Assembly (NCBI RefSeq): GCF_023055435.1
Contig: NW_025964223.1
Coordinates: 23,746,001 to 23,810,000, forward strand
Length of the DNA stretch: 64,000 bases
Origin: Haliotis rufescens
Lineage: Eukaryota
Direction of reading: 5' to 3'
The notes under the pieces are model-generated. The model worked only from the letters and a program-made list of their open reading frames with translations, made no database searches and was not told the DNA's origin. Positions 1-64,000 of the stretch are shown here, piece after piece; positions within the stretch are counted from its first letter, which is position 1; the number at the start of each line of letters is the position of its first letter. A program made the position numbers and the translations under genes.

Positions 1-650
1 AGAAGTCATTTTCCACTTGAAACCATCAATGCGTTATTTTACATCAAATGTAAATATGAAATGTAGATTATGCAATAAATTTAATGAGAATGTCCAACAC
101 ATTGTCAGTGGATGCCCAGCTTGGGCACAAACACAGTATTACATGAAGGAGTGGCTCGATCCTTTTGTTACCGTCTTTGCCATGCTTGTGGTTTTGACAC
201 AGAGGTAAATCCATGGTACGACCCAGAATATGTTGAGGGCGTCATTGAAAATGAAAAATACAATATTCTTTGGAATAGGCCAATATACAGTCTCAGGCGT
301 ATCAAGGCCAACAAACCTGAGCTTGTCCTTTTTTATGAATCCAAGGAAATCATTTATATTATTGAATTTTCTGTCCCTTTTGACACTAATGTGATTGACA
401 AGATTCAGGAAAACCATGGCAATTATGAAGACCTCGCTTTCGAAATGTCACGCTTGAATCCCAAGTACCAAGCTGTCCGACTCCCCATTGTTGTCGGTGG
501 CTTAGGTTTGGTACCTCCCCCTCTGTTGACTGATGTTGGGGTAGTACCCGGGTTTGCTACCAGGAATACAATCCTTCTGACAATATGGGTAATGCTGCAG
601 TCGCGTGGAGTTTTTAAGCTATCAATAATAATAATAATAATAATAATACA
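1..650 (+). mobile_element. 3' end of a decayed RLE-type non-LTR retrotransposon (R4/NeSL-like)
   Basis: CCHC knuckle CRLCNKFNENVQHIVSGC followed, after a frameshift, by a restriction-like endonuclease motif (WNRPI...NKPELVL...IIEFSVP...K...Y..L...LPIVVGGLG). A (TAA)n tract lies at ~623-647. Confidence 0.75.
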
Positions 651-1410
651 TCTAGTACTGTTACTAAGGTAGCCGTTACTTCAGTCAGCTACAGTTTGCC
701 TGTCCCGGACTCAATTATTTACAGGCCGTCATGATAAAGTTTTCCTGACTGCAGTGAAAAAACATGTATTGCAATAAATAGCACATCTGCCATTGATATT
801 TGTACATAACGTCTACCATGTCCACTAATAATGATGATGATGAGACTACTGCCACTGCTCTGTTTCAGTTATAATACGGCGTATCAGCTTCGTGTGGGAG
901 GAAAACCCGAAGTGATGCAGGTCTCAGAAGTTTACTACTTTGGTGAAACCCAAGAGCACGGGTATGGTGCTGACAAACCCAGAAACATAATCAGGGCGAA
1001 CTGGCATTCTAACCAACAATCATGGGTTTCTGGCAAACCCGAACGGACAGCAGCTCTCGAATTGGAGCGCCTTTGACGACATGGCTGTCTATTGATCCTG
1101 CTTTGACCGTAACTACTGCCACCATCACAATGATCACGAATACATGCCGCACACACCGATTGAAACATGTGCAACAGACGGAATATGCAGCACATGACGA
1201 ATAGCATGAACTTCGTTCGCTGAATGTCATTAGATAAGCACCTGAACCGATTTAAAGTCCCCACACAGACACAAGTACAACGTGCAGCAGGTGGACACGC
1301 GGTAAACCACGAGCAGTTGCATCAGTGATTGATTTATGTATTACATAAAGCCATCCTGGGTCACACACAACACGACCAAAAATATATCAAATTTTGATTA
1401 GTAATATGTA

Positions 1411-1659
1411 ATTGTGTTTGTTTGTTAGTTGTTTAACGCCGCACTTACCAATATTCCACCTATATGACAGCGGTCTGTAAATAATCGAGTGTGGACCAGA
1501 CAATCAAGTGATTGATATCATGGGCATCTATCTACGCAATTAGGATACGATGACATGCATCAACCAAGTTAGCGAGCCTGATCAACCGATCCTGATAGTC
1601 GCCTTTTACGGCAAGCATGGATTGCTGAAGAACTATTCTACCCCGGATCTTTACGGGTT
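1411..1659 (-). mobile_element. SINE-like family C (non-tRNA head gacccgtgaagatc..gggtagaatag)
   Basis: TSD taatatgta; homologous to 15714-15980; shares its 3' end with families A and B. Confidence 0.8.
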
Positions 1660-3277
1660 TAATATGTAGTAGATCACACACCATTTGCTGATTCAAAGAA
1701 CGAATCGAAGAAAGTCATTGAGCTTGATTTAAAGGTATTGTAGTGACACTATGGTGGATGGGAGGAGAGGAAGTGAAATGGAGTTTTATGGCGCGGTCAA
1801 GATGTGTGTATGTGTCTGTGTGTGTCTGATCTGTCTATGTGTGTTTGTCTGTCTGTCTGTTCTAGTCCGAACCAAAGCCGTTTGATAGTGTTGCCCACTG
1901 TGATACCATGCCCCTGGTAAACATGGATACCCCCCCAGCTAACACGAAAATGTTATAAAAACATCCCCAAAACATTTCACAAAACGTCCCGGAAATATTT
2001 TTTAAAATGTTTTATTCGCATGATTATTTCAGAAACATTTTCTATACACATTTGGTTATGACGTTTCAAAAATGTTTTTGTAAAATATTTCAGAAATGCT
2101 TTTGAAAAAGTTTTATTCACGTGATTTTGAATGGTTCCAGAAACGTTTCGTTCTGGCAAAATATTTCTGCAACGTGTTGAAAACATTGTTATTGTTGTTA
2201 CATTAATTAGTTTCGCCCATGTTATACCATGATGTTCTTGAGAAAAAAATTGAAAACATTTCAATATCATTTTGAATAGAAACACATGATTATAATGCTA
2301 TCATGGTTTTTTTTCAGAAATATATCAACAGACTCGGCAAGAGTAAAAAACGACATCCAAATCTTGGGTATTTTGTTTATGGTGATAAAAGTTAAAACAT
2401 ATATATGCAATTTATCATATAATGGGTAGGTTTCTCGGCAGGATAAAGCCAACGGATAAAAACGATATCCGTTGGGGTCATATGCGGATAGAGATGCAAA
2501 TATCAAAGGTCAAGTAGGGACTACTTTCACTTTTTATAAACAAACATGGCGTCGCACTCGTCATTCGGCGATCGAGTCAGAATTAACCATCGGGAATCTG
2601 GATTAACTACAGCGATAATTGCTATCATTATCAAAAGAACAGTCTAATATACTGAAAATCTGTGTCTCTCTGTGACGCTGCTAAGGCATTTTATAAGTTT
2701 TGGCAACTTTCGAGATATAAATTTCGAAACAATTTGGCGAGGGCACGAGGCCTAGCCAAGCGGGATCAGTAGCCTTATCTGTGCTTGTAGACCTCTACGG
2801 CTTGAAACCTTCTCCACAAATTAAAATAGTTGGATTTGACGGGAATATGTTTGAATTGTTACCTTGTTTCGTTTTGTCGCTGTGTGTACATCTGAGTACA
2901 CTTCTTATCGTTTTGACAGGACAGACCGACTGTCAACAACGTCTGACCGCGGCCGTGACGTCTCATAGACTAGGGTTAGAGTAGCTTCCCTTTGACAAAG
3001 GGCAGTTACTCTAGCGGACAGACCGATGGATTGCCGCGAAAGGCAATTAAAAACAATTGTTGTTCTGCGTATATGTTGCTTCGCCACTGTATAAGAAACA
3101 GATTTCAGTTGGAACTATATTGGCTACTGTCACTGTCCGACTAACACATCACTCACCCTGTGACGTAATAAATATTAATGCGCGCATTCCAGGAAAACTC
3201 GCAATGTTTCGGTAATGTTTCTGAGAGAGGGAAAGCGATTTTGAAGCACAGAATTAAAGAATGACATTATATGATAA

Positions 3278-3430
3278 AGAGGTTATTACGCTTGTGTGTT
3301 TGGGGATGGTAAATATCCTGAATTAGGAATAAACACTATGTATTTAGCTCGCCAAGGCTCGCTAAAATACAATGTTTATTCCTAATGCAGGATATTTACC
3401 ATCCCCAAACACACTCGCGGGATAACCTCT
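3278..3430. repeat. Long imperfect palindrome (~70-bp arms)
   Basis: gtgtgtttggggatggtaaatatcctgaattaggaataaaca ... tgtttattcctaatgcaggatatttaccatccccaaacacac. Confidence 0.9.
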
Positions 3431-4452
3431 ATATACAACGTATGGTCACCTACTAAGATAAGTTTATGGATCTCAAAGATTTTCACAAGAGAAACAATTA
3501 ATTTTATCTTTGCAGGATAAAATGGTTTATTTCAGTTGGGCAATCCTGGGATAGGTGACCCATCATTTAAGTTGTGCACTATGATATTTATGTTGCAGGC
3601 TAAGGGAGGTTATTATTATTATTATTAGGGAAGCTATAATTTTACATTACAGGCCGGCTCCCATGAGATTAGTAGCATGGCAAAGTTTACAAAATGAATA
3701 CTTGCTGTCATCTTTGCAAGTTTACAAAATGTATTCTTTGCATCTGACTGAGATACCTGTAGGAATATTACTCAGTCACGCATTTAAGCGATTCATTTTC
3801 GGTCACCAGTTCTTTGTCGACTTAATTGCAATCAGTGGGTCTTGCGGAAGGAAGGTTATTCAGTAAGGTAAATGTAGTAATCCCATACACTCATCATTAA
3901 TTAATATTAATCAAACGGAAATATAAAATTAAATTATGGAAAACTTTCTAAAGAATAGTTTTAATTTTCCGCACAGTACTTGATATATGTCGGTTTTATA
4001 GTGCTAGCACTCTGAGACAGAATGCTGCAGTTTGCCATGGATACACCACTCACACAAATCACCCTGATTCCCAGTTGACAAGTCTTGTTTTCACCCCCTT
4101 ACCCAAGTGTAACAGTATTTACAATCTTTCAACGTCTTTTGGTATGACACGGCCAAATCATGCCATTTGTTATTCTTACTATACATTTCGCTTCATCCAC
4201 GTATCTGCTTGTTATCTATTACCGTTGTTGTCAAAGATAATCTGTGGCTGTCATCACTTGGTTGTTGTCCCTCCAGCTTGATAACGTTGGAAGATCCCAC
4301 ATCTAAACGTTGCATAAATTCAATAAACCGCATTCTTACATGGAAACGCCACGAGGACATATCAGCTGGTTGACTAGTCTTGTTTTCACCCCCTTTGTGC
4401 TGAGCACCAGGCAAGGGTAACAAAAAGTACAATCTTTCAACGTCTTTTGATA

Positions 4453-4617
4453 GGGGAGGTCGGGTAGCCTAGTGGTTGAAGCGTTCGCTCGTCACGCCGA
4501 AGACCCGGGTTCGATTCCCGACATGGGTACAATGTGTGGAGCCCATTTCTGGTGTCCCCCGCCGTGATATTGCTGGAATATTGCTAAAAGCGGCGTAAAA
4601 CCATACTCACTCACTCA
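4453..4617 (+). mobile_element. SINE family A (tRNA-Asp-like head, (ACTC)n tail)
   Basis: A box tagcctagtgg, B box ggttcgattcc; TSD cttttgata; the paralogous empty site is at ~16697. Confidence 0.9.
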
Positions 4618-5339
4618 CTTTTGATATGAAATGGCCAAGGCATCGAACCACCGACCTCCCGCTCTCAGGGCACTACACCACGAAGGCGGGGACAAAAGTT
4701 CCCCCTACATTTATACCGTGTTCAAGTGTAGTAATCTTGGTGATATCGCTCTTAAACGTCCGCTGCTATCTATTCAGCACTCTTACTTCCTATTAAAAAA
4801 AATTATGATTGGGCAGTACCGTGGTGTTTAAGCAATTAATGTTTAAAAACGGATTTATGTGATGAAACATGACCAGTTCAAAACATGTCGTGAAGAATGA
4901 ATATAAGCTCAGGGACAAAAGAAAGTATACCGTGTTTGCTTTTTATGTAATTTAAAATTAACAGAATGTTTTCAAATGTGATTGGGTCTATTCCACCATC
5001 AGTCGTTCCTACAGCAGTTTGTAAAACGTTATCTGTGACAGGGTAATTTTAACTGAATTGAATTAAACATGAATTGGTTCAATGAAGACAAGGATCAGAA
5101 ATGATTTGCAACCACATGACCCCAACCATGTTTGAGTGAGTGAGTGAGTTGGGTTTAACGCCGCTTTTAACAGTATTCCAGTTATATCGCGGCGTGTCAG
5201 CTTAGTGTAGGAGGAAAGCCCGAAGTGAAGCAGGTATCTAGTATCTATCCTTTCATATATACAATATCCTACAAGAATCGATACCAACTATCAGTTTCAT
5301 TTTCTAGTTCAGTGAGTCACCATACCGTAGGAATCACTG

Positions 5340-5342
<3 letters not shown>

Positions 5343-5414
<72 letters not shown>
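5343..5414. repeat. (CA)n microsatellite
   Basis: Direct reading; paralogue at 17692-17761. Confidence 0.95.
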
Positions 5415-5418
<4 letters not shown>

Positions 5419-5899
5419 CACGGGTGACCTGATCCCGCTGGTCTCAAAGCTATAACAGCTGGTGTTTCGGGTGCTGAACCCCACAGGGCACACCTACATT
5501 AACATAGGTGTTCTTCAACTCACTCACTCAACGAAAAACCAACCACTCACTCAACGAAAATCCGTTCACCATCTCACTCACTTAAACGAAAAGTCCAACT
5601 CACTCAACGAAAATACATCCATCCACTCCCTCACTGAAACTAAAGCCTACCTACGTGACTATAGGATAATTTCCACCTGAGGTTTTCATATAAAAATCAA
5701 TTTGGTTCAAACGTTGCATGATGCGAACATTGTGCTGATAAGATTGGGAATTTAACCTTTAAAAGTAAAATGAGTGTTTCTTGTAATATTCAAATCTTGA
5801 ATGTTTGTAACTATCTCTTAACTGGCATTTAAAGTACATGAATTTCAAATGAGAGCTTTATGTGGATTTGAATTGGGTACTACCTGGCATGACGAGCAT

Positions 5900-6095
5900 T
5901 AACTACTTACAACAACCCGGTGCATAGCACATGCCATTTGAACAGATCATAAAATCATAGTTTACAAATCGATTAAGGAGCTATATATTACTTGAACTAT
6001 TTTACATTGGCTTGTGTAATGTATAAATACGGCGATTTCAAACCATTCGATACTTTGATCCTGTTCGGAAAAGAAGCTCCAACTTTTGTATCAAG
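5900..6095 (+). promoter_or_regulatory. Conserved TATA-box core promoter and 5'UTR of the Kazal genes (K1 shown)
   Basis: TATAAA lies ~73-75 nt upstream of the ATG in the intact copies (~10 nt less in K2): + strand 6022, 18352, 28201, 37977, 47278, 56660; - strand 15453-58, 26312-17 (CATAAA), 35719-24, 45017-22, 54396-401, 63902-07. Upstream blocks aactact..caacccggtgc and aaatcga..aggagctatatattacttgaa are shared, with variation, by both orientations. Confidence 0.75.
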
Positions 6096-8159
6096 ATGAA
6101 GGCTGCTGTTATTCTTGCTGTTCTTGCTGCAGTGCTGTGCGGTGAGTTAAATTCTTTTCCATCTGCTGCCTTTTGTGTGATGGCCATCATGTGCCTCACT
6201 CTATAATGTGGAGCCGTATCACTCTGGGTACATGTGATTTTATGCATCCCTCGTTAGGTATTATAAAACCACATGTTCCGAGTGATCCTGCTACAACGGA
6301 TTTTTTAATATGACATTGTAAAAGAATGAAAACAAATGCAAAATTGATAGAACACAGATGTTCGATTGAGCTGAGGTTAACGTGTGCTAGATCATGTGAC
6401 TTTACATTTACTCGATAAAGGCGTACGGTCTTCCGCTTCGAAGCGGGGTGTAAGGGATTTATTCTTACTCTTAGAAATCCACGTGCTGTCTTTTATGGTC
6501 GTGGCGGGGTATAAGGGATTTATTCTCCCTCTCGGCAATACACGTGCAGTCGGTGTCCTTTGTGGCGGGGTACAAGGGATTGATTCTCCCGCTGAGAAAT
6601 GTATTTCACTCCAAGGCGGGATACACAGTATTTTCTCAAGATCAGATCTCATCATTCTGAAATGGAGGTATGAAGGTGTAATCCGAAGTATGACATTGTT
6701 ACTTCCGCGAAACGTTCTTTTGAATTTCAGATTAATTCTGATTTCCATCCATTGGTTTTCAGCATCACACCCGTGCTTGTTGGTTTCAGGAGAAGCAAAC
6801 ACAAAATTTGCTTTCAAAGTGTCAGCAAAGGTATTCTGTGTAGAACCTATTCATTGCAACAGCCTAGTGCTTGCGTCCCTGGTTAGGTTTTATAAAATCA
6901 CATGTACCGAATCATCCTACCACAACAAAAAGTGTAATATAACATTGTAAAAGAACAAAAACAAATGCAAAATTGGTAGAACACAGCTGTTCGATTGAGC
7001 CGAGGTAAACGTATGCTATGTCATGTGACGTGCATTGACTCGGAAAAAGCGTACGGCTTTTCGCTTCAACGCGGGGTGTAAGGGATTTATTCCGCCTTTC
7101 CCTAATCCTCATGTGGTCTGTCTTGGTCGTGGAGCTATGATAATAGAATTTATACTTTACTTAGAAAGTGTAATGCGAAGTGTGACATTGTTACATCCGC
7201 GAAACGTTGTTTTGAATTTCAGATAAGTTCTGATTTCGAGTTTTTGGTTTTCAGCATCACACCCGAGCTTGTTGGTTTCAGGAGGACTCGACCGCGTCCT
7301 TATGAAGCAAACACAAAATGTGCATTTAAAGTGTCGGTCAAGGTATACTGTGTAGAACCTATTCATTGCAACAGCCTAGTGCTTCCCGAGGGACTTGTGA
7401 CGGATAGACATGTCATTCTTCCCCTAATCTCTCTTCACAGCCAGCACTGTCAATTGTGACTGCATTTGTTCCCGCATCCTTGACCCAGTCTGTGACACCG
7501 CCGGCAACTACTACGACAACGCGTGCCTGTTGAACTGCGTTGAGTAAGTATATCAATGACTATTTTTACAGAAATCCTTCACATAATTTCATTTGGCACT
7601 AAGAGTATCGAATCAAAGTAGAATTCATCCCGATTATAACAGGTTAAGAATATAGTGATTAATCACTCACAAAACCGTAATTAATCCCATTTTGCGGTTT
7701 GATTGTTAATGTGAAAATGTAAAGTGATAACATCAGCCGTCGCCCTTTTGTCCTTTTGTTGTATATGATCATGGTAAATACATAAATATTATCTCCATGA
7801 TCTGGACAGTCACTGACATTACGTCCATTTCCCCATTATGTCATGTGCATATAATTGTTCACTTTGGCGGCATAAACATGTATTCAATAGACTAATGCAG
7901 GGAAGTCAATAAGCAGGGCAACATGTTTGGGGATTTTTCTCGTGTCTGCAGATCCAATCGCTTAGATTGAGTTCAATGAAACGACACTTTTATCAATACA
8001 TAATGTTATGTATTCTAGCTACATTAAAGGAAATGTACCAGTAGCACCAATTCCTCATTCGTGACTCACGATGGATCTTCACTTTGCAGGGGTGCCGTCT
8101 TGGCCGCAGAAGGCGCCTACACCGTCAGTGCCAACTCTTGCGTTGCTGCCAGGAAGTAG
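6096..8159 (+). CDS. K1: secreted single-domain Kazal-type protease inhibitor precursor, 72 aa, 3 exons
   Basis: Exons 6096-6141, 7441-7543, 8090-8159; GT-AG introns of phase 1 and 2. Translation MKAAVILAVLAAVLCASTVNCDCICSRILDPVCDTAGNYYDNACLLNCVEGAVLAAEGAYTVSANSCVAARK*. Hydrophobic signal peptide, Kazal Cys pattern, TATAAA at 6022, AATAAA at 8227. Confidence 0.9.
6441..6640 (+). repeat. Degenerate ~60-bp minisatellite in K1 intron 1 (also K3, 18731-18925)
   Basis: Core gcggggt(g/a)(t/c)aagggatt(t/g)attct at ~6442, 6504 and 6565, with a weaker copy at 6616. Confidence 0.75.
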
Positions 8160-8232
8160 ATGACCATCACCTTCACCTTTGACAAAATGGAGCTTCCCCG
8201 ACCACAGAAGCACATATTGCTTGAGCAATAAA
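8160..8232 (+). terminator. Conserved 3'UTR with AATAAA polyadenylation signal (K1 shown)
   Basis: AATAAA at 8227-8232, ~68 nt after the stop. The same UTR and hexamer occur in the paralogues, with variants in K2 and K8. Confidence 0.75.
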
Positions 8233-8802
8233 ATTTAGAAGCAATCCATCTGGTCATGTCTATATTTCTGATTTTATTAATACTGATGGCTGTCCACAGG
8301 ATTAGATACAAAACATGTAATTTTGAACTGAGCCATCATTCGATACGACAGAATGTGCTTTTGGCTGATAACTTGCACAGAAAAAGGTCAACACATGTGT
8401 CTCTGTGGGGATAGGCTGAATATATCACACATCTGTTTGCGATTATGCAAGCTTATTTGAAAATGTAAGTGGACTATATTTCCCTTGCACAGTCGAAATG
8501 AGGGGTGGGGGGGGGAGGTGGGGGGGGGGGGGGGGGGTGCAGTTATAAGGCGAAAGCCTTCCCTCCACACAGGAGCATACCGAAGAACATCACGGTAGCC
8601 CGTTCAACTACTGATCAAAGTGTATTGCAGTCTCAACTCCTTAGTATACATCCCTGATGCCGCCAATAATGTGATACAATTAATGGTGCAAGGTATATAA
8701 GCCCTGATGGCTAAATACACTGTAAAGTCTTGGAGGAAAATATGTATACATTTAAAGGGTTGATTATTCACCAATCAACCCAGACTGGATACGACAAGGG
8801 AG

Positions 8803-9076
8803 GGAGTGAGTGAGTTGGGTTTACCGCCGCTTTTAACATTATTCCAGTTATATCATGACGTGCCAGCTAAATGTGGGAGGAGAGTGATGCAGGTCTCAGA
8901 CGTTTACCACTTCGGTGAAATCCACGAGCATGGGTATGGTGCTGACAAACCTAGAAACATAATCGGGGCGAACCGGGAATCGAACCGGCAGTCAGCTTTC
9001 TGGCGTGCCCAAGGGACGGACGCAACACTGCACAGCGAATCACGGCACCGTAGACGACTGGGCCACCCATACCCCC
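8803..9076 (-). mobile_element. SINE family B
   Basis: Reverse complement of the 30601 element, flanked by acaaggga repeats; empty site at ~20527. Confidence 0.8.
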
Positions 9077-9435
9077 GTAACAAGGGAAGGGCAGTACAGA
9101 CTTCAGAGTATACTTGACAATGGCCCTGTTCTGCCACCATTGTTTCCACCCAATCCTCATTCAGTCTCCTCATTCAACACGCATGAATACAGGTGGGCGC
9201 ACGTAAATACAATCTTGACTTTGTATTTACATATCATGTATATTTCCCTCAAATAGGGAGTCAACCAACTTTGTGGAGATAGTGGATAGAGCGTCTGCCC
9301 AGAGTGAGAGAGGTGGAGGGAGGGAGGGGGCAGAAGGAGAGAGAGAGGTGATTCGATCCCATATCAAGAGACGTACAAACACATTTCAGTGTGCCAGCAC
9401 TAAACACCGGCATACGCCCGGACTAGTACAAGCAC

Positions 9436-9436
<1 letters not shown>

Positions 9437-9491
<55 letters not shown>
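9437..9491. repeat. (CA)n microsatellite
   Basis: Direct reading. Confidence 0.95.
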
Positions 9492-9494
<3 letters not shown>

Positions 9495-10489
9495 ACGCGG
9501 ATTCATACAGTTTGCACATCGGTATTTCTGTTCATACCTAAATGAACCGAAAAAGATCACCAGTCAATACTTACAATCAAATTCGACAACGAAATGTTTT
9601 AACTACTATATTTTAACAAAAACAGTTGTTTTGACAATGAATATGCACGTGTTTCGCTTAATGTCCTGTGACGTGAGCAGAAAGGGACTTCCCTCGACTG
9701 TAATTTTGGGATTCCCCGACATTCCAATAAAAGTTGTCTGCCTCGGTGGGCGTGGACTAATTTTTTACATTCATTGGGAAACAGACTTGCCTTTTGTGTG
9801 TTTGTGACGGGTGCCGCCGATGAGACAGGGTACTTTCACCTTTTCGCGAACACCTGGTATCATAACTATTTTAATATTTAATGTTCAATATGAATATTCC
9901 AAATGTGAAAGGTAAGGCACCACTGTTCATGCGAGTATTGTGTGCAAGAATGACTCAGGTTATGTTCGGTGCACAGGTTTATCCAAGTCTCCACATCTAT
10001 GATATTCAAACTATTCATTTTCTATCTGTTGCATTTTGTTATCAGTATATATTCGGATTTTGGACAACAGGTCACACAAAATGTTACATATGAATCAGAT
10101 TCATTTTCATCCAGCTCATAATCGTACACAGTCTGGAGGTATCCCCTCTGAATTTTGTGTAACGAAGCTCTTAATTGGCATTTCTGCAATCAAATTAGCT
10201 ACAGTCCGCATCAGACTACAGATATGTGACTGCTTATATATGGGCCAGTATATGTTTAAGAAAGATAACATTACCACACAACTTGTGGAATATACTTTTA
10301 TTTAACAGATTCTGAAAGAAAACGATCGGCACTTTACATGTGTATGAAATATATGTCCATAATCACAGATACTGATACATACACAATCATTACATATCGC
10401 TCGCATATTATCCTATATGACACAAACTACACAAGTTGTACAACATAAGATGCTGGGTTTACATCAGACATGAGCCCTGTCTACCCAGC

Positions 10490-11070
10490 AACAAGGCCCA
10501 CAATCGTGTTCAGTCTACTGTGGCATCCCTTCATATGGTTGGTGGCGAAAAGGTTTCAAGCCAGTCGTGCCATTGACCCTTCTACCCACAGCTTGATGAC
10601 ATAGTCAGCCAACTTAGACACAGTTTATGTATGTGTTGGCGGTTCATTAATGGTTGCAATCCATAGATCATCTTCAAGATTGAATAGCACCAACGCAATG
10701 TTCGCAAATCGGTACACTTCTTCATCATTCTTGTGGGGCGGTCGGGTAGCTTAGTGGTTAAAGCGCTCGCTCGTCACGCCGAAGACCCGGGTTCTATTCC
10801 CGACATGGGTACAATGTGTGAAACCCATTTCACGGTGTCTCCCGCCGTGATATTGCTGGAATATCGCTAAAAGCGGCGTAAAACCATATTAACTCGCTCA
10901 CTCATCATTCTTGTATAGTGTCTGGGGCTGAGTTGCCTAAACGGTTGTATGTTGTCTCTTCGCTTGTCAGGAAGTAGGCATACAGAAAAATCACACCATC
11001 TGTAGGAGCATAGATCGTGTGGAGCTGGTAAAAGAGATGGACAGAACTGGAATGTTCCATCCCCGAACCG
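10490..11070 (-). mobile_element. Decayed, internally deleted Mutator-like (MULE) transposase fragment
   Basis: Minus-strand translation gives GDGTFQFCP/LFYQLHTIYA...TYNRL and DYV..LW...TNHMKGCHSRLN, matching the MULE DGTF..P..F.QLYTIH and TNN..EGWH..LN motifs. Contains frameshifts and stops. Confidence 0.7.
10735..10901 (+). mobile_element. SINE family A
   Basis: Same sequence as the 4453 copy; 13-bp TSD tcatcattcttgt; inserted in a MULE remnant. Confidence 0.9.
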
Positions 11071-12869
11071 GGTGGGAACTTCCCTCGCACATGTTGTCTT
11101 GCGTTGGTGTGACTTCTTCTCGAATCTTATTCTCCAAGCGAGGAAGAAAATGCATGAAGATCTGATTGGTGGTTATTTGATGGAGAGAATTATTTGAATA
11201 TAAATGTTACTTTATTTAGACCAGCTAAGATGCACTCATCCACTCCAATATGGCACAAAAAGCAACAAAAGATATACGAATCTTTCTGCATTTTAATGAA
11301 TGGACATTTGGGGTTCAGTAAAGAAGGAGGCCGTCATACGAATGTTTTCAGGTGGTGTTCGGGCAGGTTCAGGCGACGGCGCACGTGTGGCCTGAGATGG
11401 TATAGGTTCCGTTAATTCCTGAACTCAACTATAGAAACAGTGAAGTGAAATAGAAAACCAATATTTCGTCAGTGTTTATACATTCCTGTGTCATTAAACC
11501 ATCATGTATCTGTGCTACATGCAAACGTTGGAATTATAGCGTTATATGTCTATCGCATATGCTGATTTATGTTATACGTGGATCAAAACTATTCAAGAAG
11601 TACCCCTCGGTCATTGCTGAAGTTTTGTTTGTATGATATGAGTGTATTGTCATCAATATTTCAGCTTCAACACCGAGGTCTGTTTTCAGATGAATTTTAT
11701 CTTAATGATAGTCACAAGTTCCACAAAATAATGTCGACATCATCCAGAAAAGGAAAATGTAGATCATAATACTTATTTTAAAAATATGATCAAAACTAGA
11801 TGAACACGCAATACACTTGAAAAAATAAATATAAACAAAACAACGATGATGTTTTTTCATCAAAATGGCATATCAAACAAACAAGCTCTGGCTAATAGTG
11901 ATTTGAGATTTAATCATCTAAAATCAGAGTTGGAAAGCTGAAGGACGGAGGCAAGTTTGAACTTTTGAGCATAACATCCATCCCTTAGTGCTTGATATTG
12001 TTAATATGTATATGGACCATAATACTATTGGTAATGCTAGTCGGGTAAGTCAAATTGACTGCAGTTTCACCGAACTCATTCCTAACAACTGCGATGGAGA
12101 TGCCGTTCTGTTTCAAAGTAAAATATAATGACTAGAGTTGTTATTTATTAACATGAAATATGACAATTCTGACGAGTTGATTTTGTTGGATGAAAAGACC
12201 TGTTATCCCCATCCCCATGTTCAACGAATTAGGTTTATTTAAGCTTTCGTGCTTCTCCTTAAATAGTCATCACTATATGGATACTAGTTAACCGTATCTA
12301 CACATCTATATGAACTACTACTCAATTATGTAATTCATGTACATTTTCTTTCAAAATGGAATAAGTTACTGAGACACATCACAATTTCACGACCCATTTT
12401 CCCTGAAATATTTATAATAAAATATGAACTCATGTAAAGATATTTTTAATGTGAAATCCACTCAAACATGACATATTACTTAGAAAATAAGTTAAGCGAA
12501 ACCCAACATTTTTGACAATACAAAAACTGGGGTCGAAATGTTAACAAGATAGGGAGAGTTTTATATATAACGACAACATTGTGTAAAGAGGTTTATTGAC
12601 ATGAAACAATAGTTTAAATTTTGTGGATATTTGCTATTATGTGTCAGTAGCAGTGATTTATAGCCACGAACGAGCTGAAACACTATCACCGCAAGTCACA
12701 TATAGGGCAGCATATCAAAAAGCCAGTGTAGCAGAAAGGTCGACGTCATTCCCATCCTGGGAAAGTGATATAACCACTGATCCGTCAGTAATGTGTGCAG
12801 GATCCACTGCATAATTCACTGCTTGTACCTTTCGTCTCATGCTACGTATTAGTCTCTGAATGGTGTCTT

Positions 12870-13560
12870 GTGTCACTAACACTTCCTGATGTGAGCTACA
12901 TCCAGTTCTGCTAGCGCTCTCATGGGAGAGACTCTTTGATGGTTTGAACGCCTAAGAATGTCCCAAAAGGTGTTCTCTGGGGTTCATTATCAGATCCGGA
13001 CTGCATGCTGGTCATGTGAGTGCTGCTATGGCCTCCTGATCAAGAAACCCTTGATCTGTGTTATCGCCAATAACCCTTGGTCAAGCGTTATCGTTATTTA
13101 ACATAGGTCGAATCCTAAGAGGATGGTTGTCGAGAATGGCATTACGATGGGATCAAGGAAGTCATTACGATATTTCTCACAATTGAGCGTGCCCAGTACT
13201 GTCACAAGGTCCAGCCTGCAATCATATCCAACACATCCCCATATCATCACAGATCCCTGACCAACTTCAAAGGTCGTTTAGGTGTTTTCGGAGCGAATGG
13301 CCTTTGACCTTGCCTCTAAACACCACCTCTGCGATTAGTAACATGCAATAACATCCTACACTCATCTGACCAATGAATCCTACGCCAGGAAGCCACATTC
13401 AGTCGTTCGCGGATAGGTCTGTCATTCAAGAAATGAACGTTTGACTGGTCTACGTGCTCGATATCCCAACGTCTTGAAGTGATGCAAGTTCACTTGTTCC
13501 TTAATGCAGGGGCACCGGCAAAGGGGACACGCCTCACAAGCCTCAGCAACGATCTAGTAT
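12870..13560 (-). mobile_element. Decayed Tc1-family transposase fragment
   Basis: Minus-strand motifs WRRIHWSDECR, DNA and PACSPD..NP.E..WDIL.R, with stops and frameshifts. Confidence 0.75.
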
Positions 13561-13837
13561 TTGGAATATTGCTTGTGTCATCAGATTAATTAGTTTTTAA
13601 ATTTTAATTTCCAAACCTCTACACGCATCTAATTATACTGGTGCTCATCTTTTATTACTCAGTATATAGGCTTGGGTCTGAAACTTGTATCACAAGGGTT
13701 ACATTAATTTACAGATTCATATTCATGGTATGAATAATATCAGAAAAATAGACATGAACAGATGGATGGGTTCTATATTATATTGTTAAACCAATTGTGC
13801 TTCCATGGTCAGGGTCACCCCATGTTGTCGTGTTTTC

Positions 13838-14087
13838 AGAAGTGAAGTGAAGTGAAGTGAAGAGCTACGATGTGATGCGATGCGATGCGATGCGATGCGA
13901 TGCGATTCGATGCCACGTGAAGTAAAGTGAAGAAGTGAAGTGACTTAGTGTGATAAAAGTGAAGAGATGTGACGTGACGTGAAGCGAAGTGGTGTAATAT
14001 GAAGTGATGTGAAGTGACGTGATGTGATGTGATGAAAGTCACGTGACGTGACGTGATGTCATGTCATGTTATTGAAGTGACGTGACT
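13838..14087. repeat. Compound pentanucleotide repeat (GTGAA/GATGC/GTGAC/GTGAT)
   Basis: Direct reading; paralogue at 23987-24133 and short relics at ~33465, 42972, 52387, 61771. Confidence 0.9.
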
Positions 14088-14477
14088 CTCCGACAATTTT
14101 GTTCTGAGTATCCCATACTCGTTATGTGAAGGGACTCAAAGAGAATCGGGTGGAAACAATGGAGACCTGTGGAAAATATAGTCTACTCACACTTTCAATC
14201 CTGCTCACATAATCGAAAACAGATGTGAGATATATTCAGCCTACTCTACAGGGAAAAATGTATTGACCTTAGTCTGTTATACATTCTGTCGTGTCGTGTT
14301 GAATCGGGATACAGTTCAGGATAAACTTGATTTGTATTTAACCTTGTCGAAACTCGACGGGATCAATAAATATACATGAAAAACAGACATGACCATATGT
14401 ATTGCTTCTATATTATATTGCACAACCAATATGTGCTTCTGTAATCGGAGACGCTCCATTTGGTCAAAGGTGAAGGT

Positions 14478-15384
14478 GGCAACAACACAAGAGTTGACAC
14501 TGAAGGTGTAGGCCCCTCCTGCGCCCTGCAATGTGAGGCAAGATGGAGAAATTGTTACTGGTTTTATTTCCTTAAATTTAGTTAGATAACATAGGATGCA
14601 TTAATATAAAAGGCATATTTATCGAGGTTTTTTAAAATCAATCTATGCGATTAGATCTCTACACGTGACAAAAATAAATCCAAAACATGCTTACATGAAC
14701 TTCCTACCCTTGTCCTTGTCTAACAAATCGCAAAGAGAACCATCGTATTAATAATCATTGGGATTAATTGCGGTTTCACTATAGTCGACAAATCACAATA
14801 TTCTAGCCTGTCATATCTGGGATGAACTCTACTTTGCTTTGATACTCCCCTTGCTAGGGTCGAGTTATGAGACGGTTCGCTGTAAGAATTTCAGGGATAT
14901 ACCTACTCAACGCAGTTCAACTGGCACGCGTTGTCGCGGTGTCACCGACGGGGTCAAGGATGCGGGAACAAAGGCAGTCACAGTTGACAGTGCTGGCTAT
15001 GAAGAAATATGAGGTGTAGAATGATATGTCTAATCTGATACTGGTTCCTCGGGAAGCACTTTGTCTTTGAAAGGATTTTTTTCCACACAATATACCTTGA
15101 CCGACACTTTAAATCGACGACTTTTGATTTCTAAATGTAAAACATTATCGATGTGGCTTCACTTCGACACAGTCAATCTGAGACCAACGGGTACGGGAGG
15201 GATGGGGAGAAACTGGTGACAAACGAATACTGGATTCAAAACTATGTGAGGTTTCTGGCTCGCATAACTCAGCGGTGACCCGTGGGAAAATGCACAACGG
15301 ATTGTGCATGTGCATTTGAATATACCTGATAAAACAGAGCTTAAACTCACCGCACAGAACCACAGCAAGAACAGCAGCCTTAAT
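14478..15384 (-). pseudogene. K2: Kazal-type inhibitor pseudogene
   Basis: Exon 1 (15384-15351) has ATG>ATT and a 9-nt deletion. Exon 2 (14996-14907) is 90 nt instead of 103 (13-nt frameshifting deletion) and has CysIII>Gly. Exon 3 (14525-~14478) has deletions including the stop codon. PolyA signal is changed to AATATA. Confidence 0.9.
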
Positions 15385-15713
15385 CTTGATACAAAAGGTG
15401 GAGCTTCTTTTCCGAACAGGATCAAAGTATCGAATGGATTGAAATCTCCGCATTTATACACTACACAAGCCCATATAACATACTAATTCATGTAATATAT
15501 AGCTCCTCGGTCGATTTTGTAATCGAAGATATAATTAGAGGCATCGTATAAATGACTATTTCACAAGAGGTGAAGTGCACATGAATTCACATCACTCACT
15601 CGCTCGCCCTGTCTCAAACTTACTCACTCATTCACTCAACCTCTAACTCACGCTATAACTCTCTAACTCACTTACTCTCCAAATCATTCAGTCACTCAAT
15701 CTCTAACTCATTC

Positions 15714-15980
15714 GACCCGTGAAGATCTGGGGTAGAATAGGTCTTCAGCAACCCATGCTTGCCGTACAATGCGACTTTGCTTGTCGTCAGAGGCGACTTA
15801 CGGGATCGGGTGATCATGCTCGCTGACCTGGTTCATGCATCTCGTTGTATCCCAATTATGTGGATCAATGCTCATGATGTCAATCACTGGATTGTCTGGT
15901 CCAGACTTGATTATTAACAGACCACCGTCATACAGCTGGCACATTGGTGAGTGCGGCGTTAAACAACAATCAATCAATCA
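15714..15980 (+). mobile_element. SINE-like family C
   Basis: TSD aactcattc; (CAAT)n tail; inserted in a degenerate (ACTC)n tract. Confidence 0.8.
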
Positions 15981-17688
15981 AACTCATTCACTCACTCGCT
16001 CTCCAACTCTCTGTCGCCAACTTCCATTAAAAATAGGGGACACTAGTACGGTAAGACATCTTCACCCGTTTGTGAATACTTGGTGTCATCTTTGCAAGTT
16101 TACAAAATGTATTCTTTGCATCTGAATGTAGTAATCCCATAAATTCATCATTAATTAATTTTAAGCATATGAAAAATATAATTCGGAAAAAGGAAGAATT
16201 TCTAAAGAATATAATGTAATTTTCCGCATAGTGCTTGATATCATGTGCCGGTAATATAGAGCTAGCACTCTGAGACAGAATGCTGCAGTTTGCCATGGAT
16301 ACACCACTCAGACAAATCACCCTGATTCCTAGTTGACAAGTCTTGTTTTCACACCCTTACCCAAGTGTAACAGGATTTACAATCTTTCAACGTCTTTTGG
16401 TATGACACGGCCAAATCAGGTTATTTGTTATTCTTACTATACATTTCGCTTCAACCAATTATCTGCTTGTTATCTATTACCGTTGTTGTCAATGTTACTC
16501 TGCTGCTTATCACAACATGTTATGTATATATACCTCTCATCACTTGGTTGTTGTGCCTCCAGCTTGATAACGGTGTAGGATTCACATCTAAACGTCTAAA
16601 TGCACGCAGACATATCAACTAATTGACCAGTCTTGTTTTCACCCCCTTTGTGCTGAGCACCAGGCAAGGGTAACAAAAAGTACAATCTTTCAACATCTTT
16701 TGATATGGCATGGCCAAGGCATCGAACCACCGACCTTCCGCTTTCCGGGCACTACACCACGAAGGGCGGGGGTAAGATTTCCCCCTACCTTTATACCGTG
16801 TACAAGTGCAGTAATCTTGGTCATATCGCTCTTAAACGTCTGCTGCTATCAATTCAGCACTCTTACTTCCTATTAAAAAAATTATGATTGGGCAGTACAG
16901 TGGTGTTTAAGCAATTAATGTTTAAAAACGGATTTATGTGATAAAACATGACCAGTTCAAAACATGTCGTGAAGAATGAATATAAACTCAGAGACAAAAG
17001 AAAGTATACCGTGTTTGTTTTTTATGTAATTTAAAATTAACAGAATGTTTTGAAATGTGATTGAGTCTATTTAACCATCAGTCGTTCCTACAGCAGTTTG
17101 TAAAATGTTATCTGTGACAGGGTATATTTTTATAGAATTAAATTGAATTGAATTAAACATGAATTGGTTCAATGAAGACAAGGATCAGAAATGAATTTGC
17201 AACCACATGACCCCTACCATGTTTGAAATGTTGTAAATGTGTGCCAAAAAATATTTTGGGGGGTTTTCAATGATAAGATGCGCGAGATACCCATCAACAA
17301 TTGTGTATTATGCACAAACCAACATGTTAATTTGTAAAAGTTTTAAGTCGAATCATATTTTCAAAATAAAACAATGTAGAAGTAATCTTTGAGTGCTGAC
17401 TCATCGCCAGTACATCCTATGTTTTAATATGATATTGCTAACTGAATTTTTTTTCATTTGAAAATCAAACGTATGAAAAAATGAAACTGGGAGGCATAAT
17501 TTCTTTTGCTCCTCAGTTTATGTGAAACAGTCCAATGTTCTCAAGAACATTACAGGATATGTCGTTGTATAACGGGATTATATTGGAGTCTATATCCTTT
17601 CATATCTACAATATCCTTTCAGAGTCGATACCATCTCTCAGTTTCAATCTTGCTAGTTAAGTGAGTCACCATACCGTAGGAATCACTG

Positions 17689-17691
<3 letters not shown>

Positions 17692-17761
<70 letters not shown>
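17692..17761. repeat. (CA)n microsatellite
   Basis: Direct reading. Confidence 0.95.
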
Positions 17762-17764
<3 letters not shown>

Positions 17765-18425
17765 AAATGCACGGGTGACTTAATCCGGCTGGTCTCAAAG
17801 CAAAACAGCTGGTGTTTCGGGTGCTGAACCCCACCGGGCACACCTATATCAACATACGACTCACTCAACGAAAATCCGTTCACCCTCTCACTCTCTAAAA
17901 CGAAAAGCCCAACGCACTCAACGAGAACACATCCATCCACTCCCTCACTGAAACGGAAAGCCTACCTACCTGACAAAAGGGTGATTTCCACCTGAGGTTT
18001 TCAAACTCAAGTATACAATTTGTACATCAAGATGGTTCAAACGTAGCACGAAGCGAACGTAGTGCTGACAAGATTGGGAATTTAACCTTTAAAGGTAAAA
18101 TGAGGGTTTCTTGGAATATTCAAATCTTGCATGTTTGTAACTATCTCTTAACTGGCATTTAAAGTACGTGAATTTCAAATGAGAGCTTTATGTGGATTTG
18201 AATTGGGTACTACCTGGCATGACGAGCATTAACTACTTACAACAACCCGGTGCATAGCACATGCCATTTGAACAGATCATAAAATCATAGCTTACAAATC
18301 GATTAAGGAGCTTTATATCACTTGAACTATTTTACATTGGCTTGTGTAATGTATAAATACGGCGATTTCAAACCATTCGATACTTTGATCCTGTTCGGAA
18401 GAGAAGCTCCACATTTTGTATCAAG

Positions 18426-20151
18426 ATGAAGGCTGCTGTTATTCTTGCTGTTCTTGCTGCGGTGCTGTGCGGTGAGTTTAATCCTTTTCTATCTGATGCC
18501 TTTGTGTGATGGCCATCATGTGCTACACTCTTTAGGTTGTTGTAGTACCGCTCTGGGTACATGTGATTTTATGCATCCCTCGTTAGCTTTTATAAAATCA
18601 TATGTACCGAGGGATCCTGCTACAACGATTATTTTAATATGACATTGTAAAAGAATGAAAACAGGTTAATGTGTGCTATGTCATGAGACTTTCATTGACT
18701 CGGAAAAAGCGTACAGTGGTTTGCTTCAAAGCGGGGTGTAAGGGATTTATTCTATATCTCAGAAATCCACGTGTTGTCTGTCTTGGTCGTGGCGGGGTAT
18801 AAGGGAGTTATTCTCCTTCTCAGCAATACATGTGCAGTCGGTGTTCTTCGTGGCGGGGTACAATGCATTGATTCTCCCGCTGAGAAGTGTATTTCACTCC
18901 AAGGTGGGATACATAGTAATTTATCAAGATCAGATAACCTACCTATGTTATCCCACTCATGTATGCCCTTGTTGTTACTGTTAATCCTCTACTGTTAATC
19001 CTCCACTTGCTATATATATTCTGCACTATGTCCCTCATTCAGTCTTGCTTGACAACGGTATAAGGATCTTTACCGAAACGTCGCTTTTTACAGTATTAAA
19101 GAAGTTGTTATCCATAAAATTGTGTCTATCTTGTCAAGATCAGATCAGACCATTTTGACATGGATGTATGGTAATAGAATTTATACTTTACTTAGAAAGT
19201 GGAATCCGAAGCATGACATTGTTCCTTCCGCGAAACGTTCTTTTGAATTTCAGATTAGATCTGATTTCGACCCTTTAGTTTTTAGCATCACACCTGAGCT
19301 TGTTGGTTTCAGGAGGACTCGACCGCGTCCTTATGAAGCAAAAACAAAATGTGCATTTAAAGTGTCGGTCAAGATATACTGTGTAGAACCTATTCATTGC
19401 AACAGTGCTTGCTGAGGGACCTGTATCAGGATAGACATATCATTGTAACCCCTAATCTCTCTTCACAGCCAGCACTGTCAACTGTGACTGCATTTGTTCC
19501 CGCATCCTTGACCCTGTCTGTGACACCGCCGGCAACTACTACGACAACGCGTGCCTGTTGAACTGCGTTGAGTAAGTATATCAATGACTATTTTATAGAA
19601 ATCCTTCACATAACTCCACCCAGCACGAGTATTAAATCAATATATAACTCACCCCGACTATAACAGGTTAAGAATATGGGGATTGGTCACCCGAAAAACC
19701 GTAAAGTGATAACATCAGCCGTAGCCCTTTTGTCTTTTTTTGTATATGATCATGGTAAATACATACATTATATCTCCATGATCTCGACAGTCACTAGAAT
19801 GACGTCCATTTTCCCCTTCAAGAATTATGTCATTTGCATATATCTGTTTCATTTGGCGGCATAAACATGTATTCAATAGACAAAGGCAGGAAAGTCAATA
19901 AGCAGGGCAACATGTTTGGGGATTTTTGTCGTGTCTGTAGATCCAATTGCTTGTATTGAGTTTAATGAAACGACACCTTTATCAGCTATACATAATCTTA
20001 TGTAATGTAACTACAATAAAGGAAATGTACCAGTAGCACGAATTCCTCATTCGTGACTCACGACTGATCTTCACTTTGCAGGGATGCGGTCCAGGCCGCA
20101 GAAGGCGTCTACACCGTCAGTGCCAACTCTTGCGTTGCTGCCAGGAAGTAG
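18426..20151 (+). CDS. K3: secreted Kazal-type inhibitor precursor, 72 aa
   Basis: Exons 18426-18471, 19469-19571, 20082-20151. Translation MKAAVILAVLAAVLCASTVNCDCICSRILDPVCDTAGNYYDNACLLNCVEDAVQAAEGVYTVSANSCVAARK*. TATAAA 18352, AATAAA 20213. Confidence 0.9.
18936..19133 (+). mobile_element. Short Penelope-like retroelement end in K3 intron 1
   Basis: Flanked by the direct repeat tcaagatcagat and absent from the K1 intron. Contains cttgacaa-[stem-loop]-ccgaaacgtcg followed by attaaa. Confidence 0.55.
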
Positions 20152-23100
20152 ATGACCTTCACCTTTGACCAAATGGAGCTTCCCCGACCACAGAAGCACA
20201 TATTGCTTCAGCAATAAAATGTAGAAGCAAACCATCTGGTCATGTCTATTTTTCTGATTTTATTAATACTGATGGCTGTCCACATGATTAGATACAAGAC
20301 ATGTAATTTTGAACTGAGCCATCATTCGATACGACAGAATGTGCTTTTGGCTGATAACCTGCACAGAAAAAGGTCAACACATCTGTCTCTGTGGGGATAG
20401 GCTGAATACATCACACATCTGTTTGCGATTATGTAAGCAAATTTGAAAGTGTAAGTGGACTATATTTCCCTTGCACAGTCGAGACATTTGAACGGTTGAG
20501 TATTCACCAATCAACCCATACAGGATACAAGGGAAGCGCAGTACAGACTTTAGAGTATAATGGCCCTGTTCTGCCACCATTGCTCCACCCGACCCTCATT
20601 CAGTCTCCTCATTAAAACACGCATGATCTCCTCAGTACATACATTTCTCGGAATACATGTTGGCGCTCGTAAATACATCATGACTTTGTATTAGCATATT
20701 ATATACATTTCCCTCAAATAGGGAGTCAACCATCTCTGTGGTGATAGTGGATAGAGCGTCTGCCCAGAGTGAGAGAGGGTGAGGCAGAGGAGGGAGGGAG
20801 GGAGAGAGAGAAGGGGGTGATTCGACCAAATATCAAAAGACGTACAAATATACTACTTGTTGTTACCCTGCCTCTGATGTCGGCATTAAGGGGAGATGAA
20901 ACAAGGAGTGGCCGTGTACATATTGTCAGTGGTATTTCGGTGTGCTAGCACTATTGGACATCAACAGCATGCTGATCTGATTGGTGGTTATTTGTCTTGA
21001 TAAAAAGGCGTGATTGTTTGCATATAAATGTTACAGTATTTAGACCAGCTAAGATCAGATGCACACATGTCTCTATTGCTCCTCACTGCGAGATATAGCT
21101 CGTTCTGTAGGCTTTCGTCATCGTAGAAAAGGTTTTATGTGACCGCCATTAGTAACACAAAGTGCAAGCATGGTGACAAACATGGTGACAAGCTAAACTG
21201 TCAGCTAGACATGTTCACGGGTGGTGAATAGTTAGGCAGTGTGTATTGACGTCAACCTGCCTCGCAGCGGACCGTTGGCGTGCCGGGGTCATAATCCAAC
21301 ACTCTGATTATGATTCTTTGTTTTAGCAGCACCATCCCTGGTTAACGACATAGACCTTCATCAGTTTGTGCTCTTCCTCACAGGAGCTGACACGCCGTGA
21401 GATTACACTTGTCGCTTGCGTCCACCCTCATATGGCATAAAAAGAAACAAAAGATTTTAATGAATGAACATTTGGGGTTCAGTAAAAAAGGGGGCCTTAA
21501 TGAATGTATTCAGATGGTGTTAAGGCGACGGCGCACGAGTTGCCTGAGATGGTAAAGGTTCCAGCTAATTTCTCAACTCCACTGTAGAAACAGTGACGTG
21601 AATAAACAAAAACACTATATTTTCAGTGTTTAAACATTCCTGTGTCATTAAACCGTCAAGTATCTGTGCTACATGCAAACGTTGGAATTATACCGTTTTT
21701 GGCTATCGAATATGATGATTTATGTAATACTGGGGTCAAAACTATTCAAGAAGTTTGACAAGTAATGAGTTCTTACGTGCTGTCAAGCATACAGGTTCTA
21801 CACAAGACTTTGAGGTCAGTGCCACAAACCGGGTCAAAGATGAAAGAGCATGCACATATCTCTCCAGATACGGAGTAGGTGGCGGTAAAAAGACGATACA
21901 ATTCAATGGGATATTCAGTGTTGTGTACCGCACTACCGTCGAAACCAGGTAGATTTGAGTTTATTGTCATCAATATTTCAGCTTCAACACCGAGGTCTGC
22001 TTTGAGATACATTCTCTCTTCATGATAGTCACAAGGTCCACAAAAGTATGTCATCCAAAAAAGGAAAATGTAGATCATAATAATAATTTTAAAAATATGA
22101 TAAAAACTAAAAGAAACGGAATACAATTAAAAAAATAAATGTAAACAAAACTATATGCACAAATGTTAAATCAAACTTAGGATAAACTGTAGGTAGTGAA
22201 ACCATAACAACGGTAAGAGTATCTATAAACGGTTTTTCATCATAATGGCATATGAAACAAACAAGCTCTGGCTAATAGTGATTTGATATTTAATCATCTA
22301 AAATCAGAGTTGGAAAGCTGAAGGACGGAAGCAAGTTTGAACTTTTGAGCATAACATTCATCCCTTAGTGCTTGATATTGTTAATATGTATATGGACCAT
22401 AATACTATTGGTGATGCTAGTCGGGTAAGTCAGATTGACTGCATTTTCACTGAACTCATTCCTGATATCTGCGGTGGAGATGCCGTTCATTTTCAAAGTA
22501 ACATATGATGACCTGAGTTATTTATTTACATGAACTATATTTGATGGATGATTTGTTGGATGAAAAGACCCCATCCCCATTATTAACGAATTATGTTTAA
22601 CGATTTTAACTTTCGAACTTCTCCTTCAATAGGTATCACTATATGGATACCAGTAAACCGTATCTACACATCTAAATTTATATGAACTACTACTCAAACA
22701 TGTAATTCATATACTCTTTCATTCAGAATGGAATTAGTTACTGAGACACATCACAATTTCACGACCACTTTTCCCTGAAATATTTATAATAAAATATGAA
22801 CTCGCTTTCACATGTAAAGATATTTTTAATGTGAAATCCACTCAAACAAGACATATTACTTAGAAAATAAGTTAAGCGCCACTCAATATTTTTGACAATA
22901 CAAAAACTGGGGTCAAAATGTAAACAATATGGGGAGAGTTTTATATAAAACGACAACAAAATTGTGTAAAGAGGTTTATTGACATGAAACAATAGTTTAA
23001 ATTTTGTGAATATTTGCAGTTATGTGTCAGCAGCAGTGATCATAGAACAGCAAGTGTTTTATAGCCACTAAAGCGCTGAAACACTATCAACGCCAGTAAC

Positions 23101-23196
23101 ATATAGGGCGGGATATAAACAAGCCAGTGTAATTGAAGGTCATTTCCACACTGGGAAAGTGATATAACCACTGATCAGTCAGTAATGTGTGTAGGA

Positions 23197-23200
<4 letters not shown>

Positions 23201-23266
<66 letters not shown>
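23201..23266. repeat. (CT)n microsatellite
   Basis: Direct reading. Confidence 0.95.
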
Positions 23267-23269
<3 letters not shown>

Positions 23270-23271
<2 letters not shown>

Positions 23272-23790
23272 GTTTCTTGTGGCACCAACACTTCCTGATG
23301 TGAGCAGCATCCAGTTCTGCTAACGTTCTCACGGGAGGGTCTCTTTGATGGATTAAACTCCCAAGAATGTCCCACGGGTGTTCTGTGTGGTTCATGATCA
23401 GATCCGGACTGCATGCTGGCCATGGGAGCGTTGCTATTTCCTCCTGATTAAGAAACCCTTGATCTGTGTTATCGCCAATAACCCTTGGTCAAGCGTTATC
23501 GTCAATTCACACCAGGGTTGTCCTAAGAGGATGGTTGTCGAAAAATGGTACTTTGGTTGGATCAAGGAAGTCATTGCAATATTTCTCACTATTTAGCATC
23601 ACAAGGTCCAGTTTGCAATCACATGAAACATATCCCTTCACAGATCCCTGACCAACTTCAAGGGTCGTCTGGATGTGTTTCGGAGCGAATGACCTTGCCT
23701 CTAAACACTTCCTCTGTCATCAGTAACCTGCAATAACATACTGCACTCATCTGACCAATGAATCCTACGCCAGGTAGCCACATTCAAACC
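23270..23790 (-). mobile_element. Paralogous Tc1 transposase remnant
   Basis: WPACSPDL / NHTEHPWDILGSLIHQRDPPVRTLAEL; homologous to 12870-13560. Confidence 0.75.
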
Positions 23791-23845
23791 CGCTCGTGTC
23801 CTGTACCACATCCGAATGTTTATTACTTAGTATATAGGTTTGGGC

Positions 23846-23986
23846 NNNNNNNNNNNNNNNNNNNNNNNNNNNNNNNNNNNNNNNNNNNNNNNNNNNNNNN
23901 NNNNNNNNNNNNNNNNNNNNNNNNNNNNNNNNNNNNNNNNNNNNNNNNNNNNNNNNNNNNNNNNNNNNNNNNNNNNNNNNNNNNNN
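23846..23986. other. Assembly gap (141 N)
   Basis: Run of N next to the pentamer repeat. Confidence 1.
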
Positions 23987-24131
23987 GTGAAGTAAAGTGA
24001 AGAAGTGAAGTGGTGTGATAAAAGTGAAGAGTGACGTGACGAGAAATGGTATAATGTGAAGTGATGTGAAGTGACGCGATGTGATGAAAAGTATGTGACG
24101 TGACGTGGCGTGACGTGACGTGACGTCATGT

Positions 24132-24133
<2 letters not shown>

Positions 24134-24187
<54 letters not shown>
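24134..24187. repeat. (CT)n microsatellite
   Basis: Direct reading. Confidence 0.95.
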
Positions 24188-24189
<2 letters not shown>

Positions 24190-24554
24190 ACAATTACGTT
24201 CTGGGTATCCCATGCTTCTTGTGTGAAGGGACTTTAAGAGAATCGGGTGGAAACAATGGCGGCCTGTGGAAAAAAAAGTTCACTCACTCTTTCAAATCTG
24301 CTTACTTAATGTGATGTGAGATATATTCAGCCTACCCTACAGGGGAGAATGTTTTGACCTTAGTCTGTAATACATTCTGCCGTGTCGTGCTGAATCGGAA
24401 TACAGTCCAAGATACACTTATTAAAAGGTATTAATAAACATACATAAAAAACAGACATTACTAGAGGGATTGCTTTTATATTTTATTGCACAACTAATAT
24501 GTGCTTCTGTAATCGGGGACGCTCCATTTGGTCAAAGGTGAAGGTGAAAATCAT

Positions 24555-26243
24555 CTACTTCCTGGCAGCAACGCAAGAGTTGGCACTGAAGGTGTAGGCG
24601 CCTTCTGCGGCCTGAACGGCACCACTACAATGTGAGGCAAAAATGAGCAATTGTTACTGGTATATTTCCTTTATTTTAGTTCGAAGTATGTATTAATATC
24701 AAAGGCATATATATCGTTTCATTAAAACCAATCTATGCCATTAGATCTCTACACATGACAAAAATAAAAATAAAACAAGTTAACGTCGATCTTGAATTTC
24801 CAACCCTTATCATTGTCTAACAAATCGCAAAGAGAACCATCGAATTAATCATCATTGGGATTAATTGCGGTTTCGTTACAGTCTACAAATCACAATATTA
24901 TATCTGGGATGAACTCTACTTTGCTTTGACACTCTTAGTGCTAGGGTGGAGTTGTGAGACGGATCTCTGGAAGAATATTTCATGGATATACTTACTCAAC
25001 GCAGTTCAACTGGCACGCGTTGTCGTAGTAGTTGCCGGCGGTGTCACAGACAGGGTCAAGGATGCGGGGACAAAGGCAGTCACAGTTGACAGTGCTGGCT
25101 ATGAAGATAGATGAAGGGTAGAATGATATGTTTATTCTGATACAGGTCCCTCCGCAAGCACAAGGTTGTTGCAATGAATATTTTCCACACAGTATACCTT
25201 GTCCCACACTTTAAATGAACATTTTGTCAAGACGACTTCGATAGCTATTAATAGGGGGCACTATTCGTCTAAGGCGCCGCAATTCGCTCTGCGGAGTTGC
25301 GAACCTTGGGTACGCCAGAAACCTATGAATCCTGGTTCGCTCCGATTATAATTCTAGGTTTCTCAGCACCATACTCCTGTTCGTGAGTTTCACCAAAGTG
25401 GTAAACGTTTGAGTCGTGCATCACTTCGGGCTTTCCTCCCACATCAATCTGACACGCCATCATATGATTGGAGGGGCGGTCGGGTAGCCTAGTGGTTAAA
25501 GCGTTCGCTCGTCACGCCGAAGACCCGGGTTCGATTCCCGACATGGGTACAATGTGTGAAGCCCATTTCTGGTGTCCCCCTCCGTGATATTGCTGGAATA
25601 TTGCTAAAAGGGGCGTAAAACCATACTCACTCACTCACTAACTCACTCATATGATTGGAATACCGCATTAAACCAAACACTCTCACTCACATTGATTACT
25701 AAACGTAAAACGATAGCTATGTAGCTTCATTAGGACGCGGTATAGTCCTTCTGAAACTAACAAGCACGGTGGGATGCTGACGAGGATGTGGGAACAAATG
25801 CAGCCACAGTTGACAGTGCTGGCTGTGATGAAATATGAGGGGTAGAATGATATTGCTCAGGAAGCACTACGTTTTTGCAGGGAATATTTTCCACAATATA
25901 TACCTTGACCGACACATTAAATTGACGACTTTCAGTTAGTAAATGTAAAATGATATCTATGTGCCTTCATGTAGACGCGGTTCATCTGAAACTAACAAAT
26001 ATGCGTGTGATGGTGACACTTATTAGGATCGAAATCAGAACGAATCTGGGATTAAAAACTATAAGAGGATTCAGACTCAACTAACTCAGCGACTTTCTCC
26101 ATCTCAGGCGACAGAGTCAATTATGACCGTGGGAAAATGCACAACGGATTGTGCATGTACACTTGAATATAACTGATGAAACAGAGCTTAAACTCACCAC
26201 ACAGCACCACGGCAAAAACAGCAAGAACAACAGCGGCCTTCAT
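24555..26243 (-). CDS. K4: secreted Kazal-type inhibitor precursor, 72 aa
   Basis: Exons 26243-26198, 25098-24996, 24624-24555. Translation MKAAVVLAVFAVVLCASTVNCDCLCPRILDPVCDTAGNYYDNACQLNCVDGAVQAAEGAYTFSANSCVAARK*. TATA box is the variant CATAAA. Confidence 0.88.
25473..25646 (+). mobile_element. SINE family A nested in a family B SINE
   Basis: 13-bp TSD tcatatgattgga; empty site in the paralogue at ~44423. Confidence 0.9.
25783..25824 (-). pseudogene. Truncated duplicate of exon 2 inside K4 intron 1
   Basis: Minus strand reads cacag|ccagcactgtcaactgtggctgcatttgttcccacatcct (ASTVNCGCICSHIL) with an intact AG acceptor, then switches back to intron-1-type sequence. Confidence 0.8.
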
Positions 26244-26984
26244 TTTGATGCAAAAGGTGGAGCTTCTCTTCCGAACAGGATCAAAGTATCGAATGGATTC
26301 AAATGTCAGTATTTATGCACTACACAAGCCCCATAAAATACTAATTCAAGTAATATATAGTTCCTCGGTCGATTTTTAAGTCGAGGATTTATTGTATCTT
26401 CAAGCAGTGGGTTGCTATAAGTAGTTTGTGTCACGTACTATCAACTTCATAGCCACATGAAAATAATATCATGTGAACGTAAAACTATATTCATTATTCA
26501 AACATGTTCTGCCATTGCATCGACATTGGGGCAATTTGAAGCTTTGTTTTCAGACTTGTGGATGTTATTGAGTGTTTGAAGCCTGGTTTCAAATGCTAAC
26601 ATATCAGCGCATCGAATATTCAATAACATCAGAAAATCGAAAAACACAAAATGTGTATCGACATTGTAAAATACAGACGTAATCTTCTGTAGCACTCTCT
26701 CTTTATGTGAACTCTCACAGATGTGAGGCAGACATGACGTCACTCTGCAATGTGCTGATGTCTCAACGGTCAACCCATTACACAATGGCAGCATGACAGA
26801 GGATAGAACCAACAATTTATAACTTATAACAAAAAGAGGTGAGCAGCAATTATTCCAAGCAGGATGTTGGCATCATCGGCTTATTTCTCGACATCGAATT
26901 CTTTTCGCGTACCCTGATGTTATGGAGTCTCTGATTTTACAATGGTCGCTCTATCTGTCGCATCTGTCAGTTGTAATAGGTAAA

Positions 26985-27303
26985 GTGAAGGGAAATGGCG
27001 TTTAACGCCGCGCTCAAGATCACTGATCTTACAAATCGACATGCACTTGTCCCGACTAATGCCGATTTTTAAGTACTAGCCCACTGAGATACCATGCTTC
27101 AGTTTAACATGAACACACCACAATGACACAGTATACTGACTCCGTGTCGAACTGTCCTTGTTTTAGCCCCTTAATGCCGAGCGCCAGACAGGGTAACACT
27201 AAAGTACCATCTTTTAACGTCTTTTGGTATGACGCGGCCGGGGATCGAACCAAAACATTCCGCTCTCTGGGCCGACACTCTACCGCTAGACAACGGAGGT
27301 GGT
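26985..27303 (-). mobile_element. Older tRNA-derived SINE family D (V-domain-like core)
   Basis: On the minus strand, B box ggttcgatccc then a core accctgtctggcgctcggcattaaggg. Paralogous or related copies at ~3990-4690, 16250-16770, 36575-36875, 45890-46190, 55265-55565. Confidence 0.65.
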
Positions 27304-28274
27304 CCAGTTGTAATAAATATACAACAATGAGGGTTCATTTGGAAGATAAATACACTGTGTTTCCATGTAGAGCTAGCTTTCCTGTCAATGCCTGTCGTGT
27401 GTATAATGAGGTTGAAAAAAAATTTAAGTGATCCTAACAAAATCCAGTCATCTGATTACAGAACACATATAAGTCGGTTGTTTGTCCGATCTATACGCAC
27501 ACGGCTTGGCACGTCATAATTGACCTTGTTCACATTTTGAGTTAACATACCAATCTCAATGGCGTCGTAAGGTAGAACTGATATTGTCACACAAACATAT
27601 TTCACCTGAAACAAGTCTCTTTACTCGTGACCAGTGCCATTGTCTTTGAGCAACAAATGTTAAAATCTGTTTTATATCATGAAACATGCCCAGTTCAAAA
27701 CACGTCGTGAAAATGAATATAAATTGAGGAGCAAAAGAAAGTACACCGAGTTTGCTTCTTTATAACTTTACCAATCAGTAGTATCGTATTATACGAAAAC
27801 AAATATTATAAGTTATTACAAAATTATATTTAAAATAATAAACCTTGTAGAAGTTTTCTTTGAGTACTGACTAAGCGCCAGTATAGTTCATTTGGGGGAA
27901 ATGTTATCGCTATCTTGTGATATTTTCAATTGAAAATCAAATATATGGTAAAATCCACTGAGAGGTATTGTTTCATTTGATCCTCAGATCAACTGAACAT
28001 TTCAGAACACTCTTCACCTTCGATCACGCTTTGTGTAAGCCATTTCAGCTAGTCCGGTATACCTGGGTAATGGCACATCAACTACTCACCACAACCTCGT
28101 GCATAACACATAAAGTTTTAAGAGAATTTAAAATCATACCTTACAAATCGGCTAAGGAGACATTTATCACTTTAATTCTTTTATATGTGCTTGTGTGGTG
28201 TATAAATGCGGAGATTTCAATCCATTCGACACTTTGATCCTGTTCGGAAGAGAAGCTCCACCTATAGCATCAAT

Positions 28275-29690
28275 ATGAAGGCTGTCGCTATTCTTGCTGT
28301 TCTTGCTGTGGTGCTGTGCGGTGAGTTTAAGTTTTGTTTTATAAGTTCTCTTCCAATGTTTATCCACATTCCATTGTGCATTTTCCCACGGGTCACATTT
28401 GGCCCAATCGTCGGTCGATGTGTTAGAAGAGCCGGAATCCTCTCAGGTTCGTTCTGTTATCGATCCTTGGTTTGTCGGCTTCCCACCCGTGCTTGTTGCT
28501 TTAAGAAGGAGTCGGTCTCGTCCTAGTGAAACTACATAGTTATCTATTTACATTTAGTAATCCAAGTGAGGGTGTGAGTTGGGTTTAATGCCGCCTTGTG
28601 TGGTATTCCAATAACATGGTGGCGTGTCAGCTTAATGTGGGAAGAAATCCCGAAGTGATGCGCGACTCAAACATTTAGCATTTTAGTGAACATGAGTATG
28701 GTGCCGACAAACCTAGAAACATAATCGGGTCGAACCCTGATTCAAACCAACGATCACAGATCAAGGGACGCAACTCTCCCAAGCGTATGGACCACGACAC
28801 ATAGATATCGTTTTACATTTAGTTATTAAAAGTCGTCCATTTAAAGTGTTGGCCAAGGTACATTGTGTGGAAAATATTCATTCCAACGATATTGCCGTGT
28901 CCTTATGAAGCAAACACAAAATGTTCATTTAAAGTGTCGGTCAAGAAATACTATGTCGAATCCATTCATTGCAACAGCCAAGTGCTTGCTGAGGGACCTG
29001 TATCAGGATATACATATCATTCTAACCCCTAATCTCTCTTCATAGCCAGCACTGTCAACTGTGACTGCCTTTGTCCCCGCATCCTTGACCCTGTCTGTGA
29101 CACCGCCGGCAACTACTACGACAACGCTTGCCAGTTGAACTGCGTTGAGTAAGTATATCCATGAAACACTTCTACAGTGATATTCTCATACCTCCATTCT
29201 TGTTCTAAGAGTATAAAATCAAAGTAGATTTCATCCCAGATTCGAATATAGTGGTTAATCGCCGGTAACGAAACTGCATTTAACCAATTTGATGATTAAA
29301 TACCACTGTTCATTTTGTGATTTGAAAGTCAAATGTAAAGTGATCAAATCAGTTATACCACTTATGTCCTACAGGCGTATATGGTCGTGGTTAATACATA
29401 CAATACAACCTCCATCATAGACAAGGGCAGGAAATCCAATAAGCAAGGCAACATGTTGCGGGATTTTGTCGCATGTCGCAGAGATATAAATGAAAGATAC
29501 ATACTTTTGTTAAACGGAAAATATCCCTTATTCTTATTGCACACATCCTTTGATATACTGAAGTGAACGTGCCAGTAACAAGTCCTCATTCTTGCCTCAC
29601 GATGGACCTTCATATTGTAGGGGTGCCGTCCAGGCCGCAGAAGGCGCCTTCACCTTCAGTGCCAACTCTTGCGTTGCTGCCAGGAAATAG
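28275..29690 (+). CDS. K5: secreted Kazal-type inhibitor precursor, 72 aa
   Basis: Exons 28275-28320, 29046-29148, 29621-29690. Translation MKAVAILAVLAVVLCASTVNCDCLCPRILDPVCDTAGNYYDNACQLNCVEGAVQAAEGAFTFSANSCVAARK*. TATAAA 28201, AATAAA 29758. Confidence 0.9.
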
Positions 29691-29796
29691 ATGACTTTCA
29701 CCTTCACCTTTGACCAAATGGAGCGTCCCCGACTACAGAAGCACATATTGGTTGTGCAATAAAACATAGAAGCAATCCATCTGTCTGTTTTTCATG

Positions 29797-30346
29797 TATA
29801 TTTACAAATTCCCGAGCAAGAGAGTTAACTGGCTATAAAAGTCCAGTTTCCAACCTTGCCCAACTAGGCTTGTATAATGGAGTTACACTTTGGCTGGACT
29901 AACGAGTCTATGAATAGTCCAATAAAAATCGCGCAACGAAATCGAAATCCGGTTCGGAAACTATCGTGCAGATTTTGATCGATTGCAGGATTTTCAAAGC
30001 ATGTGCACCGCCAACTCGTTGTCAGCCGATATTTTCTCATTCTTTTCACGCTTTCAATCAAGGTGCTCACGTCATTTGATGCATTTCGCCATTTAAGAAC
30101 CGTTTTATCACAATATAGATCTTGATTATCAATCAGATCGTCCTGACTTGGCTCCGCCATTGTGTTTGAAGCAAATGCAAGTGATACGAGAGGTTGAGTC
30201 TGATTGGTCTATAGTAGAGGCTTAGAAGGGACATAACTGGTAATAGCCACTGGTCGAGCCCAGTAATTCCAGCCTAGTTCGGCAAGGATGGAAACTTGAC
30301 TTTAAAAGTCAGTTAACTCTCTTGCCTAGGGAAGATGGTAAATGTA
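29797..30346. mobile_element. ~550-bp MITE with ~80-bp imperfect TIRs just 3' of K5
   Basis: Left end gcaagagagttaactggctataaaagtccagtttccaaccttgcc is the inverted complement of the right end ggcaaggatggaaacttgactttaaaagtcagttaactctcttgc. Only the left ~135 bp survives behind K7, K9 and K11. Confidence 0.8.
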
Positions 30347-30600
30347 TTGATACCGATTTCTTTCGAAATCGAAAAATACAAATCAAGTTTATCTTCAAAC
30401 GAAGTTTGAAACGAAAATACAAATCAAGTTTATCTTCAAACGAAGTTTGAAACGAAGTTTGAAACGAAGTTTGAAAGAGTGATTGGGCTATATTGCCTTT
30501 CACATTTGTAATGATGACATTAGTTATAAGGCAAAAGTCTCCCCACCACACAGGGGCATGTCAAAACCCACCATCATTCCGTACTGATCACAATTGTTCA

Positions 30601-30873
30601 GGGGGCGCAGGTGGCCAAGTCGTTTGAGGCGCCGCAATTCGCTGTGCAGAGTTGTCTCCCTTGGGCACGCCAGAACCCTATGGTGGTGGGTTCGAATCCG
30701 ATTATGTTTCTAGGTTTGTCAGCACCATACCCGTGCTTGTGGGTTTCACCGAAGTGGTAAACGTCTAAGACTTGCATCACTTCGGGCTTTCGTCCCACAT
30801 TAAGCTGACACGCCGTGATATAACTGGAATACTGTTAAAAGCGGCGTTAAACCGGACTCATTCACTCACTCAC
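30601..30873 (+). mobile_element. SINE family B, full length (tRNA-Leu-like head with long A-B box spacing)
   Basis: 13-bp TSD tcacaattgttca and (ACTC)n tail. Other copies at approximately 860-1090(-), 5133-5236(-), 8803-9076(-), 25253-25690(+), 28565-28800(-), 34905-35175(+), 38360-38615(-), 44245-44480(+), 47660-47915(-), 53625-53860(+), 57043-57300(-), 63140-63365(+). Confidence 0.85.
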
Positions 30874-31384
30874 TCACAATTGTTCACAATGTATTGAAGT
30901 TGTCAATTCCTTAGTATACATCCCTGACACCGTCGTTGATGTGATACAATTAATATAGTGGCAAGGAACGTCAACCACGATCGCTAATCATACTGTACGG
31001 TCTTGGGGTAAAGCCTCGGGTAAGTGAACATCAAATTATGTAGACATTTCAAGGGTTGATTATTTACCAATCAACCCAGACAAAGGAAGGACAGACTACA
31101 GAGTTGATTGACCACTGTTGATTCTCTACCACCATTGTTTTCATCCATTCCACATTCAGCCCCCTCATTCAACACGCATGATGAACTCATAGCATAAATT
31201 GTTCGGAAAGTTGGCGCACGTTAATGAAATGTTGACTTTGTAATAACTATATATTTCCATCCAATAGGGAGTCAACCGTCCCTGTTGTGTAGAGGATAGG
31301 GCTTCTGTCCGGAGAGAGAGTGAATGGTCGGTGGATCCATCCCCTGCCCCGTTATATTAAAAGACGTAAAAATATGGTCACGAG

Positions 31385-33420
31385 ATTAGGTTCACTGTGG
31401 GTGTTTGATTCTGATCTGGGAAAAAGGTTCTAGACATAGTTCATGAACAACCAAGCTCTTAAGTATACCCACATTCGGATTTACTAACATAAACATTGCT
31501 ATCACAGTTTGGAGAGGTAGAGTCGGTTGTTTTGTCCCTCGGGGCGGACGGCCACAGTGCATATACCTCGGTATACAGCTATCATGTAGGATGCCGATGG
31601 CTTTTTCCCCGCTTTTGTTGTATTTAACAGTGTTACTTGGACCAGGGCCTACCTATAAGACACCGCACTTCCCGGGAAAAGGGTTCAAACTAGGTTATCT
31701 TTTCAGAATGTTTCAGACCTATATGTGACTCTGGATAATGTGCCCAATCCTCGTTACCTTAAAACACCTATTCGTGAGGAGGAATACACTACAGGATGAA
31801 CATGATAGGTTGAGAAAACACGCACATGTATTAAACTTGGAAATATAAACTGATAATCTGGAGGCTCAGTCCCGGCGTTGCAACTTTTCATAAGCTGTCA
31901 GATTGAAACAGAGAACAGGGTGTGGGATTTTATGTGTTTGTCACTTAACATTAGCTCCTTCTGCACAGTTAGTATTGAGCGTGCAAACAGACTGCATTCA
32001 CGCAGTGTGAACAGACCTGTGATTGTCAAATTTACCTTCTTTAAGGATAAATCTGAAATATTGGTAGCTGCAAGAAAAAAGTAAATGGAAAGTAACAACT
32101 TTGAATGTCTGAGGATTTTACAGAGCGAATGCGACAGATTTGATCGAAATTAATCCCCTTCATGATGACAGCGAGGGGGGACAAAAACATCTCTGGCAAA
32201 TTGGTTATATATGGTACGGGGATTGATGATTACATTGTCACAGAGACAATAATTCTGGACATACTGTTCCATATATGAACTCAAACCCAATTTCTAATAC
32301 AGATTTCACACACTGCATAATAGATTCGACAACCAGATCTCTGCACAACAGACTGTGGAACTAGCACATAAATGTGGTGGTGGCAATGTACATACCAACC
32401 TTGATACTACAGATTATAGTCACCATGCTACTTACCAGATGTTAGATGGAATACCAGATTCAACCAAGTTTAATCATCAAGAAGAAAGTACACAAAACTG
32501 TTGTCAGGCAAGACCTAGTGAAAACACTGACTCAATACCAGACATGAATATAACTGATATTATGAGTGGTAACAGTGCCATAGTTAGAAAGAATGTTATT
32601 ACCACCATATGCTCATGTAATATTAACGGCTTCTTGTAAAAAAATGAGTTTTCGGATTTTACTCTCTTTTGTGAAATTTTCTGTTGAATGGAGACAATGC
32701 GTATGAATACGCATGACATTTTGCAAAATCTATTTAACGATTATGAAAATTTTAGTATCTCCCACTTCCTTAAGAGAGTCGGATGATGCTTAATCTTTCA
32801 GGATGAAGAATGAGTTGTTTCCCTTATATATTTGCCTCGTGTTTGTTTCCATCAACACTAACACTGAGGGTTCACCAGTATTTACAAACAGAGAAGAAAA
32901 TTGAATTGACATTCCCGAACGGCAATTTATTAACATTCTTCATGAAAATGGCAATTCATTCGAATTTATTTTATGTGGAGATTTCAAGGCCAGGACTGAA
33001 AATCGGTTAGATAATATAATAAAAGATGATGTTCTTTATTTACCTTTTGACAAGGACAATAAAAACGATAACTTCTCTTGATCTCATAAATCTTTAGATA
33101 AAGTCATAAACAACTATTGCTTAAATCTATTAGGCATATGCAAGATACTTGGCATCCTTATAGTTAATAGAAGATTTAAATCAGACATCACAGGCGATCT
33201 AACTTGTGTATCGCATTCTGGATGCAGCGTTGTTGACATTTTTATCATTTCCACTGATATTTTTACAAAAATACCAGACATATACTATAGACTGATGTCT
33301 CAACTTGAGATCAGAAAAGACACATCTTCCTGTATTCTTCAGAAAAATATATTATTTTGGTAATATAGAGAATGACATCTTGATATTACCTATCATCTGT
33401 ACCTCATGAATTTATGTTAC
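31385..33420 (+). mobile_element. Decayed APE-type LINE, 5' portion (ORF1 plus endonuclease, no RT)
   Basis: ORF1-like SIERANRL..RPVIVKFTFFKDK..IL and SEDFT motifs, then endonuclease motifs ICS(C/W)NING and CGDF.AR. Many stops. Boundaries approximate. Confidence 0.7.
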
Positions 33421-33713
33421 AAGTCGGTTTAATTATTTCTGAAAGGGGGAATGGACGTTTTCTCTGATGTTATGTGATGTGACGTAGCGTTACGTGATGA
33501 CTACCTCTCACCAGACAATTTATTTTCTGAGTATCCCATGTTTGTTGCAAGAGGGGCGGAAACAATGTCGGTCTGTCATCATTACGACTGCAAAAGGGAA
33601 ATATAGAACATTCACACTTTCAATTCTGCTTACAGAATCGCAAACAGATGTGAGATGTATTCAGCCTACTCTACAGAGACAAATGTATTGACCTCATTCT
33701 GTAATACATTCTG

Positions 33714-33756
33714 TCGTGTCGTGTCGTGTCGTGTCGTGTCGTGTCGTGTCGTGTCG
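33714..33756. repeat. (TCGTG)n microsatellite
   Basis: Expanded from the 2-3 units seen in paralogues. Confidence 0.9.
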
Positions 33757-33949
33757 AATCGGAATACAGTGTACTTTAAAAGATAAACTTTATTTTTATT
33801 TAACCTTGTCCACATTCAACGGTATCAATAAATATAGATAAAAACATAGACATGACCAGATGGATTGTTTCTATATTTTATTGCACAACTAATATGTGCT
33901 TCTGTAGTCGGTGACGCTCCATTTGGTCAAAGGTGAAGGTGAAAGTCAT

Positions 33950-35651
33950 CTACTTCTTGGCGGCAACGCAAGAGTTGGCACTAAAGGTGTAGGCGCCTTC
34001 TGCGGCCTGGACGGCACCCCTACAATATGAAGGTCCATCGTGAGGCAAAAATGAGGACTTGTTACTGGCACTTTCAATTTAGTATATCAAAGGATGTGTG
34101 CAATAATAATAGGGGATATTTTCCGTTTAACAAAAGTATGTATCTTTCATTTATATCTCTGCGACATGCGACAAAATCCCACAACATGTTGCCTTGCTAA
34201 TTGGATTTCCTGCCCTTGTCTATGATGGAGGTTATATTGTATGTATTAACCACGACCATATACGCCTGTAGGACATAAGTGGTATAACTGATTTGATCAC
34301 TTTACATTGTTAAGGTTCTTCGTGAGGCAAGAATGAGAAATTGTTACTGGGTTAATGGTGGTTATCTGTTAAATTGTATGCATTGACCATGACCATTCAC
34401 AACAAAAGGACATAAGTGCTACGACTGATGTTATCACTTTACATTTACAAGAGAACCATCGTATTAATCATCATTGGGATTAATTGCGCCTTATTACAGT
34501 CCACTAATCACTATGTTCTCGCATGTTATATCTGGGATGAACTCTACTTTGCTTTGACACTCTTAGTGCTAGGGTGGACTTATGAGACGGATCTCTGTAA
34601 GAATATTTCATACATATACTCACTCAACACAGTTCAACTGGCACACGTTGTCGTAGTAGTTGCCGGCGGTATCACAGACGGGATCAAGGATGCGGGGACA
34701 AAGACAGTCACAGTTGACAGTGCTGGCTGTGAAGAGAGATGAAGGATAGAATGATATGTCTAATCCTGATTCAGGTCCCTCAGCAAGCATAACGTCGGTA
34801 CCTCATCAAGCAGAGGGTGGTGGCAATGAATATTTTCCAAACAGTTTACATGTACCTTACACAAAACTTTAAATAGACATTTTGTCAAGACGGCTCACAT
34901 TACAAGGGGCACGGGAGGCGTCGCGCGGCCAGTTTCTTTGCAGTTTTGCGAACTTTGGGTACGCAAAAAACCTATGATCGTAGGTTTGACTCCCGGTTCG
35001 CCCCGATTATGTTTCTAGGTTTGTCAGCACCATACTTATTCGTGAGTTTCACTAAAGTGGTAAACGTTTGAGTCGTGCATCACTTCGGGCTTTCCTCCCA
35101 CGTTAAGCTGACACGCCGTCATATAAATAGAATACCGCAAAAGGCGGCATAAAACCCAACTCACTCACTCATTCACTGTGATAACTAAATGTAAAACGAT
35201 AGCTTTATAGCTTGATGGCTGGGTGTGAAGAAATATGAGGGGTAGAATGATATTGATCAGCAAGCACTTGGTTTTTGCAAGGAATATTTTCTACACAATA
35301 TACCTTGACCGACACATTAAAATGACGACTTTTAATTAGTAAATTTAACGATATCTATGTGTAAACGATATTATTCAGACGCAGTTCATCTGAAACTAAC
35401 AAGTATGGGTGTGATGGTGACCAACTAATTAGGATCGAAATCAGAACGAATCTGGGATTAAAAACTATAAGAGGATTTCGACCAAGATATCTCAGCGACT
35501 TGCTCCATCTCAGGCGACAGTGTCAATTGTGACCCGTGGGAAAATGCACAACGGATTGTGCATGTACATTTGAAAAAAAACTGATTAAACAGAGCTTAAA
35601 CTCACCACACAGCACCACGGCAAAAACAGCAAGAATAACAGCAGCCTTCAT
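33950..35651 (-). CDS. K6: secreted Kazal-type inhibitor precursor, 72 aa
   Basis: Exons 35651-35606, 34726-34624, 34019-33950. Translation MKAAVILAVFAVVLCASTVNCDCLCPRILDPVCDTAGNYYDNVCQLNCVEGAVQAAEGAYTFSANSCVAAKK*. Confidence 0.9.
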
Positions 35652-37248
35652 CTTGATGCAAAAGGTGGAGCTTTCTTCCAAACAGGATCAAAGTATCGAA
35701 TGGATTTAAATGTCTGTATTTATACACTACACAAGCCCCATAAAATACTAATTCAAGTAATATATAGCTCCTCAGTCGATTTTTAAGTCGAGGATATATT
35801 GTATCCTCAAGCACCGGGTTGCTATAAGTAGTTTCTTTCACATACTACCAACTTCATATCCACATAAAAACAATCTCATGTGAATGTTAAACTATATTTA
35901 TTATTCAAACAACATGTTCTGCCATAACATCCACAATTTGGAACTTTGTTGTCAGACATGCAGGTCGTATTGAGTGTTTCAAATGGTATCATTCCATGGC
36001 ATCGAATATTCAATAACATCCGAAAATCGAAAAACACGAAATGTTTATCGACATTGTAAAATACAGAAGTTATCAGTAATCTCCTGCAGCACTCTCTCTT
36101 GATGTGAACTCTCACAGATGTGAGGCAGACATGACGTCACTCTGCAATGGGCTGACGTCATGCCGGAATTCTTTGACGCCTGGTACAACTCAACACATAT
36201 TGTTGGCAGAATGTGGAAAAAACAAGTAAATGGAAATTGGTCGGAAACATATTGATCGAACTGGATAATAATGTCACGTGTCGTTGCCATGAAGGCATAA
36301 TCACAACAATAAAAATGGCTTCATCCACCTCTTGATTCACATGAGTAAAAAACAATCTCAACGGTCAACCCATTACACAATGGTAGCATGACAGAGGATA
36401 GAACTTACAGCTTATAACTTATAACACAAAGAGGTGAGCAGCAATTATTCCAAGCAGGATGTTGGCATCATCGGCTTATTTCTCCACAACGAATTGCGCT
36501 TCGCGTACCCTGATGTTATGGAGTCTCTGATTTTGCAATGGTCTGTCAGTTGTAAAAGGTAAAGTGATGTGTAATGACGTTTAACGCCGCGTTGAATAGT
36601 ATTGCACTTACAAAGCGACATGCACTAGTTCGGACCAGTGCCGATTTTATAGTGCTAGCCAACTGAGATGCCATGCTTCAGTTTGACATGAACACAATGA
36701 CAGAGTATACTGCGAGCCGGACCTGTCCTTGTGTTTAAGTCCCTAAATGCCGAGAGCCCGACAGAATAACAACAAATAATCTTTTCACGTCATTTGGTGT
36801 GATGCAGCCGGGGATCGAACCCCGACCTTCCGCTCTCTGGGCAGACACTCTGCCACTAGATCTCGGGGGTGGTCCAGTTGTAATAAATATGCAACAATGG
36901 TGGTTCATTTGGAACACAAATGCACTGTGTTTCGATAAAAAGCTGGCATTCCTGTCAATGCATGTCATTTGTATAATGATGAGAGGAAAAAACTTGATGT
37001 GATCCTAATAAAATCCAGCCATCTGATTGCAGAACTCATATAAATCGGTTGGTCCGCCTGCCTATACGGACGTCATCTGCTTGTCACGTCATGTTTGACA
37101 TGGTTCCCATTTTGAATTAACATACTGATCTCACTGGCGTCGTAAGGTAGAATTGATATTGTCAAACAAACATAGTTCAAAACACGTCGTGAAAATGAAT
37201 ATAAACTGAGGAGCAAAATAGATTACACCGAGTTTGCTTTTTCGTGTA

Positions 37249-37423
37249 CAGTAAACTACGGTTATAACGAACTCAAAGGGACTACTAATTGTAGTTCGTT
37301 ATAACCGTAATTCGTTATAAGCATGTATACAGCATAACTACAGCGTATAGTCGGGACTAAAAAGTTAGTTCGTTATATCCGTTAGTTCGTTATAAGCGTG
37401 TTCGTTATAACCGTAGTTTACTG
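37249..37423. mobile_element. 175-bp pogo/Tigger-like MITE
   Basis: TA-flanked, TIR cagtaaactacggttataacgaac, internal gttcgttata repeats. Copies at 46567-46741 and 55945-56119; empty TA site at ~17027. Confidence 0.85.
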
Positions 37424-38050
37424 TAATTGAAAATTAAAAGAACTATTGTTAAATTTGCCTACTTGACCATCAACCATTCCTTCAAATGTTATAAAATTGT
37501 GTTCAGAAAAATTTATTTTCCGAAGTTACCAATCACCAGCATCGTATGATTTTTTTTTTGGTGGTGGTGGGGGGGAATAATGATAAGTTATCCCAAAAAA
37601 ATATTTAAAATAATAAAACCTTGTAGAAGTATTATTTGAGTGCTGACTAAGCGCCAGTATAGTTCATTTTGGGGAAATAGTAGGTCTAACTTGTGATATT
37701 TTTAATTGAAAATCAAATATATGGTAAAATCCACTGAGAGGTATTGTTTCATTTGATCCTCAGATTAACTGAACATTTCAGAACAGCCTTCAACCTTCGA
37801 TCTCGCTTTGTGTAAACCCATTCAGCTAGTCCGGTATACCTGGGTAATGGCACATCAACTACTCACCACAACCTCGTGCATAACACATAAAGTTTTAAGA
37901 GAATTTAAAATCATACCTTACAAATCGGCTAAGGAGACATTTATCTCTTTAATTCTTTATGTGTGCTTGTGTGGTGTATAAATGCGAAGATTTCAATCCA
38001 TTCGACACTTTGATCCTGTTCGGAAGAGAAGCTCCACCTGTAGCAACAAT

Positions 38051-39185
38051 ATGAAGGCTGTCGCTATTCTTGCTGTTCTTGCTGTTGTGCTGTGCGGTGA
38101 GTTTAACTTTTGTTTTAAAAGTTCTATTCCAATGTATATCCAGAATCTGTTGTGCATTTTCCAAGGGTTTACATTTGGCCCAATCGTCAGTCAATGTGTC
38201 CATAGAGCCAGAATCCTCTCAAATTTGTTTTCAATCCCAGATTCGTTCTGATATTAATCCTTGGTTCGTCGGCATCCCACCCGTGCTTGTTGGTTTCAGA
38301 AGGAGTCGGCCTAGTCCTAATAAAGTTTCATAGCTATCGTTTTACATTTAGTAATCCCAGTGAGGGAGTGAGTTGAGTTTAACGCCACCTTTTGTGGTAT
38401 TTCAATTGTCAGCTGACGGCGTGTCAGCTTAATGGAGGAGGAAAGCCCGAAGTGATCCACAACTCAAACGTTTACCACTTCGGTGAAACTCACAAACATG
38501 AATATGGTACCGACAAACCTGGAAACATAATTGGTGCGAACTGGGATTAGAACCCACTATCATAGGTTTCTTGCGTACCTAAGGGACGCAACTCTGCAAA
38601 GCGGATGGACCACGACACATAGCTATACTTTTAATAATTAAAAGCCGTCCATTTAAAGTGTCGGTCAAGGTGTATTGTGTGGAAAAGATTCATTGCAACT
38701 TCATTGTGCTTGCTGAGGGACCTGTATTAAGATAGAAATATCATTCTACCTTTCATCCCTCTTCACAGCCAGCACTGTCAACTGTGACTGCCTTTGTCCC
38801 CGCATCCTTGACCCCGTCTGTGACACTGCCGGCAACTACTACGACAACTCGTGCCAGTTGAACTGCGTTGAGTAAGTATATCCATAAAATATGCTTACAG
38901 AGATTCGTCTAATACCTCCATTCTAGGACAAGGAGTATTAAATCAAAGTAGAGTTCATCCCAGATTAGAATATGGTGGTTAATCATCGCCGGTAACGAAA
39001 CTGCAGCTAACCTATATGACGATTAAATACCACGGTACTTTTTGAGATTTGAAAGTCAAATGTAAATTGATCCAAAAGGTGAAAATGGTCATCACGATGA
39101 ACCTCTACACTGTAGGGGTGCCGTCCAGGCCGCAGAAGGCGCCTACACCTTCAGTGCCAACTCTTGTGTTGCTGCCAGGAAGTAG
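38051..39185 (+). CDS. K7: secreted Kazal-type inhibitor precursor, 72 aa
   Basis: Exons 38051-38096, 38769-38871, 39116-39185. Translation MKAVAILAVLAVVLCASTVNCDCLCPRILDPVCDTAGNYYDNSCQLNCVEGAVQAAEGAYTFSANSCVAARK*. Confidence 0.9.
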
Positions 39186-40914
39186 ATGACTTTCACCTTC
39201 ACCTTTAACCAAATGGAGCGTCCCCGACTACAGAAGCACATATTGGTTGTGCAATAAAACATAGAAGCAATCCATCTGTCTGTTTTTCATGTATATTTAC
39301 ATCTTCCCGAGCAAGAGAGTTAACTGACTATAAAAGTCCAGTTTCCAACCTTGCCGAACTAGGCTGGTATAATGGAGTTACATTTTGCTAGACTAACGAG
39401 TCTATGCATAGTCCAGTCAAAATCGCGCAACGAAATGATGACACGATATACGGCTTTTCCATTGGACGAGTGGTCGGTCGCATGACCGCGAAATTGACGT
39501 TCATAAGTGTATGAACGACACAATTTGACGTTCATACGTTTTTCACGAAATCGTGTTCTTGAAATGACGTAAACTCTGACGGGACTGCTTCCACATTCCT
39601 TGGGAAACCCCTGGGAATTCCCTAGCACGAAAACATACATAAGCGTTCTTTCTGATCGTTTAGAACCTTTATAATTGGTCTCAGCGTTTCAGTCTACATT
39701 GAGAAATGTCAGAGAGCGTGACTGCATGATTGTTCACGAATAGCCTCGCTGCGGCCTATCCTAATGAACAAACGAAGAAATGCACATCTAAACTATCGTG
39801 GTATCGACTCAATCCGTGCCTAGGCTGACATTGACCGTCTCCAGCAATCTACGCATTTACCTTGGTGTCTGTTTGACGCATCTTTAATCACCTTTCAATA
39901 ATCGGTCAGTTGATCAATGATGACTAACACATGTAACCGCCACAGGTTCATTAACAACTTCGGAAATCCTCACGTCACGTTTATCGTGTCGGCCATTTTC
40001 ACGTCTTGTACTTGATGTAAAGGTATTACGATGCGCTTTCATTGTGACTGACTTGCAGAGGTAGTTCTTTACAGACATTTCTCATCTAATGGTGATATAA
40101 TTTGAACACATGTGTTGCGTAAGATGTTTCTGAAGAGCAAGTTGTGCATCCATACGCTCATGTTACCTCTCCTTTTGGGGAACTATTTTATTCCGCGATA
40201 CAGCTGGTTGTTGTTTGGCTGTCAGTGACAACATGAAGTCACACGTACTAAATAAAATTGTGTTTAGATCTTGGCCTACATCCTTTGGGGTAAGAAATTG
40301 TGATATAAAATTATAAGAATTGACTTTCACTTTGTGTCGCAAGCTCCGACGTTCATACAGTTTGGCCCTCACTCTACGAAGGTTCATACTCCAATGAACT
40401 CACACAAAGTGAAGGTCAATTCTTAATTGAAGTTGTCAATTCATTAGTATATATTCCTGATACCGTCATTGATGTGATACAATTAATATAGTGGCAAGGA
40501 ACATCATCCCTAATGGTTAATCACACTGTTAGGTCTTGGGGTAAAGCTTCCGGTAAGTTAAAGACAAATTATGTAGACATTTAAAGGGTTGCTTATTCAC
40601 CAATCAACCCAGACAGGATACGACAAAGGGAGGACAGACTAGAGAGTTGACTGACCACTGGCCATTCTCTGCCATCATTGTTTCATTCCAATCTTCATTC
40701 AGTCCCCTCCTACAACACGCATGAGCATAAATTGTTCGGAATGTTGGCGCACGTAAATGCAATGTTGCAGTAACGTATATATTTCCATCAAATAGGGAGT
40801 CAACCGGCTTTGTTGTGTAGAGGATAGGGCATCTGTCCAGAGAGAGAGTGAAAGGGTCCGTGGTTCAATCCCCTGCCCCGTCATATCAAAAGACGTGAAC
40901 ATATGGTCACGTGA

Positions 40915-42900
40915 TTAGGTTCACTGTGGGTGTTGTGATTCTGATCTGGGAAAAGGTTTCAGACATATTTCATGGACAACCAACCTGATAAGTATGCCAG
41001 CATTCGGATTTACTAACATAAACATTGCTATCACAGTTTGGAGAGGTCGAGTCGGTTGTTTTGTCCCTCGGGGCGGACAACCACCATGCATATACCTCGG
41101 TACACAGCTATCATGTCGGATGCCTTTGGCGTTTTGCCTGCTTTTTTGTAGTTAACATTCTTACTTGCCTCAGGGTCCATCTATAACACCCACAGTTCAG
41201 GATACAAGGGTTCAAACTATGTTATCTTTTCAGAATGTTTCAGATCAATGTTTGACTCTTGACAATGAGACCACTATTAGTTACCTCGCTAAAACACCAG
41301 TTTCGTGACGAGAAAGTGAAGTTGAGAAAACACGTACATGTTTTTGACTTGGGAATACAAACTGATAATCTGGAGGCTCAGTCCCGGCGTTGCAACTTTT
41401 CATGGGCTGTCAGATTGAAACAGAGAACAGCGTGTGGGATTTTATGTGCTCGTCACTGAACATCAGCTCCTCCAGCAAAGATGGTATTGAGCGTACCCTA
41501 AGACTGCATATCACGCATTGGGAACAGACATGTGATTGTCAAATTTACCTTCTTTTTTGATAATTCTGAAATGTTGACATATTGAACAAAAAATTGAAAA
41601 AAAATGAACAATTTCGAGTGTCTGAGGATTTTACAGAGCGAATGCGACAGACAGATCAAAATTGATCACCTTCATAATGATAGCGAGGGGTGACAAAAAA
41701 GTCTCGCGTATGAGCTATGGCAAGTTGGTTATCGATGATACGTGGATTGATGATTACATTGTCACAGACAATAATTCTGGACATACCGTTATGTATATGA
41801 AATCAAACCTGAATTATAATACAGATTTCAAACACTGTATAATAGATTTGACAACCAGATCTCTGCACAACAGACTGTGGTACTAGCACATAAATATGGT
41901 GGTGTCAATGTAGATACCAACCTTGATACTACAGGTTGATACTAACCAGATCTCAGATGGAATACCAGATTCAACCACTTTTCATCATCAAGAAGAAAGT
42001 ACACAAAACTATTGTTAGGTAAGACCTAGTGAAAACACTGCCTCAATACCAGACATAAATATAACTGATATTATGAGTGGCAACAGTGCCTCAGTTAGAA
42101 AAAATGTTATTACCACCATGTGCTCATGGAATATTAACGGCTTCTTCTCAAAAATTGAGTATTCGGATTTTGCTCTCTTTGGCAAATTATGAGACATTTT
42201 CTGGTGAATAGAGATAACGCGTATGAATGTGCATGATATTTTGCAAAATTTATTTAACGACTGTGAAATATTTAGTATCTCCCACTTCCTTAAGAGAGTC
42301 TGATAATGCTCTGTCTTTCAGGGTGAAGAATGAGTTGTCCCCCTTACATATTTCCTTCTGTTTGTTTCTATCAACCCTGAGGGTTCACCAGTATATTCAG
42401 AGAAGAGAATTGAATTGACACGCTCGAAAGGCAATTTATCAACATGCTAATGGCGATTCATTCGAATTTGTATTGTGTGGAGATTTCATTGCCAGGCAGA
42501 TTGGAAATCAGTTAGTTAAATCATTAAAGTTCATGTTGATTATTTACCTATTGACAAGGACAATAAAACCGATAACTTCTCTTGTTCTCAACAATCTTTA
42601 GATAAAGTCATAAACAACAATTGCCTAAATCTATTAGATATGTGTATGATACTTAGCATCCTTATAGTTAATATAAAATTAATCAGACATCACAGGCGAT
42701 CTGACTTGTGTATGGCATTCTGGATGCAGCGTTGTTGAAAATTTTATCATTTCCACTAATATTTTTACAAACATACCAGACATATACAATAGACTGATGT
42801 CTCAAATTGGGATCAGAAAAGACACATCTTCCTGTATTCTTCAGAAAAATATATGTTGGTAATATAGAGAATAACCTTCGCACATCCTGTTATTACCTAT
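40915..42900 (+). mobile_element. Paralogous APE-LINE remnant
   Basis: Collinear with 31385-33420 (TMCSWNINGF, CGDF). Confidence 0.7.
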
Positions 42901-43334
42901 CATGTGTACCTCATGAGTTCATGTTAAAAGTCGGTTGAATTATTTCTTGAAGGGGGTATGGACGTTTTCTCTGATGTGATGTGATGTGACGTTACGTTAC
43001 GTGATGACCACCTCTCACAAGACAATCTATGATCTGAGTATGCCGTGTTTGTTGTTTGAGGGGACTTAATGTGAGATGTATTCAGCCTACTCTACAGAGA
43101 CAAATGTATTGACCTCATTCTGTAATACATTCTAGTCGTGTCGTGTCAAATTGGAATACAGTTCAAGATAAATTTGATAATTATTTAACCTTGTCGACAT
43201 TCAACGGTATCACTGAATATAAATAAAAACATAGACATGACCAGATGGATTACTTAAATATTGTATTGCACAATCAATATGTGCTTTTGTAGTCGGGGAC
43301 GCTCCATTTGGTCAAAGGTGAAGGTGAAAGTCAT

Positions 43335-44947
43335 CTACTTCCTGGCAGCAACGCAAGAGTTGGCACTGAAGGTGTATGCGCCTTCTGCGGCCTGGACGGC
43401 ACCCCTACAATGTAAAGGTTCATGGTGAGGAAGAATGAAAAATTGTAACTGGTACATTCCCTTCAATTTTGTTAGATTACACAACATGTGTTTTTCCTAA
43501 TTACGGCAGAAAAGCATATTTATCGTTTCATTAAAATCAATCAATGCGATTAAATCTTGAGACACGGCAAAAATAACACCAAAACATAGTTACACGGTAA
43601 TTAAATTTCCTGCCCTTGTCTACTGGATTAATGTTTTTGCTGTCAAATGAAGCACAGTCTTGACGACATATTTATTGAAGCAAAGGGGGGGGGGGGGGGG
43701 GGGGGGGGTGTTTAGAGAGGACTGTCAAGATAATGGGGGTTGAATGTTAAATTGTATGTCTTTACCATGACCATTCAAAACAAAAGGACATAAGTGCTAC
43801 GACTTATGTTATCACTTTACATTTTTACGTTGGCTTAGCAAATCGAAAAGAGAACCATCGTATTAATCATCATTGGGATTAATTGCGGTTTCGTTACAGT
43901 CGACTATATTCTAGCCTGTTATATTTGGGATGGACTCTAGTTTGCTTTGACACTCTTAGCGCTAGAGTTATGAGACGTATCTCTGTAAAAGTATTTCATT
44001 GATATACTTACTCAACACAGTTCAACTGACACGAGTTGTCGTAGTAGTTGCCGGCGGTGTCACAGACGGGGTCAAGGATGCGGGGACAAAGGCAGTCACA
44101 GTTGACAGTGCTGGCTATGAAGAGACATGAAGGATAGAATGATATGTCTATCCTGATACAGGTCTCTCAGCAAGTATAAGCTTGTTGCAAGGAATATTTT
44201 CCACACATTCTACCTTGTCCCACACTTTAAATGAACATTTTGTCGAGTTGCGAACCTTGGGCATGCAAGAAACCTATGATCGTGGGTTTGAATCCCGGTT
44301 CGCCCCGATTATGTTTCTAGGTTAGTCAGCACTATACTCATGTTCGTGCGTTTCACCAAAGTGGTAAACGTTTGAGTCGTGCAACACTTTGGGCTTTCCT
44401 CCCACGTTAAGCTGACACGCCATCATATGATTGGAATACCGCAAAAGGCGGCATTAAACCCAACTCACTCACTCATTCACTATGATTACTAAATGTAAAA
44501 CGATAGCTATGTAGCTTTATGGCTGGCTGTGAAGAAATATGAGGGGTAGAATGATATTGCTCAGGAAGCACTTGGTTTTTGCAAGGAATATTTTCCAAAC
44601 AATATACCTTGATCGACACTTTAATTGACGACTTTTAGTTAGTAAATGTAAAACGATATAAATTTACTTCATGCAGACGTGGTTCATCTGAAACTGACTA
44701 ATATGGGTGTGGTGGTGACACTAATAAGGATCGAAATCAGAAAAAATCTGGGCTTAAAAATTATAAGAGGGTTCTGACTCAACTAACTCTGCGACTTCCT
44801 CCATCTCAGGCGACAGAGTCAATTATGACCCGTGGGAAAATGCACAAGGGATTGTGCATGATACATTTGAATATAACTGATGAAACAGAGCTCAAACTCA
44901 CCACACAGCACCGCAGCAAAAACAGCAAGAATAACAGCAGCCTTCAT
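43335..44947 (-). CDS. K8: secreted Kazal-type inhibitor precursor, 72 aa
   Basis: Exons 44947-44902, 44114-44012, 43404-43335. Signal peptide MKAAVILAVFAAVLC; mature peptide identical to K7. PolyA hexamer is the variant AATACA. Confidence 0.9.
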
Positions 44948-46566
44948 CGTGATGCCAAAGGATGGAGCTTCTCTTCCGAACAGGATCAAAGTATCGAATG
45001 GATTCAAATGTCTGTATTTATACACTACATACGGCCCATAAAATACTAATTCAAGTAATATATAGCTCCTCGGTCGATTTTTAAGTCGAGGATATATTGT
45101 ATCCTCAAGCACCGGGTTGCTATAAGTAGTTTGTGTCGCGTACTACCAACTTCATATCAACATAAAAACAATCTCATGTGAACGTAAAACTATATTTATT
45201 ATTCAAACAACATGTTTTGCCATAGCATCCACTTTGGGTCAATTTGGAGCTTTGTTTTCAGACTTGCAGGTGTTACTGAGTTTTCGATGCCCGGTTTCAA
45301 ATATTAACATTTCAGGGCATCGAATATTCAATAACATCCGATAATCGAAAACACGAAATGTTTCTCGACATTGCAAAATACAGAAGTTGTAATCTTCTGC
45401 AGCACTCTCTCTTGATGTGAACTCTCACAGTTGTGAGGCAGACATGTCGTCACTCTGCAATGGGCTGACGTCATGCTGGAATACTTTGACGCCTGGTACA
45501 ACTGAACTCATATTGTTGGCAGAATGTGGAAAAAACAAGTAAACGAAAATTGGTCTGAAACATATTGATCCAACTGGATAATTATTTAACGTGTCACTGC
45601 CATGAAGGCATAATCACAACAACAAAAATGGCTTCATCCACCTCTTGATTCACATGAGTAAAAAACAATCTCAACGGTCAACCCATTACACAATGGTAGC
45701 ATGACAGAGGATAGAACTTACAGCTTATAACTTATAACACAAAGAGGTGAGCAGCAATTATTCCAAGCAGGATGTTGGCATCATCAGCTTATTTCTCCAC
45801 AACGAATCACGTTTCGCGTACCCTGATGTTATGGAGTCTCTGATTTTGCAATGGTCTGTCAGTTGTAAAAGGTAAAGTGATGTGTAATGACGTTTAACGC
45901 CGCGTTGAATAGTATTGCACTTACAAAGCGACATGCACTAGTTCGGACCAGTGCCGATTTTATAGTGCTAGCCAACTGAGATGCCATGCTTCAGTTTGAC
46001 ATGAACACAATGACAGAGTATACTGCGAGCCGGACCTGTCCTTGTGTTTAAGTCCCTAAATGCTGAGTGCCCGACAGAATAACAACAAATAATCTTTTCA
46101 CGTCATTTGGTGTGATGCAGCCGGGGATCGAACCCCGACCCTCCGCTCTCTGGGCAGACACTCAGCCACTGGATCTCGGGGGTGGTCCAGTTGTAATAAA
46201 TATGCAACAATGGTGGTTCATTTGGAACATAAATGCACTGTGTTTCGATATAGAGCTAGCATTCCTGTCAATGCATGTCATTTGTATAATGATGTGGGGA
46301 AAAAACTTGATGTGATCCTAATAAAATCCAGCCATCTGATTGCAGAACTCATATAAATCGGTTAGTCCTCCTGCCTATGCCTATATGACGTCATCTGCTT
46401 GTCACGTCATATTTGACATGGTTCCCATTTTGAGTTAACATACTGATCTCACTGGCGTCATAAGGTAGAATTGATATTGTCAAACAAACATAGTTCAAAA
46501 CACGTCGTGAAAATGAATATAAACTGAGGAGCAAAATAGAATACACCGAGTTTGCTTTTTCGTGTA

Positions 46567-46741
46567 CAGTTAACTACGGTTATAACGAACTCAAAGGGAC
46601 TACTAATTTTAGAACGTTATAACCGTAATTCGTTATAAGCATATATACAGCATAACTACAGCATATAGTCGGGACTAAAAAGTTAGTTCGTTATATCCGT
46701 TAGTTCGTTATAAGCGTGTTCGTTATAACCGTAGTTTACTG
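46567..46741. mobile_element. pogo/Tigger-like MITE copy
   Basis: As 37249-37423. Confidence 0.85.
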
Positions 46742-47351
46742 TAATTGAAAAATAAAAGAACTATTGTTAAATTTGCCTACTTGACCATCAACCATTCCTT
46801 CAAATGTTATAAAATTGTGTTCAGAAAAATTTATTTTCCTAAGTTACCAATCACCAGCATCGTATGATTTTGGGGGGAAAATAATTAAAAGTTATCCCCA
46901 AAAAAATATTTAATATAATAAAACCTTGTAGAAGTATTATTTGAGTGCTGACTAAGCGCCGGTATAGTTCATTTTGGGGAAATAATATGTCTAACTTGTG
47001 ATATTTTTATTTGAAAATCATTCATATGGTAAAATCCACTGAGAGGTATTGTTTCATTTGATCCTCAGATTAACTGAACATTTCAGAACAGCCTTCAACC
47101 TTCGATCTCGCTTTGTGTAAACCCATTCAGCTAGTCCGGTATACCTGGGTAATGGCACATCAACTACTCACCACAACCTCGTGCATAACACATAAAGTTT
47201 TAAGAGAATTTAAAATCATACCTTACAAATCGGCTAAGGAGACATTTATCTCTTTAATTCTTTATGTGTGTGTGGTGTATAAATGCGGAGATTTCAATCC
47301 ATTCGACACTTTGATCCTGTTCGGAAGAGAAGCTCCATCTATAGCATCAAT

Positions 47352-48476
47352 ATGAAGGCTGTCGCTATTCTTGCTGTTCTTGCTGTTGTGCTGTGCGGTG
47401 AGTTTAACTTTTGTTTTAGAAGTTCTATTCCAATGTATATCCAGAATCTGTTGTGCATTTTCCAAGGGTTTACATTTGGCCCAATCGTCAGTCGATGTGT
47501 CCATAGAGCCAGAATACTCTCAAATTTGTTTTCAATCCCAGATTCGTTCTGATATTAATCCTTGGTTCGTCGGCATCCCACCCGTGCTTGTTGGTTTCAG
47601 AAGGAGTCGGCCTAGTCCTAATAAAGTTTCATAGCTATCGTTTTACATTTAGTAATCCCAGTGAGGGAGTGAGTTGAGTTTAACGCCACCTTTTGTGGTA
47701 TTCCAATTGTCAGCTGACGGCGTGTCAGTTGAATGGAGGAGGAAAGCCCGAAGTGATCCACAACTCAAACGTTTACCACTTCGGTGAAACTCACAAACAT
47801 AATTATGGTACCGACAAACCTGGAAACATAATTGGTGCGAACTGGGATTAGAACCCACTATCATAGGTTTCTTGCGTACCTAAGGGACGCAACTCTGCAA
47901 AGCGGATGGACCACGACACATAGCTATACTTTTAGTAATTAAAAGCCGTCCATTTAAAGTGTGTATTGTGTGGAAAAGATTCATTGTAACTTCATTGTGC
48001 TTGCTGAGGGACCTGTATTAAGATAGAAATATCATTCTACCTTTCATCCCTCTTCACAGCCAGCACTGTCAACTGTGACTGCCTTTGTCCCCGCATCCTT
48101 GACCCCGTCTGTGACACCGCCGGCAACTACTACGACAACTCGTGCCAGTTGAACTGCGTTGAGTAAGTATATGCATAAAATATGCTTACAGAGATTCCTC
48201 TCATACCTCCATTCTAGTACTAGGAGTATCAAATCAAAGTAGAGTTCATCCCAGATTAGAATATGGTGGTTAATCATCGCCGGTAACGAAACTGCAGCTA
48301 ACCTATATGACGATTAAATACCACGGTACTTTTTGTGATTTGAAAGTCAAATGTAAATTGATCCAAAAGGTGATAATGGTCATCACGATGAACCTTTACA
48401 TTGTAGGGGTGCCGTCCAGGCCGCAGAAGGCGCCTACACCTTCAGTGCCAATTCTTGTGTTGCTGCCAGGAAGTAG
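47352..48476 (+). CDS. K9: secreted Kazal-type inhibitor precursor, 72 aa
   Basis: Exons 47352-47397, 48060-48162, 48407-48476; protein identical to K7. Confidence 0.9.
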
Positions 48477-48823
48477 ATGACGTTCACCTTCACCTTTAAC
48501 CAAATGGAGCGTCCCCGACTACAGAAGCACATACTGGTTGTGCAATAAAACATAGAAGCAATCCATCTGTCTGTTTTTCATGTATATTTACATCTTCCCG
48601 AGCAAGAGAGTTAACTGACTATAAAAGTCCAGTTTCCAACCTTGCCGAACTAGGCTGGTATAATGGAGTTACATTTTGCTAGACTAACGAGTCTATGCAT
48701 AGTCCAATCAAAATCGCGCAACGAAATGATGACATTTGTTTTTAGGCAAAAGTCTCTCCGCCACAGAGGGGCATGTCAAAGCCGATTATGATATCCCGTT
48801 CTGATCACAACTGTTCACAATGT

Positions 48824-49828
48824 AATAATTCTTTAATTTGAAGTTTACACGATATACGGCTTTTCCATTGGACGAGTGGTCGGTCGCATGACCGCGAAAT
48901 TGACGTTCATAAGTGTATGAACGACACAATTTGACGTTCATACGTTTTTCACGAAATCGTGTTCTTGAAATGACGTAAACTCTGACGGACTACTTCCACA
49001 TTCCTTGGGAAACCCCTGGGAATTCCCTAGCACGAAAACATACATAAGCGTTCTTTCTGATCGTTTAGAACCTTTATAATTGGTCTCAGCGTTTCAGTCT
49101 ACATTGAGAAATGTCAGAGAGCATGACTGCATGATTGTTCACGAATAGCCTCGCTGCGGCCTATCCTAATGAACAAACGAAGAAATGCACATCTAAACTA
49201 TCGTGGTATCGACTCAATCCGTGCCTAGGCTGACATTGACCGTGTCCAGCAATCTACGCATTTACCTTGGTGTCTGTTTGACGCATCTTTAATCACCTTT
49301 CAATAATCGGTCAGTTGATCAATGATGACTAACACATGTAACCGCCACAGGTTCATTAACAACTTCGGAAATCCTCCCGTCACGTTTATCGTGTCGGCCA
49401 TTTTCACGTCTTGTACTTGATGTAAAGGTATTACGATGCGCTTTCATTGTGACTGACTTGCAGAGGTAGTTCTTTACAGACCTTTCTCATCTATTGGTGA
49501 TATAATTTGAACACATGTGTTGCGTAAGATGTTTCTGAAGAGCAAGTTGTGCATCCATACGCTCATGTTACCTCTCCTTTTGGGAAACTATTTTATTCCG
49601 CGATACAGCTGGTCGTTGTTTGGCTGTCAGTGACAACATGAAGTCACACGTACTAAATAAAATTGTGTTTAGATCTTGGCCTACATCCTTTGAGGTAGGA
49701 AATTTTGATATAAAATTATAAGAATTGACTTTCACTTTGTCGCAAGCTCCGACGTTCATACAGTTTGGCCCTCACTCTACGAAGGTTCATACTCCAATGA
49801 ACTCACACAAAGTGAAGGTCAATTCTTA
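48824..49828. mobile_element. ~1-kb non-autonomous insertion with a terminal hairpin and no clear TSD
   Basis: Absent from the empty site caatgtattgaag (~30887). Ends in the inverted repeat taagaattgactttcactttgt...acaaagtgaaggtcaattctta. Copies at ~39441-40426 (5'-deleted) and ~58206-59209. Confidence 0.7.
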
Positions 49829-50324
49829 ATTGAAGTTGTCAATTCATTAGTATATATTCCTGATACCGTCATTGATGTGATACAATTAATATAGTGGCAA
49901 GGAACATCATCCCTAATGGTTAATCACACTGTTAGGTCTTGGGGTAAAGCTTCCGGTAAGTTAATTAAAGACAAATTATGTAGACATTAAAAGGGTTGCT
50001 TATTCACCAATCAACCCAGACAGGATACGACAAAGGGAGGACAGACTAGAGAGTTGACTGACCACTGGCCATTCTCTGCCATCATTGTTTCATTCCAATC
50101 TTCATTCAGTCCCCTCCTACAACACGCATGAGCATAAATTGTTCGGAATGTTGGCGCACGTAAATGCAATGTTGCAGTAACGTATATATTTCCATCAAAT
50201 AGGGAGTCAACCGGCTTTGTTGTGTAGAGGATAGGGCATCTGTCCAGAGAGAGAGTGAAAGGGTCCGTGGTTCAATCCCCTGCCCCGTCATATCAAAAGA
50301 CGTGAACATATGGTCACGTGATTA

Positions 50325-52320
50325 GGTTCACTGTGGGTGTTGTGATTCTGATCTGGGAAAAGGTTTCAGACATATTTCATGGACTACCAACCTGATAAGT
50401 ATGCCAGCATTCGGATTTACTAACATAAACATTGCTATCACAGTTTGGAGAGGTCGAGTCGGTTGTTTTGTCCCTCGGGGCGGACAACCACCATGCATAT
50501 ACCTCGGTACACAGCTATCATGTCGGATGCCTTTGGCGTTTTGCCTGCTTTTTTGTAGTTAACATTCTTACTTGCCTCAGGGTCCATCTATAACACCCAC
50601 AGTTCAGGATACAAGGGTTCAAACTATGTTATCTTTTCAGAATGTTTCAGATCAATGTTTGACTCTTGACAATGAGACCACTATTAGTTACCTCGCTAAA
50701 ACACCAGTTTCGTGACGAGAAAGTGAAGTTGAGAAAACACGTACATGTTTTTGACTTGGGAATACAAACTGATAATCTGGAGGCTCAGTCCCGGCGTTGC
50801 AACTTTTCATGGGCTGTCAGATTGAAACAGAGAACAGGGTGTGGGATTTTATGTGCTCGTCACTGAACATCAGCTCCTCCAGCAAAGATGGTATTGAGCG
50901 TACCCTAAGACTGCATATCACGCATTGGGAACAGACATGTGATTGTCAAATTTACCTTCTTTTTTGATAATTCTGAAATATTGACATATTGAACAAAAAA
51001 TTGAAAAAAAATGAACAATTTCGAGTGTCTGAGGATTTTACAGAGCGAATGCGACAGACAGATCAAAATTGATCACCTTCATAATGATAGCGAGGGGTGA
51101 CAAAAAAGTCTCGCGTATGAGCTATGGCAAGTTTGTTATCGATGATACGTGGATTGATGATTACATTGTCACAGACAATAATTCTGGACATACCGTTATG
51201 TATATGAAATCAAACCTGAATTATAATACAGATTTCAAACACTGTATAATAGATTTGACAACCAGATCTCTGCACAACAGACTGTGGAACTAGCACATAA
51301 ATATGGTGGTGTCAATGTAGATACCAACCTTGATACTACAGGTTGATACTAACCAGATCTCAGATGGAATACCAGATTCAACCACTTTTCATCATCAAGA
51401 AGAAAGTACACAAAACTGTTGTTAGGTAAGACCTAGTGAAAACACTGCCTCAATACCAGACATAAATATAACTGATATTATGAGTGGCAACAGTGCCTCA
51501 GTTAGAAAAAATGTTATTACCACCATGTGCTCATGGAATATTAACGGCTTCTTCTCAAAAATTGAGTATTCGGATTTTGCTCTCTTTGGCAAATTATGAG
51601 ACATTTTTTGGTGAATAGAGATAACGCGTATGAATGTGCATGATATTTTGCAAAATTTATTTAACGACTGTGAAATATTTAGTATCTCCCACTTCCTTAA
51701 GAGAGTCTGATAATGCTCTGTCTTTCAGGGTGAAGAATGAGTTGTCCCCCTTACATATTTCCTTCTGTTTGTTTCTATCAACCCTGAGGGTTCACCAGTA
51801 TATTCAGAGAAGAGAATTGAATTGACACGCTCGAAAGGCAATTTATCAACATTCTTCATGCTAATGGCGATTCATTCGAATTTGTATTGTGTGGAGATTT
51901 CATTGCCAGGCAGATTGGAAATCAGTTAGTTAAATCATTAAAGTTCATGTTGATTATTTACCTATTGACAAGGACAATAAAACCGATAACTTCTCTTGTT
52001 CTCAACAATCTTTAGATAAAGTCATAAACAACAATTGCCTAAATCTATTAGATATGTGTATGATACTTAGCATCCTTATAGTTAATATAAAATTAATCAG
52101 ACATCACAGGCGATCTGACTTGTGTATGGCATTCTGGATGCAGCGTTGTTGAAAATTTTATCATTTCTACTAATATTTTTACAAACATACCAGACATATA
52201 CAATAGACTGATGTCTCAAATTGGGATCAGAAAAGACACATCTTCCTGTATTCTTCAGAAAAATATATGTTGGTAATATAGAGAATAACCTTCGCACATC
52301 CTGTTATTACCTATCATGTG
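50325..52320 (+). mobile_element. Paralogous APE-LINE remnant
   Basis: Near-identical to 40915-42900. Confidence 0.7.
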
Positions 52321-52714
52321 TACCTCATGAGTTCATGTTAAAAGTCGGTTGAATTATTTCTTGAAGGGGGTATGGACGTTTTCTCTGATGTGATGTGATG
52401 TGACGTTACGTTACGTGATGACCACCTCTCACAAGACAATCTATGATCTGAGTATGCCGTGTTTGTTGTTTGAGGGGACTTAATGTGAGATGTATTCAGC
52501 CTACTCTACAGAGACAAATGTATTGACCTCATTCTGTAATACATTCTAGTCGTGTCGTGTCAAATTGGAATACAGTTCAAGATAAATTTGATAATTATTT
52601 AACCTTGTCGACATTCAACGGTATCACTGAATATAAATAAAAACATAGACATGACCAGATGGATTACTTAAATATTTTATTGCACAATCAATCAAAGGTG
52701 AAGGTGAAAGTCAT

Positions 52715-54326
52715 CTACTTCCTGGCAGCAACGCAAGAGTTGGCACTGAAGGTGTATGCGCCTTCTGCGGCCTGGACGGCACCCCTACAATGTAAAGGTT
52801 CATGGTGAGGAAGAATGAAAAATTGTAACTGGTACATTCCCTTCAATTTTGTTAGATTACACAACATGTGTTTTTCCTAATTACGGCAGAAAAGGATATT
52901 TATCGTTTCATTAAAATCAATCAATGCGATTAAATCTTGAGACACGGCAAAAATAACACCAAAACATAGTTACACGGTAATTAAATTTCCTGCCCTTGTC
53001 TACTGGATTAATGTTTTTGCTGTCAAATGAAGCACAGTCTAGACGACATATTTATTGAAGCAAGGGGGGGGGGGGGGGGGGGGGGGTGTTTAGAGAGGAC
53101 TGTCAAGATAATGGGGGTTGAATGTTAAATTGTATGTCTTTACCATGACCATTCAAAACAAAAGGACATAAGTGCTACGACTTATGTTATCACTTTACAT
53201 TTTTACGTTGGCTTAGCAAATCGCAAAGAGAACCATCGTATTAATCATCATTGGGATTAATTGCGGTTTCGTTACAGTCGACTATATTCTAGCCTGTTAT
53301 ATTTGGGATGGACTCTAGTTTGCTTTGACACTCTTAGCGCTAGAGTTATGAGACGTATCTCTGTAAAAGTATTTCATTGATATACTTACTCAACACAGTT
53401 CAACTGACACGAGTTTTCGTAGTAGTTGCCGGCGGTGTCACAGACGGGGTCAAGGATGCGGGGACAAAGGCAGTCACAGTTGACAGTGCTGGCTATGAAG
53501 AGACATGAAGGATAGAATGATATGTCTATCCTGATACAGGTCTCTCAGCAAGTATAAGCTTGTTGCAAGGAATATTTTCCACACAGTCTACCTTGTCACA
53601 CACTTTAAATGAACATTTTGTCGAGTTGCGAACCTTGGGCATGCAAGAAACCTATGATCGTGGGTTTGAATCCCGGTTCGCCCCGATTATGTTTCTAGGT
53701 TAGTCAGCACTATACTCATGTTCGTGCGTTTCACCAAAGTGGTAAACGTTTGAGTCGTGCAACACTTTGGGCTTTCCTCCCACGTTAAGCTGACACGCCA
53801 TCATATGATTCGAATACCGCAAAAGGCGGCATTAAACCCAACTCACTCACTCATTCACTATGACTACTAAATGTAAAACGATAGCTATGTAGCTTTATGG
53901 CTGGCTGTGAAGAAATATGAGGGGTAGAATGATATTGCTCAGGAAGCACTTGGTTTTTGCAAGGAATATTTTCCAAACAATATACCTTGATCGACACTTT
54001 AATTGACGACTTTTAGTTAGTAAATGTAAAACGATATAAATTTACTTCATGCAGACGTGGTTCATCTGAAACTGACTAATATGGGTGTGGTGGTGACACT
54101 AATAAGGATCGAAATCAGAAAAAATCTGGGCTTAAAAATTATAAGAGGGTTCTGACTCAACTAACTCTGGCGACTTCCTCCATCTCAGGCGACAGAGTCA
54201 ATTATGACCCGTGGGAAAATGCACAAGGGATTGTGCATGATACATTTGAATATAACTGATGAAACAGAGCTCAAACTCACCACACAGCACCGCAGCAAAA
54301 ACAGCAAGAATAACAGCAGCCTTCAT
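52715..54326 (-). CDS. K10: secreted Kazal-type inhibitor precursor, 72 aa
   Basis: Exons 54326-54281, 53492-53390, 52784-52715. As K8 except YYDN>YYEN; 34-nt deletion in the 3'UTR. Confidence 0.9.
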
Positions 54327-55944
54327 CGTGATGCCAAAGGATGGAGCTTCTCTTCCGAACAGGATCAAAGTATCGAATGGATTCAAATGTCTGTATTTAT
54401 ACACTACATACGGCCCATAAAATACTAATTCAAGTAATATATAGCTCCTCGGTCGATTTTTAAGTCGAGGATATATTGTATCCTCAAGCACCGGGTTGCT
54501 ATAAGTAGTTTGTGTCGCGTACTACCAACTTCATATCAACATAAAAACAATCTCATGTGAACGTAAAACTATATTTATTATTCAAACAACATGTTTTGCC
54601 ATAGCATCCACTTTGGGTCAATTTGGAGCTTTGTTTTCAGACTTGCAGGTGTTACTGAGTTTTCGATGCCCGGTTTCAAATATTAACATTTCAGGGCATC
54701 GAATATTCAATAACATCCGATAATCGAAAACACGAAATGTTTCTCGACATTGCAAAATACAGAAGTTGTAATCTTCTGCAGCACTCTCTCTTGATGTGAA
54801 CTCTCACAGTTGTGAGGCAGACATGTCGTCACTCTGCAATGGGCTGACGTCATGCTGGAATACTTTGACGCCTGGTACAACTGAACTCATATTGTTGGCA
54901 GAATGTGGAAAAAACAAGTAAACGAAAATTGGTCTGAAACATATTGATCCAACTGGATAATTATTTAACGTGTCACTGCCATGAAGGCATAATCACAACA
55001 ACAAAAATGGCTTCATCCACCTCTTGATTCACATGAGTAAAAAACAATCTCAACGGTCAACCCATTACACAATGGTAGCATGACAGAGGATAGAACTTAC
55101 AGCTTATAACTTATAACACAAAGAGGTGAGCAGCAATTATTCCAAGCAGGATGTTGGCATCATCGGCTTATTTCTCCACAACGAATTGCGCTTCGCGTAC
55201 CCTGATGTTATGGAGTCTCTGATTTTGCAACCTCTGTCAGTTGTAAAAGGTAAAGTGATGCGTAATGACGTTTAACGCCGCGTTGAATAGTATTGCACTT
55301 ACAAAGCGACATGCACTAGTTCGGACCAGTGCCGATTTTATAGTGCTAGCCAACTGAGATGCCATGCTTCAGTTTGACATGAACACAATGACAGAGTATA
55401 CTGCGAGCCGGACCTGTCCTTGTGTTTAAGTCCCTAAATGCTGAGTGCCCGACAGAATAACAACAAATAATCTTTTCACGTCATTTGGTGTGATGCAGCC
55501 GGGGATCGAACCCCGACCCTCCGCTCTCTGGGCAGACACTCAGCCACTGGATCTCGGGGGTGGTCCAGTTGTAATAAATATGCAACAATGGTGGTTCATT
55601 TGGAACATAAATGCACTGTGTTTCGATATAGAGCTAGCATTCCTGTCAATGCATGTCATTTGTATAATGATGTGGGGAAAAAACTTGATGTGATCCTAAT
55701 AAAATCCAGCCATCTGATTGCAGAACTCATATAAATCGGTTAGTCCTCCTACCTATGCCTATATGACGTCATCTGCTTGTCACGTCATATTTGACATGGT
55801 TCCCATTTTGAGTTAACATACAGATCTCACTGGCGTCATAAGGTAGAATTGATATTGTCAAACAAACATAGTTCAAAACACGTCGTGAAAATGAATATAA
55901 ACTGGGGAGCAAAATAGAATACACCGAGTTTGTTTTTTCGTGTA

Positions 55945-56119
55945 CAGTTAACTACGGTTATAACGAACTCAAAGGGACTACTAATTTTAGAACGTTATAA
56001 CCGTAATTCGTTATAAGCATATATACAGCATAACTACAGCATATAGTCGGGACTAAAAAGTTAGTTCGTTATATCCGTTAGTTCGTTATAAGCGTGTTCG
56101 TTATAACCGTAGTTTACTG
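55945..56119. mobile_element. pogo/Tigger-like MITE copy
   Basis: As 37249-37423. Confidence 0.85.
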
Positions 56120-56733
56120 TAATTGAAAATTAAAAGAACTATTGTTAAATTTGCCTACTTGACCATCAACCATTCCTTCAAATGTTATAAAATTGTGTTC
56201 AGAAAAAATTATTTTCCTAAGTTACCAATTACCAGCATCGTATGATTTTGGGGGGAAAATAATTAAAAGTTATCCCCAAAAAAATATTTAAAATAATAAA
56301 ACCTTGTAGAAGTATTATTTGAGTGCTGACTAAGCGCCGGTATAGTTCATTTTGGGGAAATAATATGTCTAACTTGTGATATTTTTATTTGAAAATCATT
56401 CATATGGTAAAATCCACTGAGAGGTATTGTTTCATTTGATCCTCAGATTAACTGAACATTTCAGAACAGCCTTCAACCTTCGATCTCGCTTTGTGTAAAC
56501 CCATTCAGCTAGTCCGGTATACCTGGGTAATGGCACATCAACTACTCACCACAACCTCGTGCATAACACATAAAGTTTTAAGAGAATTTAAAATCATACC
56601 TTACAAATCGGCTAAGGAGACATTTATCTCTTTAATTCTTTATGTGTGCTTGTGTGGTGTATAAATGCGGAGATTTCAATCCATTCGACACTTTGATCCT
56701 GTTCGGAAGAGAAGCTCCACCTATAGCATCAAT

Positions 56734-57858
56734 ATGAAGGCTGTCGCTATTCTTGCTGTTCTTGCTGTTGTGCTGTGCGGTGAGTTTAACTTTTGTTTTA
56801 GAAGTTCTATTCCAATGTATATCCAGAATCTGTTGTGCATTTTCCAAGGGTTTACATTTGGCCCAATCGTCAGTCGATGTGTCCATAGAGCCAGAATACT
56901 CTCAAATTTGTTTTCAATCCCAGATTCGTTCTGATATTAATCCTTGGTTCGTCGGCATCCCACCCGTGCTTGTTGGTTTCAGAAGGAGTCGGCCTAGTCC
57001 TAATAAAGTTTCATAGCTATCGTTTTACATTTAGTAATCCCAGTGAGGGAGTGAGTTGAGTTTAACGCCACCTTTTGTGGTATTCCAATTGTCAGCTGAC
57101 GGCGTGTCAGTTGAATGGAGGAGGAAAGCCCGAAGTGATCCACAACTCAAACGTTTACCACTTCGGTGAAACTCACAAACATGAATATGGTACCGACAAA
57201 CCTGGAAACATAATTGGTGCGAACTGGGATTAGAACCCACTATCATAGGTTTCTTGCGTACCTAAGGGACGCAACTCTGCAAAGCGGATGGACCACGACA
57301 CATAGCTATACTTTTAGTAATTAAAAGCCGTCCATTTAAAGTGTGTATTGTGTGGAAAAGATTCATTGTAACTTCATTGTGCTTGCTGAGGGACCTGTAT
57401 TAAGATAGAAATATCATTCTACCTTTCATCCCTCTTCACAGCCAGCACTGTCAACTGTGACTGCCTTTGTCCCCGCATCCTTGACCCCGTCTGTGACACC
57501 GCCGGCAACTACTACGACAACTCGTGCCAGTTGAACTGCGTTGAGTAAGTATATGCATAAAATATGCTTACAGAGATTCCTCTCATACCTCCATTCTAGT
57601 ACTAGGAGTATCAAATCAAAGTAGAGTTCATCCCAGATTAGAATATGGTGGTTAATCATCGCCGGTAACGAAACTGCAGCTAACCTATATGACGATTAAA
57701 TACCACGGTACTTTTTGTGATTTGAAAGTCAAATGTAAATTGATCCAAAAGGTGAAAATGGTCATCACGATGAACCTTTACATTGTAGGGGTGCCGTCCA
57801 GGCCGCAGAAGGCGCCTACACCTTCAGTGCCAATTCTTGTGTTGCTGCCAGGAAGTAG
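56734..57858 (+). CDS. K11: secreted Kazal-type inhibitor precursor, 72 aa
   Basis: Exons 56734-56779, 57442-57544, 57789-57858; protein identical to K7/K9. Confidence 0.9.
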
Positions 57859-59707
57859 ATGACGTTCACCTTCACCTTTAACCAAATGGAGCGTCCCCGA
57901 CTACAGAAGCACATACTGGTTGTGCAATAAAACATAGAAGCAATCCATCTGTCTGTTTTTCATGTATATTTACATCTTCCCGAGCAAGAGAGTTAACTGA
58001 CTATAAAAGTCCAGTTTCCAACCTTGCCGAACTAGGCTGGTATAATGGAGTTACATTTTGCTAGACTAACGAGTCTATGCATAGTCCAATCAAAATCGCG
58101 CAACGAAATGATGACATTTGTTTTTAGGCAAAAGTCTCCCCGCCACAGAGGGGCATGTCAAAGCCCATTATGATATCCCGTTCTAAACACAACTGTTCAC
58201 AATGTAATAATTCTTTAATTTGAAGTTTACACGATATACGGCTTTTCCATTGGACGAGTGGTCGGTCGCATGACCGCGAAATTGACGTTCATAAGTGTAT
58301 GAACGACACAATTTGACGTTCATACGTTTTTCACGAAATCGTGTTCTTGAAATGACGTAAACTCTGACGGACTACTTCCACATTCCTTGGGAAACCCCTG
58401 GGAATTCCCTAGCACGAAAACATACATAAGCGTTCTTTCTGATCGTTTAGAACCTTTATACTTGGTCTCAGCGTTTCAGTCTACATTGAGAAATGTCAGA
58501 GAGCGTGACTGCATGATTGTTCACGAATAGCCTCGCTCCGGCCTATCCAAATGAACAAACGAAGAAATGCACATCTAAACTATCGTGGTATCGACTCAAT
58601 CCGTGCCTAGGCTGACATTGACCGTCTCCAGCAATCTACGCATTTACCTTGGTGTCTGTTTGACGCATCTTTAATCACCTTTCAATAATCGGTCAGTTGA
58701 TCAATGATGACTAACACATGTAACCGCTACAGGTTCATTAACAACTTCGGAAATCCTCCCGTCACGTTTATCGTGTCGGCCATTTTGACGTCTTGTACTT
58801 AATGTAAAGGTATTACGACGCGCTTTCATTGTGACTGACTTGCAGAGGTAGTTCTTTACAGACCTTTCTCATCTATTGGTGATATTATTTGAACACATGT
58901 GTTGCGTAAGATGTTTCTGAAGAGCAAGTTGTGCATCCATACGCTCATGTTCTTTTCATTTTGGGGAACTATTTTATTCCGCGATATAGCTGGTTGTTGT
59001 TTGGCTGTCAGTGTAAACATGAAGTCACACGTACTAAATAAAATTGTGTTTAGATCTTGGCCTACATCCTTTGAGGTAGGAAATTGTGATATAAAATTAT
59101 AAGAATTGACTTTCACTTTGTCGCAAGCTCCGACGTTCATACAGTTTGGCCCTCACTCTACGAAGGTTCATACTCCAATGAACTCACACAAAGTGAGGGT
59201 CAATTCTTAATTGAAGTTGTCAATTCATTAGTATATATCCCTGATACCGTCATTGATGTGATACAATTAATATAGTGGCAAGGAACATCATCCCTAATGG
59301 TTAATCACACTGTTAGGTCTTGGGGTAAAGCTTCCGGTAAGTTAAAGACAAATTATGTAGACATTAAAAGGGTTGCTTATTCACCAATCAACCCAGACAG
59401 GATACGACAAAGGGAGGACAGACTAGAGAGTTGACTGACCACTGGCCATTCTCTGCCATCATTGTTTCATTCCAATCTTCATTCAGTCCCCTCCTACAAC
59501 ACGCATGCTGAACTCAGAGCATAAATTGGTCGGAATGTTGGCGCACGTAAATGCAATGTTGTAGTAACGTATATATTTCCATCAAATAGGGAGTCAACCG
59601 GCTTTGTTGTGTAGAGGATAGGGCATCTGTCCGGAGAGAGAGTGAAAGGGTCCGTGGTTCCATTCCCTGCCCCGTCATATCAAAAGACGTGAACATATGG
59701 TCACGTG

Positions 59708-61700
59708 ATTAGGTTCACTGTGGGTGTTGTGATTCTGATCTGGGAAAAGGTTTCAGACATATTTCATGGACAACCAACCTGATAAGTATGCCAGCATTCG
59801 GATTTACTGACATAAACATTGCTATCACAGTTTGGAGAGGTCGAGTCGGTTGTTTTGTCCCTCGGGGCGGACAACCACCATGCATATACCTCGGTACACA
59901 GCTATCATGTCGGATGCCTTTGGCGTTTTGCCTGCTTTTTTGTAGTTAACATTCTTACTTACCTCAGGGTCCATCTATAACACCCACAGTTCAGGATACA
60001 AGGGTTCAAACTATGTTATCTTTTCAGAATGTTTCAGATCAATGTTTGACTCTTGACAATGAGACCACTATTAGTTACCTCGCTAAAACACCAGTTTCGT
60101 GACGAGAAAGTGAAGTTGAGAAAACACGTACATGTTTTTGACTTGGGAATACAAACTGGTAATCTGGAGGCTCAGTCCCGGCGTTGCAACTTTTCATGGG
60201 CTGTCAGATTGAAACAGAGAACAGGGTGTGGGATTTCATGTGCTCGTCACTGAACATCAGCTCCTCCAGCACAGATGGTATTGAGCGTACCCTAAGACTG
60301 CATATCACGCATTGGGAACAGACATGTGATTGTCAAATTTACCTTCTTTTATGATAATTCTGAAATGTTGACATATTGAAAAAAAGAAAAGAAAATGAAC
60401 AATTTCGAGTGTCTGACGATTTTACAGAGCGAATGCGACAGACAGATCAAAATTGATCACCTTCATAATGATAGCGAGGGGTGACAAAAAAGTCTCGCGT
60501 ATGAGCTATGGCAAGTTGGTTATCGATGATACGTGGATTGATGATTACATTGTCACAGACAATAATTCTGGACATACCGTTATGTATATGAAATCAAACC
60601 TGAATTATAATACAGATTTCAAACACTGTATAATAGATTTGACAACCAGATCTCTGCACAACAGACTGTGGTACTAGCACATAAATATGTTGGTGTCAAT
60701 GTAGATACCAACCTTGATACTACAGGTTGATACTAACCAGATCTCAGGTGGAATACCAGATTCAACCACTTTTCATCATCAAGAAGAAAGTACACAAAAC
60801 TGTCGTTAGGTAAGACCTAGTGAAAACACTGCCTCAATACCAGACATAAATATAACTGATTTTATGAGTGGCAACAGTGCCTCAGTTAGAAAAAATGTTA
60901 TTACCACCATATGCTCATGGAATATTAACGGCTTCTTCTCAAAAATTGAGTATTCGGATTTTGCTCTCTTTTGCAAAATATGAGACATTTTCTGGTGAAT
61001 AGAGATAACGTGTATGAATGTGCATGATATTTTGCAAAATTTATTTAACGACTATGAAATATTTAGTATCTCCCACTTCCTTAAGAGAGTCTGATAATGC
61101 TCTGTCTTTCAGGGTGAAGAATGAGTTGTCCCCCTTACATATTTCCTTCTGTTTGTTTCTATCAACCCTGAGGGTTCACCAGTATATTCAGAGAAGAGAA
61201 TTGAATTGACACGCTCGAAAGGCAATTTATCAACATTCTTCATGCTAATGGCGATTCATTCGAATTTGTATTGTGTGGAGATTTCATTGCCAGGCAGATT
61301 GGAAATCAGTTAGTTAAATTATTAATGTTCATGTTGATTATTTACCTATTGACAAGGACAATAAAACCGATAACTTCTCTTGTTCTCAACAATCTTTAGA
61401 TAAAGTCATAAACAACAATTGCCTATATCTATTAGATATGTGTATGATACTTGGCATCCTTATAGTTAATAGAAGAATTAATCAGACATCACAGGCGATC
61501 TGGCTTGTGTATGGCATTCTGGATGCAGCGTTGTTGAAAATTTTATCATTTCCACTGATATTTTTACAAACATACCAGACATATACAATAGACTGATGTC
61601 TCAAATTGGGATCAGAAAAGACACATCTTCCTGTATTCTTCAGAAAAATATATGTTGGTAATATAGAGAATAACCTTCGCACATCCTGTTATTACCTATC
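59708..61700 (+). mobile_element. Paralogous APE-LINE remnant
   Basis: Near-identical to 40915-42900. Confidence 0.7.
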
Positions 61701-62235
61701 ATGTGTACCTCATGAGTTCATGTTAAAAGTCGGTTGAATTATTTCTTGAAGGGGGTATGGACGTTTTCTCTGATGTGATGTGATGTGACGTTACGTTACG
61801 TGATGACCACCTCTCACAAGACAATCTATGTTCTGAGTATGCCGTGTTTGTTGTTTGAGGGGACTTAATGTGGAACGGGTGGAAACATCATTCGTCAGTC
61901 ATCATTACGTCTGCAAAAGGGAGATATAGGCCATTCACACTTTCAATTCTGCTTACAGTATCGCAAACAGATGTGAGATGTATTCAGCCTACTCTACAGA
62001 CACAAATGTATTGACCTCATTCTGTAATACATTCTGTCGTGTCGTGTCGAATTGGAATACAGTTCAAGATAAATTTGATAATTATTTAACCTTGTCGACA
62101 TTCAACGGTATCACTGAATATAAATAAAAACATAGACATGACCAGATGGATTACTTAAATATTTTATTGCACAATCAATATGTGCTTCTGTAGTCGGGGA
62201 CGCTCCATTTGGTCAAAGGTGAAGGTGAAAGTCAT

Positions 62236-63832
62236 CTACTTCCTGGCAGCAACGCAAGAGTTGGCACTGAAGGTGTATGCGCCTTCTGCGGCCTGGACGG
62301 CACCCCTACAATGTTAAGGTTCATCGTGAGGCAAGAATGAAAAATGTAACTGGTACATTCCCTTCAATTTTGTTAGATTACACAACTTTTTTTTTTCATA
62401 ATGACAGCACAAAAGGATATTTATCGTTCCATTAATGCGATTAAATCTTGAGTCAAGGTAAAAATAACACCAAAACATGTTTACACGGTAATTGAATTTC
62501 CTGCCCTTGTCTACCGGATTCATGTTTTTGCTGTCAAATGAAGCAGATATATGTAGACGACATATTTATTGAAGCAAGGGGGAGAGGTTTCGTGGGGGTG
62601 GGAATGGGTGGGGTGTTTAGAGTGACTGTCAGGATAATTCGGGTTGAATGTTAAATTGTATGTCTTTACCATGACCATTCAAAACAAAAGGACATAAGGA
62701 CATCACTTTAGATATTTACGTTGGCTCAGCAAATCGCAAAGAGAACCATCGTATTAATCATCATTGAGATTAATTGCGGTTTCGTTACAGTCGACTGGAT
62801 TGTAGCCTGTTATATTTGGGATAGACTCTAGTTTGCTTTGACACTCTTAGCGCTTGAGTTATGAGACGTATCTCTGTAAAAGTATTTCATTGATATACTT
62901 ACTCAACACAGTTCAACTGACACGAGTTGTCGTAGTAGTTGCCGGCGGTGTCACAGACGGGGTCAAGGATGCGGGGACAAAGGCAGTCACAGTTGACAGT
63001 GCTGGCTATAAAGAGACATGAAGGATAGAATGATATGTCTATCCTGATACAGGTCTCTCAGCAAGTATAAGCTTGTTGCAAGGAATATTTTCCACACAGT
63101 CTGCCTTGTCACACACTTTAAATGAATATTTTGTCGAATTGCGAACCTTGGGCATGCAAGAAACCTATGATCGTGGGTTTGAATCCCGGTTCGCCCCGAT
63201 TATGTTTCTAGGTTAGTCAGCACCATACTCATGTTCGTGAGTTTCACCAAAGTGGTAAACGTTTGAGTCGTGCATCACTTCGGGCTGACGTTAAGCTGAC
63301 ACGCCATCATATGATTGGAATACCGCAAAAGGCGGCATTAAACCCAACTCACTCACTCATTCACTATGATTACTAAATGTAAAACGATAGCTATGTAGCT
63401 TTATGGCTGGCTGTGAAGAAATATGAGGGGTAGAATGATATTGCTCAGGAAGCACTTGGTTTTTGCAAGGAATATTTTCCAAACAATATACCTTGATCGA
63501 CACTTTAATTGACGACTTTTAGTTAGTAAATGTTTAACGATATAAATTTACTTCATGCAGACGTGGTTCATCTGAAACTGACTAATATGGGCGTGGTGGT
63601 GACACTAATAAGGATCGAAATCAGAACAAATCTGGGCTTAAAAATTATAAGAGGGTTCTGACTCAACTAACTCTGGCGACTTCCTCCATCTCAGGCGACA
63701 GAGTCAATTATGACCCGTGGGAAAATGCACAACGGATTGTGCATGATACATTTGAATATAACTGATGAAACAGAGCTCAAACTCACCACACAGCACCGCA
63801 GCAAAAACAGCAAGAATAACAGCAGCCTTCAT
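62236..63832 (-). CDS. K12: secreted Kazal-type inhibitor precursor, 72 aa
   Basis: Exons 63832-63787, 63005-62903, 62305-62236; protein identical to K8. Confidence 0.9.
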
Positions 63833-64000
63833 CGTGATGCAAAAGGATGGAGCTTCTCTTCCGAACAGGATCAAAGTATCGAATGGATTCAAATGTCTGT
63901 ATTTATACACTACATACGGCCCATAAAATACTTGTCCAAGTAATATATAGCTCCTCGGTCGATTTACAAGTCGAGGATATATTGTAACCGGGTTGCTTTT

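What the first reader, a model, noticed from the sequence alone, without database searches (positions are those of the whole stretch)
7441..63005. Reactive-site loop is invariant across paralogues (P1 Arg, P1' Ile), suggesting dosage rather than diversification
Seen: all 12 copies, including the pseudogene, keep R-I-L-D-P-V after CysII. Only P2/P4 vary (ICS in K1/K3, LCS in K2, LCP in K4-K12), while the introns carry many indels and TE insertions. Known: in Kazal domains P1 is the second residue after CysII, Arg predicts trypsin-like targets, and reactive sites of inhibitor families are often hypervariable. Inference: selection is for quantity of one specificity against a single trypsin-like protease.
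Basis: partly seen in the sequence, partly recalled or inferred. Interest (0 to 1): 0.7.

Follow-up and report, generated by a model that had tools for sequence, protein, structure and literature searches.

The report
Amplified abalone Kazal inhibitor gene array
An abalone carries 17 near-identical genes in a row for a small secreted protein that likely blocks trypsin-like proteases in bulk, but its binding loop is no better conserved than the rest of the protein, and one copy just outside the window has a different key residue.

Summary
The inference is only partly supported. The array continues beyond the window (17 copies, 16 intact). The intact copy K14 has P1 Leu and P2 Thr, and its form occurs in a spliced-transcript run. 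Older intact paralogues in the same cluster have P1 Met or Ile. The coding sequence is under purifying selection (omega 0.26-0.32), but the loop is not more conserved than the rest of the domain (P 0.14-0.15), and enzyme-contact positions vary at least as often as others (6 of 9 against 13 of 36). Pro-Val is family-wide scaffold, the pseudogene would keep the loop by chance (62%), and the copies are not independent: two units are 99% identical and the two intron trees conflict, which points to gene conversion. Bulk production of a mainly Arg-P1 inhibitor is plausible (7 copies encode one peptide; very deep spliced contigs). A single target protease is not shown. Verdict: a new, apparently unannotated member of a known kind, amplified by birth-and-death evolution.

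The parts
6096..8159 (+). K1, intact: exons 6096-6141, 7441-7543, 8090-8159; RILDPV codons 7473-7490; P4-P2 ICS
14478..15384 (-). K2, pseudogene (3' end approximate): start codon lost, deletions in all three exons (frameshift in exon 2), CysIII replaced by Gly; RILDPV codons 14947-14964
18426..20151 (+). K3, intact: exons 18426-18471, 19469-19571, 20082-20151; loop 19501-19518; ICS
21776..21880 (-). Relic Kazal exon of the older P1-Met type, here with P1 Phe; frame lost after CysIII; no signal exon or third exon found nearby
24555..26243 (-). K4, intact: exons 26198-26243, 24996-25098, 24555-24624; loop 25049-25066
25783..25822 (-). Partial duplicate of exon 2 inside K4 intron 1, with His at the P1 codon (non-coding fragment)
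28275..29690 (+). K5, intact: exons 28275-28320, 29046-29148, 29621-29690; loop 29078-29095
33950..35651 (-). K6, intact: exons 35606-35651, 34624-34726, 33950-34019; loop 34677-34694; intron 1 and intron 2 group with different lineages (mosaic)
38051..39185 (+). K7, intact: exons 38051-38096, 38769-38871, 39116-39185; loop 38801-38818; both GT..AG joints seen in contigs of public runs
43335..44947 (-). K8, intact: exons 44902-44947, 44012-44114, 43335-43404; loop 44065-44082
47352..48476 (+). K9, intact: exons 47352-47397, 48060-48162, 48407-48476; loop 48092-48109
52715..54326 (-). K10, intact: exons 54281-54326, 53390-53492, 52715-52784; loop 53443-53460; Glu at contact position P14'
56734..57858 (+). 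K11, intact: exons 56734-56779, 57442-57544, 57789-57858; loop 57474-57491
62236..63832 (-). K12, intact: exons 63787-63832, 62903-63005, 62236-62305; loop 62956-62973
39441..58228 (.). Two 9.4-kb units (K8+K9, K10+K11) 99.1-99.3% identical: a very recent duplication, or possibly two haplotypes assembled in tandem

Best explanation
This is an alternately inverted array of 17 three-exon abalone genes (16 intact) for a 51-residue Kazal-type domain, likely a secreted, bulk-produced inhibitor of trypsin-like proteases, in which the whole domain rather than the reactive loop is held by purifying selection and likely gene conversion, and one copy beyond the window has P1 Leu. Shown: gene structure, splicing, copy number in this assembly, omega well below 1, no loop-specific excess of conservation, conflicting intron trees, and P1 Leu/Met/Ile in intact neighbours. 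Inferred: signal cleavage after VNC, three Kazal disulfides, canonical substrate-like binding with P1 Arg in the S1 pocket of trypsin-like enzymes, a shift of K14 towards elastase/chymotrypsin/subtilisin-type enzymes, and selection for dose as the reason the Arg lineage was amplified. The cluster evolves by birth and death: specificity differs between lineages (Arg, Leu, Met, Ile), and one lineage was recently multiplied.
For: Gene models: 16 intact 72-aa precursors, GT..AG throughout. Both K7 joints seen in contigs of public runs, intron 1 in 4 of 4 and intron 2 in 3 of 4 listed, from 4 organism labels. Pfam Kazal_1 above cut-off for 2 of 2 exons tested. Best PDB hits: infestin 1 first, LDTI among the top five for K7; anemone elastase inhibitor first for K14. 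Omega 0.32 and 0.26; 2dlnL 22.0 and 23.5 against omega = 1. Loop 0 of 14 changes in window (P 0.135), 1 of 24 in all 16 (P 0.15); contact positions 4 of 9 against 8 of 36 and 6 of 9 against 13 of 36 variable (contact list from PMC1236909). P4' Pro 92% and P5' Val 87% among 850 distinct Kazal domains from the 150 best hits. Intron 1 and intron 2 reject each other's tree (AU < 1e-80) and exons reject both (AU 0.013). K14 has 5 private replacements, 3 at contact positions; a contig with its three diagnostic changes is in run X1 (depth 15,803 of 351,780) and a P1-Leu contig in the DNA-like run X15 (57 of 962). The P1-Met paralogue 7 kb upstream of K1 is an annotated protein, P0151, and folds as a Kazal domain. 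Genome is an abalone: lysin and VERL repeats.
Against: No inhibition assay exists. The family has unusual scaffold residues (Asp at P7', Ala at P9', Tyr at P12'; 2.4%, 0.4%, 0.4% of 850 domains), so canonical inhibition is assumed; the full domain of this family was not folded (only the paralogue P0151, with no Foldseek match at E <= 0.001 though all listed matches but two are Kazal-type inhibitors). The tests have low power: the loop has fewer changes than expected (0 against 1.9; 1 against 3.2), so mild extra constraint is not excluded. P1'-P5' (ILDPV) is invariant in 17 of 17. Exon distance did not follow physical distance once intron distance was held (partial Mantel P 0.29), and exon sites were not clearly more homoplastic than intron sites (15 of 23 against 46 of 81), so conversion inside exons is not proven. 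Contig depth is a poor measure of expression and cannot rank genes. Selection for dose cannot be told from neutral amplification with these data.
Confidence: 0.68

Rival explanations
1. One reading: selection acts specifically on the reactive loop to keep one specificity against one trypsin-like protease, and copy number serves dose only.
For: Arg P1 in 16 of 17 copies, ILDPV in 17 of 17; loop below the neutral rate (P 0.007 window, 0.02 all 16); 7 of 16 copies give one peptide; no P1 change listed in runs X7 and X10 of two other organism labels; one residue between CysI and CysII is linked to narrower specificity (PMC6950245).
Against: Loop not more conserved than the scaffold; P6, P4, P2, P1, P14' and P18' all vary; K14 has Leu and its form is in a spliced-transcript run; P1+P1' alone do not differ from the silent rate (P 0.19 and 0.43); nothing identifies a single target.
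Confidence: 0.15
2. Neutral expansion: the inverted-pair unit is prone to unequal crossing-over and conversion, copies are kept alike by homogenisation and generic fold constraint, and copy number is not selected.
For: 99% identical 9.4-kb units; mosaic copies K6 and K13; silent sites and 3' UTR also more conserved than introns; pseudogenes and relic exons in the array.
Against: 16 of 17 copies are intact although introns differ by about 20%; omega 0.26-0.32 shows protein-level constraint; TATA-like and polyA-like signals are found in 16 of 16 intact copies.
Confidence: 0.12
3. The peptide is mainly not a protease inhibitor but a reproductive or signalling peptide on a Kazal scaffold, for example the counterpart of the female spawn-associated Kazal-type peptide of Haliotis asinina, so the whole surface is constrained by a non-protease partner.
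For: Whole-domain conservation including rare scaffold residues; a spawn-associated abalone Kazal peptide is cited in two papers; predicted mature masses of 5.0-5.4 kDa are near the roughly 5.1 kDa that I recall for it (recalled, not checked); a gastropod Kazal with a second, non-protease activity is described (PMC13101452).
Against: The paper was not held, so orthology is untested; tissue of the runs is unknown; the loop is a textbook canonical one, and the one-base Arg/Leu switch at P1 recurs in a second Kazal array, which fits protease-driven selection.
Confidence: 0.1

Closest known systems
Non-classical short-loop Kazal inhibitors (MEROPS I1, name recalled): infestin 1, leech-derived tryptase inhibitor, rhodniin, dipetalin
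   Same: C-x-C-x7-C-x10-C-x3-C spacing, basic P1 followed by a hydrophobic P1', PVC and Y-x-N-x-C motifs; best PDB hits, E 4e-6 to 5e-5.
   Different: CDTAGNYY in place of CGSDGxTY; 18 residues between CysV and CysVI; encoded as 17 single-domain genes rather than one multidomain chain.
Sea-anemone elastase inhibitor (PDB 1y1b/1y1c)
   Same: Best hit for K14 (E 6.5e-6); same I-C-T before a hydrophobic P1 and D-P-V-C after it.
   Different: P1 Met and P1' Gln there, Leu and Ile in K14; the wild type has a longer CysI-CysII loop.
P0151 (XP_046329179.1, 'dipetalogastin-like', Haliotis rufescens) and P0152 (H. cracherodii)
   Same: Same cluster, same three-exon plan and intron phases, related signal peptide and third exon.
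   Different: P1 Met, one intact copy plus two broken ones, about 54% identical in exon 2; its two orthologues differ at only 2 residues, both contact positions (P4, P3').
Conkazals (MKAVA superfamily) and schistosomins
   Same: Gastropod single-domain Kazal, phase-1 intron after the signal and phase-2 intron between the Kazal CysV and CysVI, strong negative selection, conserved P1 (PMC13101452); five copies here also begin MKAVA.
   Different: 8 cysteines, about 73 residues and P1 Glu there; 6 cysteines, 51 residues and P1 Arg/Leu here. The same intron plan is also in human SPINK1 (recalled), so it is not diagnostic.
Razor-clam family I84 inhibitor clusters
   Same: Molluscan three-exon protease-inhibitor genes expanded in tandem, with no positive selection detected among recent paralogues (PMC9198434).
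   Different: Unrelated 12-cysteine family.

Membership tests
Kazal-type domain (Pfam PF00050) | Profile match above the curated cut-off | tested here: met
   26.9 and 28.5 bits against cut-off 21 for K1 and K7 exon 2
Kazal-type domain (Pfam PF00050) | Six cysteines with CysII-x7-CysIII-x10-CysIV, Asn at P15', Tyr at P13' | tested here: met
   16 of 16 intact copies
Kazal-type domain (Pfam PF00050) | Helix plus three-stranded sheet with I-V, II-IV, III-VI disulfides | tested here: inconclusive
   Paralogue P0151 folds with pLDDT 84-91 over the domain and matches Kazal structures (probability 1.0, E 0.02); the family's own exon-2 fragment gave a poor model; disulfides not examined
Kazal-type domain (Pfam PF00050) | C-G-S/T-D-G-x-T-Y hairpin consensus | tested here: not met
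   Asp, Ala and Tyr at P7', P9', P12'; a consensus feature, not a strict criterion
Canonical trypsin-like serine protease inhibitor | Arg or Lys at P1 on the loop after CysII | tested here: met
   15 of 16 intact copies; K14 has Leu
Canonical trypsin-like serine protease inhibitor | Measured tight-binding, P1-dependent inhibition | not testable with these tools
   Needs an assay
Ovomucoid-type hypervariable contact residues | Excess of replacements at the 10 Laskowski contact positions | tested here: inconclusive
   6 of 9 against 13 of 36 variable, Fisher P 0.14; trend towards more, not less, variation
Conkazal / schistosomin | Eight cysteines and P1 Glu | tested here: not met
   Six cysteines, P1 Arg/Leu against PMC13101452
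Haliotis asinina spawn-associated Kazal peptide | Sequence orthology and female-gonad expression | not testable with these tools
   Paper not held; tissue of runs not given

The most novel reading that the evidence does not exclude
Abalone builds fixed-ratio, two-specificity inhibitor cocktails by amplifying and homogenising Kazal units while flipping a single base at P1 between Arg and Leu: 15 Arg to 1 Leu intact genes in this array, and 14 Arg to 28 Leu tandem exons in a second array on contig C246. This super-abundant, unannotated peptide family would be the gene source of the female spawn-associated Kazal peptide and would guard eggs or spawning fluid against sperm or microbial proteases.
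Probability: 0.15. Interest if true: 0.6.

Novelty: new member of a known kind. Interest (0 to 1): 0.3.

Why it matters
It corrects a tempting story: the loop's invariance is what recent amplification, whole-domain purifying selection and likely conversion give, and it breaks one gene beyond the window's edge. What remains useful is a 17-copy, spliced, apparently very abundant abalone peptide family that was not found in the protein collection, with natural Arg and Leu P1 variants ready for assay. If it is the spawn-associated Kazal peptide, it would tie copy number to reproduction in a farmed animal.

Tried and rejected
Protein collection searches with the exon-2 frame found no member of this family at 26-84 aa or longer; a six-sequence profile found only the Met paralogue, 1 of 77 candidates. 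This suggests missing annotation but does not prove it. Single-sequence AlphaFold of the 34-aa exon-2 fragment was poor (pLDDT 61) and was discarded. The Atlas search with P0151 gave Kazal clusters at scores under 0.9, a lead only. The apparent stop after exon 2 (VE*) is the splice donor, not a stop, and the extra N-terminal Cys most likely ends the signal peptide, so a permuted five-plus-one cysteine fold was rejected. Conkazal membership was rejected on cysteine number and P1. A distance-dependent conversion signal in exons was not found. No run is on record as RNA (no RNA holder listed); RNA origin rests on GT..AG joints. The 57-of-962 depth ratio in X15 (about 1 in 17) fits 17 copies, but the tool warns that depth is no copy number, so it is not counted as proof. 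No complex was predicted, since Kazal-trypsin is a textbook pair. Literature searches showed no paper on this array; subscription journals are largely missing. Earlier scan notes returned nothing. K2 was left out of all dN/dS and tree counts.
Full report
Observation. The in-frame stop after VE is the splice donor. Each gene has three exons (46, 103, 70 nt; phase 1 then phase 2) and gives a 72-residue precursor with a predicted 21-residue signal and a 51-residue, six-cysteine mature peptide. Both joints of K7 appear as GT..AG skips in contigs of public runs, intron 1 in 4 of 4 runs and intron 2 in 3 of 4, with single-contig depths in the thousands to tens of thousands; the tool does not allow depth to be read as expression level. 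Exon 2 passes the Pfam Kazal_1 cut-off and is closest to infestin 1, rhodniin and LDTI in the PDB. P1 is the second residue after CysII (PMC13101452, parts 1-5 of 10 read). The genome has lysin and a VERL repeat array, and a neighbouring gene matches a protein labelled Haliotis rufescens letter for letter: this is an abalone.

The array does not end at the window. In 100 kb of flank on each side there are five more copies downstream, making 17, of which 16 are intact. K14 (G000:C445:23821246-23821347, minus) reads CICTLILDPVC: P1 Leu by a single base change, P2 Thr, P6 Asn. It has 5 private replacements and 2 private silent changes, the most replacements of any copy, 3 of them at contact positions; this is suggestive, not significant. 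Its best PDB hit is the anemone elastase inhibitor. A contig with its three diagnostic changes is present in run X1 (another organism label, a run that shows spliced joints), and a P1-Leu contig in the DNA-like run X15; none was listed for X7 or X10. Older intact paralogues with the same exon plan flank the array, with P1 Met (P0151) and P1 Ile; a further exon has P1 Arg, two more Met-type exons look broken, and a broken Phe exon and a partial His exon lie inside the window. So specificity is diversified across the cluster, and one lineage has been multiplied.

Is the loop special? The coding sequence is constrained: omega is 0.32 (whole) and 0.26 (mature), and omega = 1 is rejected with 2dlnL 22.0 and 23.5 (16 intact copies, K2 left out). 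Exon diversity is 0.04-0.09 against 0.22-0.24 in introns. The loop is below the neutral rate (0 changes against 4.9 expected in the 11 intact window copies, P 0.007). But against the rest of the domain it is unremarkable: 0 of 14 replacements in the window (1.9 expected, P 0.135), 1 of 24 over all 16 (3.2 expected, P 0.15), and 39 of 51 mature positions are invariant in the window anyway. Using the 12 enzyme-contact positions of Kazal domains (PMC1236909, passages read), the nine non-cysteine variable ones change in 4 of 9 (window) and 6 of 9 (all) cases against 8 of 36 and 13 of 36 for other positions (Fisher P 0.22 and 0.14). Two of the six letters, Pro and Val, are scaffold consensus (92% and 87% of 850 distinct domains from the 150 best hits). 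P1 and P1' alone cannot be told from the silent rate (P 0.19 and 0.43). The power is low, so mild extra constraint on the primed side (ILDPV in 17 of 17) is not excluded.

The copies are not independent. The K8-K9 and K10-K11 units are 99.1-99.3% identical and could in part be haplotypes. Seven of 16 copies give the same mature peptide; there are 10 distinct peptides. Intron 1 and intron 2 reject each other's tree (AU below 1e-80) and the exons reject both (AU 0.013); K6 and K13 are mosaics. Silent sites are also held: 6 of 25 four-fold sites vary against 157 of 222 gap-free intron columns (P 7e-6), or 0.14 against 0.20 by pairwise distance, with GC3 0.72 in 40% GC DNA. This fits conversion limited by intron heterology or selection on an abundant mRNA; imperfect intron alignment may inflate the gap. 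Two tests for conversion inside exons were negative. The pseudogene has 7 private substitutions in 192 aligned exon bases, so it would keep the loop by chance 62% of the time, and it cannot witness selection in any case.

Mechanism. Most likely (0.68) a secreted, acidic (pI about 4.2) canonical inhibitor: P1 Arg would enter the S1 pocket of trypsin-like enzymes, the C-x-C start would narrow specificity (PMC6950245, passages), and K14 would cover hydrophobic-pocket enzymes. The paralogue P0151 folds as a Kazal domain; the family's own full domain could not be folded. Selection for dose is plausible given 16 of 17 intact copies at about 20% intron divergence, but is inferred; one target protease is not shown. 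Rivals are loop-specific selection for one enzyme (0.15), neutral expansion (0.12) and a non-protease reproductive role (0.10). [quoted passage not shown]

Comparison and novelty. It works like short-loop invertebrate Kazals and is a member of the Kazal family by profile and cysteine spacing, with an odd hairpin (CDTAGNYY) kept at its three rare positions in 16 of 16 copies. It is not a conkazal. Tandem molluscan inhibitor clusters without positive selection among recent copies are known (PMC9198434, abstract and one section), and multidomain Kazals dominated by one P1 occur among the hits. The family was not found in the protein collection, and eight literature searches showed no paper on it. 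The most striking side result is a second Kazal array on C246 whose repeats toggle P1 between Arg (14) and Leu (28) by one base, the same switch as K14. Verdict: observation confirmed in the window, interpretation partly supported, new member of a known kind, interest 0.3.

Noticed in passing
G000:C246:5225700-5249500 (L022-L024): Second Kazal array of about 43 tandem exons at roughly 0.5-kb spacing, nearly identical from P2 to CysV except P1, which is Arg in 14 and Leu in 28 through one base.
   Followed up: partly
L011 (window-relative -1034 to about -2750, minus strand): Intact P1-Met paralogue P0151; it differs from its H. cracherodii orthologue P0152 at 2 of 76 residues, both enzyme-contact positions (P4, P3'), the ovomucoid-like pattern (chance about 0.04).
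   Followed up: partly
L004 (window-relative 96761 to about 93660, minus; and 102570-102671, plus): Two further Kazal paralogues: an intact 67-aa gene with P1 Ile and no Pro at P4', and an exon with P1 Arg and P2' Met whose other exons were not located.
   Followed up: partly
all copies, exon 2: Rare scaffold residues Asp (P7'), Ala (P9') and Tyr (P12') are invariant in 16 of 16 intact copies though found in 2.4%, 0.4% and 0.4% of homologous domains; more unusual than the loop itself.
   Followed up: partly
exons and UTRs of K1-K17: Silent sites and the first 100 nt of the 3' UTR are more conserved than introns, with a sharp rise in divergence beyond the splice sites; conversion (possibly RNA-templated) or mRNA-level selection.
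   Followed up: partly
window 39441-58228: Two 9.4-kb units 99.1-99.3% identical; may be a very recent duplication, a copy-number variant or tandem haplotypes.
   Followed up: no
L001-L002 (window-relative 70700-75250): K14 intron 2 is 4.5 kb and holds broken transposase-like frames (Tc1/mariner-like by recalled motifs).
   Followed up: no
window-relative 79337-79465 and 88965-89010; window 25783-25822: Partial exon-2 duplicates inside introns of K15, K17 and K4.
   Followed up: partly
window-relative -7043 to -6963 and -12345 to -12284: Two decayed exon-2-like relics upstream of the array, and two broken Met-type exons at about -9900 and -17800.
   Followed up: no

What the first reader, a model, noticed from the sequence alone, without database searches (positions are those of the whole stretch)
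8090..8159. Atypical Kazal C-terminus: aromatic residue at the E-G-x-C position and the sixth Cys seven residues later
Seen: exon 3 encodes GAVQAAEGA-Y(F)-TFSANS-C-VAARK. Known: short Kazal domains close with ..E/D-G-x-C (e.g. LDTI GVSIKSEGSC). Here that position is Tyr (TAC) or Phe (TTC), each one base from Cys TGC, and the canonical CGSDG turn is CDTAG. With signal cleavage after V-N-C, the 51-aa acidic mature peptide has exactly six Cys spaced C-1-C-7-C-10-C-3-C-18-C. Inference: a relocated III-VI disulfide and an extra C-terminal strand could define a new Kazal subtype. Caveat: a V-VI spacing of ~17 also occurs in classical Kazal domains, so a conventional alignment is possible.
Basis: partly seen in the sequence, partly recalled or inferred. 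Interest (0 to 1): 0.7.

Follow-up and report, generated by a model that had tools for sequence, protein, structure and literature searches.

The report
Amplified abalone Kazal inhibitor, longer tail
A spliced abalone gene, present as 16 intact near-identical copies side by side, encodes a small Kazal-type protein that is likely secreted and likely blocks trypsin-like proteases; its longer tail is predicted to fold as a small hairpin while the last cysteine likely keeps the family's usual bond, so it is a minor variant rather than a new subtype.

Summary
The sequence observation holds, with corrections. 8090-8159 is exon 3 of a 72-aa, three-exon Kazal gene (exons 6096-6141, 7441-7543, 8090-8159). 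Splice joints appear in contigs of runs guessed to be RNA. It is one of 16 intact copies (11 in the window) in head-to-head pairs; P1 is Arg in 15.

The "relocated disulfide, new subtype" reading is only partly supported.

For: an ungapped profile prefers Tyr60 in the CysVI slot (8.6 versus -3.2 bits). An AlphaFold model of a flanking RefSeq paralog with the same tail (pLDDT 86-91) shows a short helix and an extra hairpin.

Against: in that model the last Cys superposes on CysVI of ovomucoid, LDTI and infestin-4. V-VI spacings of 16-18 occur in 35 of 501 comparable domains. Four database domains have G-x-Tyr with CysVI seven residues later, three of them ending in a normal G-x-C. A neighbouring paralog keeps G-x-C with Phe seven residues before it.

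Verdict: a non-classical group II Kazal inhibitor with an insertion in the known-variable CysV-CysVI segment. The array protein itself could not be folded, and no disulfide was measured.

The parts
6022..6027 (+). TATA-like box upstream of exon 1
   Evidence: seen in sequence; function inferred
6096..6141 (+). Exon 1 coding part: ATG and hydrophobic signal peptide, phase-1 GT donor
   Evidence: joint to exon 2 in contigs of 3 of 4 runs
7441..7543 (+). Exon 2: end of signal peptide (Cys21 at the likely -1 site), CysI-CysV, P1 Arg27 (7473-7475), Asp34 after CysIII, phase-2 donor
   Evidence: Pfam Kazal_1 25.9 bits, cut-off 21; PDB matches SPI-1, infestin, LDTI, rhodniin for a sister exon 2
8090..8159 (+). 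Exon 3 (the finding): CysV-CysVI segment with G58, Tyr60 (8118-8120), last Cys67 (8139-8141), stop
   Evidence: loose ends from the exon-2 donor continue into exon-3 letters in 4 of 4 runs
8227..8232 (+). AATAAA polyadenylation signal
   Evidence: a poly(A) loose end lies behind the homologous site of the 39 kb copy in run X8
14406..15449 (-). Broken copy: start codon lost, CysIII codon changed, deletions in exons 2 and 3
18426..20151 (+). Intact array copy
21521..21890 (-). Broken older-type paralog (C-G-T-D turn, no AG acceptor, CysV lost); its exon 3 has G-T-F with Cys seven later
24555..26243 (-). Intact array copy
28275..29690 (+). Intact array copy, the only one with Phe at site 60
33950..35651 (-). 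Intact array copy
38051..39185 (+). Intact array copy used for the first splice check
   Evidence: GT..AG joints: intron 1 in 3 of 4 runs, intron 2 in 4 of 4
43335..44947 (-). Intact array copy
47352..48476 (+). Intact array copy
52715..54326 (-). Intact array copy
56734..57858 (+). Intact array copy
62236..63832 (-). Intact array copy (five more intact copies follow beyond the window)

Best explanation
This is exon 3 of a spliced, 16-copy abalone gene for a single-domain Kazal protein that is likely secreted and likely inhibits trypsin-like proteases through Arg27, with a last cysteine predicted to sit in the usual CysVI place and a longer CysV-CysVI segment predicted to fold as a small hairpin. 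Mechanism: the signal peptide is likely cut after Cys21, leaving 51 residues with six Cys (inferred). C-x-C and the helix C-x3-C would form bridges I-V and II-IV as in LDTI, rhodniin and infestin (group II; inferred from sequence). The helix ends at CysV, a short third strand follows, then the chain makes a hairpin (Tyr60-Ser63, turn at 64-65, return strand) that brings Cys67 back to Cys33 (predicted on the paralog, carried over by tail likeness). The loop around Arg27-Ile28 would dock in the protease like a substrate (standard Kazal mechanism, established knowledge). Many near-identical copies under purifying selection point to a need for dose, not for variety (inferred).
For: Gene models, splice sites, P1 and pN/pS. 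Splice joints in public contigs. My splice of paralog L equals RefSeq XP_046329179.1 = P0151 letter for letter from its second Met. Pfam and PDB matches. Model of P0151 with rows that cover only the core: pLDDT 86-91 per block over residues 31-76, strands 40-42 and 46-48, helix 51-56, bridge 61, strands 66-69 and 72-75. Ranges put model Cys73 on CysVI of OMTKY3, LDTI, infestin-4. phmmer aligns P0151 without gaps to infestin-4 through the last Cys. V-VI spacing 16/17/18 in 20/13/2 of 501 same-framework domains. G-x-Tyr at V+11 with CysVI seven later in 4 of 909 domains, 3 with Gly two before the Cys. Paralog A ends G-A-C with Phe seven before, and aligns through its last Cys to the long-tail profile. 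Ala at the Cys21 position in paralogs L and A. C5-C6 length is known to vary and to tune stability (PMC9112662, passages).
Against: The array protein itself was not folded; the model is of paralog L (16 between V and VI, Gly after CysIII). The tool prints no S-S distances, and structure matches are weak (Z <= 4.1, Foldseek E >= 0.017), with only end residues shown. The ungapped pre-CysVI profile favours Tyr60 (8.6 bits, 37th percentile) over Cys67 (-3.2 bits, 2.6th) in copy 1, and Tyr over Cys in L; the all-domain HMM also runs on to A-A-E-G in that register. No tail profile aligns the array, L or B tails to the end. The four precedents come from a looser core pattern (2-6 residues between IV and V). 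Inhibition, secretion and tissue were not tested. Exon 3 candidates of paralogs A and B are predicted only.
Confidence: 0.68

Rival explanations
1. The old CysVI mutated to Tyr (G-x-C to G-x-Y) and a Cys seven residues on took over the bond to CysIII, so the hairpin is a rescue of a lost bridge and marks a lineage-specific subtype. In three dimensions this could look much like the best explanation; it differs in history and in where the Tyr ring sits.
For: Profile anchor at Tyr; short-type helix cap right after CysV (A-G-V in L scores at the 54th percentile of short tails, 1st of long tails); short helix and added hairpin in the model; G-x-aromatic kept in all 16 copies, in L and in the 21.5 kb broken paralog; whole-length rmsd to ovomucoids 4-6 A in most rows, against 0.4-0.7 A over the 29-33 core columns of short Kazals.
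Against: Model Cys73 maps on canonical CysVI; G-x-Tyr ... Cys pattern with a normal G-x-C end exists elsewhere; paralogs A and B have the aromatic without a Gly two before it; phmmer lays L's G-T-Y-S-I on ovomucoid's G-T-L-T-L, an ordinary third-strand start; no intermediate with Cys at site 60 was seen in 16 copies or 3 older paralogs.
Confidence: 0.2
2. The signal peptide is cut earlier (after Ala16 or Ser17), Cys21 stays, and the seven-Cys peptide forms a covalent dimer or a different bridge pattern, which could free Cys67 from the III-VI role.
For: Cys21 is present in 16 of 16 copies and absent from older paralogs; sites after Cys15, Ala16 or Ser17 also fit the small-residue rule (established knowledge).
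Against: The same position is Ala in L and A with small residues at -3, the classic cleavage pattern; L, A and B have the long tail with only six Cys after the signal region, so the tail does not depend on Cys21; the copies are near-identical, so invariance says little.
Confidence: 0.08
3. Exon 3 is a worn remnant of a duplicated Kazal core (the G-x-x-Y ... N-x-C stretch), so the last Cys descends from CysIV of a lost second domain.
For: MAFFT laid exon-3 peptides on the core; against a core HMM 24 and 29 of 1000 shuffles reached the real score for two array copies.
Against: Test made after seeing the alignment; 128 of 1000 for L, 222 for A, no score for B; exon 3 hits no Pfam family and no PDB chain; N-x-C is a hairpin turn in the model, not a helix start.
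Confidence: 0.04

Closest known systems
Non-classical group II Kazal inhibitors: LDTI (1AN1, 2KMO), rhodniin (1TBQ), dipetalin (1KMA), infestin-1 and -4 (2F3C, 2ERW)
   Same: C-x-C, C-7-C-10-C-3-C framework, P1 two after CysII, short helix with C-x3-C; best sequence and fold matches. Infestin-4 aligns without gaps to paralog L with 16 residues between V and VI.
   Different: No G-x-C before the last Cys; Asp after CysIII in the array; predicted hairpin in the V-VI segment; 18 residues there.
Aedes AaTI (5DAE, 7E50)
   Same: Single group II-type domain, P1 Arg loop like the array's, elongated C5-C6 region (PMC9112662, passages).
   Different: The model of L has the helix ending at CysV and the extra length folded as a hairpin; rmsd 2.2-3.2 A over 42-45 residues.
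Horseshoe-crab CrSPI-1 domain 1 (3PIS) and GmSPI-2 (4HGU)
   Same: Top fold matches, Z 4.1 and 3.8, rmsd 1.7 and 2.4 A over 39 residues.
   Different: CrSPI-1 domain 1 has two bridges only (PMC3082530, passages); both are about six or seven residues shorter over the matched range.
Classical Kazal: ovomucoid third domain, SPINK1
   Same: V-VI length similar; model's last Cys maps on residue 56 of OMTKY3.
   Different: Different I-II and IV-V spacing; whole-length rmsd 4-6 A in most Foldseek rows, so the tail path differs.
RefSeq XP_046329179.1 (P0151, 'dipetalogastin-like', Haliotis rufescens) and XP_071112416.1 (P0152, H. cracherodii)
   Same: Flanking older paralog with the same tail type (aromatic seven before the last Cys, N-S-C end) and the same three-exon plan.
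   Different: P1 Met, C-G-T-D turn, 16 between V and VI, no Cys21.
Conus conkazals (MKAVA) and MKTAV family (PMC13101452)
   Same: Gastropod Kazal-fold peptides; signal peptides begin alike; phase-1 intron after the signal and a later phase-2 intron are described for conkazals (section 2.6).
   Different: Conkazals have eight Cys, about 73 mature residues, P1 Glu and an extra helix; MKTAVs have two domains. Fold match of the model to schistosomin is only Z 2.0.

Membership tests
Kazal-type serine protease inhibitor | Profile match to Kazal_1 above the curated cut-off | tested here: met
   exon 2: 25.9 and 27.5 bits, cut-off 21; P0151 32.2 bits
Kazal-type serine protease inhibitor | Six Cys in Kazal order | tested here: met
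   Cys 23,25,33,44,48,67 in 16 of 16 copies; rests on cleavage after Cys21
Kazal-type serine protease inhibitor | Bridges I-V, II-IV, III-VI | tested here: inconclusive
   paralog model maps its last Cys on CysVI of solved Kazals; no S-S distances printed, array protein not folded
Kazal-type serine protease inhibitor | Central helix on a three-stranded sheet | tested here: inconclusive
   paralog model: two strands, helix, a one-residue bridge where strand 3 starts, then a hairpin; core rmsd 0.4-0.7 A over 29-33 columns
Kazal-type serine protease inhibitor | Reactive loop of seven residues between CysII and CysIII with P1 second | tested here: met
   P1 Arg in 15 of 16 copies, Leu in 1
Kazal-type serine protease inhibitor | Inhibits a serine protease | not testable with these tools
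   needs an assay
Non-classical group II Kazal | Helix Cys-x3-Cys tied to Cys-x-Cys (CSH motif; definition in PMC3082530, passages) | tested here: met
   C44-x3-C48 and C23-x-C25 in sequence; helix 51-56 spans the matching Cys52-Cys56 in the paralog model; bonding itself inferred
Non-classical group II Kazal | Gly two before CysVI (common, not formal: 402 of 469 domains) | tested here: not met
   Asn in 15 of 16 copies, Ser in 1; paralog A keeps Gly
Conkazal / schistosomin | Eight Cys, P1 Glu, extra C-terminal helix | tested here: not met
   six Cys, P1 Arg, 51 aa against the paper's description
Conus MKTAV family | Two Kazal domains, 13 Cys | tested here: not met
   single domain; MKTAV sequences themselves were not seen
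Proposed new subtype (moved III-VI bridge) | Last Cys away from the canonical CysVI position | tested here: not met
   in the paralog model it maps on CysVI; a model, weak Z, end residues only
Proposed new subtype (moved III-VI bridge) | Extra C-terminal strand | tested here: met
   predicted hairpin 66-69 / 72-75 in the paralog model, pLDDT 86-89; not shown for the array protein

The most novel reading that the evidence does not exclude
An abalone Kazal lineage lost CysVI to Tyr and rescued the III-VI bridge with a new hairpin, giving a scaffold not among solved Kazal structures; one member, absent from the protein collections searched, was then amplified to 16 head-to-head copies, and the hairpin with Asp34 may form a second binding face beside the trypsin loop.
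Probability: 0.18. Interest if true: 0.55.

Novelty: new variant of a known kind. Interest (0 to 1): 0.28.

Why it matters
Modest. The CysV-CysVI segment is known to tune Kazal stability and protease choice (PMC9112662), so a natural hairpin-stiffened long segment would be a useful comparison and an easy peptide to make. The larger by-product is annotation: a 16-copy, spliced, purifying-selected inhibitor gene whose product was not found in the protein collection, probably relevant to abalone defence or digestion. It does not change how Kazal inhibitors are understood.

Tried and rejected
Search for the array protein in the 5.8-billion collection: no candidate at 28-91 aa, only P0151 at 17-79 aa, P0151 plus 16 generic Kazals at 11-133 aa; forms longer than 133 aa were not searched. 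The representative search returned only multi-domain Kazals in its best 150 of 927; these became the reference set, which is biased to repeats and is not a mollusc sample. No scan of contig collections was obtained, so no transcript-derived locus was available and the spliced array protein was not folded. Single-sequence model of P0151: pLDDT 56, no Kazal helix, discarded. Alignment A3 with exon-3 rows: rows fell on the core, not used for folding. Exon 3 alone: no Pfam family, no PDB match. ESM Atlas with P0151: generic Kazal clusters, best 0.85, a lead only. No RNA holder is on record as RNA; contig depth was not used to rank expression; 8 of 24 listed runs were laid. MKAVA/MKTAV link: rejected on Cys count and size; the words MKTAV and Haliotis were not found in 7 supplementary files, one large docx could not be read and may hold the MKTAV alignments. 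Six paper searches listed no title or abstract on this gene family; subscription journals are mostly not covered. Four look-ups of earlier findings were empty. No complex prediction was sent: an inhibitor-protease pair would pass by likeness to solved structures.

Full report
What is there. Positions 8090-8159 are the last coding exon of a three-exon gene: 6096-6141, 7441-7543, 8090-8159, 219 nt, 72 aa, Cys at 15, 21, 23, 25, 33, 44, 48 and 67. Exon 2 matches Pfam Kazal_1 above the cut-off; a sister exon 2 matches SPI-1, infestin, LDTI, dipetalin and rhodniin in the PDB. The flanking paralog is named by its source as a Haliotis rufescens protein, so the window is abalone DNA.

The gene is real. 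In contigs of four runs guessed to be RNA, laid on the 38 kb copy, intron 1 is skipped at GT..AG in 3 of 4 and intron 2 in 4 of 4; one run has a poly(A) end. On the copy of the finding, four other runs give the intron-1 joint in 3 of 4, intron-2 joints with a few differing letters in 2 of 4, and loose ends running from exon 2 into exon-3 letters in 4 of 4. These contigs mostly carry sister-copy or relatives' letters, so expression of this very copy is not shown. 8 of 24 listed runs were laid.

The array. Exon 2 matches 18 places in G000, all on contig C445. Across the window and its flanks 16 copies are intact, 11 inside the window, all GT-AG, giving 10 distinct mature peptides; P1 is Arg in 15 and Leu in 1; site 60 is Tyr in 15 and Phe in 1; pairwise pN/pS is 0.24 for the mature part (pairs not independent). 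Copies alternate in direction as head-to-head pairs; neighbouring units are up to 99% identical over about 4 kb. Three older paralogs flank the array: L (upstream, equal to RefSeq P0151 from its second Met), A and B (downstream; their third exons are predicted only). They have 16, 17 and 17 residues between CysV and the last Cys, and none has Cys21; L and A have Ala there, which supports cleavage after Cys21. So the long tail is older than the array.

Is the spacing unusual? No. Among 501 C-1-C-7-C-10-C-3-C domains found in the 150 proteins, V-VI is 10 in 180, 15 in 122, 16 in 20, 17 in 13, 18 in 2, 19 in 14 and 20 in 39. Infestin-4, a solved structure, aligns without gaps to L through the last Cys. 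Asp after CysIII is rare but known, 20 of 909 domains in 10 proteins, and goes with loss of the Gly before CysVI (13 of 20 against 128 of 812; domains within a protein are not independent).

Which residue stands for CysVI? Sequence tests disagree. The all-domain HMM extends this copy to A-A-E-G in that register. Against: paralog A scores best at its Cys (1.2 against -1.2), ends G-A-C with Phe seven before, and aligns to the end of the long-tail HMM; B fits neither. In a looser set of 909 domains in 146 proteins, four have G-x-Tyr at V+11 with CysVI exactly seven later, three of them ending in G-x-C, so G-x-Tyr at this place need not be a worn G-x-C. phmmer lays L's G-T-Y-S-I on ovomucoid's G-T-L-T-L. 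Four proteins (P0011, P0018, P0064, P0103) also have a short-type helix cap, a long loop and no G-x-C.

Structure. The array protein is not in the collection searched and could not be folded. P0151 alone gave a useless model. With 30 extra rows that cover only the core, so that the tail register was not imposed, the model reached pLDDT 86-91 per block from residue 31 on: strands 40-42 and 46-48, helix 51-56 ending at CysV, a bridge at 61, and a hairpin 66-69 / 72-75 around Gly70-Asn71 with the last Cys (73) on its second strand. All clear fold matches are Kazal or follistatin domains. The core fits short Kazals at 0.4-0.7 A over 29-33 columns; whole-length fits to ovomucoids are mostly 4-6 A. 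End-to-end alignments place Cys73 on CysVI of OMTKY3 (25..73 on 9..56), LDTI (28..74 on 2..41) and infestin-4 (29..76 on 4..51); best Z 4.1 with CrSPI-1 domain 1. Only range ends are printed and Z is low, so this is moderate evidence. It says: extra strand yes, displaced bridge no.

How it most likely works. Shown: gene, splicing, copy number, Cys pattern, P1. Predicted: fold and hairpin (on the paralog). Inferred: secretion, cleavage after Cys21, bridges I-V, II-IV, III-VI, and substrate-like inhibition of trypsin-like proteases through Arg27-Ile28. L (P1 Met), A (Ile), B (Arg) and one Leu copy would cover other proteases. Amplification with little change suggests dose. Tissue and target are open; defence against microbial or dietary proteases is my guess.

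Comparison with what is known. Group II is defined by the helix Cys-x3-Cys cross-linked by two bridges (PMC3082530, passages); groups 1-3 rest on the I-V bridge (PMC8131977, passages). An elongated C5-C6 region is described for AaTI and lowers scaffold stability (PMC9112662, passages). Conkazals and MKTAVs are snail Kazal-fold families with similar signal starts but eight Cys or two domains (PMC13101452: abstract, first two text parts, sections 2.3 and 2.6, passages, word search of 7 supplementary files). Six paper searches listed nothing on this family by title or abstract.

Verdict. Observation partly confirmed; interpretation partly supported. A group II Kazal with a variant CysV-CysVI segment, predicted to form a hairpin, and most likely an ordinary bridge pattern. 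Whether Tyr60 descends from the old CysVI stays open (about 1 in 5). Interest 0.28.

Noticed in passing
window 6096-63832 and on to G000:C445:23836237: The repeat unit is a head-to-head gene pair (start codons about 2-2.5 kb apart), repeated about every 9.4 kb with strictly alternating direction; the older paralogs A/B and L/copy 1 are also head-to-head. Neighbouring units reach 99% identity over about 4 kb, so recent amplification, gene conversion or some assembly duplication is possible.
   Followed up: partly
window 6096-63832: The 72-aa product of the 16 intact copies was not found in the protein collection searched, though the flanking paralog L is in RefSeq; likely an annotation gap for short ORFs.
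   Followed up: partly
L012:1247-1349 (-), G000:C445:23821247-23821349: One intact copy has P1 Leu in place of Arg and a 4.5 kb second intron; it may target chymotrypsin- or elastase-like enzymes.
   Followed up: no
L013:9657-9714 and L014:630-2761 (-); L014:7059-9890 (+): Two unannotated-looking older paralogs, A (P1 Ile, ends G-A-C) and B (P1 Arg), with predicted three-exon structure and poly(A) signals.
   Followed up: partly
window 11290-11447 (-), 14406-15449 (-), 21521-21890 (-), 25783-25831 (-); L019, L020: Several broken Kazal copies and stray exon pieces inside and left of the array: a birth-and-death pattern.
   Followed up: partly
database domains: Asp after CysIII tends to go with loss of the Gly two before CysVI (13 of 20 against 128 of 812), which suggests the two sites are structurally coupled in Kazal domains.
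   Followed up: partly
G000:C246:5225746-5252377 (L026-L052, L057): A gene or cluster with about 50 near-identical short Kazal exons at about 0.5 kb spacing, P1 alternating Arg and Leu, normal 10-residue tail with G-x-C and the intron in the same place after CysV.
   Followed up: no
L023:1384-1695 (-), G000:C46: A Kazal stretch that seems to lack CysI and ends G-T-Y-C, with the last Cys one residue later than usual.
   Followed up: no
window 23846-23986: A run of 141 N between two array copies; it does not touch the exons used.
   Followed up: no

What the first reader, a model, noticed from the sequence alone, without database searches (positions are those of the whole stretch)
6096..63832. 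Hidden 12-copy array of tiny secreted Kazal-type genes in strictly alternating orientation
Seen: twelve three-exon genes alternate +/- without exception, 11 intact with identical exon lengths (46/103/70 nt). They form head-to-head pairs 2-3 kb apart and tail-to-tail pairs 4-6 kb apart. None appears as a correct ORF in the six-frame track, and genes this small are easily missed by annotation. Known: the C-x-C-P-[K/R]-I-L-x-P-V-C motif is that of short non-classical Kazal inhibitors such as leech-derived tryptase inhibitor. Inference: this is a lineage-specific, recently amplified secreted antiprotease system (mucus, haemolymph, gamete or shell-matrix defence) built by tandem amplification of an inverted gene pair. 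The left edge of the array is at ~3.7 kb; it runs off the right edge. I cannot tell from the sequence whether the family has been described.
Basis: partly seen in the sequence, partly recalled or inferred. Interest (0 to 1): 0.9.

Follow-up and report, generated by a model that had tools for sequence, protein, structure and literature searches.

The report
Abalone array of tiny Kazal genes
A stretch of the red abalone genome holds about twenty very small genes for secreted Kazal-type protease inhibitors, arranged as back-to-back pairs that were copied again and again; the genes look functional and seem absent from public protein sets, but this is an ordinary kind of gene-family expansion.

Summary
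The window holds 12 three-exon genes (46/103/70 nt, GT-AG) in strict +/- alternation. Eleven are intact and one (gene 2) is a pseudogene. The array continues to the right with 5 more intact genes. Three older paralogues with the same layout flank it, giving 20 genes in 10 head-to-head pairs over about 105 kb.

Exon 2 alone passes Pfam Kazal_1. Its nearest solved relatives are non-classical Kazal inhibitors (CrSPI-1, infestin, LDTI, dipetalin, rhodniin). The P1 residue is Arg in 15 of the 16 intact array genes, which predicts inhibition of trypsin-like proteases.

Exons are more conserved than introns, pN/pS is about 0.27, and TATA boxes and poly(A) signals are kept in nearly all copies. These point to working genes.

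Trees of the non-coding DNA show that the unit of duplication is a divergent pair (promoter types A and B), sometimes flipped. This alone explains the strict alternation. Gene conversion is evident.

The genome matches red abalone (xgHalRufe1). The N gap lies in a non-coding spacer and its flanks are collinear with a paralogous unit.

Two protein-database searches found no close match. The scan noted other Kazal clusters elsewhere in this genome.

Verdict: real, probably unannotated, a new member of a known kind, of moderate interest.

The parts
6096..8159 (+). Gene 1, intact; exons 6096-6141, 7441-7543, 8090-8159; reactive site C-S-R-I-L (P2 Ser, P1 Arg); promoter type C
14469..15396 (-). Gene 2, pseudogene: start codon lost (ATT), 13-nt deletion and Cys->Gly in exon 2, 13-nt and 18-nt deletions in exon 3 (stop codon gone)
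18426..20151 (+). Gene 3, intact; exons 18426-18471, 19469-19571, 20082-20151; C-S-R-I-L; promoter type C
23846..23986 (.). Assembly gap (scaffolding join) in the tail-to-tail spacer between genes 3 and 4; it interrupts no exon
   Evidence: assembly method in PMC9709998
24555..26243 (-). Gene 4, intact; exons 26198-26243, 24996-25098, 24555-24624; promoter type B
28275..29690 (+). Gene 5, intact; exons 28275-28320, 29046-29148, 29621-29690; promoter type A
29332..34308 (.). Convergent 3' ends of genes 5 and 6: 452-nt arms (29332-29783 and 33857-34308) are 96% complementary, against about 80% for A-versus-B introns. This is a gene-conversion tract.
33950..35651 (-). Gene 6, intact; exons 35606-35651, 34624-34726, 33950-34019; promoter type B, intron 2 of type A (mosaic)
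38051..39185 (+). Gene 7, intact (reference model); exons 38051-38096, 38769-38871, 39116-39185; TATAAA about 70 nt before the ATG, AATAAA about 70 nt after the stop; promoter type A
43335..44947 (-). Gene 8, intact; exons 44902-44947, 44012-44114, 43335-43404; type B; poly(A) signal reads AATACA
47352..48476 (+). Gene 9, intact; exons 47352-47397, 48060-48162, 48407-48476; type A
52715..54326 (-). Gene 10, intact; exons 54281-54326, 53390-53492, 52715-52784; type B
56734..57858 (+). Gene 11, intact; exons 56734-56779, 57442-57544, 57789-57858; type A
62236..63832 (-). Gene 12, intact; exons 63787-63832, 62903-63005, 62236-62305; type B
34946..64000 (.). Three young tandem units of about 9.4 kb, each holding a B(-)/A(+) head-to-head pair; 94-98.6% identical; they lie within one gap-free stretch
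39441..40430 (.). About 1 kb of interspersed repeat (thousands of candidate copies genome-wide) in the tail-to-tail spacer. A ~185-nt interspersed repeat lies at 37245-37430 in the head-to-head spacer. The rest of both spacers is unique to this locus.

Best explanation
This is a real cluster of working genes for very small secreted single-domain Kazal-type serine-protease inhibitors in the red abalone.

Each gene has three exons. Exon 1 encodes a 15-residue signal peptide. Exon 2 encodes the reactive-site loop and Cys1-Cys5. Exon 3 encodes the last strand with Cys6. The predicted mature product has 57 residues, a mass of 5.96 kDa and a pI of 4.2.

It should act by the standard (Laskowski) mechanism. 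The loop C-P-R-I-L would sit in the protease active site like a substrate. P1 = Arg points to trypsin-like enzymes. Gene 14 (P1 Leu) and the flanking paralogues (P1 Met, Ile) point to other specificities.

The locus grew by repeated duplication of a divergently transcribed pair (one type-A and one type-B gene), mostly in tandem and twice in flipped orientation. A (-,+) pair stays (-,+) when it is inverted, so strict alternation follows automatically. Gene conversion and purifying selection keep the coding exons nearly identical. Seven genes give the same mature peptide, so the likely benefit is dosage rather than diversification.

Shown here: the gene anatomy, Kazal membership, the duplication history and the signs of selective constraint. 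Inferred: secretion, inhibition and its specificity, expression, and dosage as the benefit.
For: - Gene models: 16 of 17 array genes have identical exon lengths, GT-AG borders and open frames.
- Kazal identity: Pfam Kazal_1 at 25.9-27.5 bits on exon 2 alone, cut-off 21.
- Nearest solved relatives: CrSPI-1, infestin, LDTI, dipetalin and rhodniin. The alignments place C-P-R on their C-P-K/R reactive site.
- Cysteine pattern: C1-x-C2-x7-C3-x6-Y-x3-C4-x3-C5-x18-C6, within the range seen in 480 related domains.
- Constraint: mean pN 0.036 against pS 0.133. Type A-versus-B identity is 95.5% for exon 2 and 93.8% for exon 3. It is 90% for the 3'UTR and 88.5% for exon 1. It falls to 84% for the proximal promoter, 79-81% for introns and 71-74% for distal flanks.
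- Regulatory signals: TATAAA is kept in every copy and AATAAA in all but genes 2 (pseudogene) and 8. The one pseudogene shows what decay looks like at this locus.
- Intron 2 has the same position and phase (phase 2, second codon after C5) as the inter-domain introns of a multi-Kazal gene elsewhere in this genome. The phase-1/phase-2 layout matches the one reported for mollusc conkazal and schistosomin genes (PMC12637466).
- Duplication history: promoter clades A and B (SH-aLRT 99-100) have one member in each pair, and pairs 14/15 and 16/17 are flipped.
- Conversion: a 96% inverted tract and incongruent trees for different segments.
- The subfamily occurs only at this locus.
- The assembly comes from 15-kb HiFi reads at 50x coverage (PMC9709998).
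Against: - There is no RNA evidence.
- No identical or close protein was found in two very large protein collections. This fits non-annotation but equally gives no outside support.
- The youngest units differ by 1.4%, about the same as the reported heterozygosity (1.37%). A haplotype-derived false duplication of one unit cannot be excluded without reads.
- The mature peptide has seven cysteines, one without a partner, which is unusual for a single Kazal domain.
- Inhibitory activity was not tested. Some Kazal-fold peptides have other roles.
- The joined 72-residue product could not be sent to the fold or signal-peptide tools.
Confidence: 0.75

Rival explanations
1. The peptides have a Kazal fold but act mainly as signals (hormone-binding, pheromone or neuroactive peptides) and not as protease inhibitors. 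Precedents are the cone-snail conkazals, schistosomin, and the female spawn-associated Kazal peptide reported from Haliotis asinina.
For: - Conkazal-M1 has both protease-inhibiting and neuroactive effects and shares the phase-1/phase-2 intron layout (PMC12637466).
- A small Kazal peptide linked to spawning is cited for H. asinina (Wang et al. 2016, cited in PMC6523705 and PMC5368703). The paper itself is not held.
- The signal peptide starts MKAVA in five genes.
- The conserved odd cysteine could serve in binding or dimerisation.
Against: - The reactive loop C-P-R-I-L is that of proven inhibitors (LDTI, infestin) and is kept in nearly all copies.
- Conkazals and schistosomins have 8 Cys and P1 Glu; these genes have 7 Cys and P1 Arg.
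- Exon 2 gave no match to the schistosomin entry, which the conkazal paper says is in the PDB (9FDO), even at E<=10.
- MKAVA is a short hydrophobic stretch and weak evidence of kinship.
Confidence: 0.12
2. Part of the array is an assembly artefact: one or more of the near-identical 9.4-kb units are the two haplotypes laid in tandem, or units are missing at the N gap.
For: - The youngest units are 98.6% identical, and the reported heterozygosity is 1.37%.
- A scaffolding gap lies inside the array (23846-23986).
Against: - There are three units with graded identity (94%, 97.7%, 98.6%), not two.
- They lie in one gap-free stretch assembled from 15-kb HiFi reads, which are longer than a unit.
- The sequences on either side of the gap are only 74-87% identical to their nearest paralogues, so they are not haplotype copies.
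- Eight other genes are well diverged. At most the count would fall by one or two.
Confidence: 0.07
3. The genes are intact by youth alone and are silent, that is, a dead or dying array.
For: There is no expression data, no match in the protein collections, and one copy is already a pseudogene.
Against: - A-versus-B copies have diverged 20-29% in introns and flanks, yet keep exons at 94-96% identity, pN/pS at about 0.27, all splice sites, the TATA box and, in all but one intact gene, the poly(A) signal.
- The older flanking paralogues still keep the layout.
Confidence: 0.05

Closest known systems
Non-classical Kazal inhibitors of blood-feeding invertebrates: LDTI (leech), infestin, rhodniin and dipetalin (triatomine bugs); and CrSPI-1 (PDB title 'Kazal-type serine protease inhibitor SPI-1'; horseshoe crab from my own knowledge)
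   Same: One residue between Cys1 and Cys2. Reactive loop C-P-(K/R)-I/V-L with a basic P1. The spacing x7 / x6-Y-x3 / x3 is the same. These are the best PDB matches. The C5-C6 loop is long, as in infestin, rhodniin and dipetalin.
   Different: LDTI has a short C5-C6 loop (10 residues, against 18 here). The bug inhibitors are domains of multi-domain precursors, whereas these are single-domain genes. An extra seventh cysteine lies two residues before Cys1. Sequence identity is only about 45-55% over 26 residues. The host is a herbivorous gastropod, so no anti-haemostatic role is expected.
Conkazal (MKAVA conotoxin superfamily) and schistosomin genes of gastropods (PMC12637466)
   Same: Small secreted Kazal-fold peptides of molluscs. 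They have a phase-1 intron right after the signal sequence and a phase-2 intron before the last part of the domain. Tandem copies are reported in some snails. The signal-peptide start (MKAVA) is similar.
   Different: They have eight cysteines with a C-terminal helix and a fourth disulfide, against seven here. Their P1 is Glu, against Arg. Their mature length is about 73 residues, against 57. No similarity of exon 2 to the schistosomin entry was detected.
Tandem expansions of small protease-inhibitor genes in molluscs, for example family I84 in the razor clam (PMC9198434)
   Same: A lineage expansion of secreted inhibitor genes by tandem duplication and divergence.
   Different: It is a different inhibitor family. 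I did not find head-to-head pair units or strict alternation described there (abstract only).
Multi-Kazal gene of the same genome (G000:C246:5.225-5.252 Mb)
   Same: 59% identity to exon 2. It has the C-x-C-P-(R/L)-L-L core and the same phase-2 intron two codons after Cys5.
   Different: It has dozens of repeated domain exons on one strand in one gene, not separate single-domain genes.

Membership tests
Kazal-type serine protease inhibitor domain (Pfam PF00050 / MEROPS I1) | Match to the family profile above the curated threshold | tested here: met
   Exon 2 alone scores 27.5, 25.9 and 26.9 bits (three copies) against a cut-off of 21. Kazal_2 also passes in two of the three copies.
Kazal-type serine protease inhibitor domain (Pfam PF00050 / MEROPS I1) | Six cysteines with spacing C2-x7-C3-x6-Y-x3-C4-x2/3-C5 and a sixth Cys downstream | tested here: met
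   All 16 intact genes have this spacing. C6 lies in exon 3, 18 residues after C5. Among 480 related domains the range is 6-22 residues.
Kazal-type serine protease inhibitor domain (Pfam PF00050 / MEROPS I1) | Disulfide pattern 1-5, 2-4, 3-6 and the alpha/beta fold | not tested
   The joined exon 2 + exon 3 product has no single reference, so it was not sent to the structure tool.
Kazal-type serine protease inhibitor domain (Pfam PF00050 / MEROPS I1) | Canonical inhibition of a serine protease through the P1 residue | not testable with these tools
   P1 (Cys2+2) is Arg in 15 of 16 intact genes and Leu in gene 14. Activity needs a bench assay.
Non-classical Kazal group (LDTI / rhodniin / infestin type) | Only one or two residues between Cys1 and Cys2 | tested here: met
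   The array genes read C-(L/I)-C. PDB alignments pair this with C-A-C of LDTI and infestin.
Non-classical Kazal group (LDTI / rhodniin / infestin type) | LDTI-like short C5-C6 loop (10 residues) | tested here: not met
   Here the loop has 18 residues. It is closer to the long-loop members.
Conkazal / schistosomin clade (PMC12637466) | Eight conserved cysteines, with Glu at P1 | tested here: not met
   The mature product has seven cysteines and P1 is Arg. The clade's features are as stated.
Conkazal / schistosomin clade (PMC12637466) | Phase-1 intron after the signal sequence and a phase-2 intron late in the domain | tested here: met
   Exon lengths of 46 nt and 46+103 nt give phases 1 and 2. 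The feature is shared with other Kazal genes of this genome, so it is not diagnostic.
Conkazal / schistosomin clade (PMC12637466) | Detectable sequence similarity to schistosomin | tested here: not met
   No schistosomin chain appears among 25 PDB matches at E<=10. The conkazal paper says entry 9FDO is in the PDB.

The most novel reading that the evidence does not exclude
The seventh cysteine, two residues before Cys1, is kept in all 17 array genes but is absent from the three older flanking paralogues. It may make these the first Kazal inhibitors that work as disulfide-linked dimers, or that tether covalently to mucus, egg coat or shell matrix. In that reading the array was amplified recently, and may be copy-number polymorphic, as an abalone-specific defence or reproductive factor.
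Probability: 0.12. Interest if true: 0.55.

Novelty: new member of a known kind. Interest (0 to 1): 0.35.

Why it matters
It adds about twenty probably unannotated, probably working inhibitor genes to the reference genome of a declining fishery species. Protease inhibitors are candidates for resistance to bacterial disease and for roles in reproduction.

It is also a clean worked example of two things. First, a divergent gene pair used as the unit of duplication yields perfect orientation alternation. Second, genes with 72 codons split over three exons can escape annotation.

It does not change what is known about Kazal inhibitors or about gene-family evolution.

Tried and rejected
There is therefore no test of splicing, expression, read depth or the gap.
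- The joined 72-residue product was translated only inside scripts from window coordinates. It was not sent to any search, fold, cluster or contig look-up tool.
- The search for homologous proteins with the 51-residue open frame around exon 2 found no protein of 28-89 aa that shares three 5-residue words (one search was a frame slip, corrected).
- The search of protein representatives with exon 2 gave 865 hits. All of the best 150 are multi-Kazal proteins at <=54% identity. A copy about 88% identical would score about 60 bits and would have been listed.
- A paper search by assembly size gave nothing. The species was fixed instead by the match of G000 (1,334,454,214 bases, 615 pieces) to xgHalRufe1 (1,334,471,355 bases, 616 scaffolds).
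- The Has-KPI paper (J Pept Sci 2016) is not held. What I recall of it (a ~5.1-kDa peptide from female gonad and haemolymph) is from memory and was not used as evidence.
- I considered that the extra cysteine is a relic of Cys6 from a lost upstream domain, because multi-Kazal relatives often read C-x-C-x-C (34 cases; the C246 exons). I set this aside as unproven, because the older flanking paralogues lack it.
- Long ORFs in the window (112-672, 6384-6950, 21773-22126) have no Pfam match. ORFs across the gap are artefacts.
- Rfam found only two borderline tRNA-like hits and ARAGORN found none.
Full report
**Observation.**
A six-frame motif scan found nine exact C-x-C-P-R-I-L-x-P-V-C sites. BLAST with one exon-2 region found twelve copies in strict +/- alternation.

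Reading gene 7 by eye gave a three-exon model: 38051-38096, 38769-38871 and 39116-39185. It has strong GT donors and AG acceptors and an open frame of 72 codons. Transferring the model gave eleven intact genes with the same 46/103/70-nt exons, plus one pseudogene, gene 2. Gene 2 has lost its start codon. It also has a 13-nt deletion and a Cys->Gly change in exon 2, and two deletions in exon 3.

ATG-to-ATG distances in head-to-head pairs are 2.0-3.0 kb.

**The gap.**
The N run at 23846-23986 lies in the non-coding spacer between the 3' ends of genes 3 and 4, 569 nt beyond the stop codon of gene 4. Its left flank (23300-23786) matches 12891-13401 of the older paralogous unit. Its right flank (23987-24546) matches 13917-14478, in the same order and strand.

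The join is therefore consistent, and no frame crosses it. By analogy about 450 nt are missing. Hidden extra units cannot be excluded without reads.

**Extent.**
The window is G000:C445:23746001-23810000. A DNA search of the whole assembly found this exon only on this contig, between 23.739 and 23.836 Mb.

I fetched the flanks. Five more intact genes follow at window coordinates 65893-90237, and the alternation continues.

A relaxed Kazal pattern scan then found three older paralogues at about -2.0 kb (-), +94.6 kb (-) and +102.6 kb (+), and a degenerate piece at -7.0 kb. Each has its own signal-peptide exon ending in a phase-1 GT donor.

The locus thus holds 20 genes as ten divergent (-,+) pairs over about 105 kb.

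**What the genes encode.**
Exon 2 alone passes Pfam Kazal_1 (27.5 bits, cut-off 21) and, in two of three copies, Kazal_2. Against all PDB chains its best matches are:
- CrSPI-1
- infestin (E = 9e-6)
- LDTI (E = 5e-5)
- dipetalin
- rhodniin

The alignments put C-P-R-I-L on their C-P-(K/R) reactive sites.

P1 (Cys2+2) is Arg in 15 of the 16 intact array genes. Genes 1 and 3 have Ser instead of Pro at P2, and gene 14 has Leu at P1. The flanking paralogues have Met, Ile and Arg.

The C5-C6 loop has 18 residues. This is within the range of 480 related domains (6-22) but rare there, and longer than LDTI's 10.

The predicted mature product, after a 15-residue signal peptide, has 57 residues, 5.96 kDa and pI 4.2. 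Seven of the sixteen intact genes give the very same mature peptide.

It has seven cysteines. The extra one lies two residues before Cys1. It is present in all array genes and absent from the flanking paralogues.

The joined product has no single reference. I therefore left out structure prediction, exact-sequence look-ups and any search with the joined sequence.

**Are they working genes?**
The indirect evidence is strong:
- Mean pN is 0.036 against pS 0.133.
- Between promoter types A and B, identity is 95.5% for exon 2, 93.8% for exon 3, 90% for the 3'UTR and 88.5% for exon 1. It falls to 84% for the proximal promoter, 79-81% for introns and 71-74% for distal flanks.
- All splice sites are kept in the intact genes. 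A TATAAA about 70 nt before the ATG is kept in every copy. An AATAAA about 70 nt after the stop is kept in all copies except pseudogene 2 and gene 8, which reads AATACA.
- Intron 2 sits in phase 2, in the second codon after Cys5. The inter-domain introns of a large multi-Kazal gene on another contig have exactly this position and phase.
- The phase-1/phase-2 layout is the one reported for gastropod conkazal and schistosomin genes (PMC12637466).

**How the array arose.**
Trees of the 400 nt upstream give two well-supported clades:
- Type A: genes 5, 7, 9, 11, 13, 14 and 16.
- Type B: genes 4, 6, 8, 10, 12, 15 and 17.
- Genes 1 and 3 fall in a separate branch.

Every head-to-head pair from genes 4/5 to 16/17 holds one A and one B gene. 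In pairs 4/5 to 12/13 the order is B(-)A(+). In pairs 14/15 and 16/17 it is A(-)B(+), so those two pairs are flipped.

The unit of duplication is therefore a divergent pair. Such a pair reads (-,+) in either orientation, so strict alternation needs no further explanation.

The youngest event is a triplication of a 9.4-kb unit (34.9-64 kb), with units 94-98.6% identical.

Different segments give different trees. Intron 1 of gene 13 groups with type B and intron 2 of gene 6 with type A. The 3' ends of the convergent genes 5 and 6 share a 452-nt tract that is 96% complementary. Gene conversion, including between inverted copies, is therefore at work.

Apart from a ~1-kb and a ~185-nt interspersed repeat, the spacers are unique to this locus.

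**Species and assembly.**
Earlier notes of this scan called the genome red abalone. I checked this: G000 has 1,334,454,214 bases in 615 pieces. The published primary assembly xgHalRufe1 has 1,334,471,355 bases in 616 scaffolds (PMC9709998).

That assembly used 15-kb HiFi reads at 50x coverage, hifiasm and Omni-C scaffolding. The reported heterozygosity is 1.37%. The youngest units differ by about the same amount, so a haplotype-derived extra unit cannot be ruled out. Three units with graded identity inside a gap-free stretch make it unlikely.

**Known or not.**
- No protein of 28-89 residues in the 5.8-billion-cluster collection shares three pentapeptides with the exon-2 frame.
- No representative among 1.84 billion proteins exceeds 54% identity to exon 2 within the top 150. 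An 88%-identical copy would score about 60 bits and would have been listed.
- Paper searches found no description of this family in Haliotis.
- The conkazal/schistosomin clade shares the intron layout. It differs in cysteine number (8 against 7) and in P1 (Glu against Arg), and shows no detectable similarity to exon 2.

**Verdict.**
What is there is a probably unannotated, multi-stage expansion of single-domain, non-classical, P1-Arg Kazal inhibitor genes, built from a divergent pair.

This is a new member of a known kind. The one odd feature is the conserved unpaired cysteine. Tissue, target proteases and expression remain to be shown.

Noticed in passing
G000:C246:5225700-5252400 (sample in L036:1-5001): A very large multi-Kazal gene. 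It has at least 45 near-identical domain exons on one strand at a period of about 510 nt. Each exon encodes Cys6 of the previous domain plus Cys1-Cys5 of the next, with alternating P1 Arg and Leu, and is joined by phase-2 introns.
   Followed up: partly
L028:4154-7227 (window coordinates about 108150-111230, right of the window): A minisatellite of about 3 kb with a 28-nt period. It is open in several frames on both strands, which gives spurious ORFs of up to 938 codons.
   Followed up: no
window 6443-6600 and 18731-18860: A 61-nt tandem repeat (2-2.6 copies) in intron 1 of genes 1 and 3 only. The surrounding 6384-6950 is open on both strands but has no Pfam match.
   Followed up: partly
window 10740-10811 and 25478-25549: Two borderline Rfam tRNA hits (29-30 bits) that ARAGORN does not call. 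They are probably heads of tRNA-derived SINEs. A similar element lies in intron 1 of gene 7 (about 38380-38620).
   Followed up: no
L023:8338-9465 (window coordinates 78338-79465, gene 15): Extra partial copies of exon 2 lie just downstream of the real exon 2 of gene 15 (79338-79401 and 79438-79465). Similar exon-2 fragments lie in intron 1 of the type-B genes (e.g. 25783-25857 and 44522-44561). These are remnants of small internal duplications.
   Followed up: no
L023:628-6057 (window coordinates 70628-76057, gene 14): Gene 14 has a 4.5-kb intron 2, against 0.24-0.94 kb in the others. It is the only array gene with Leu at P1 and Thr at P2.
   Followed up: partly
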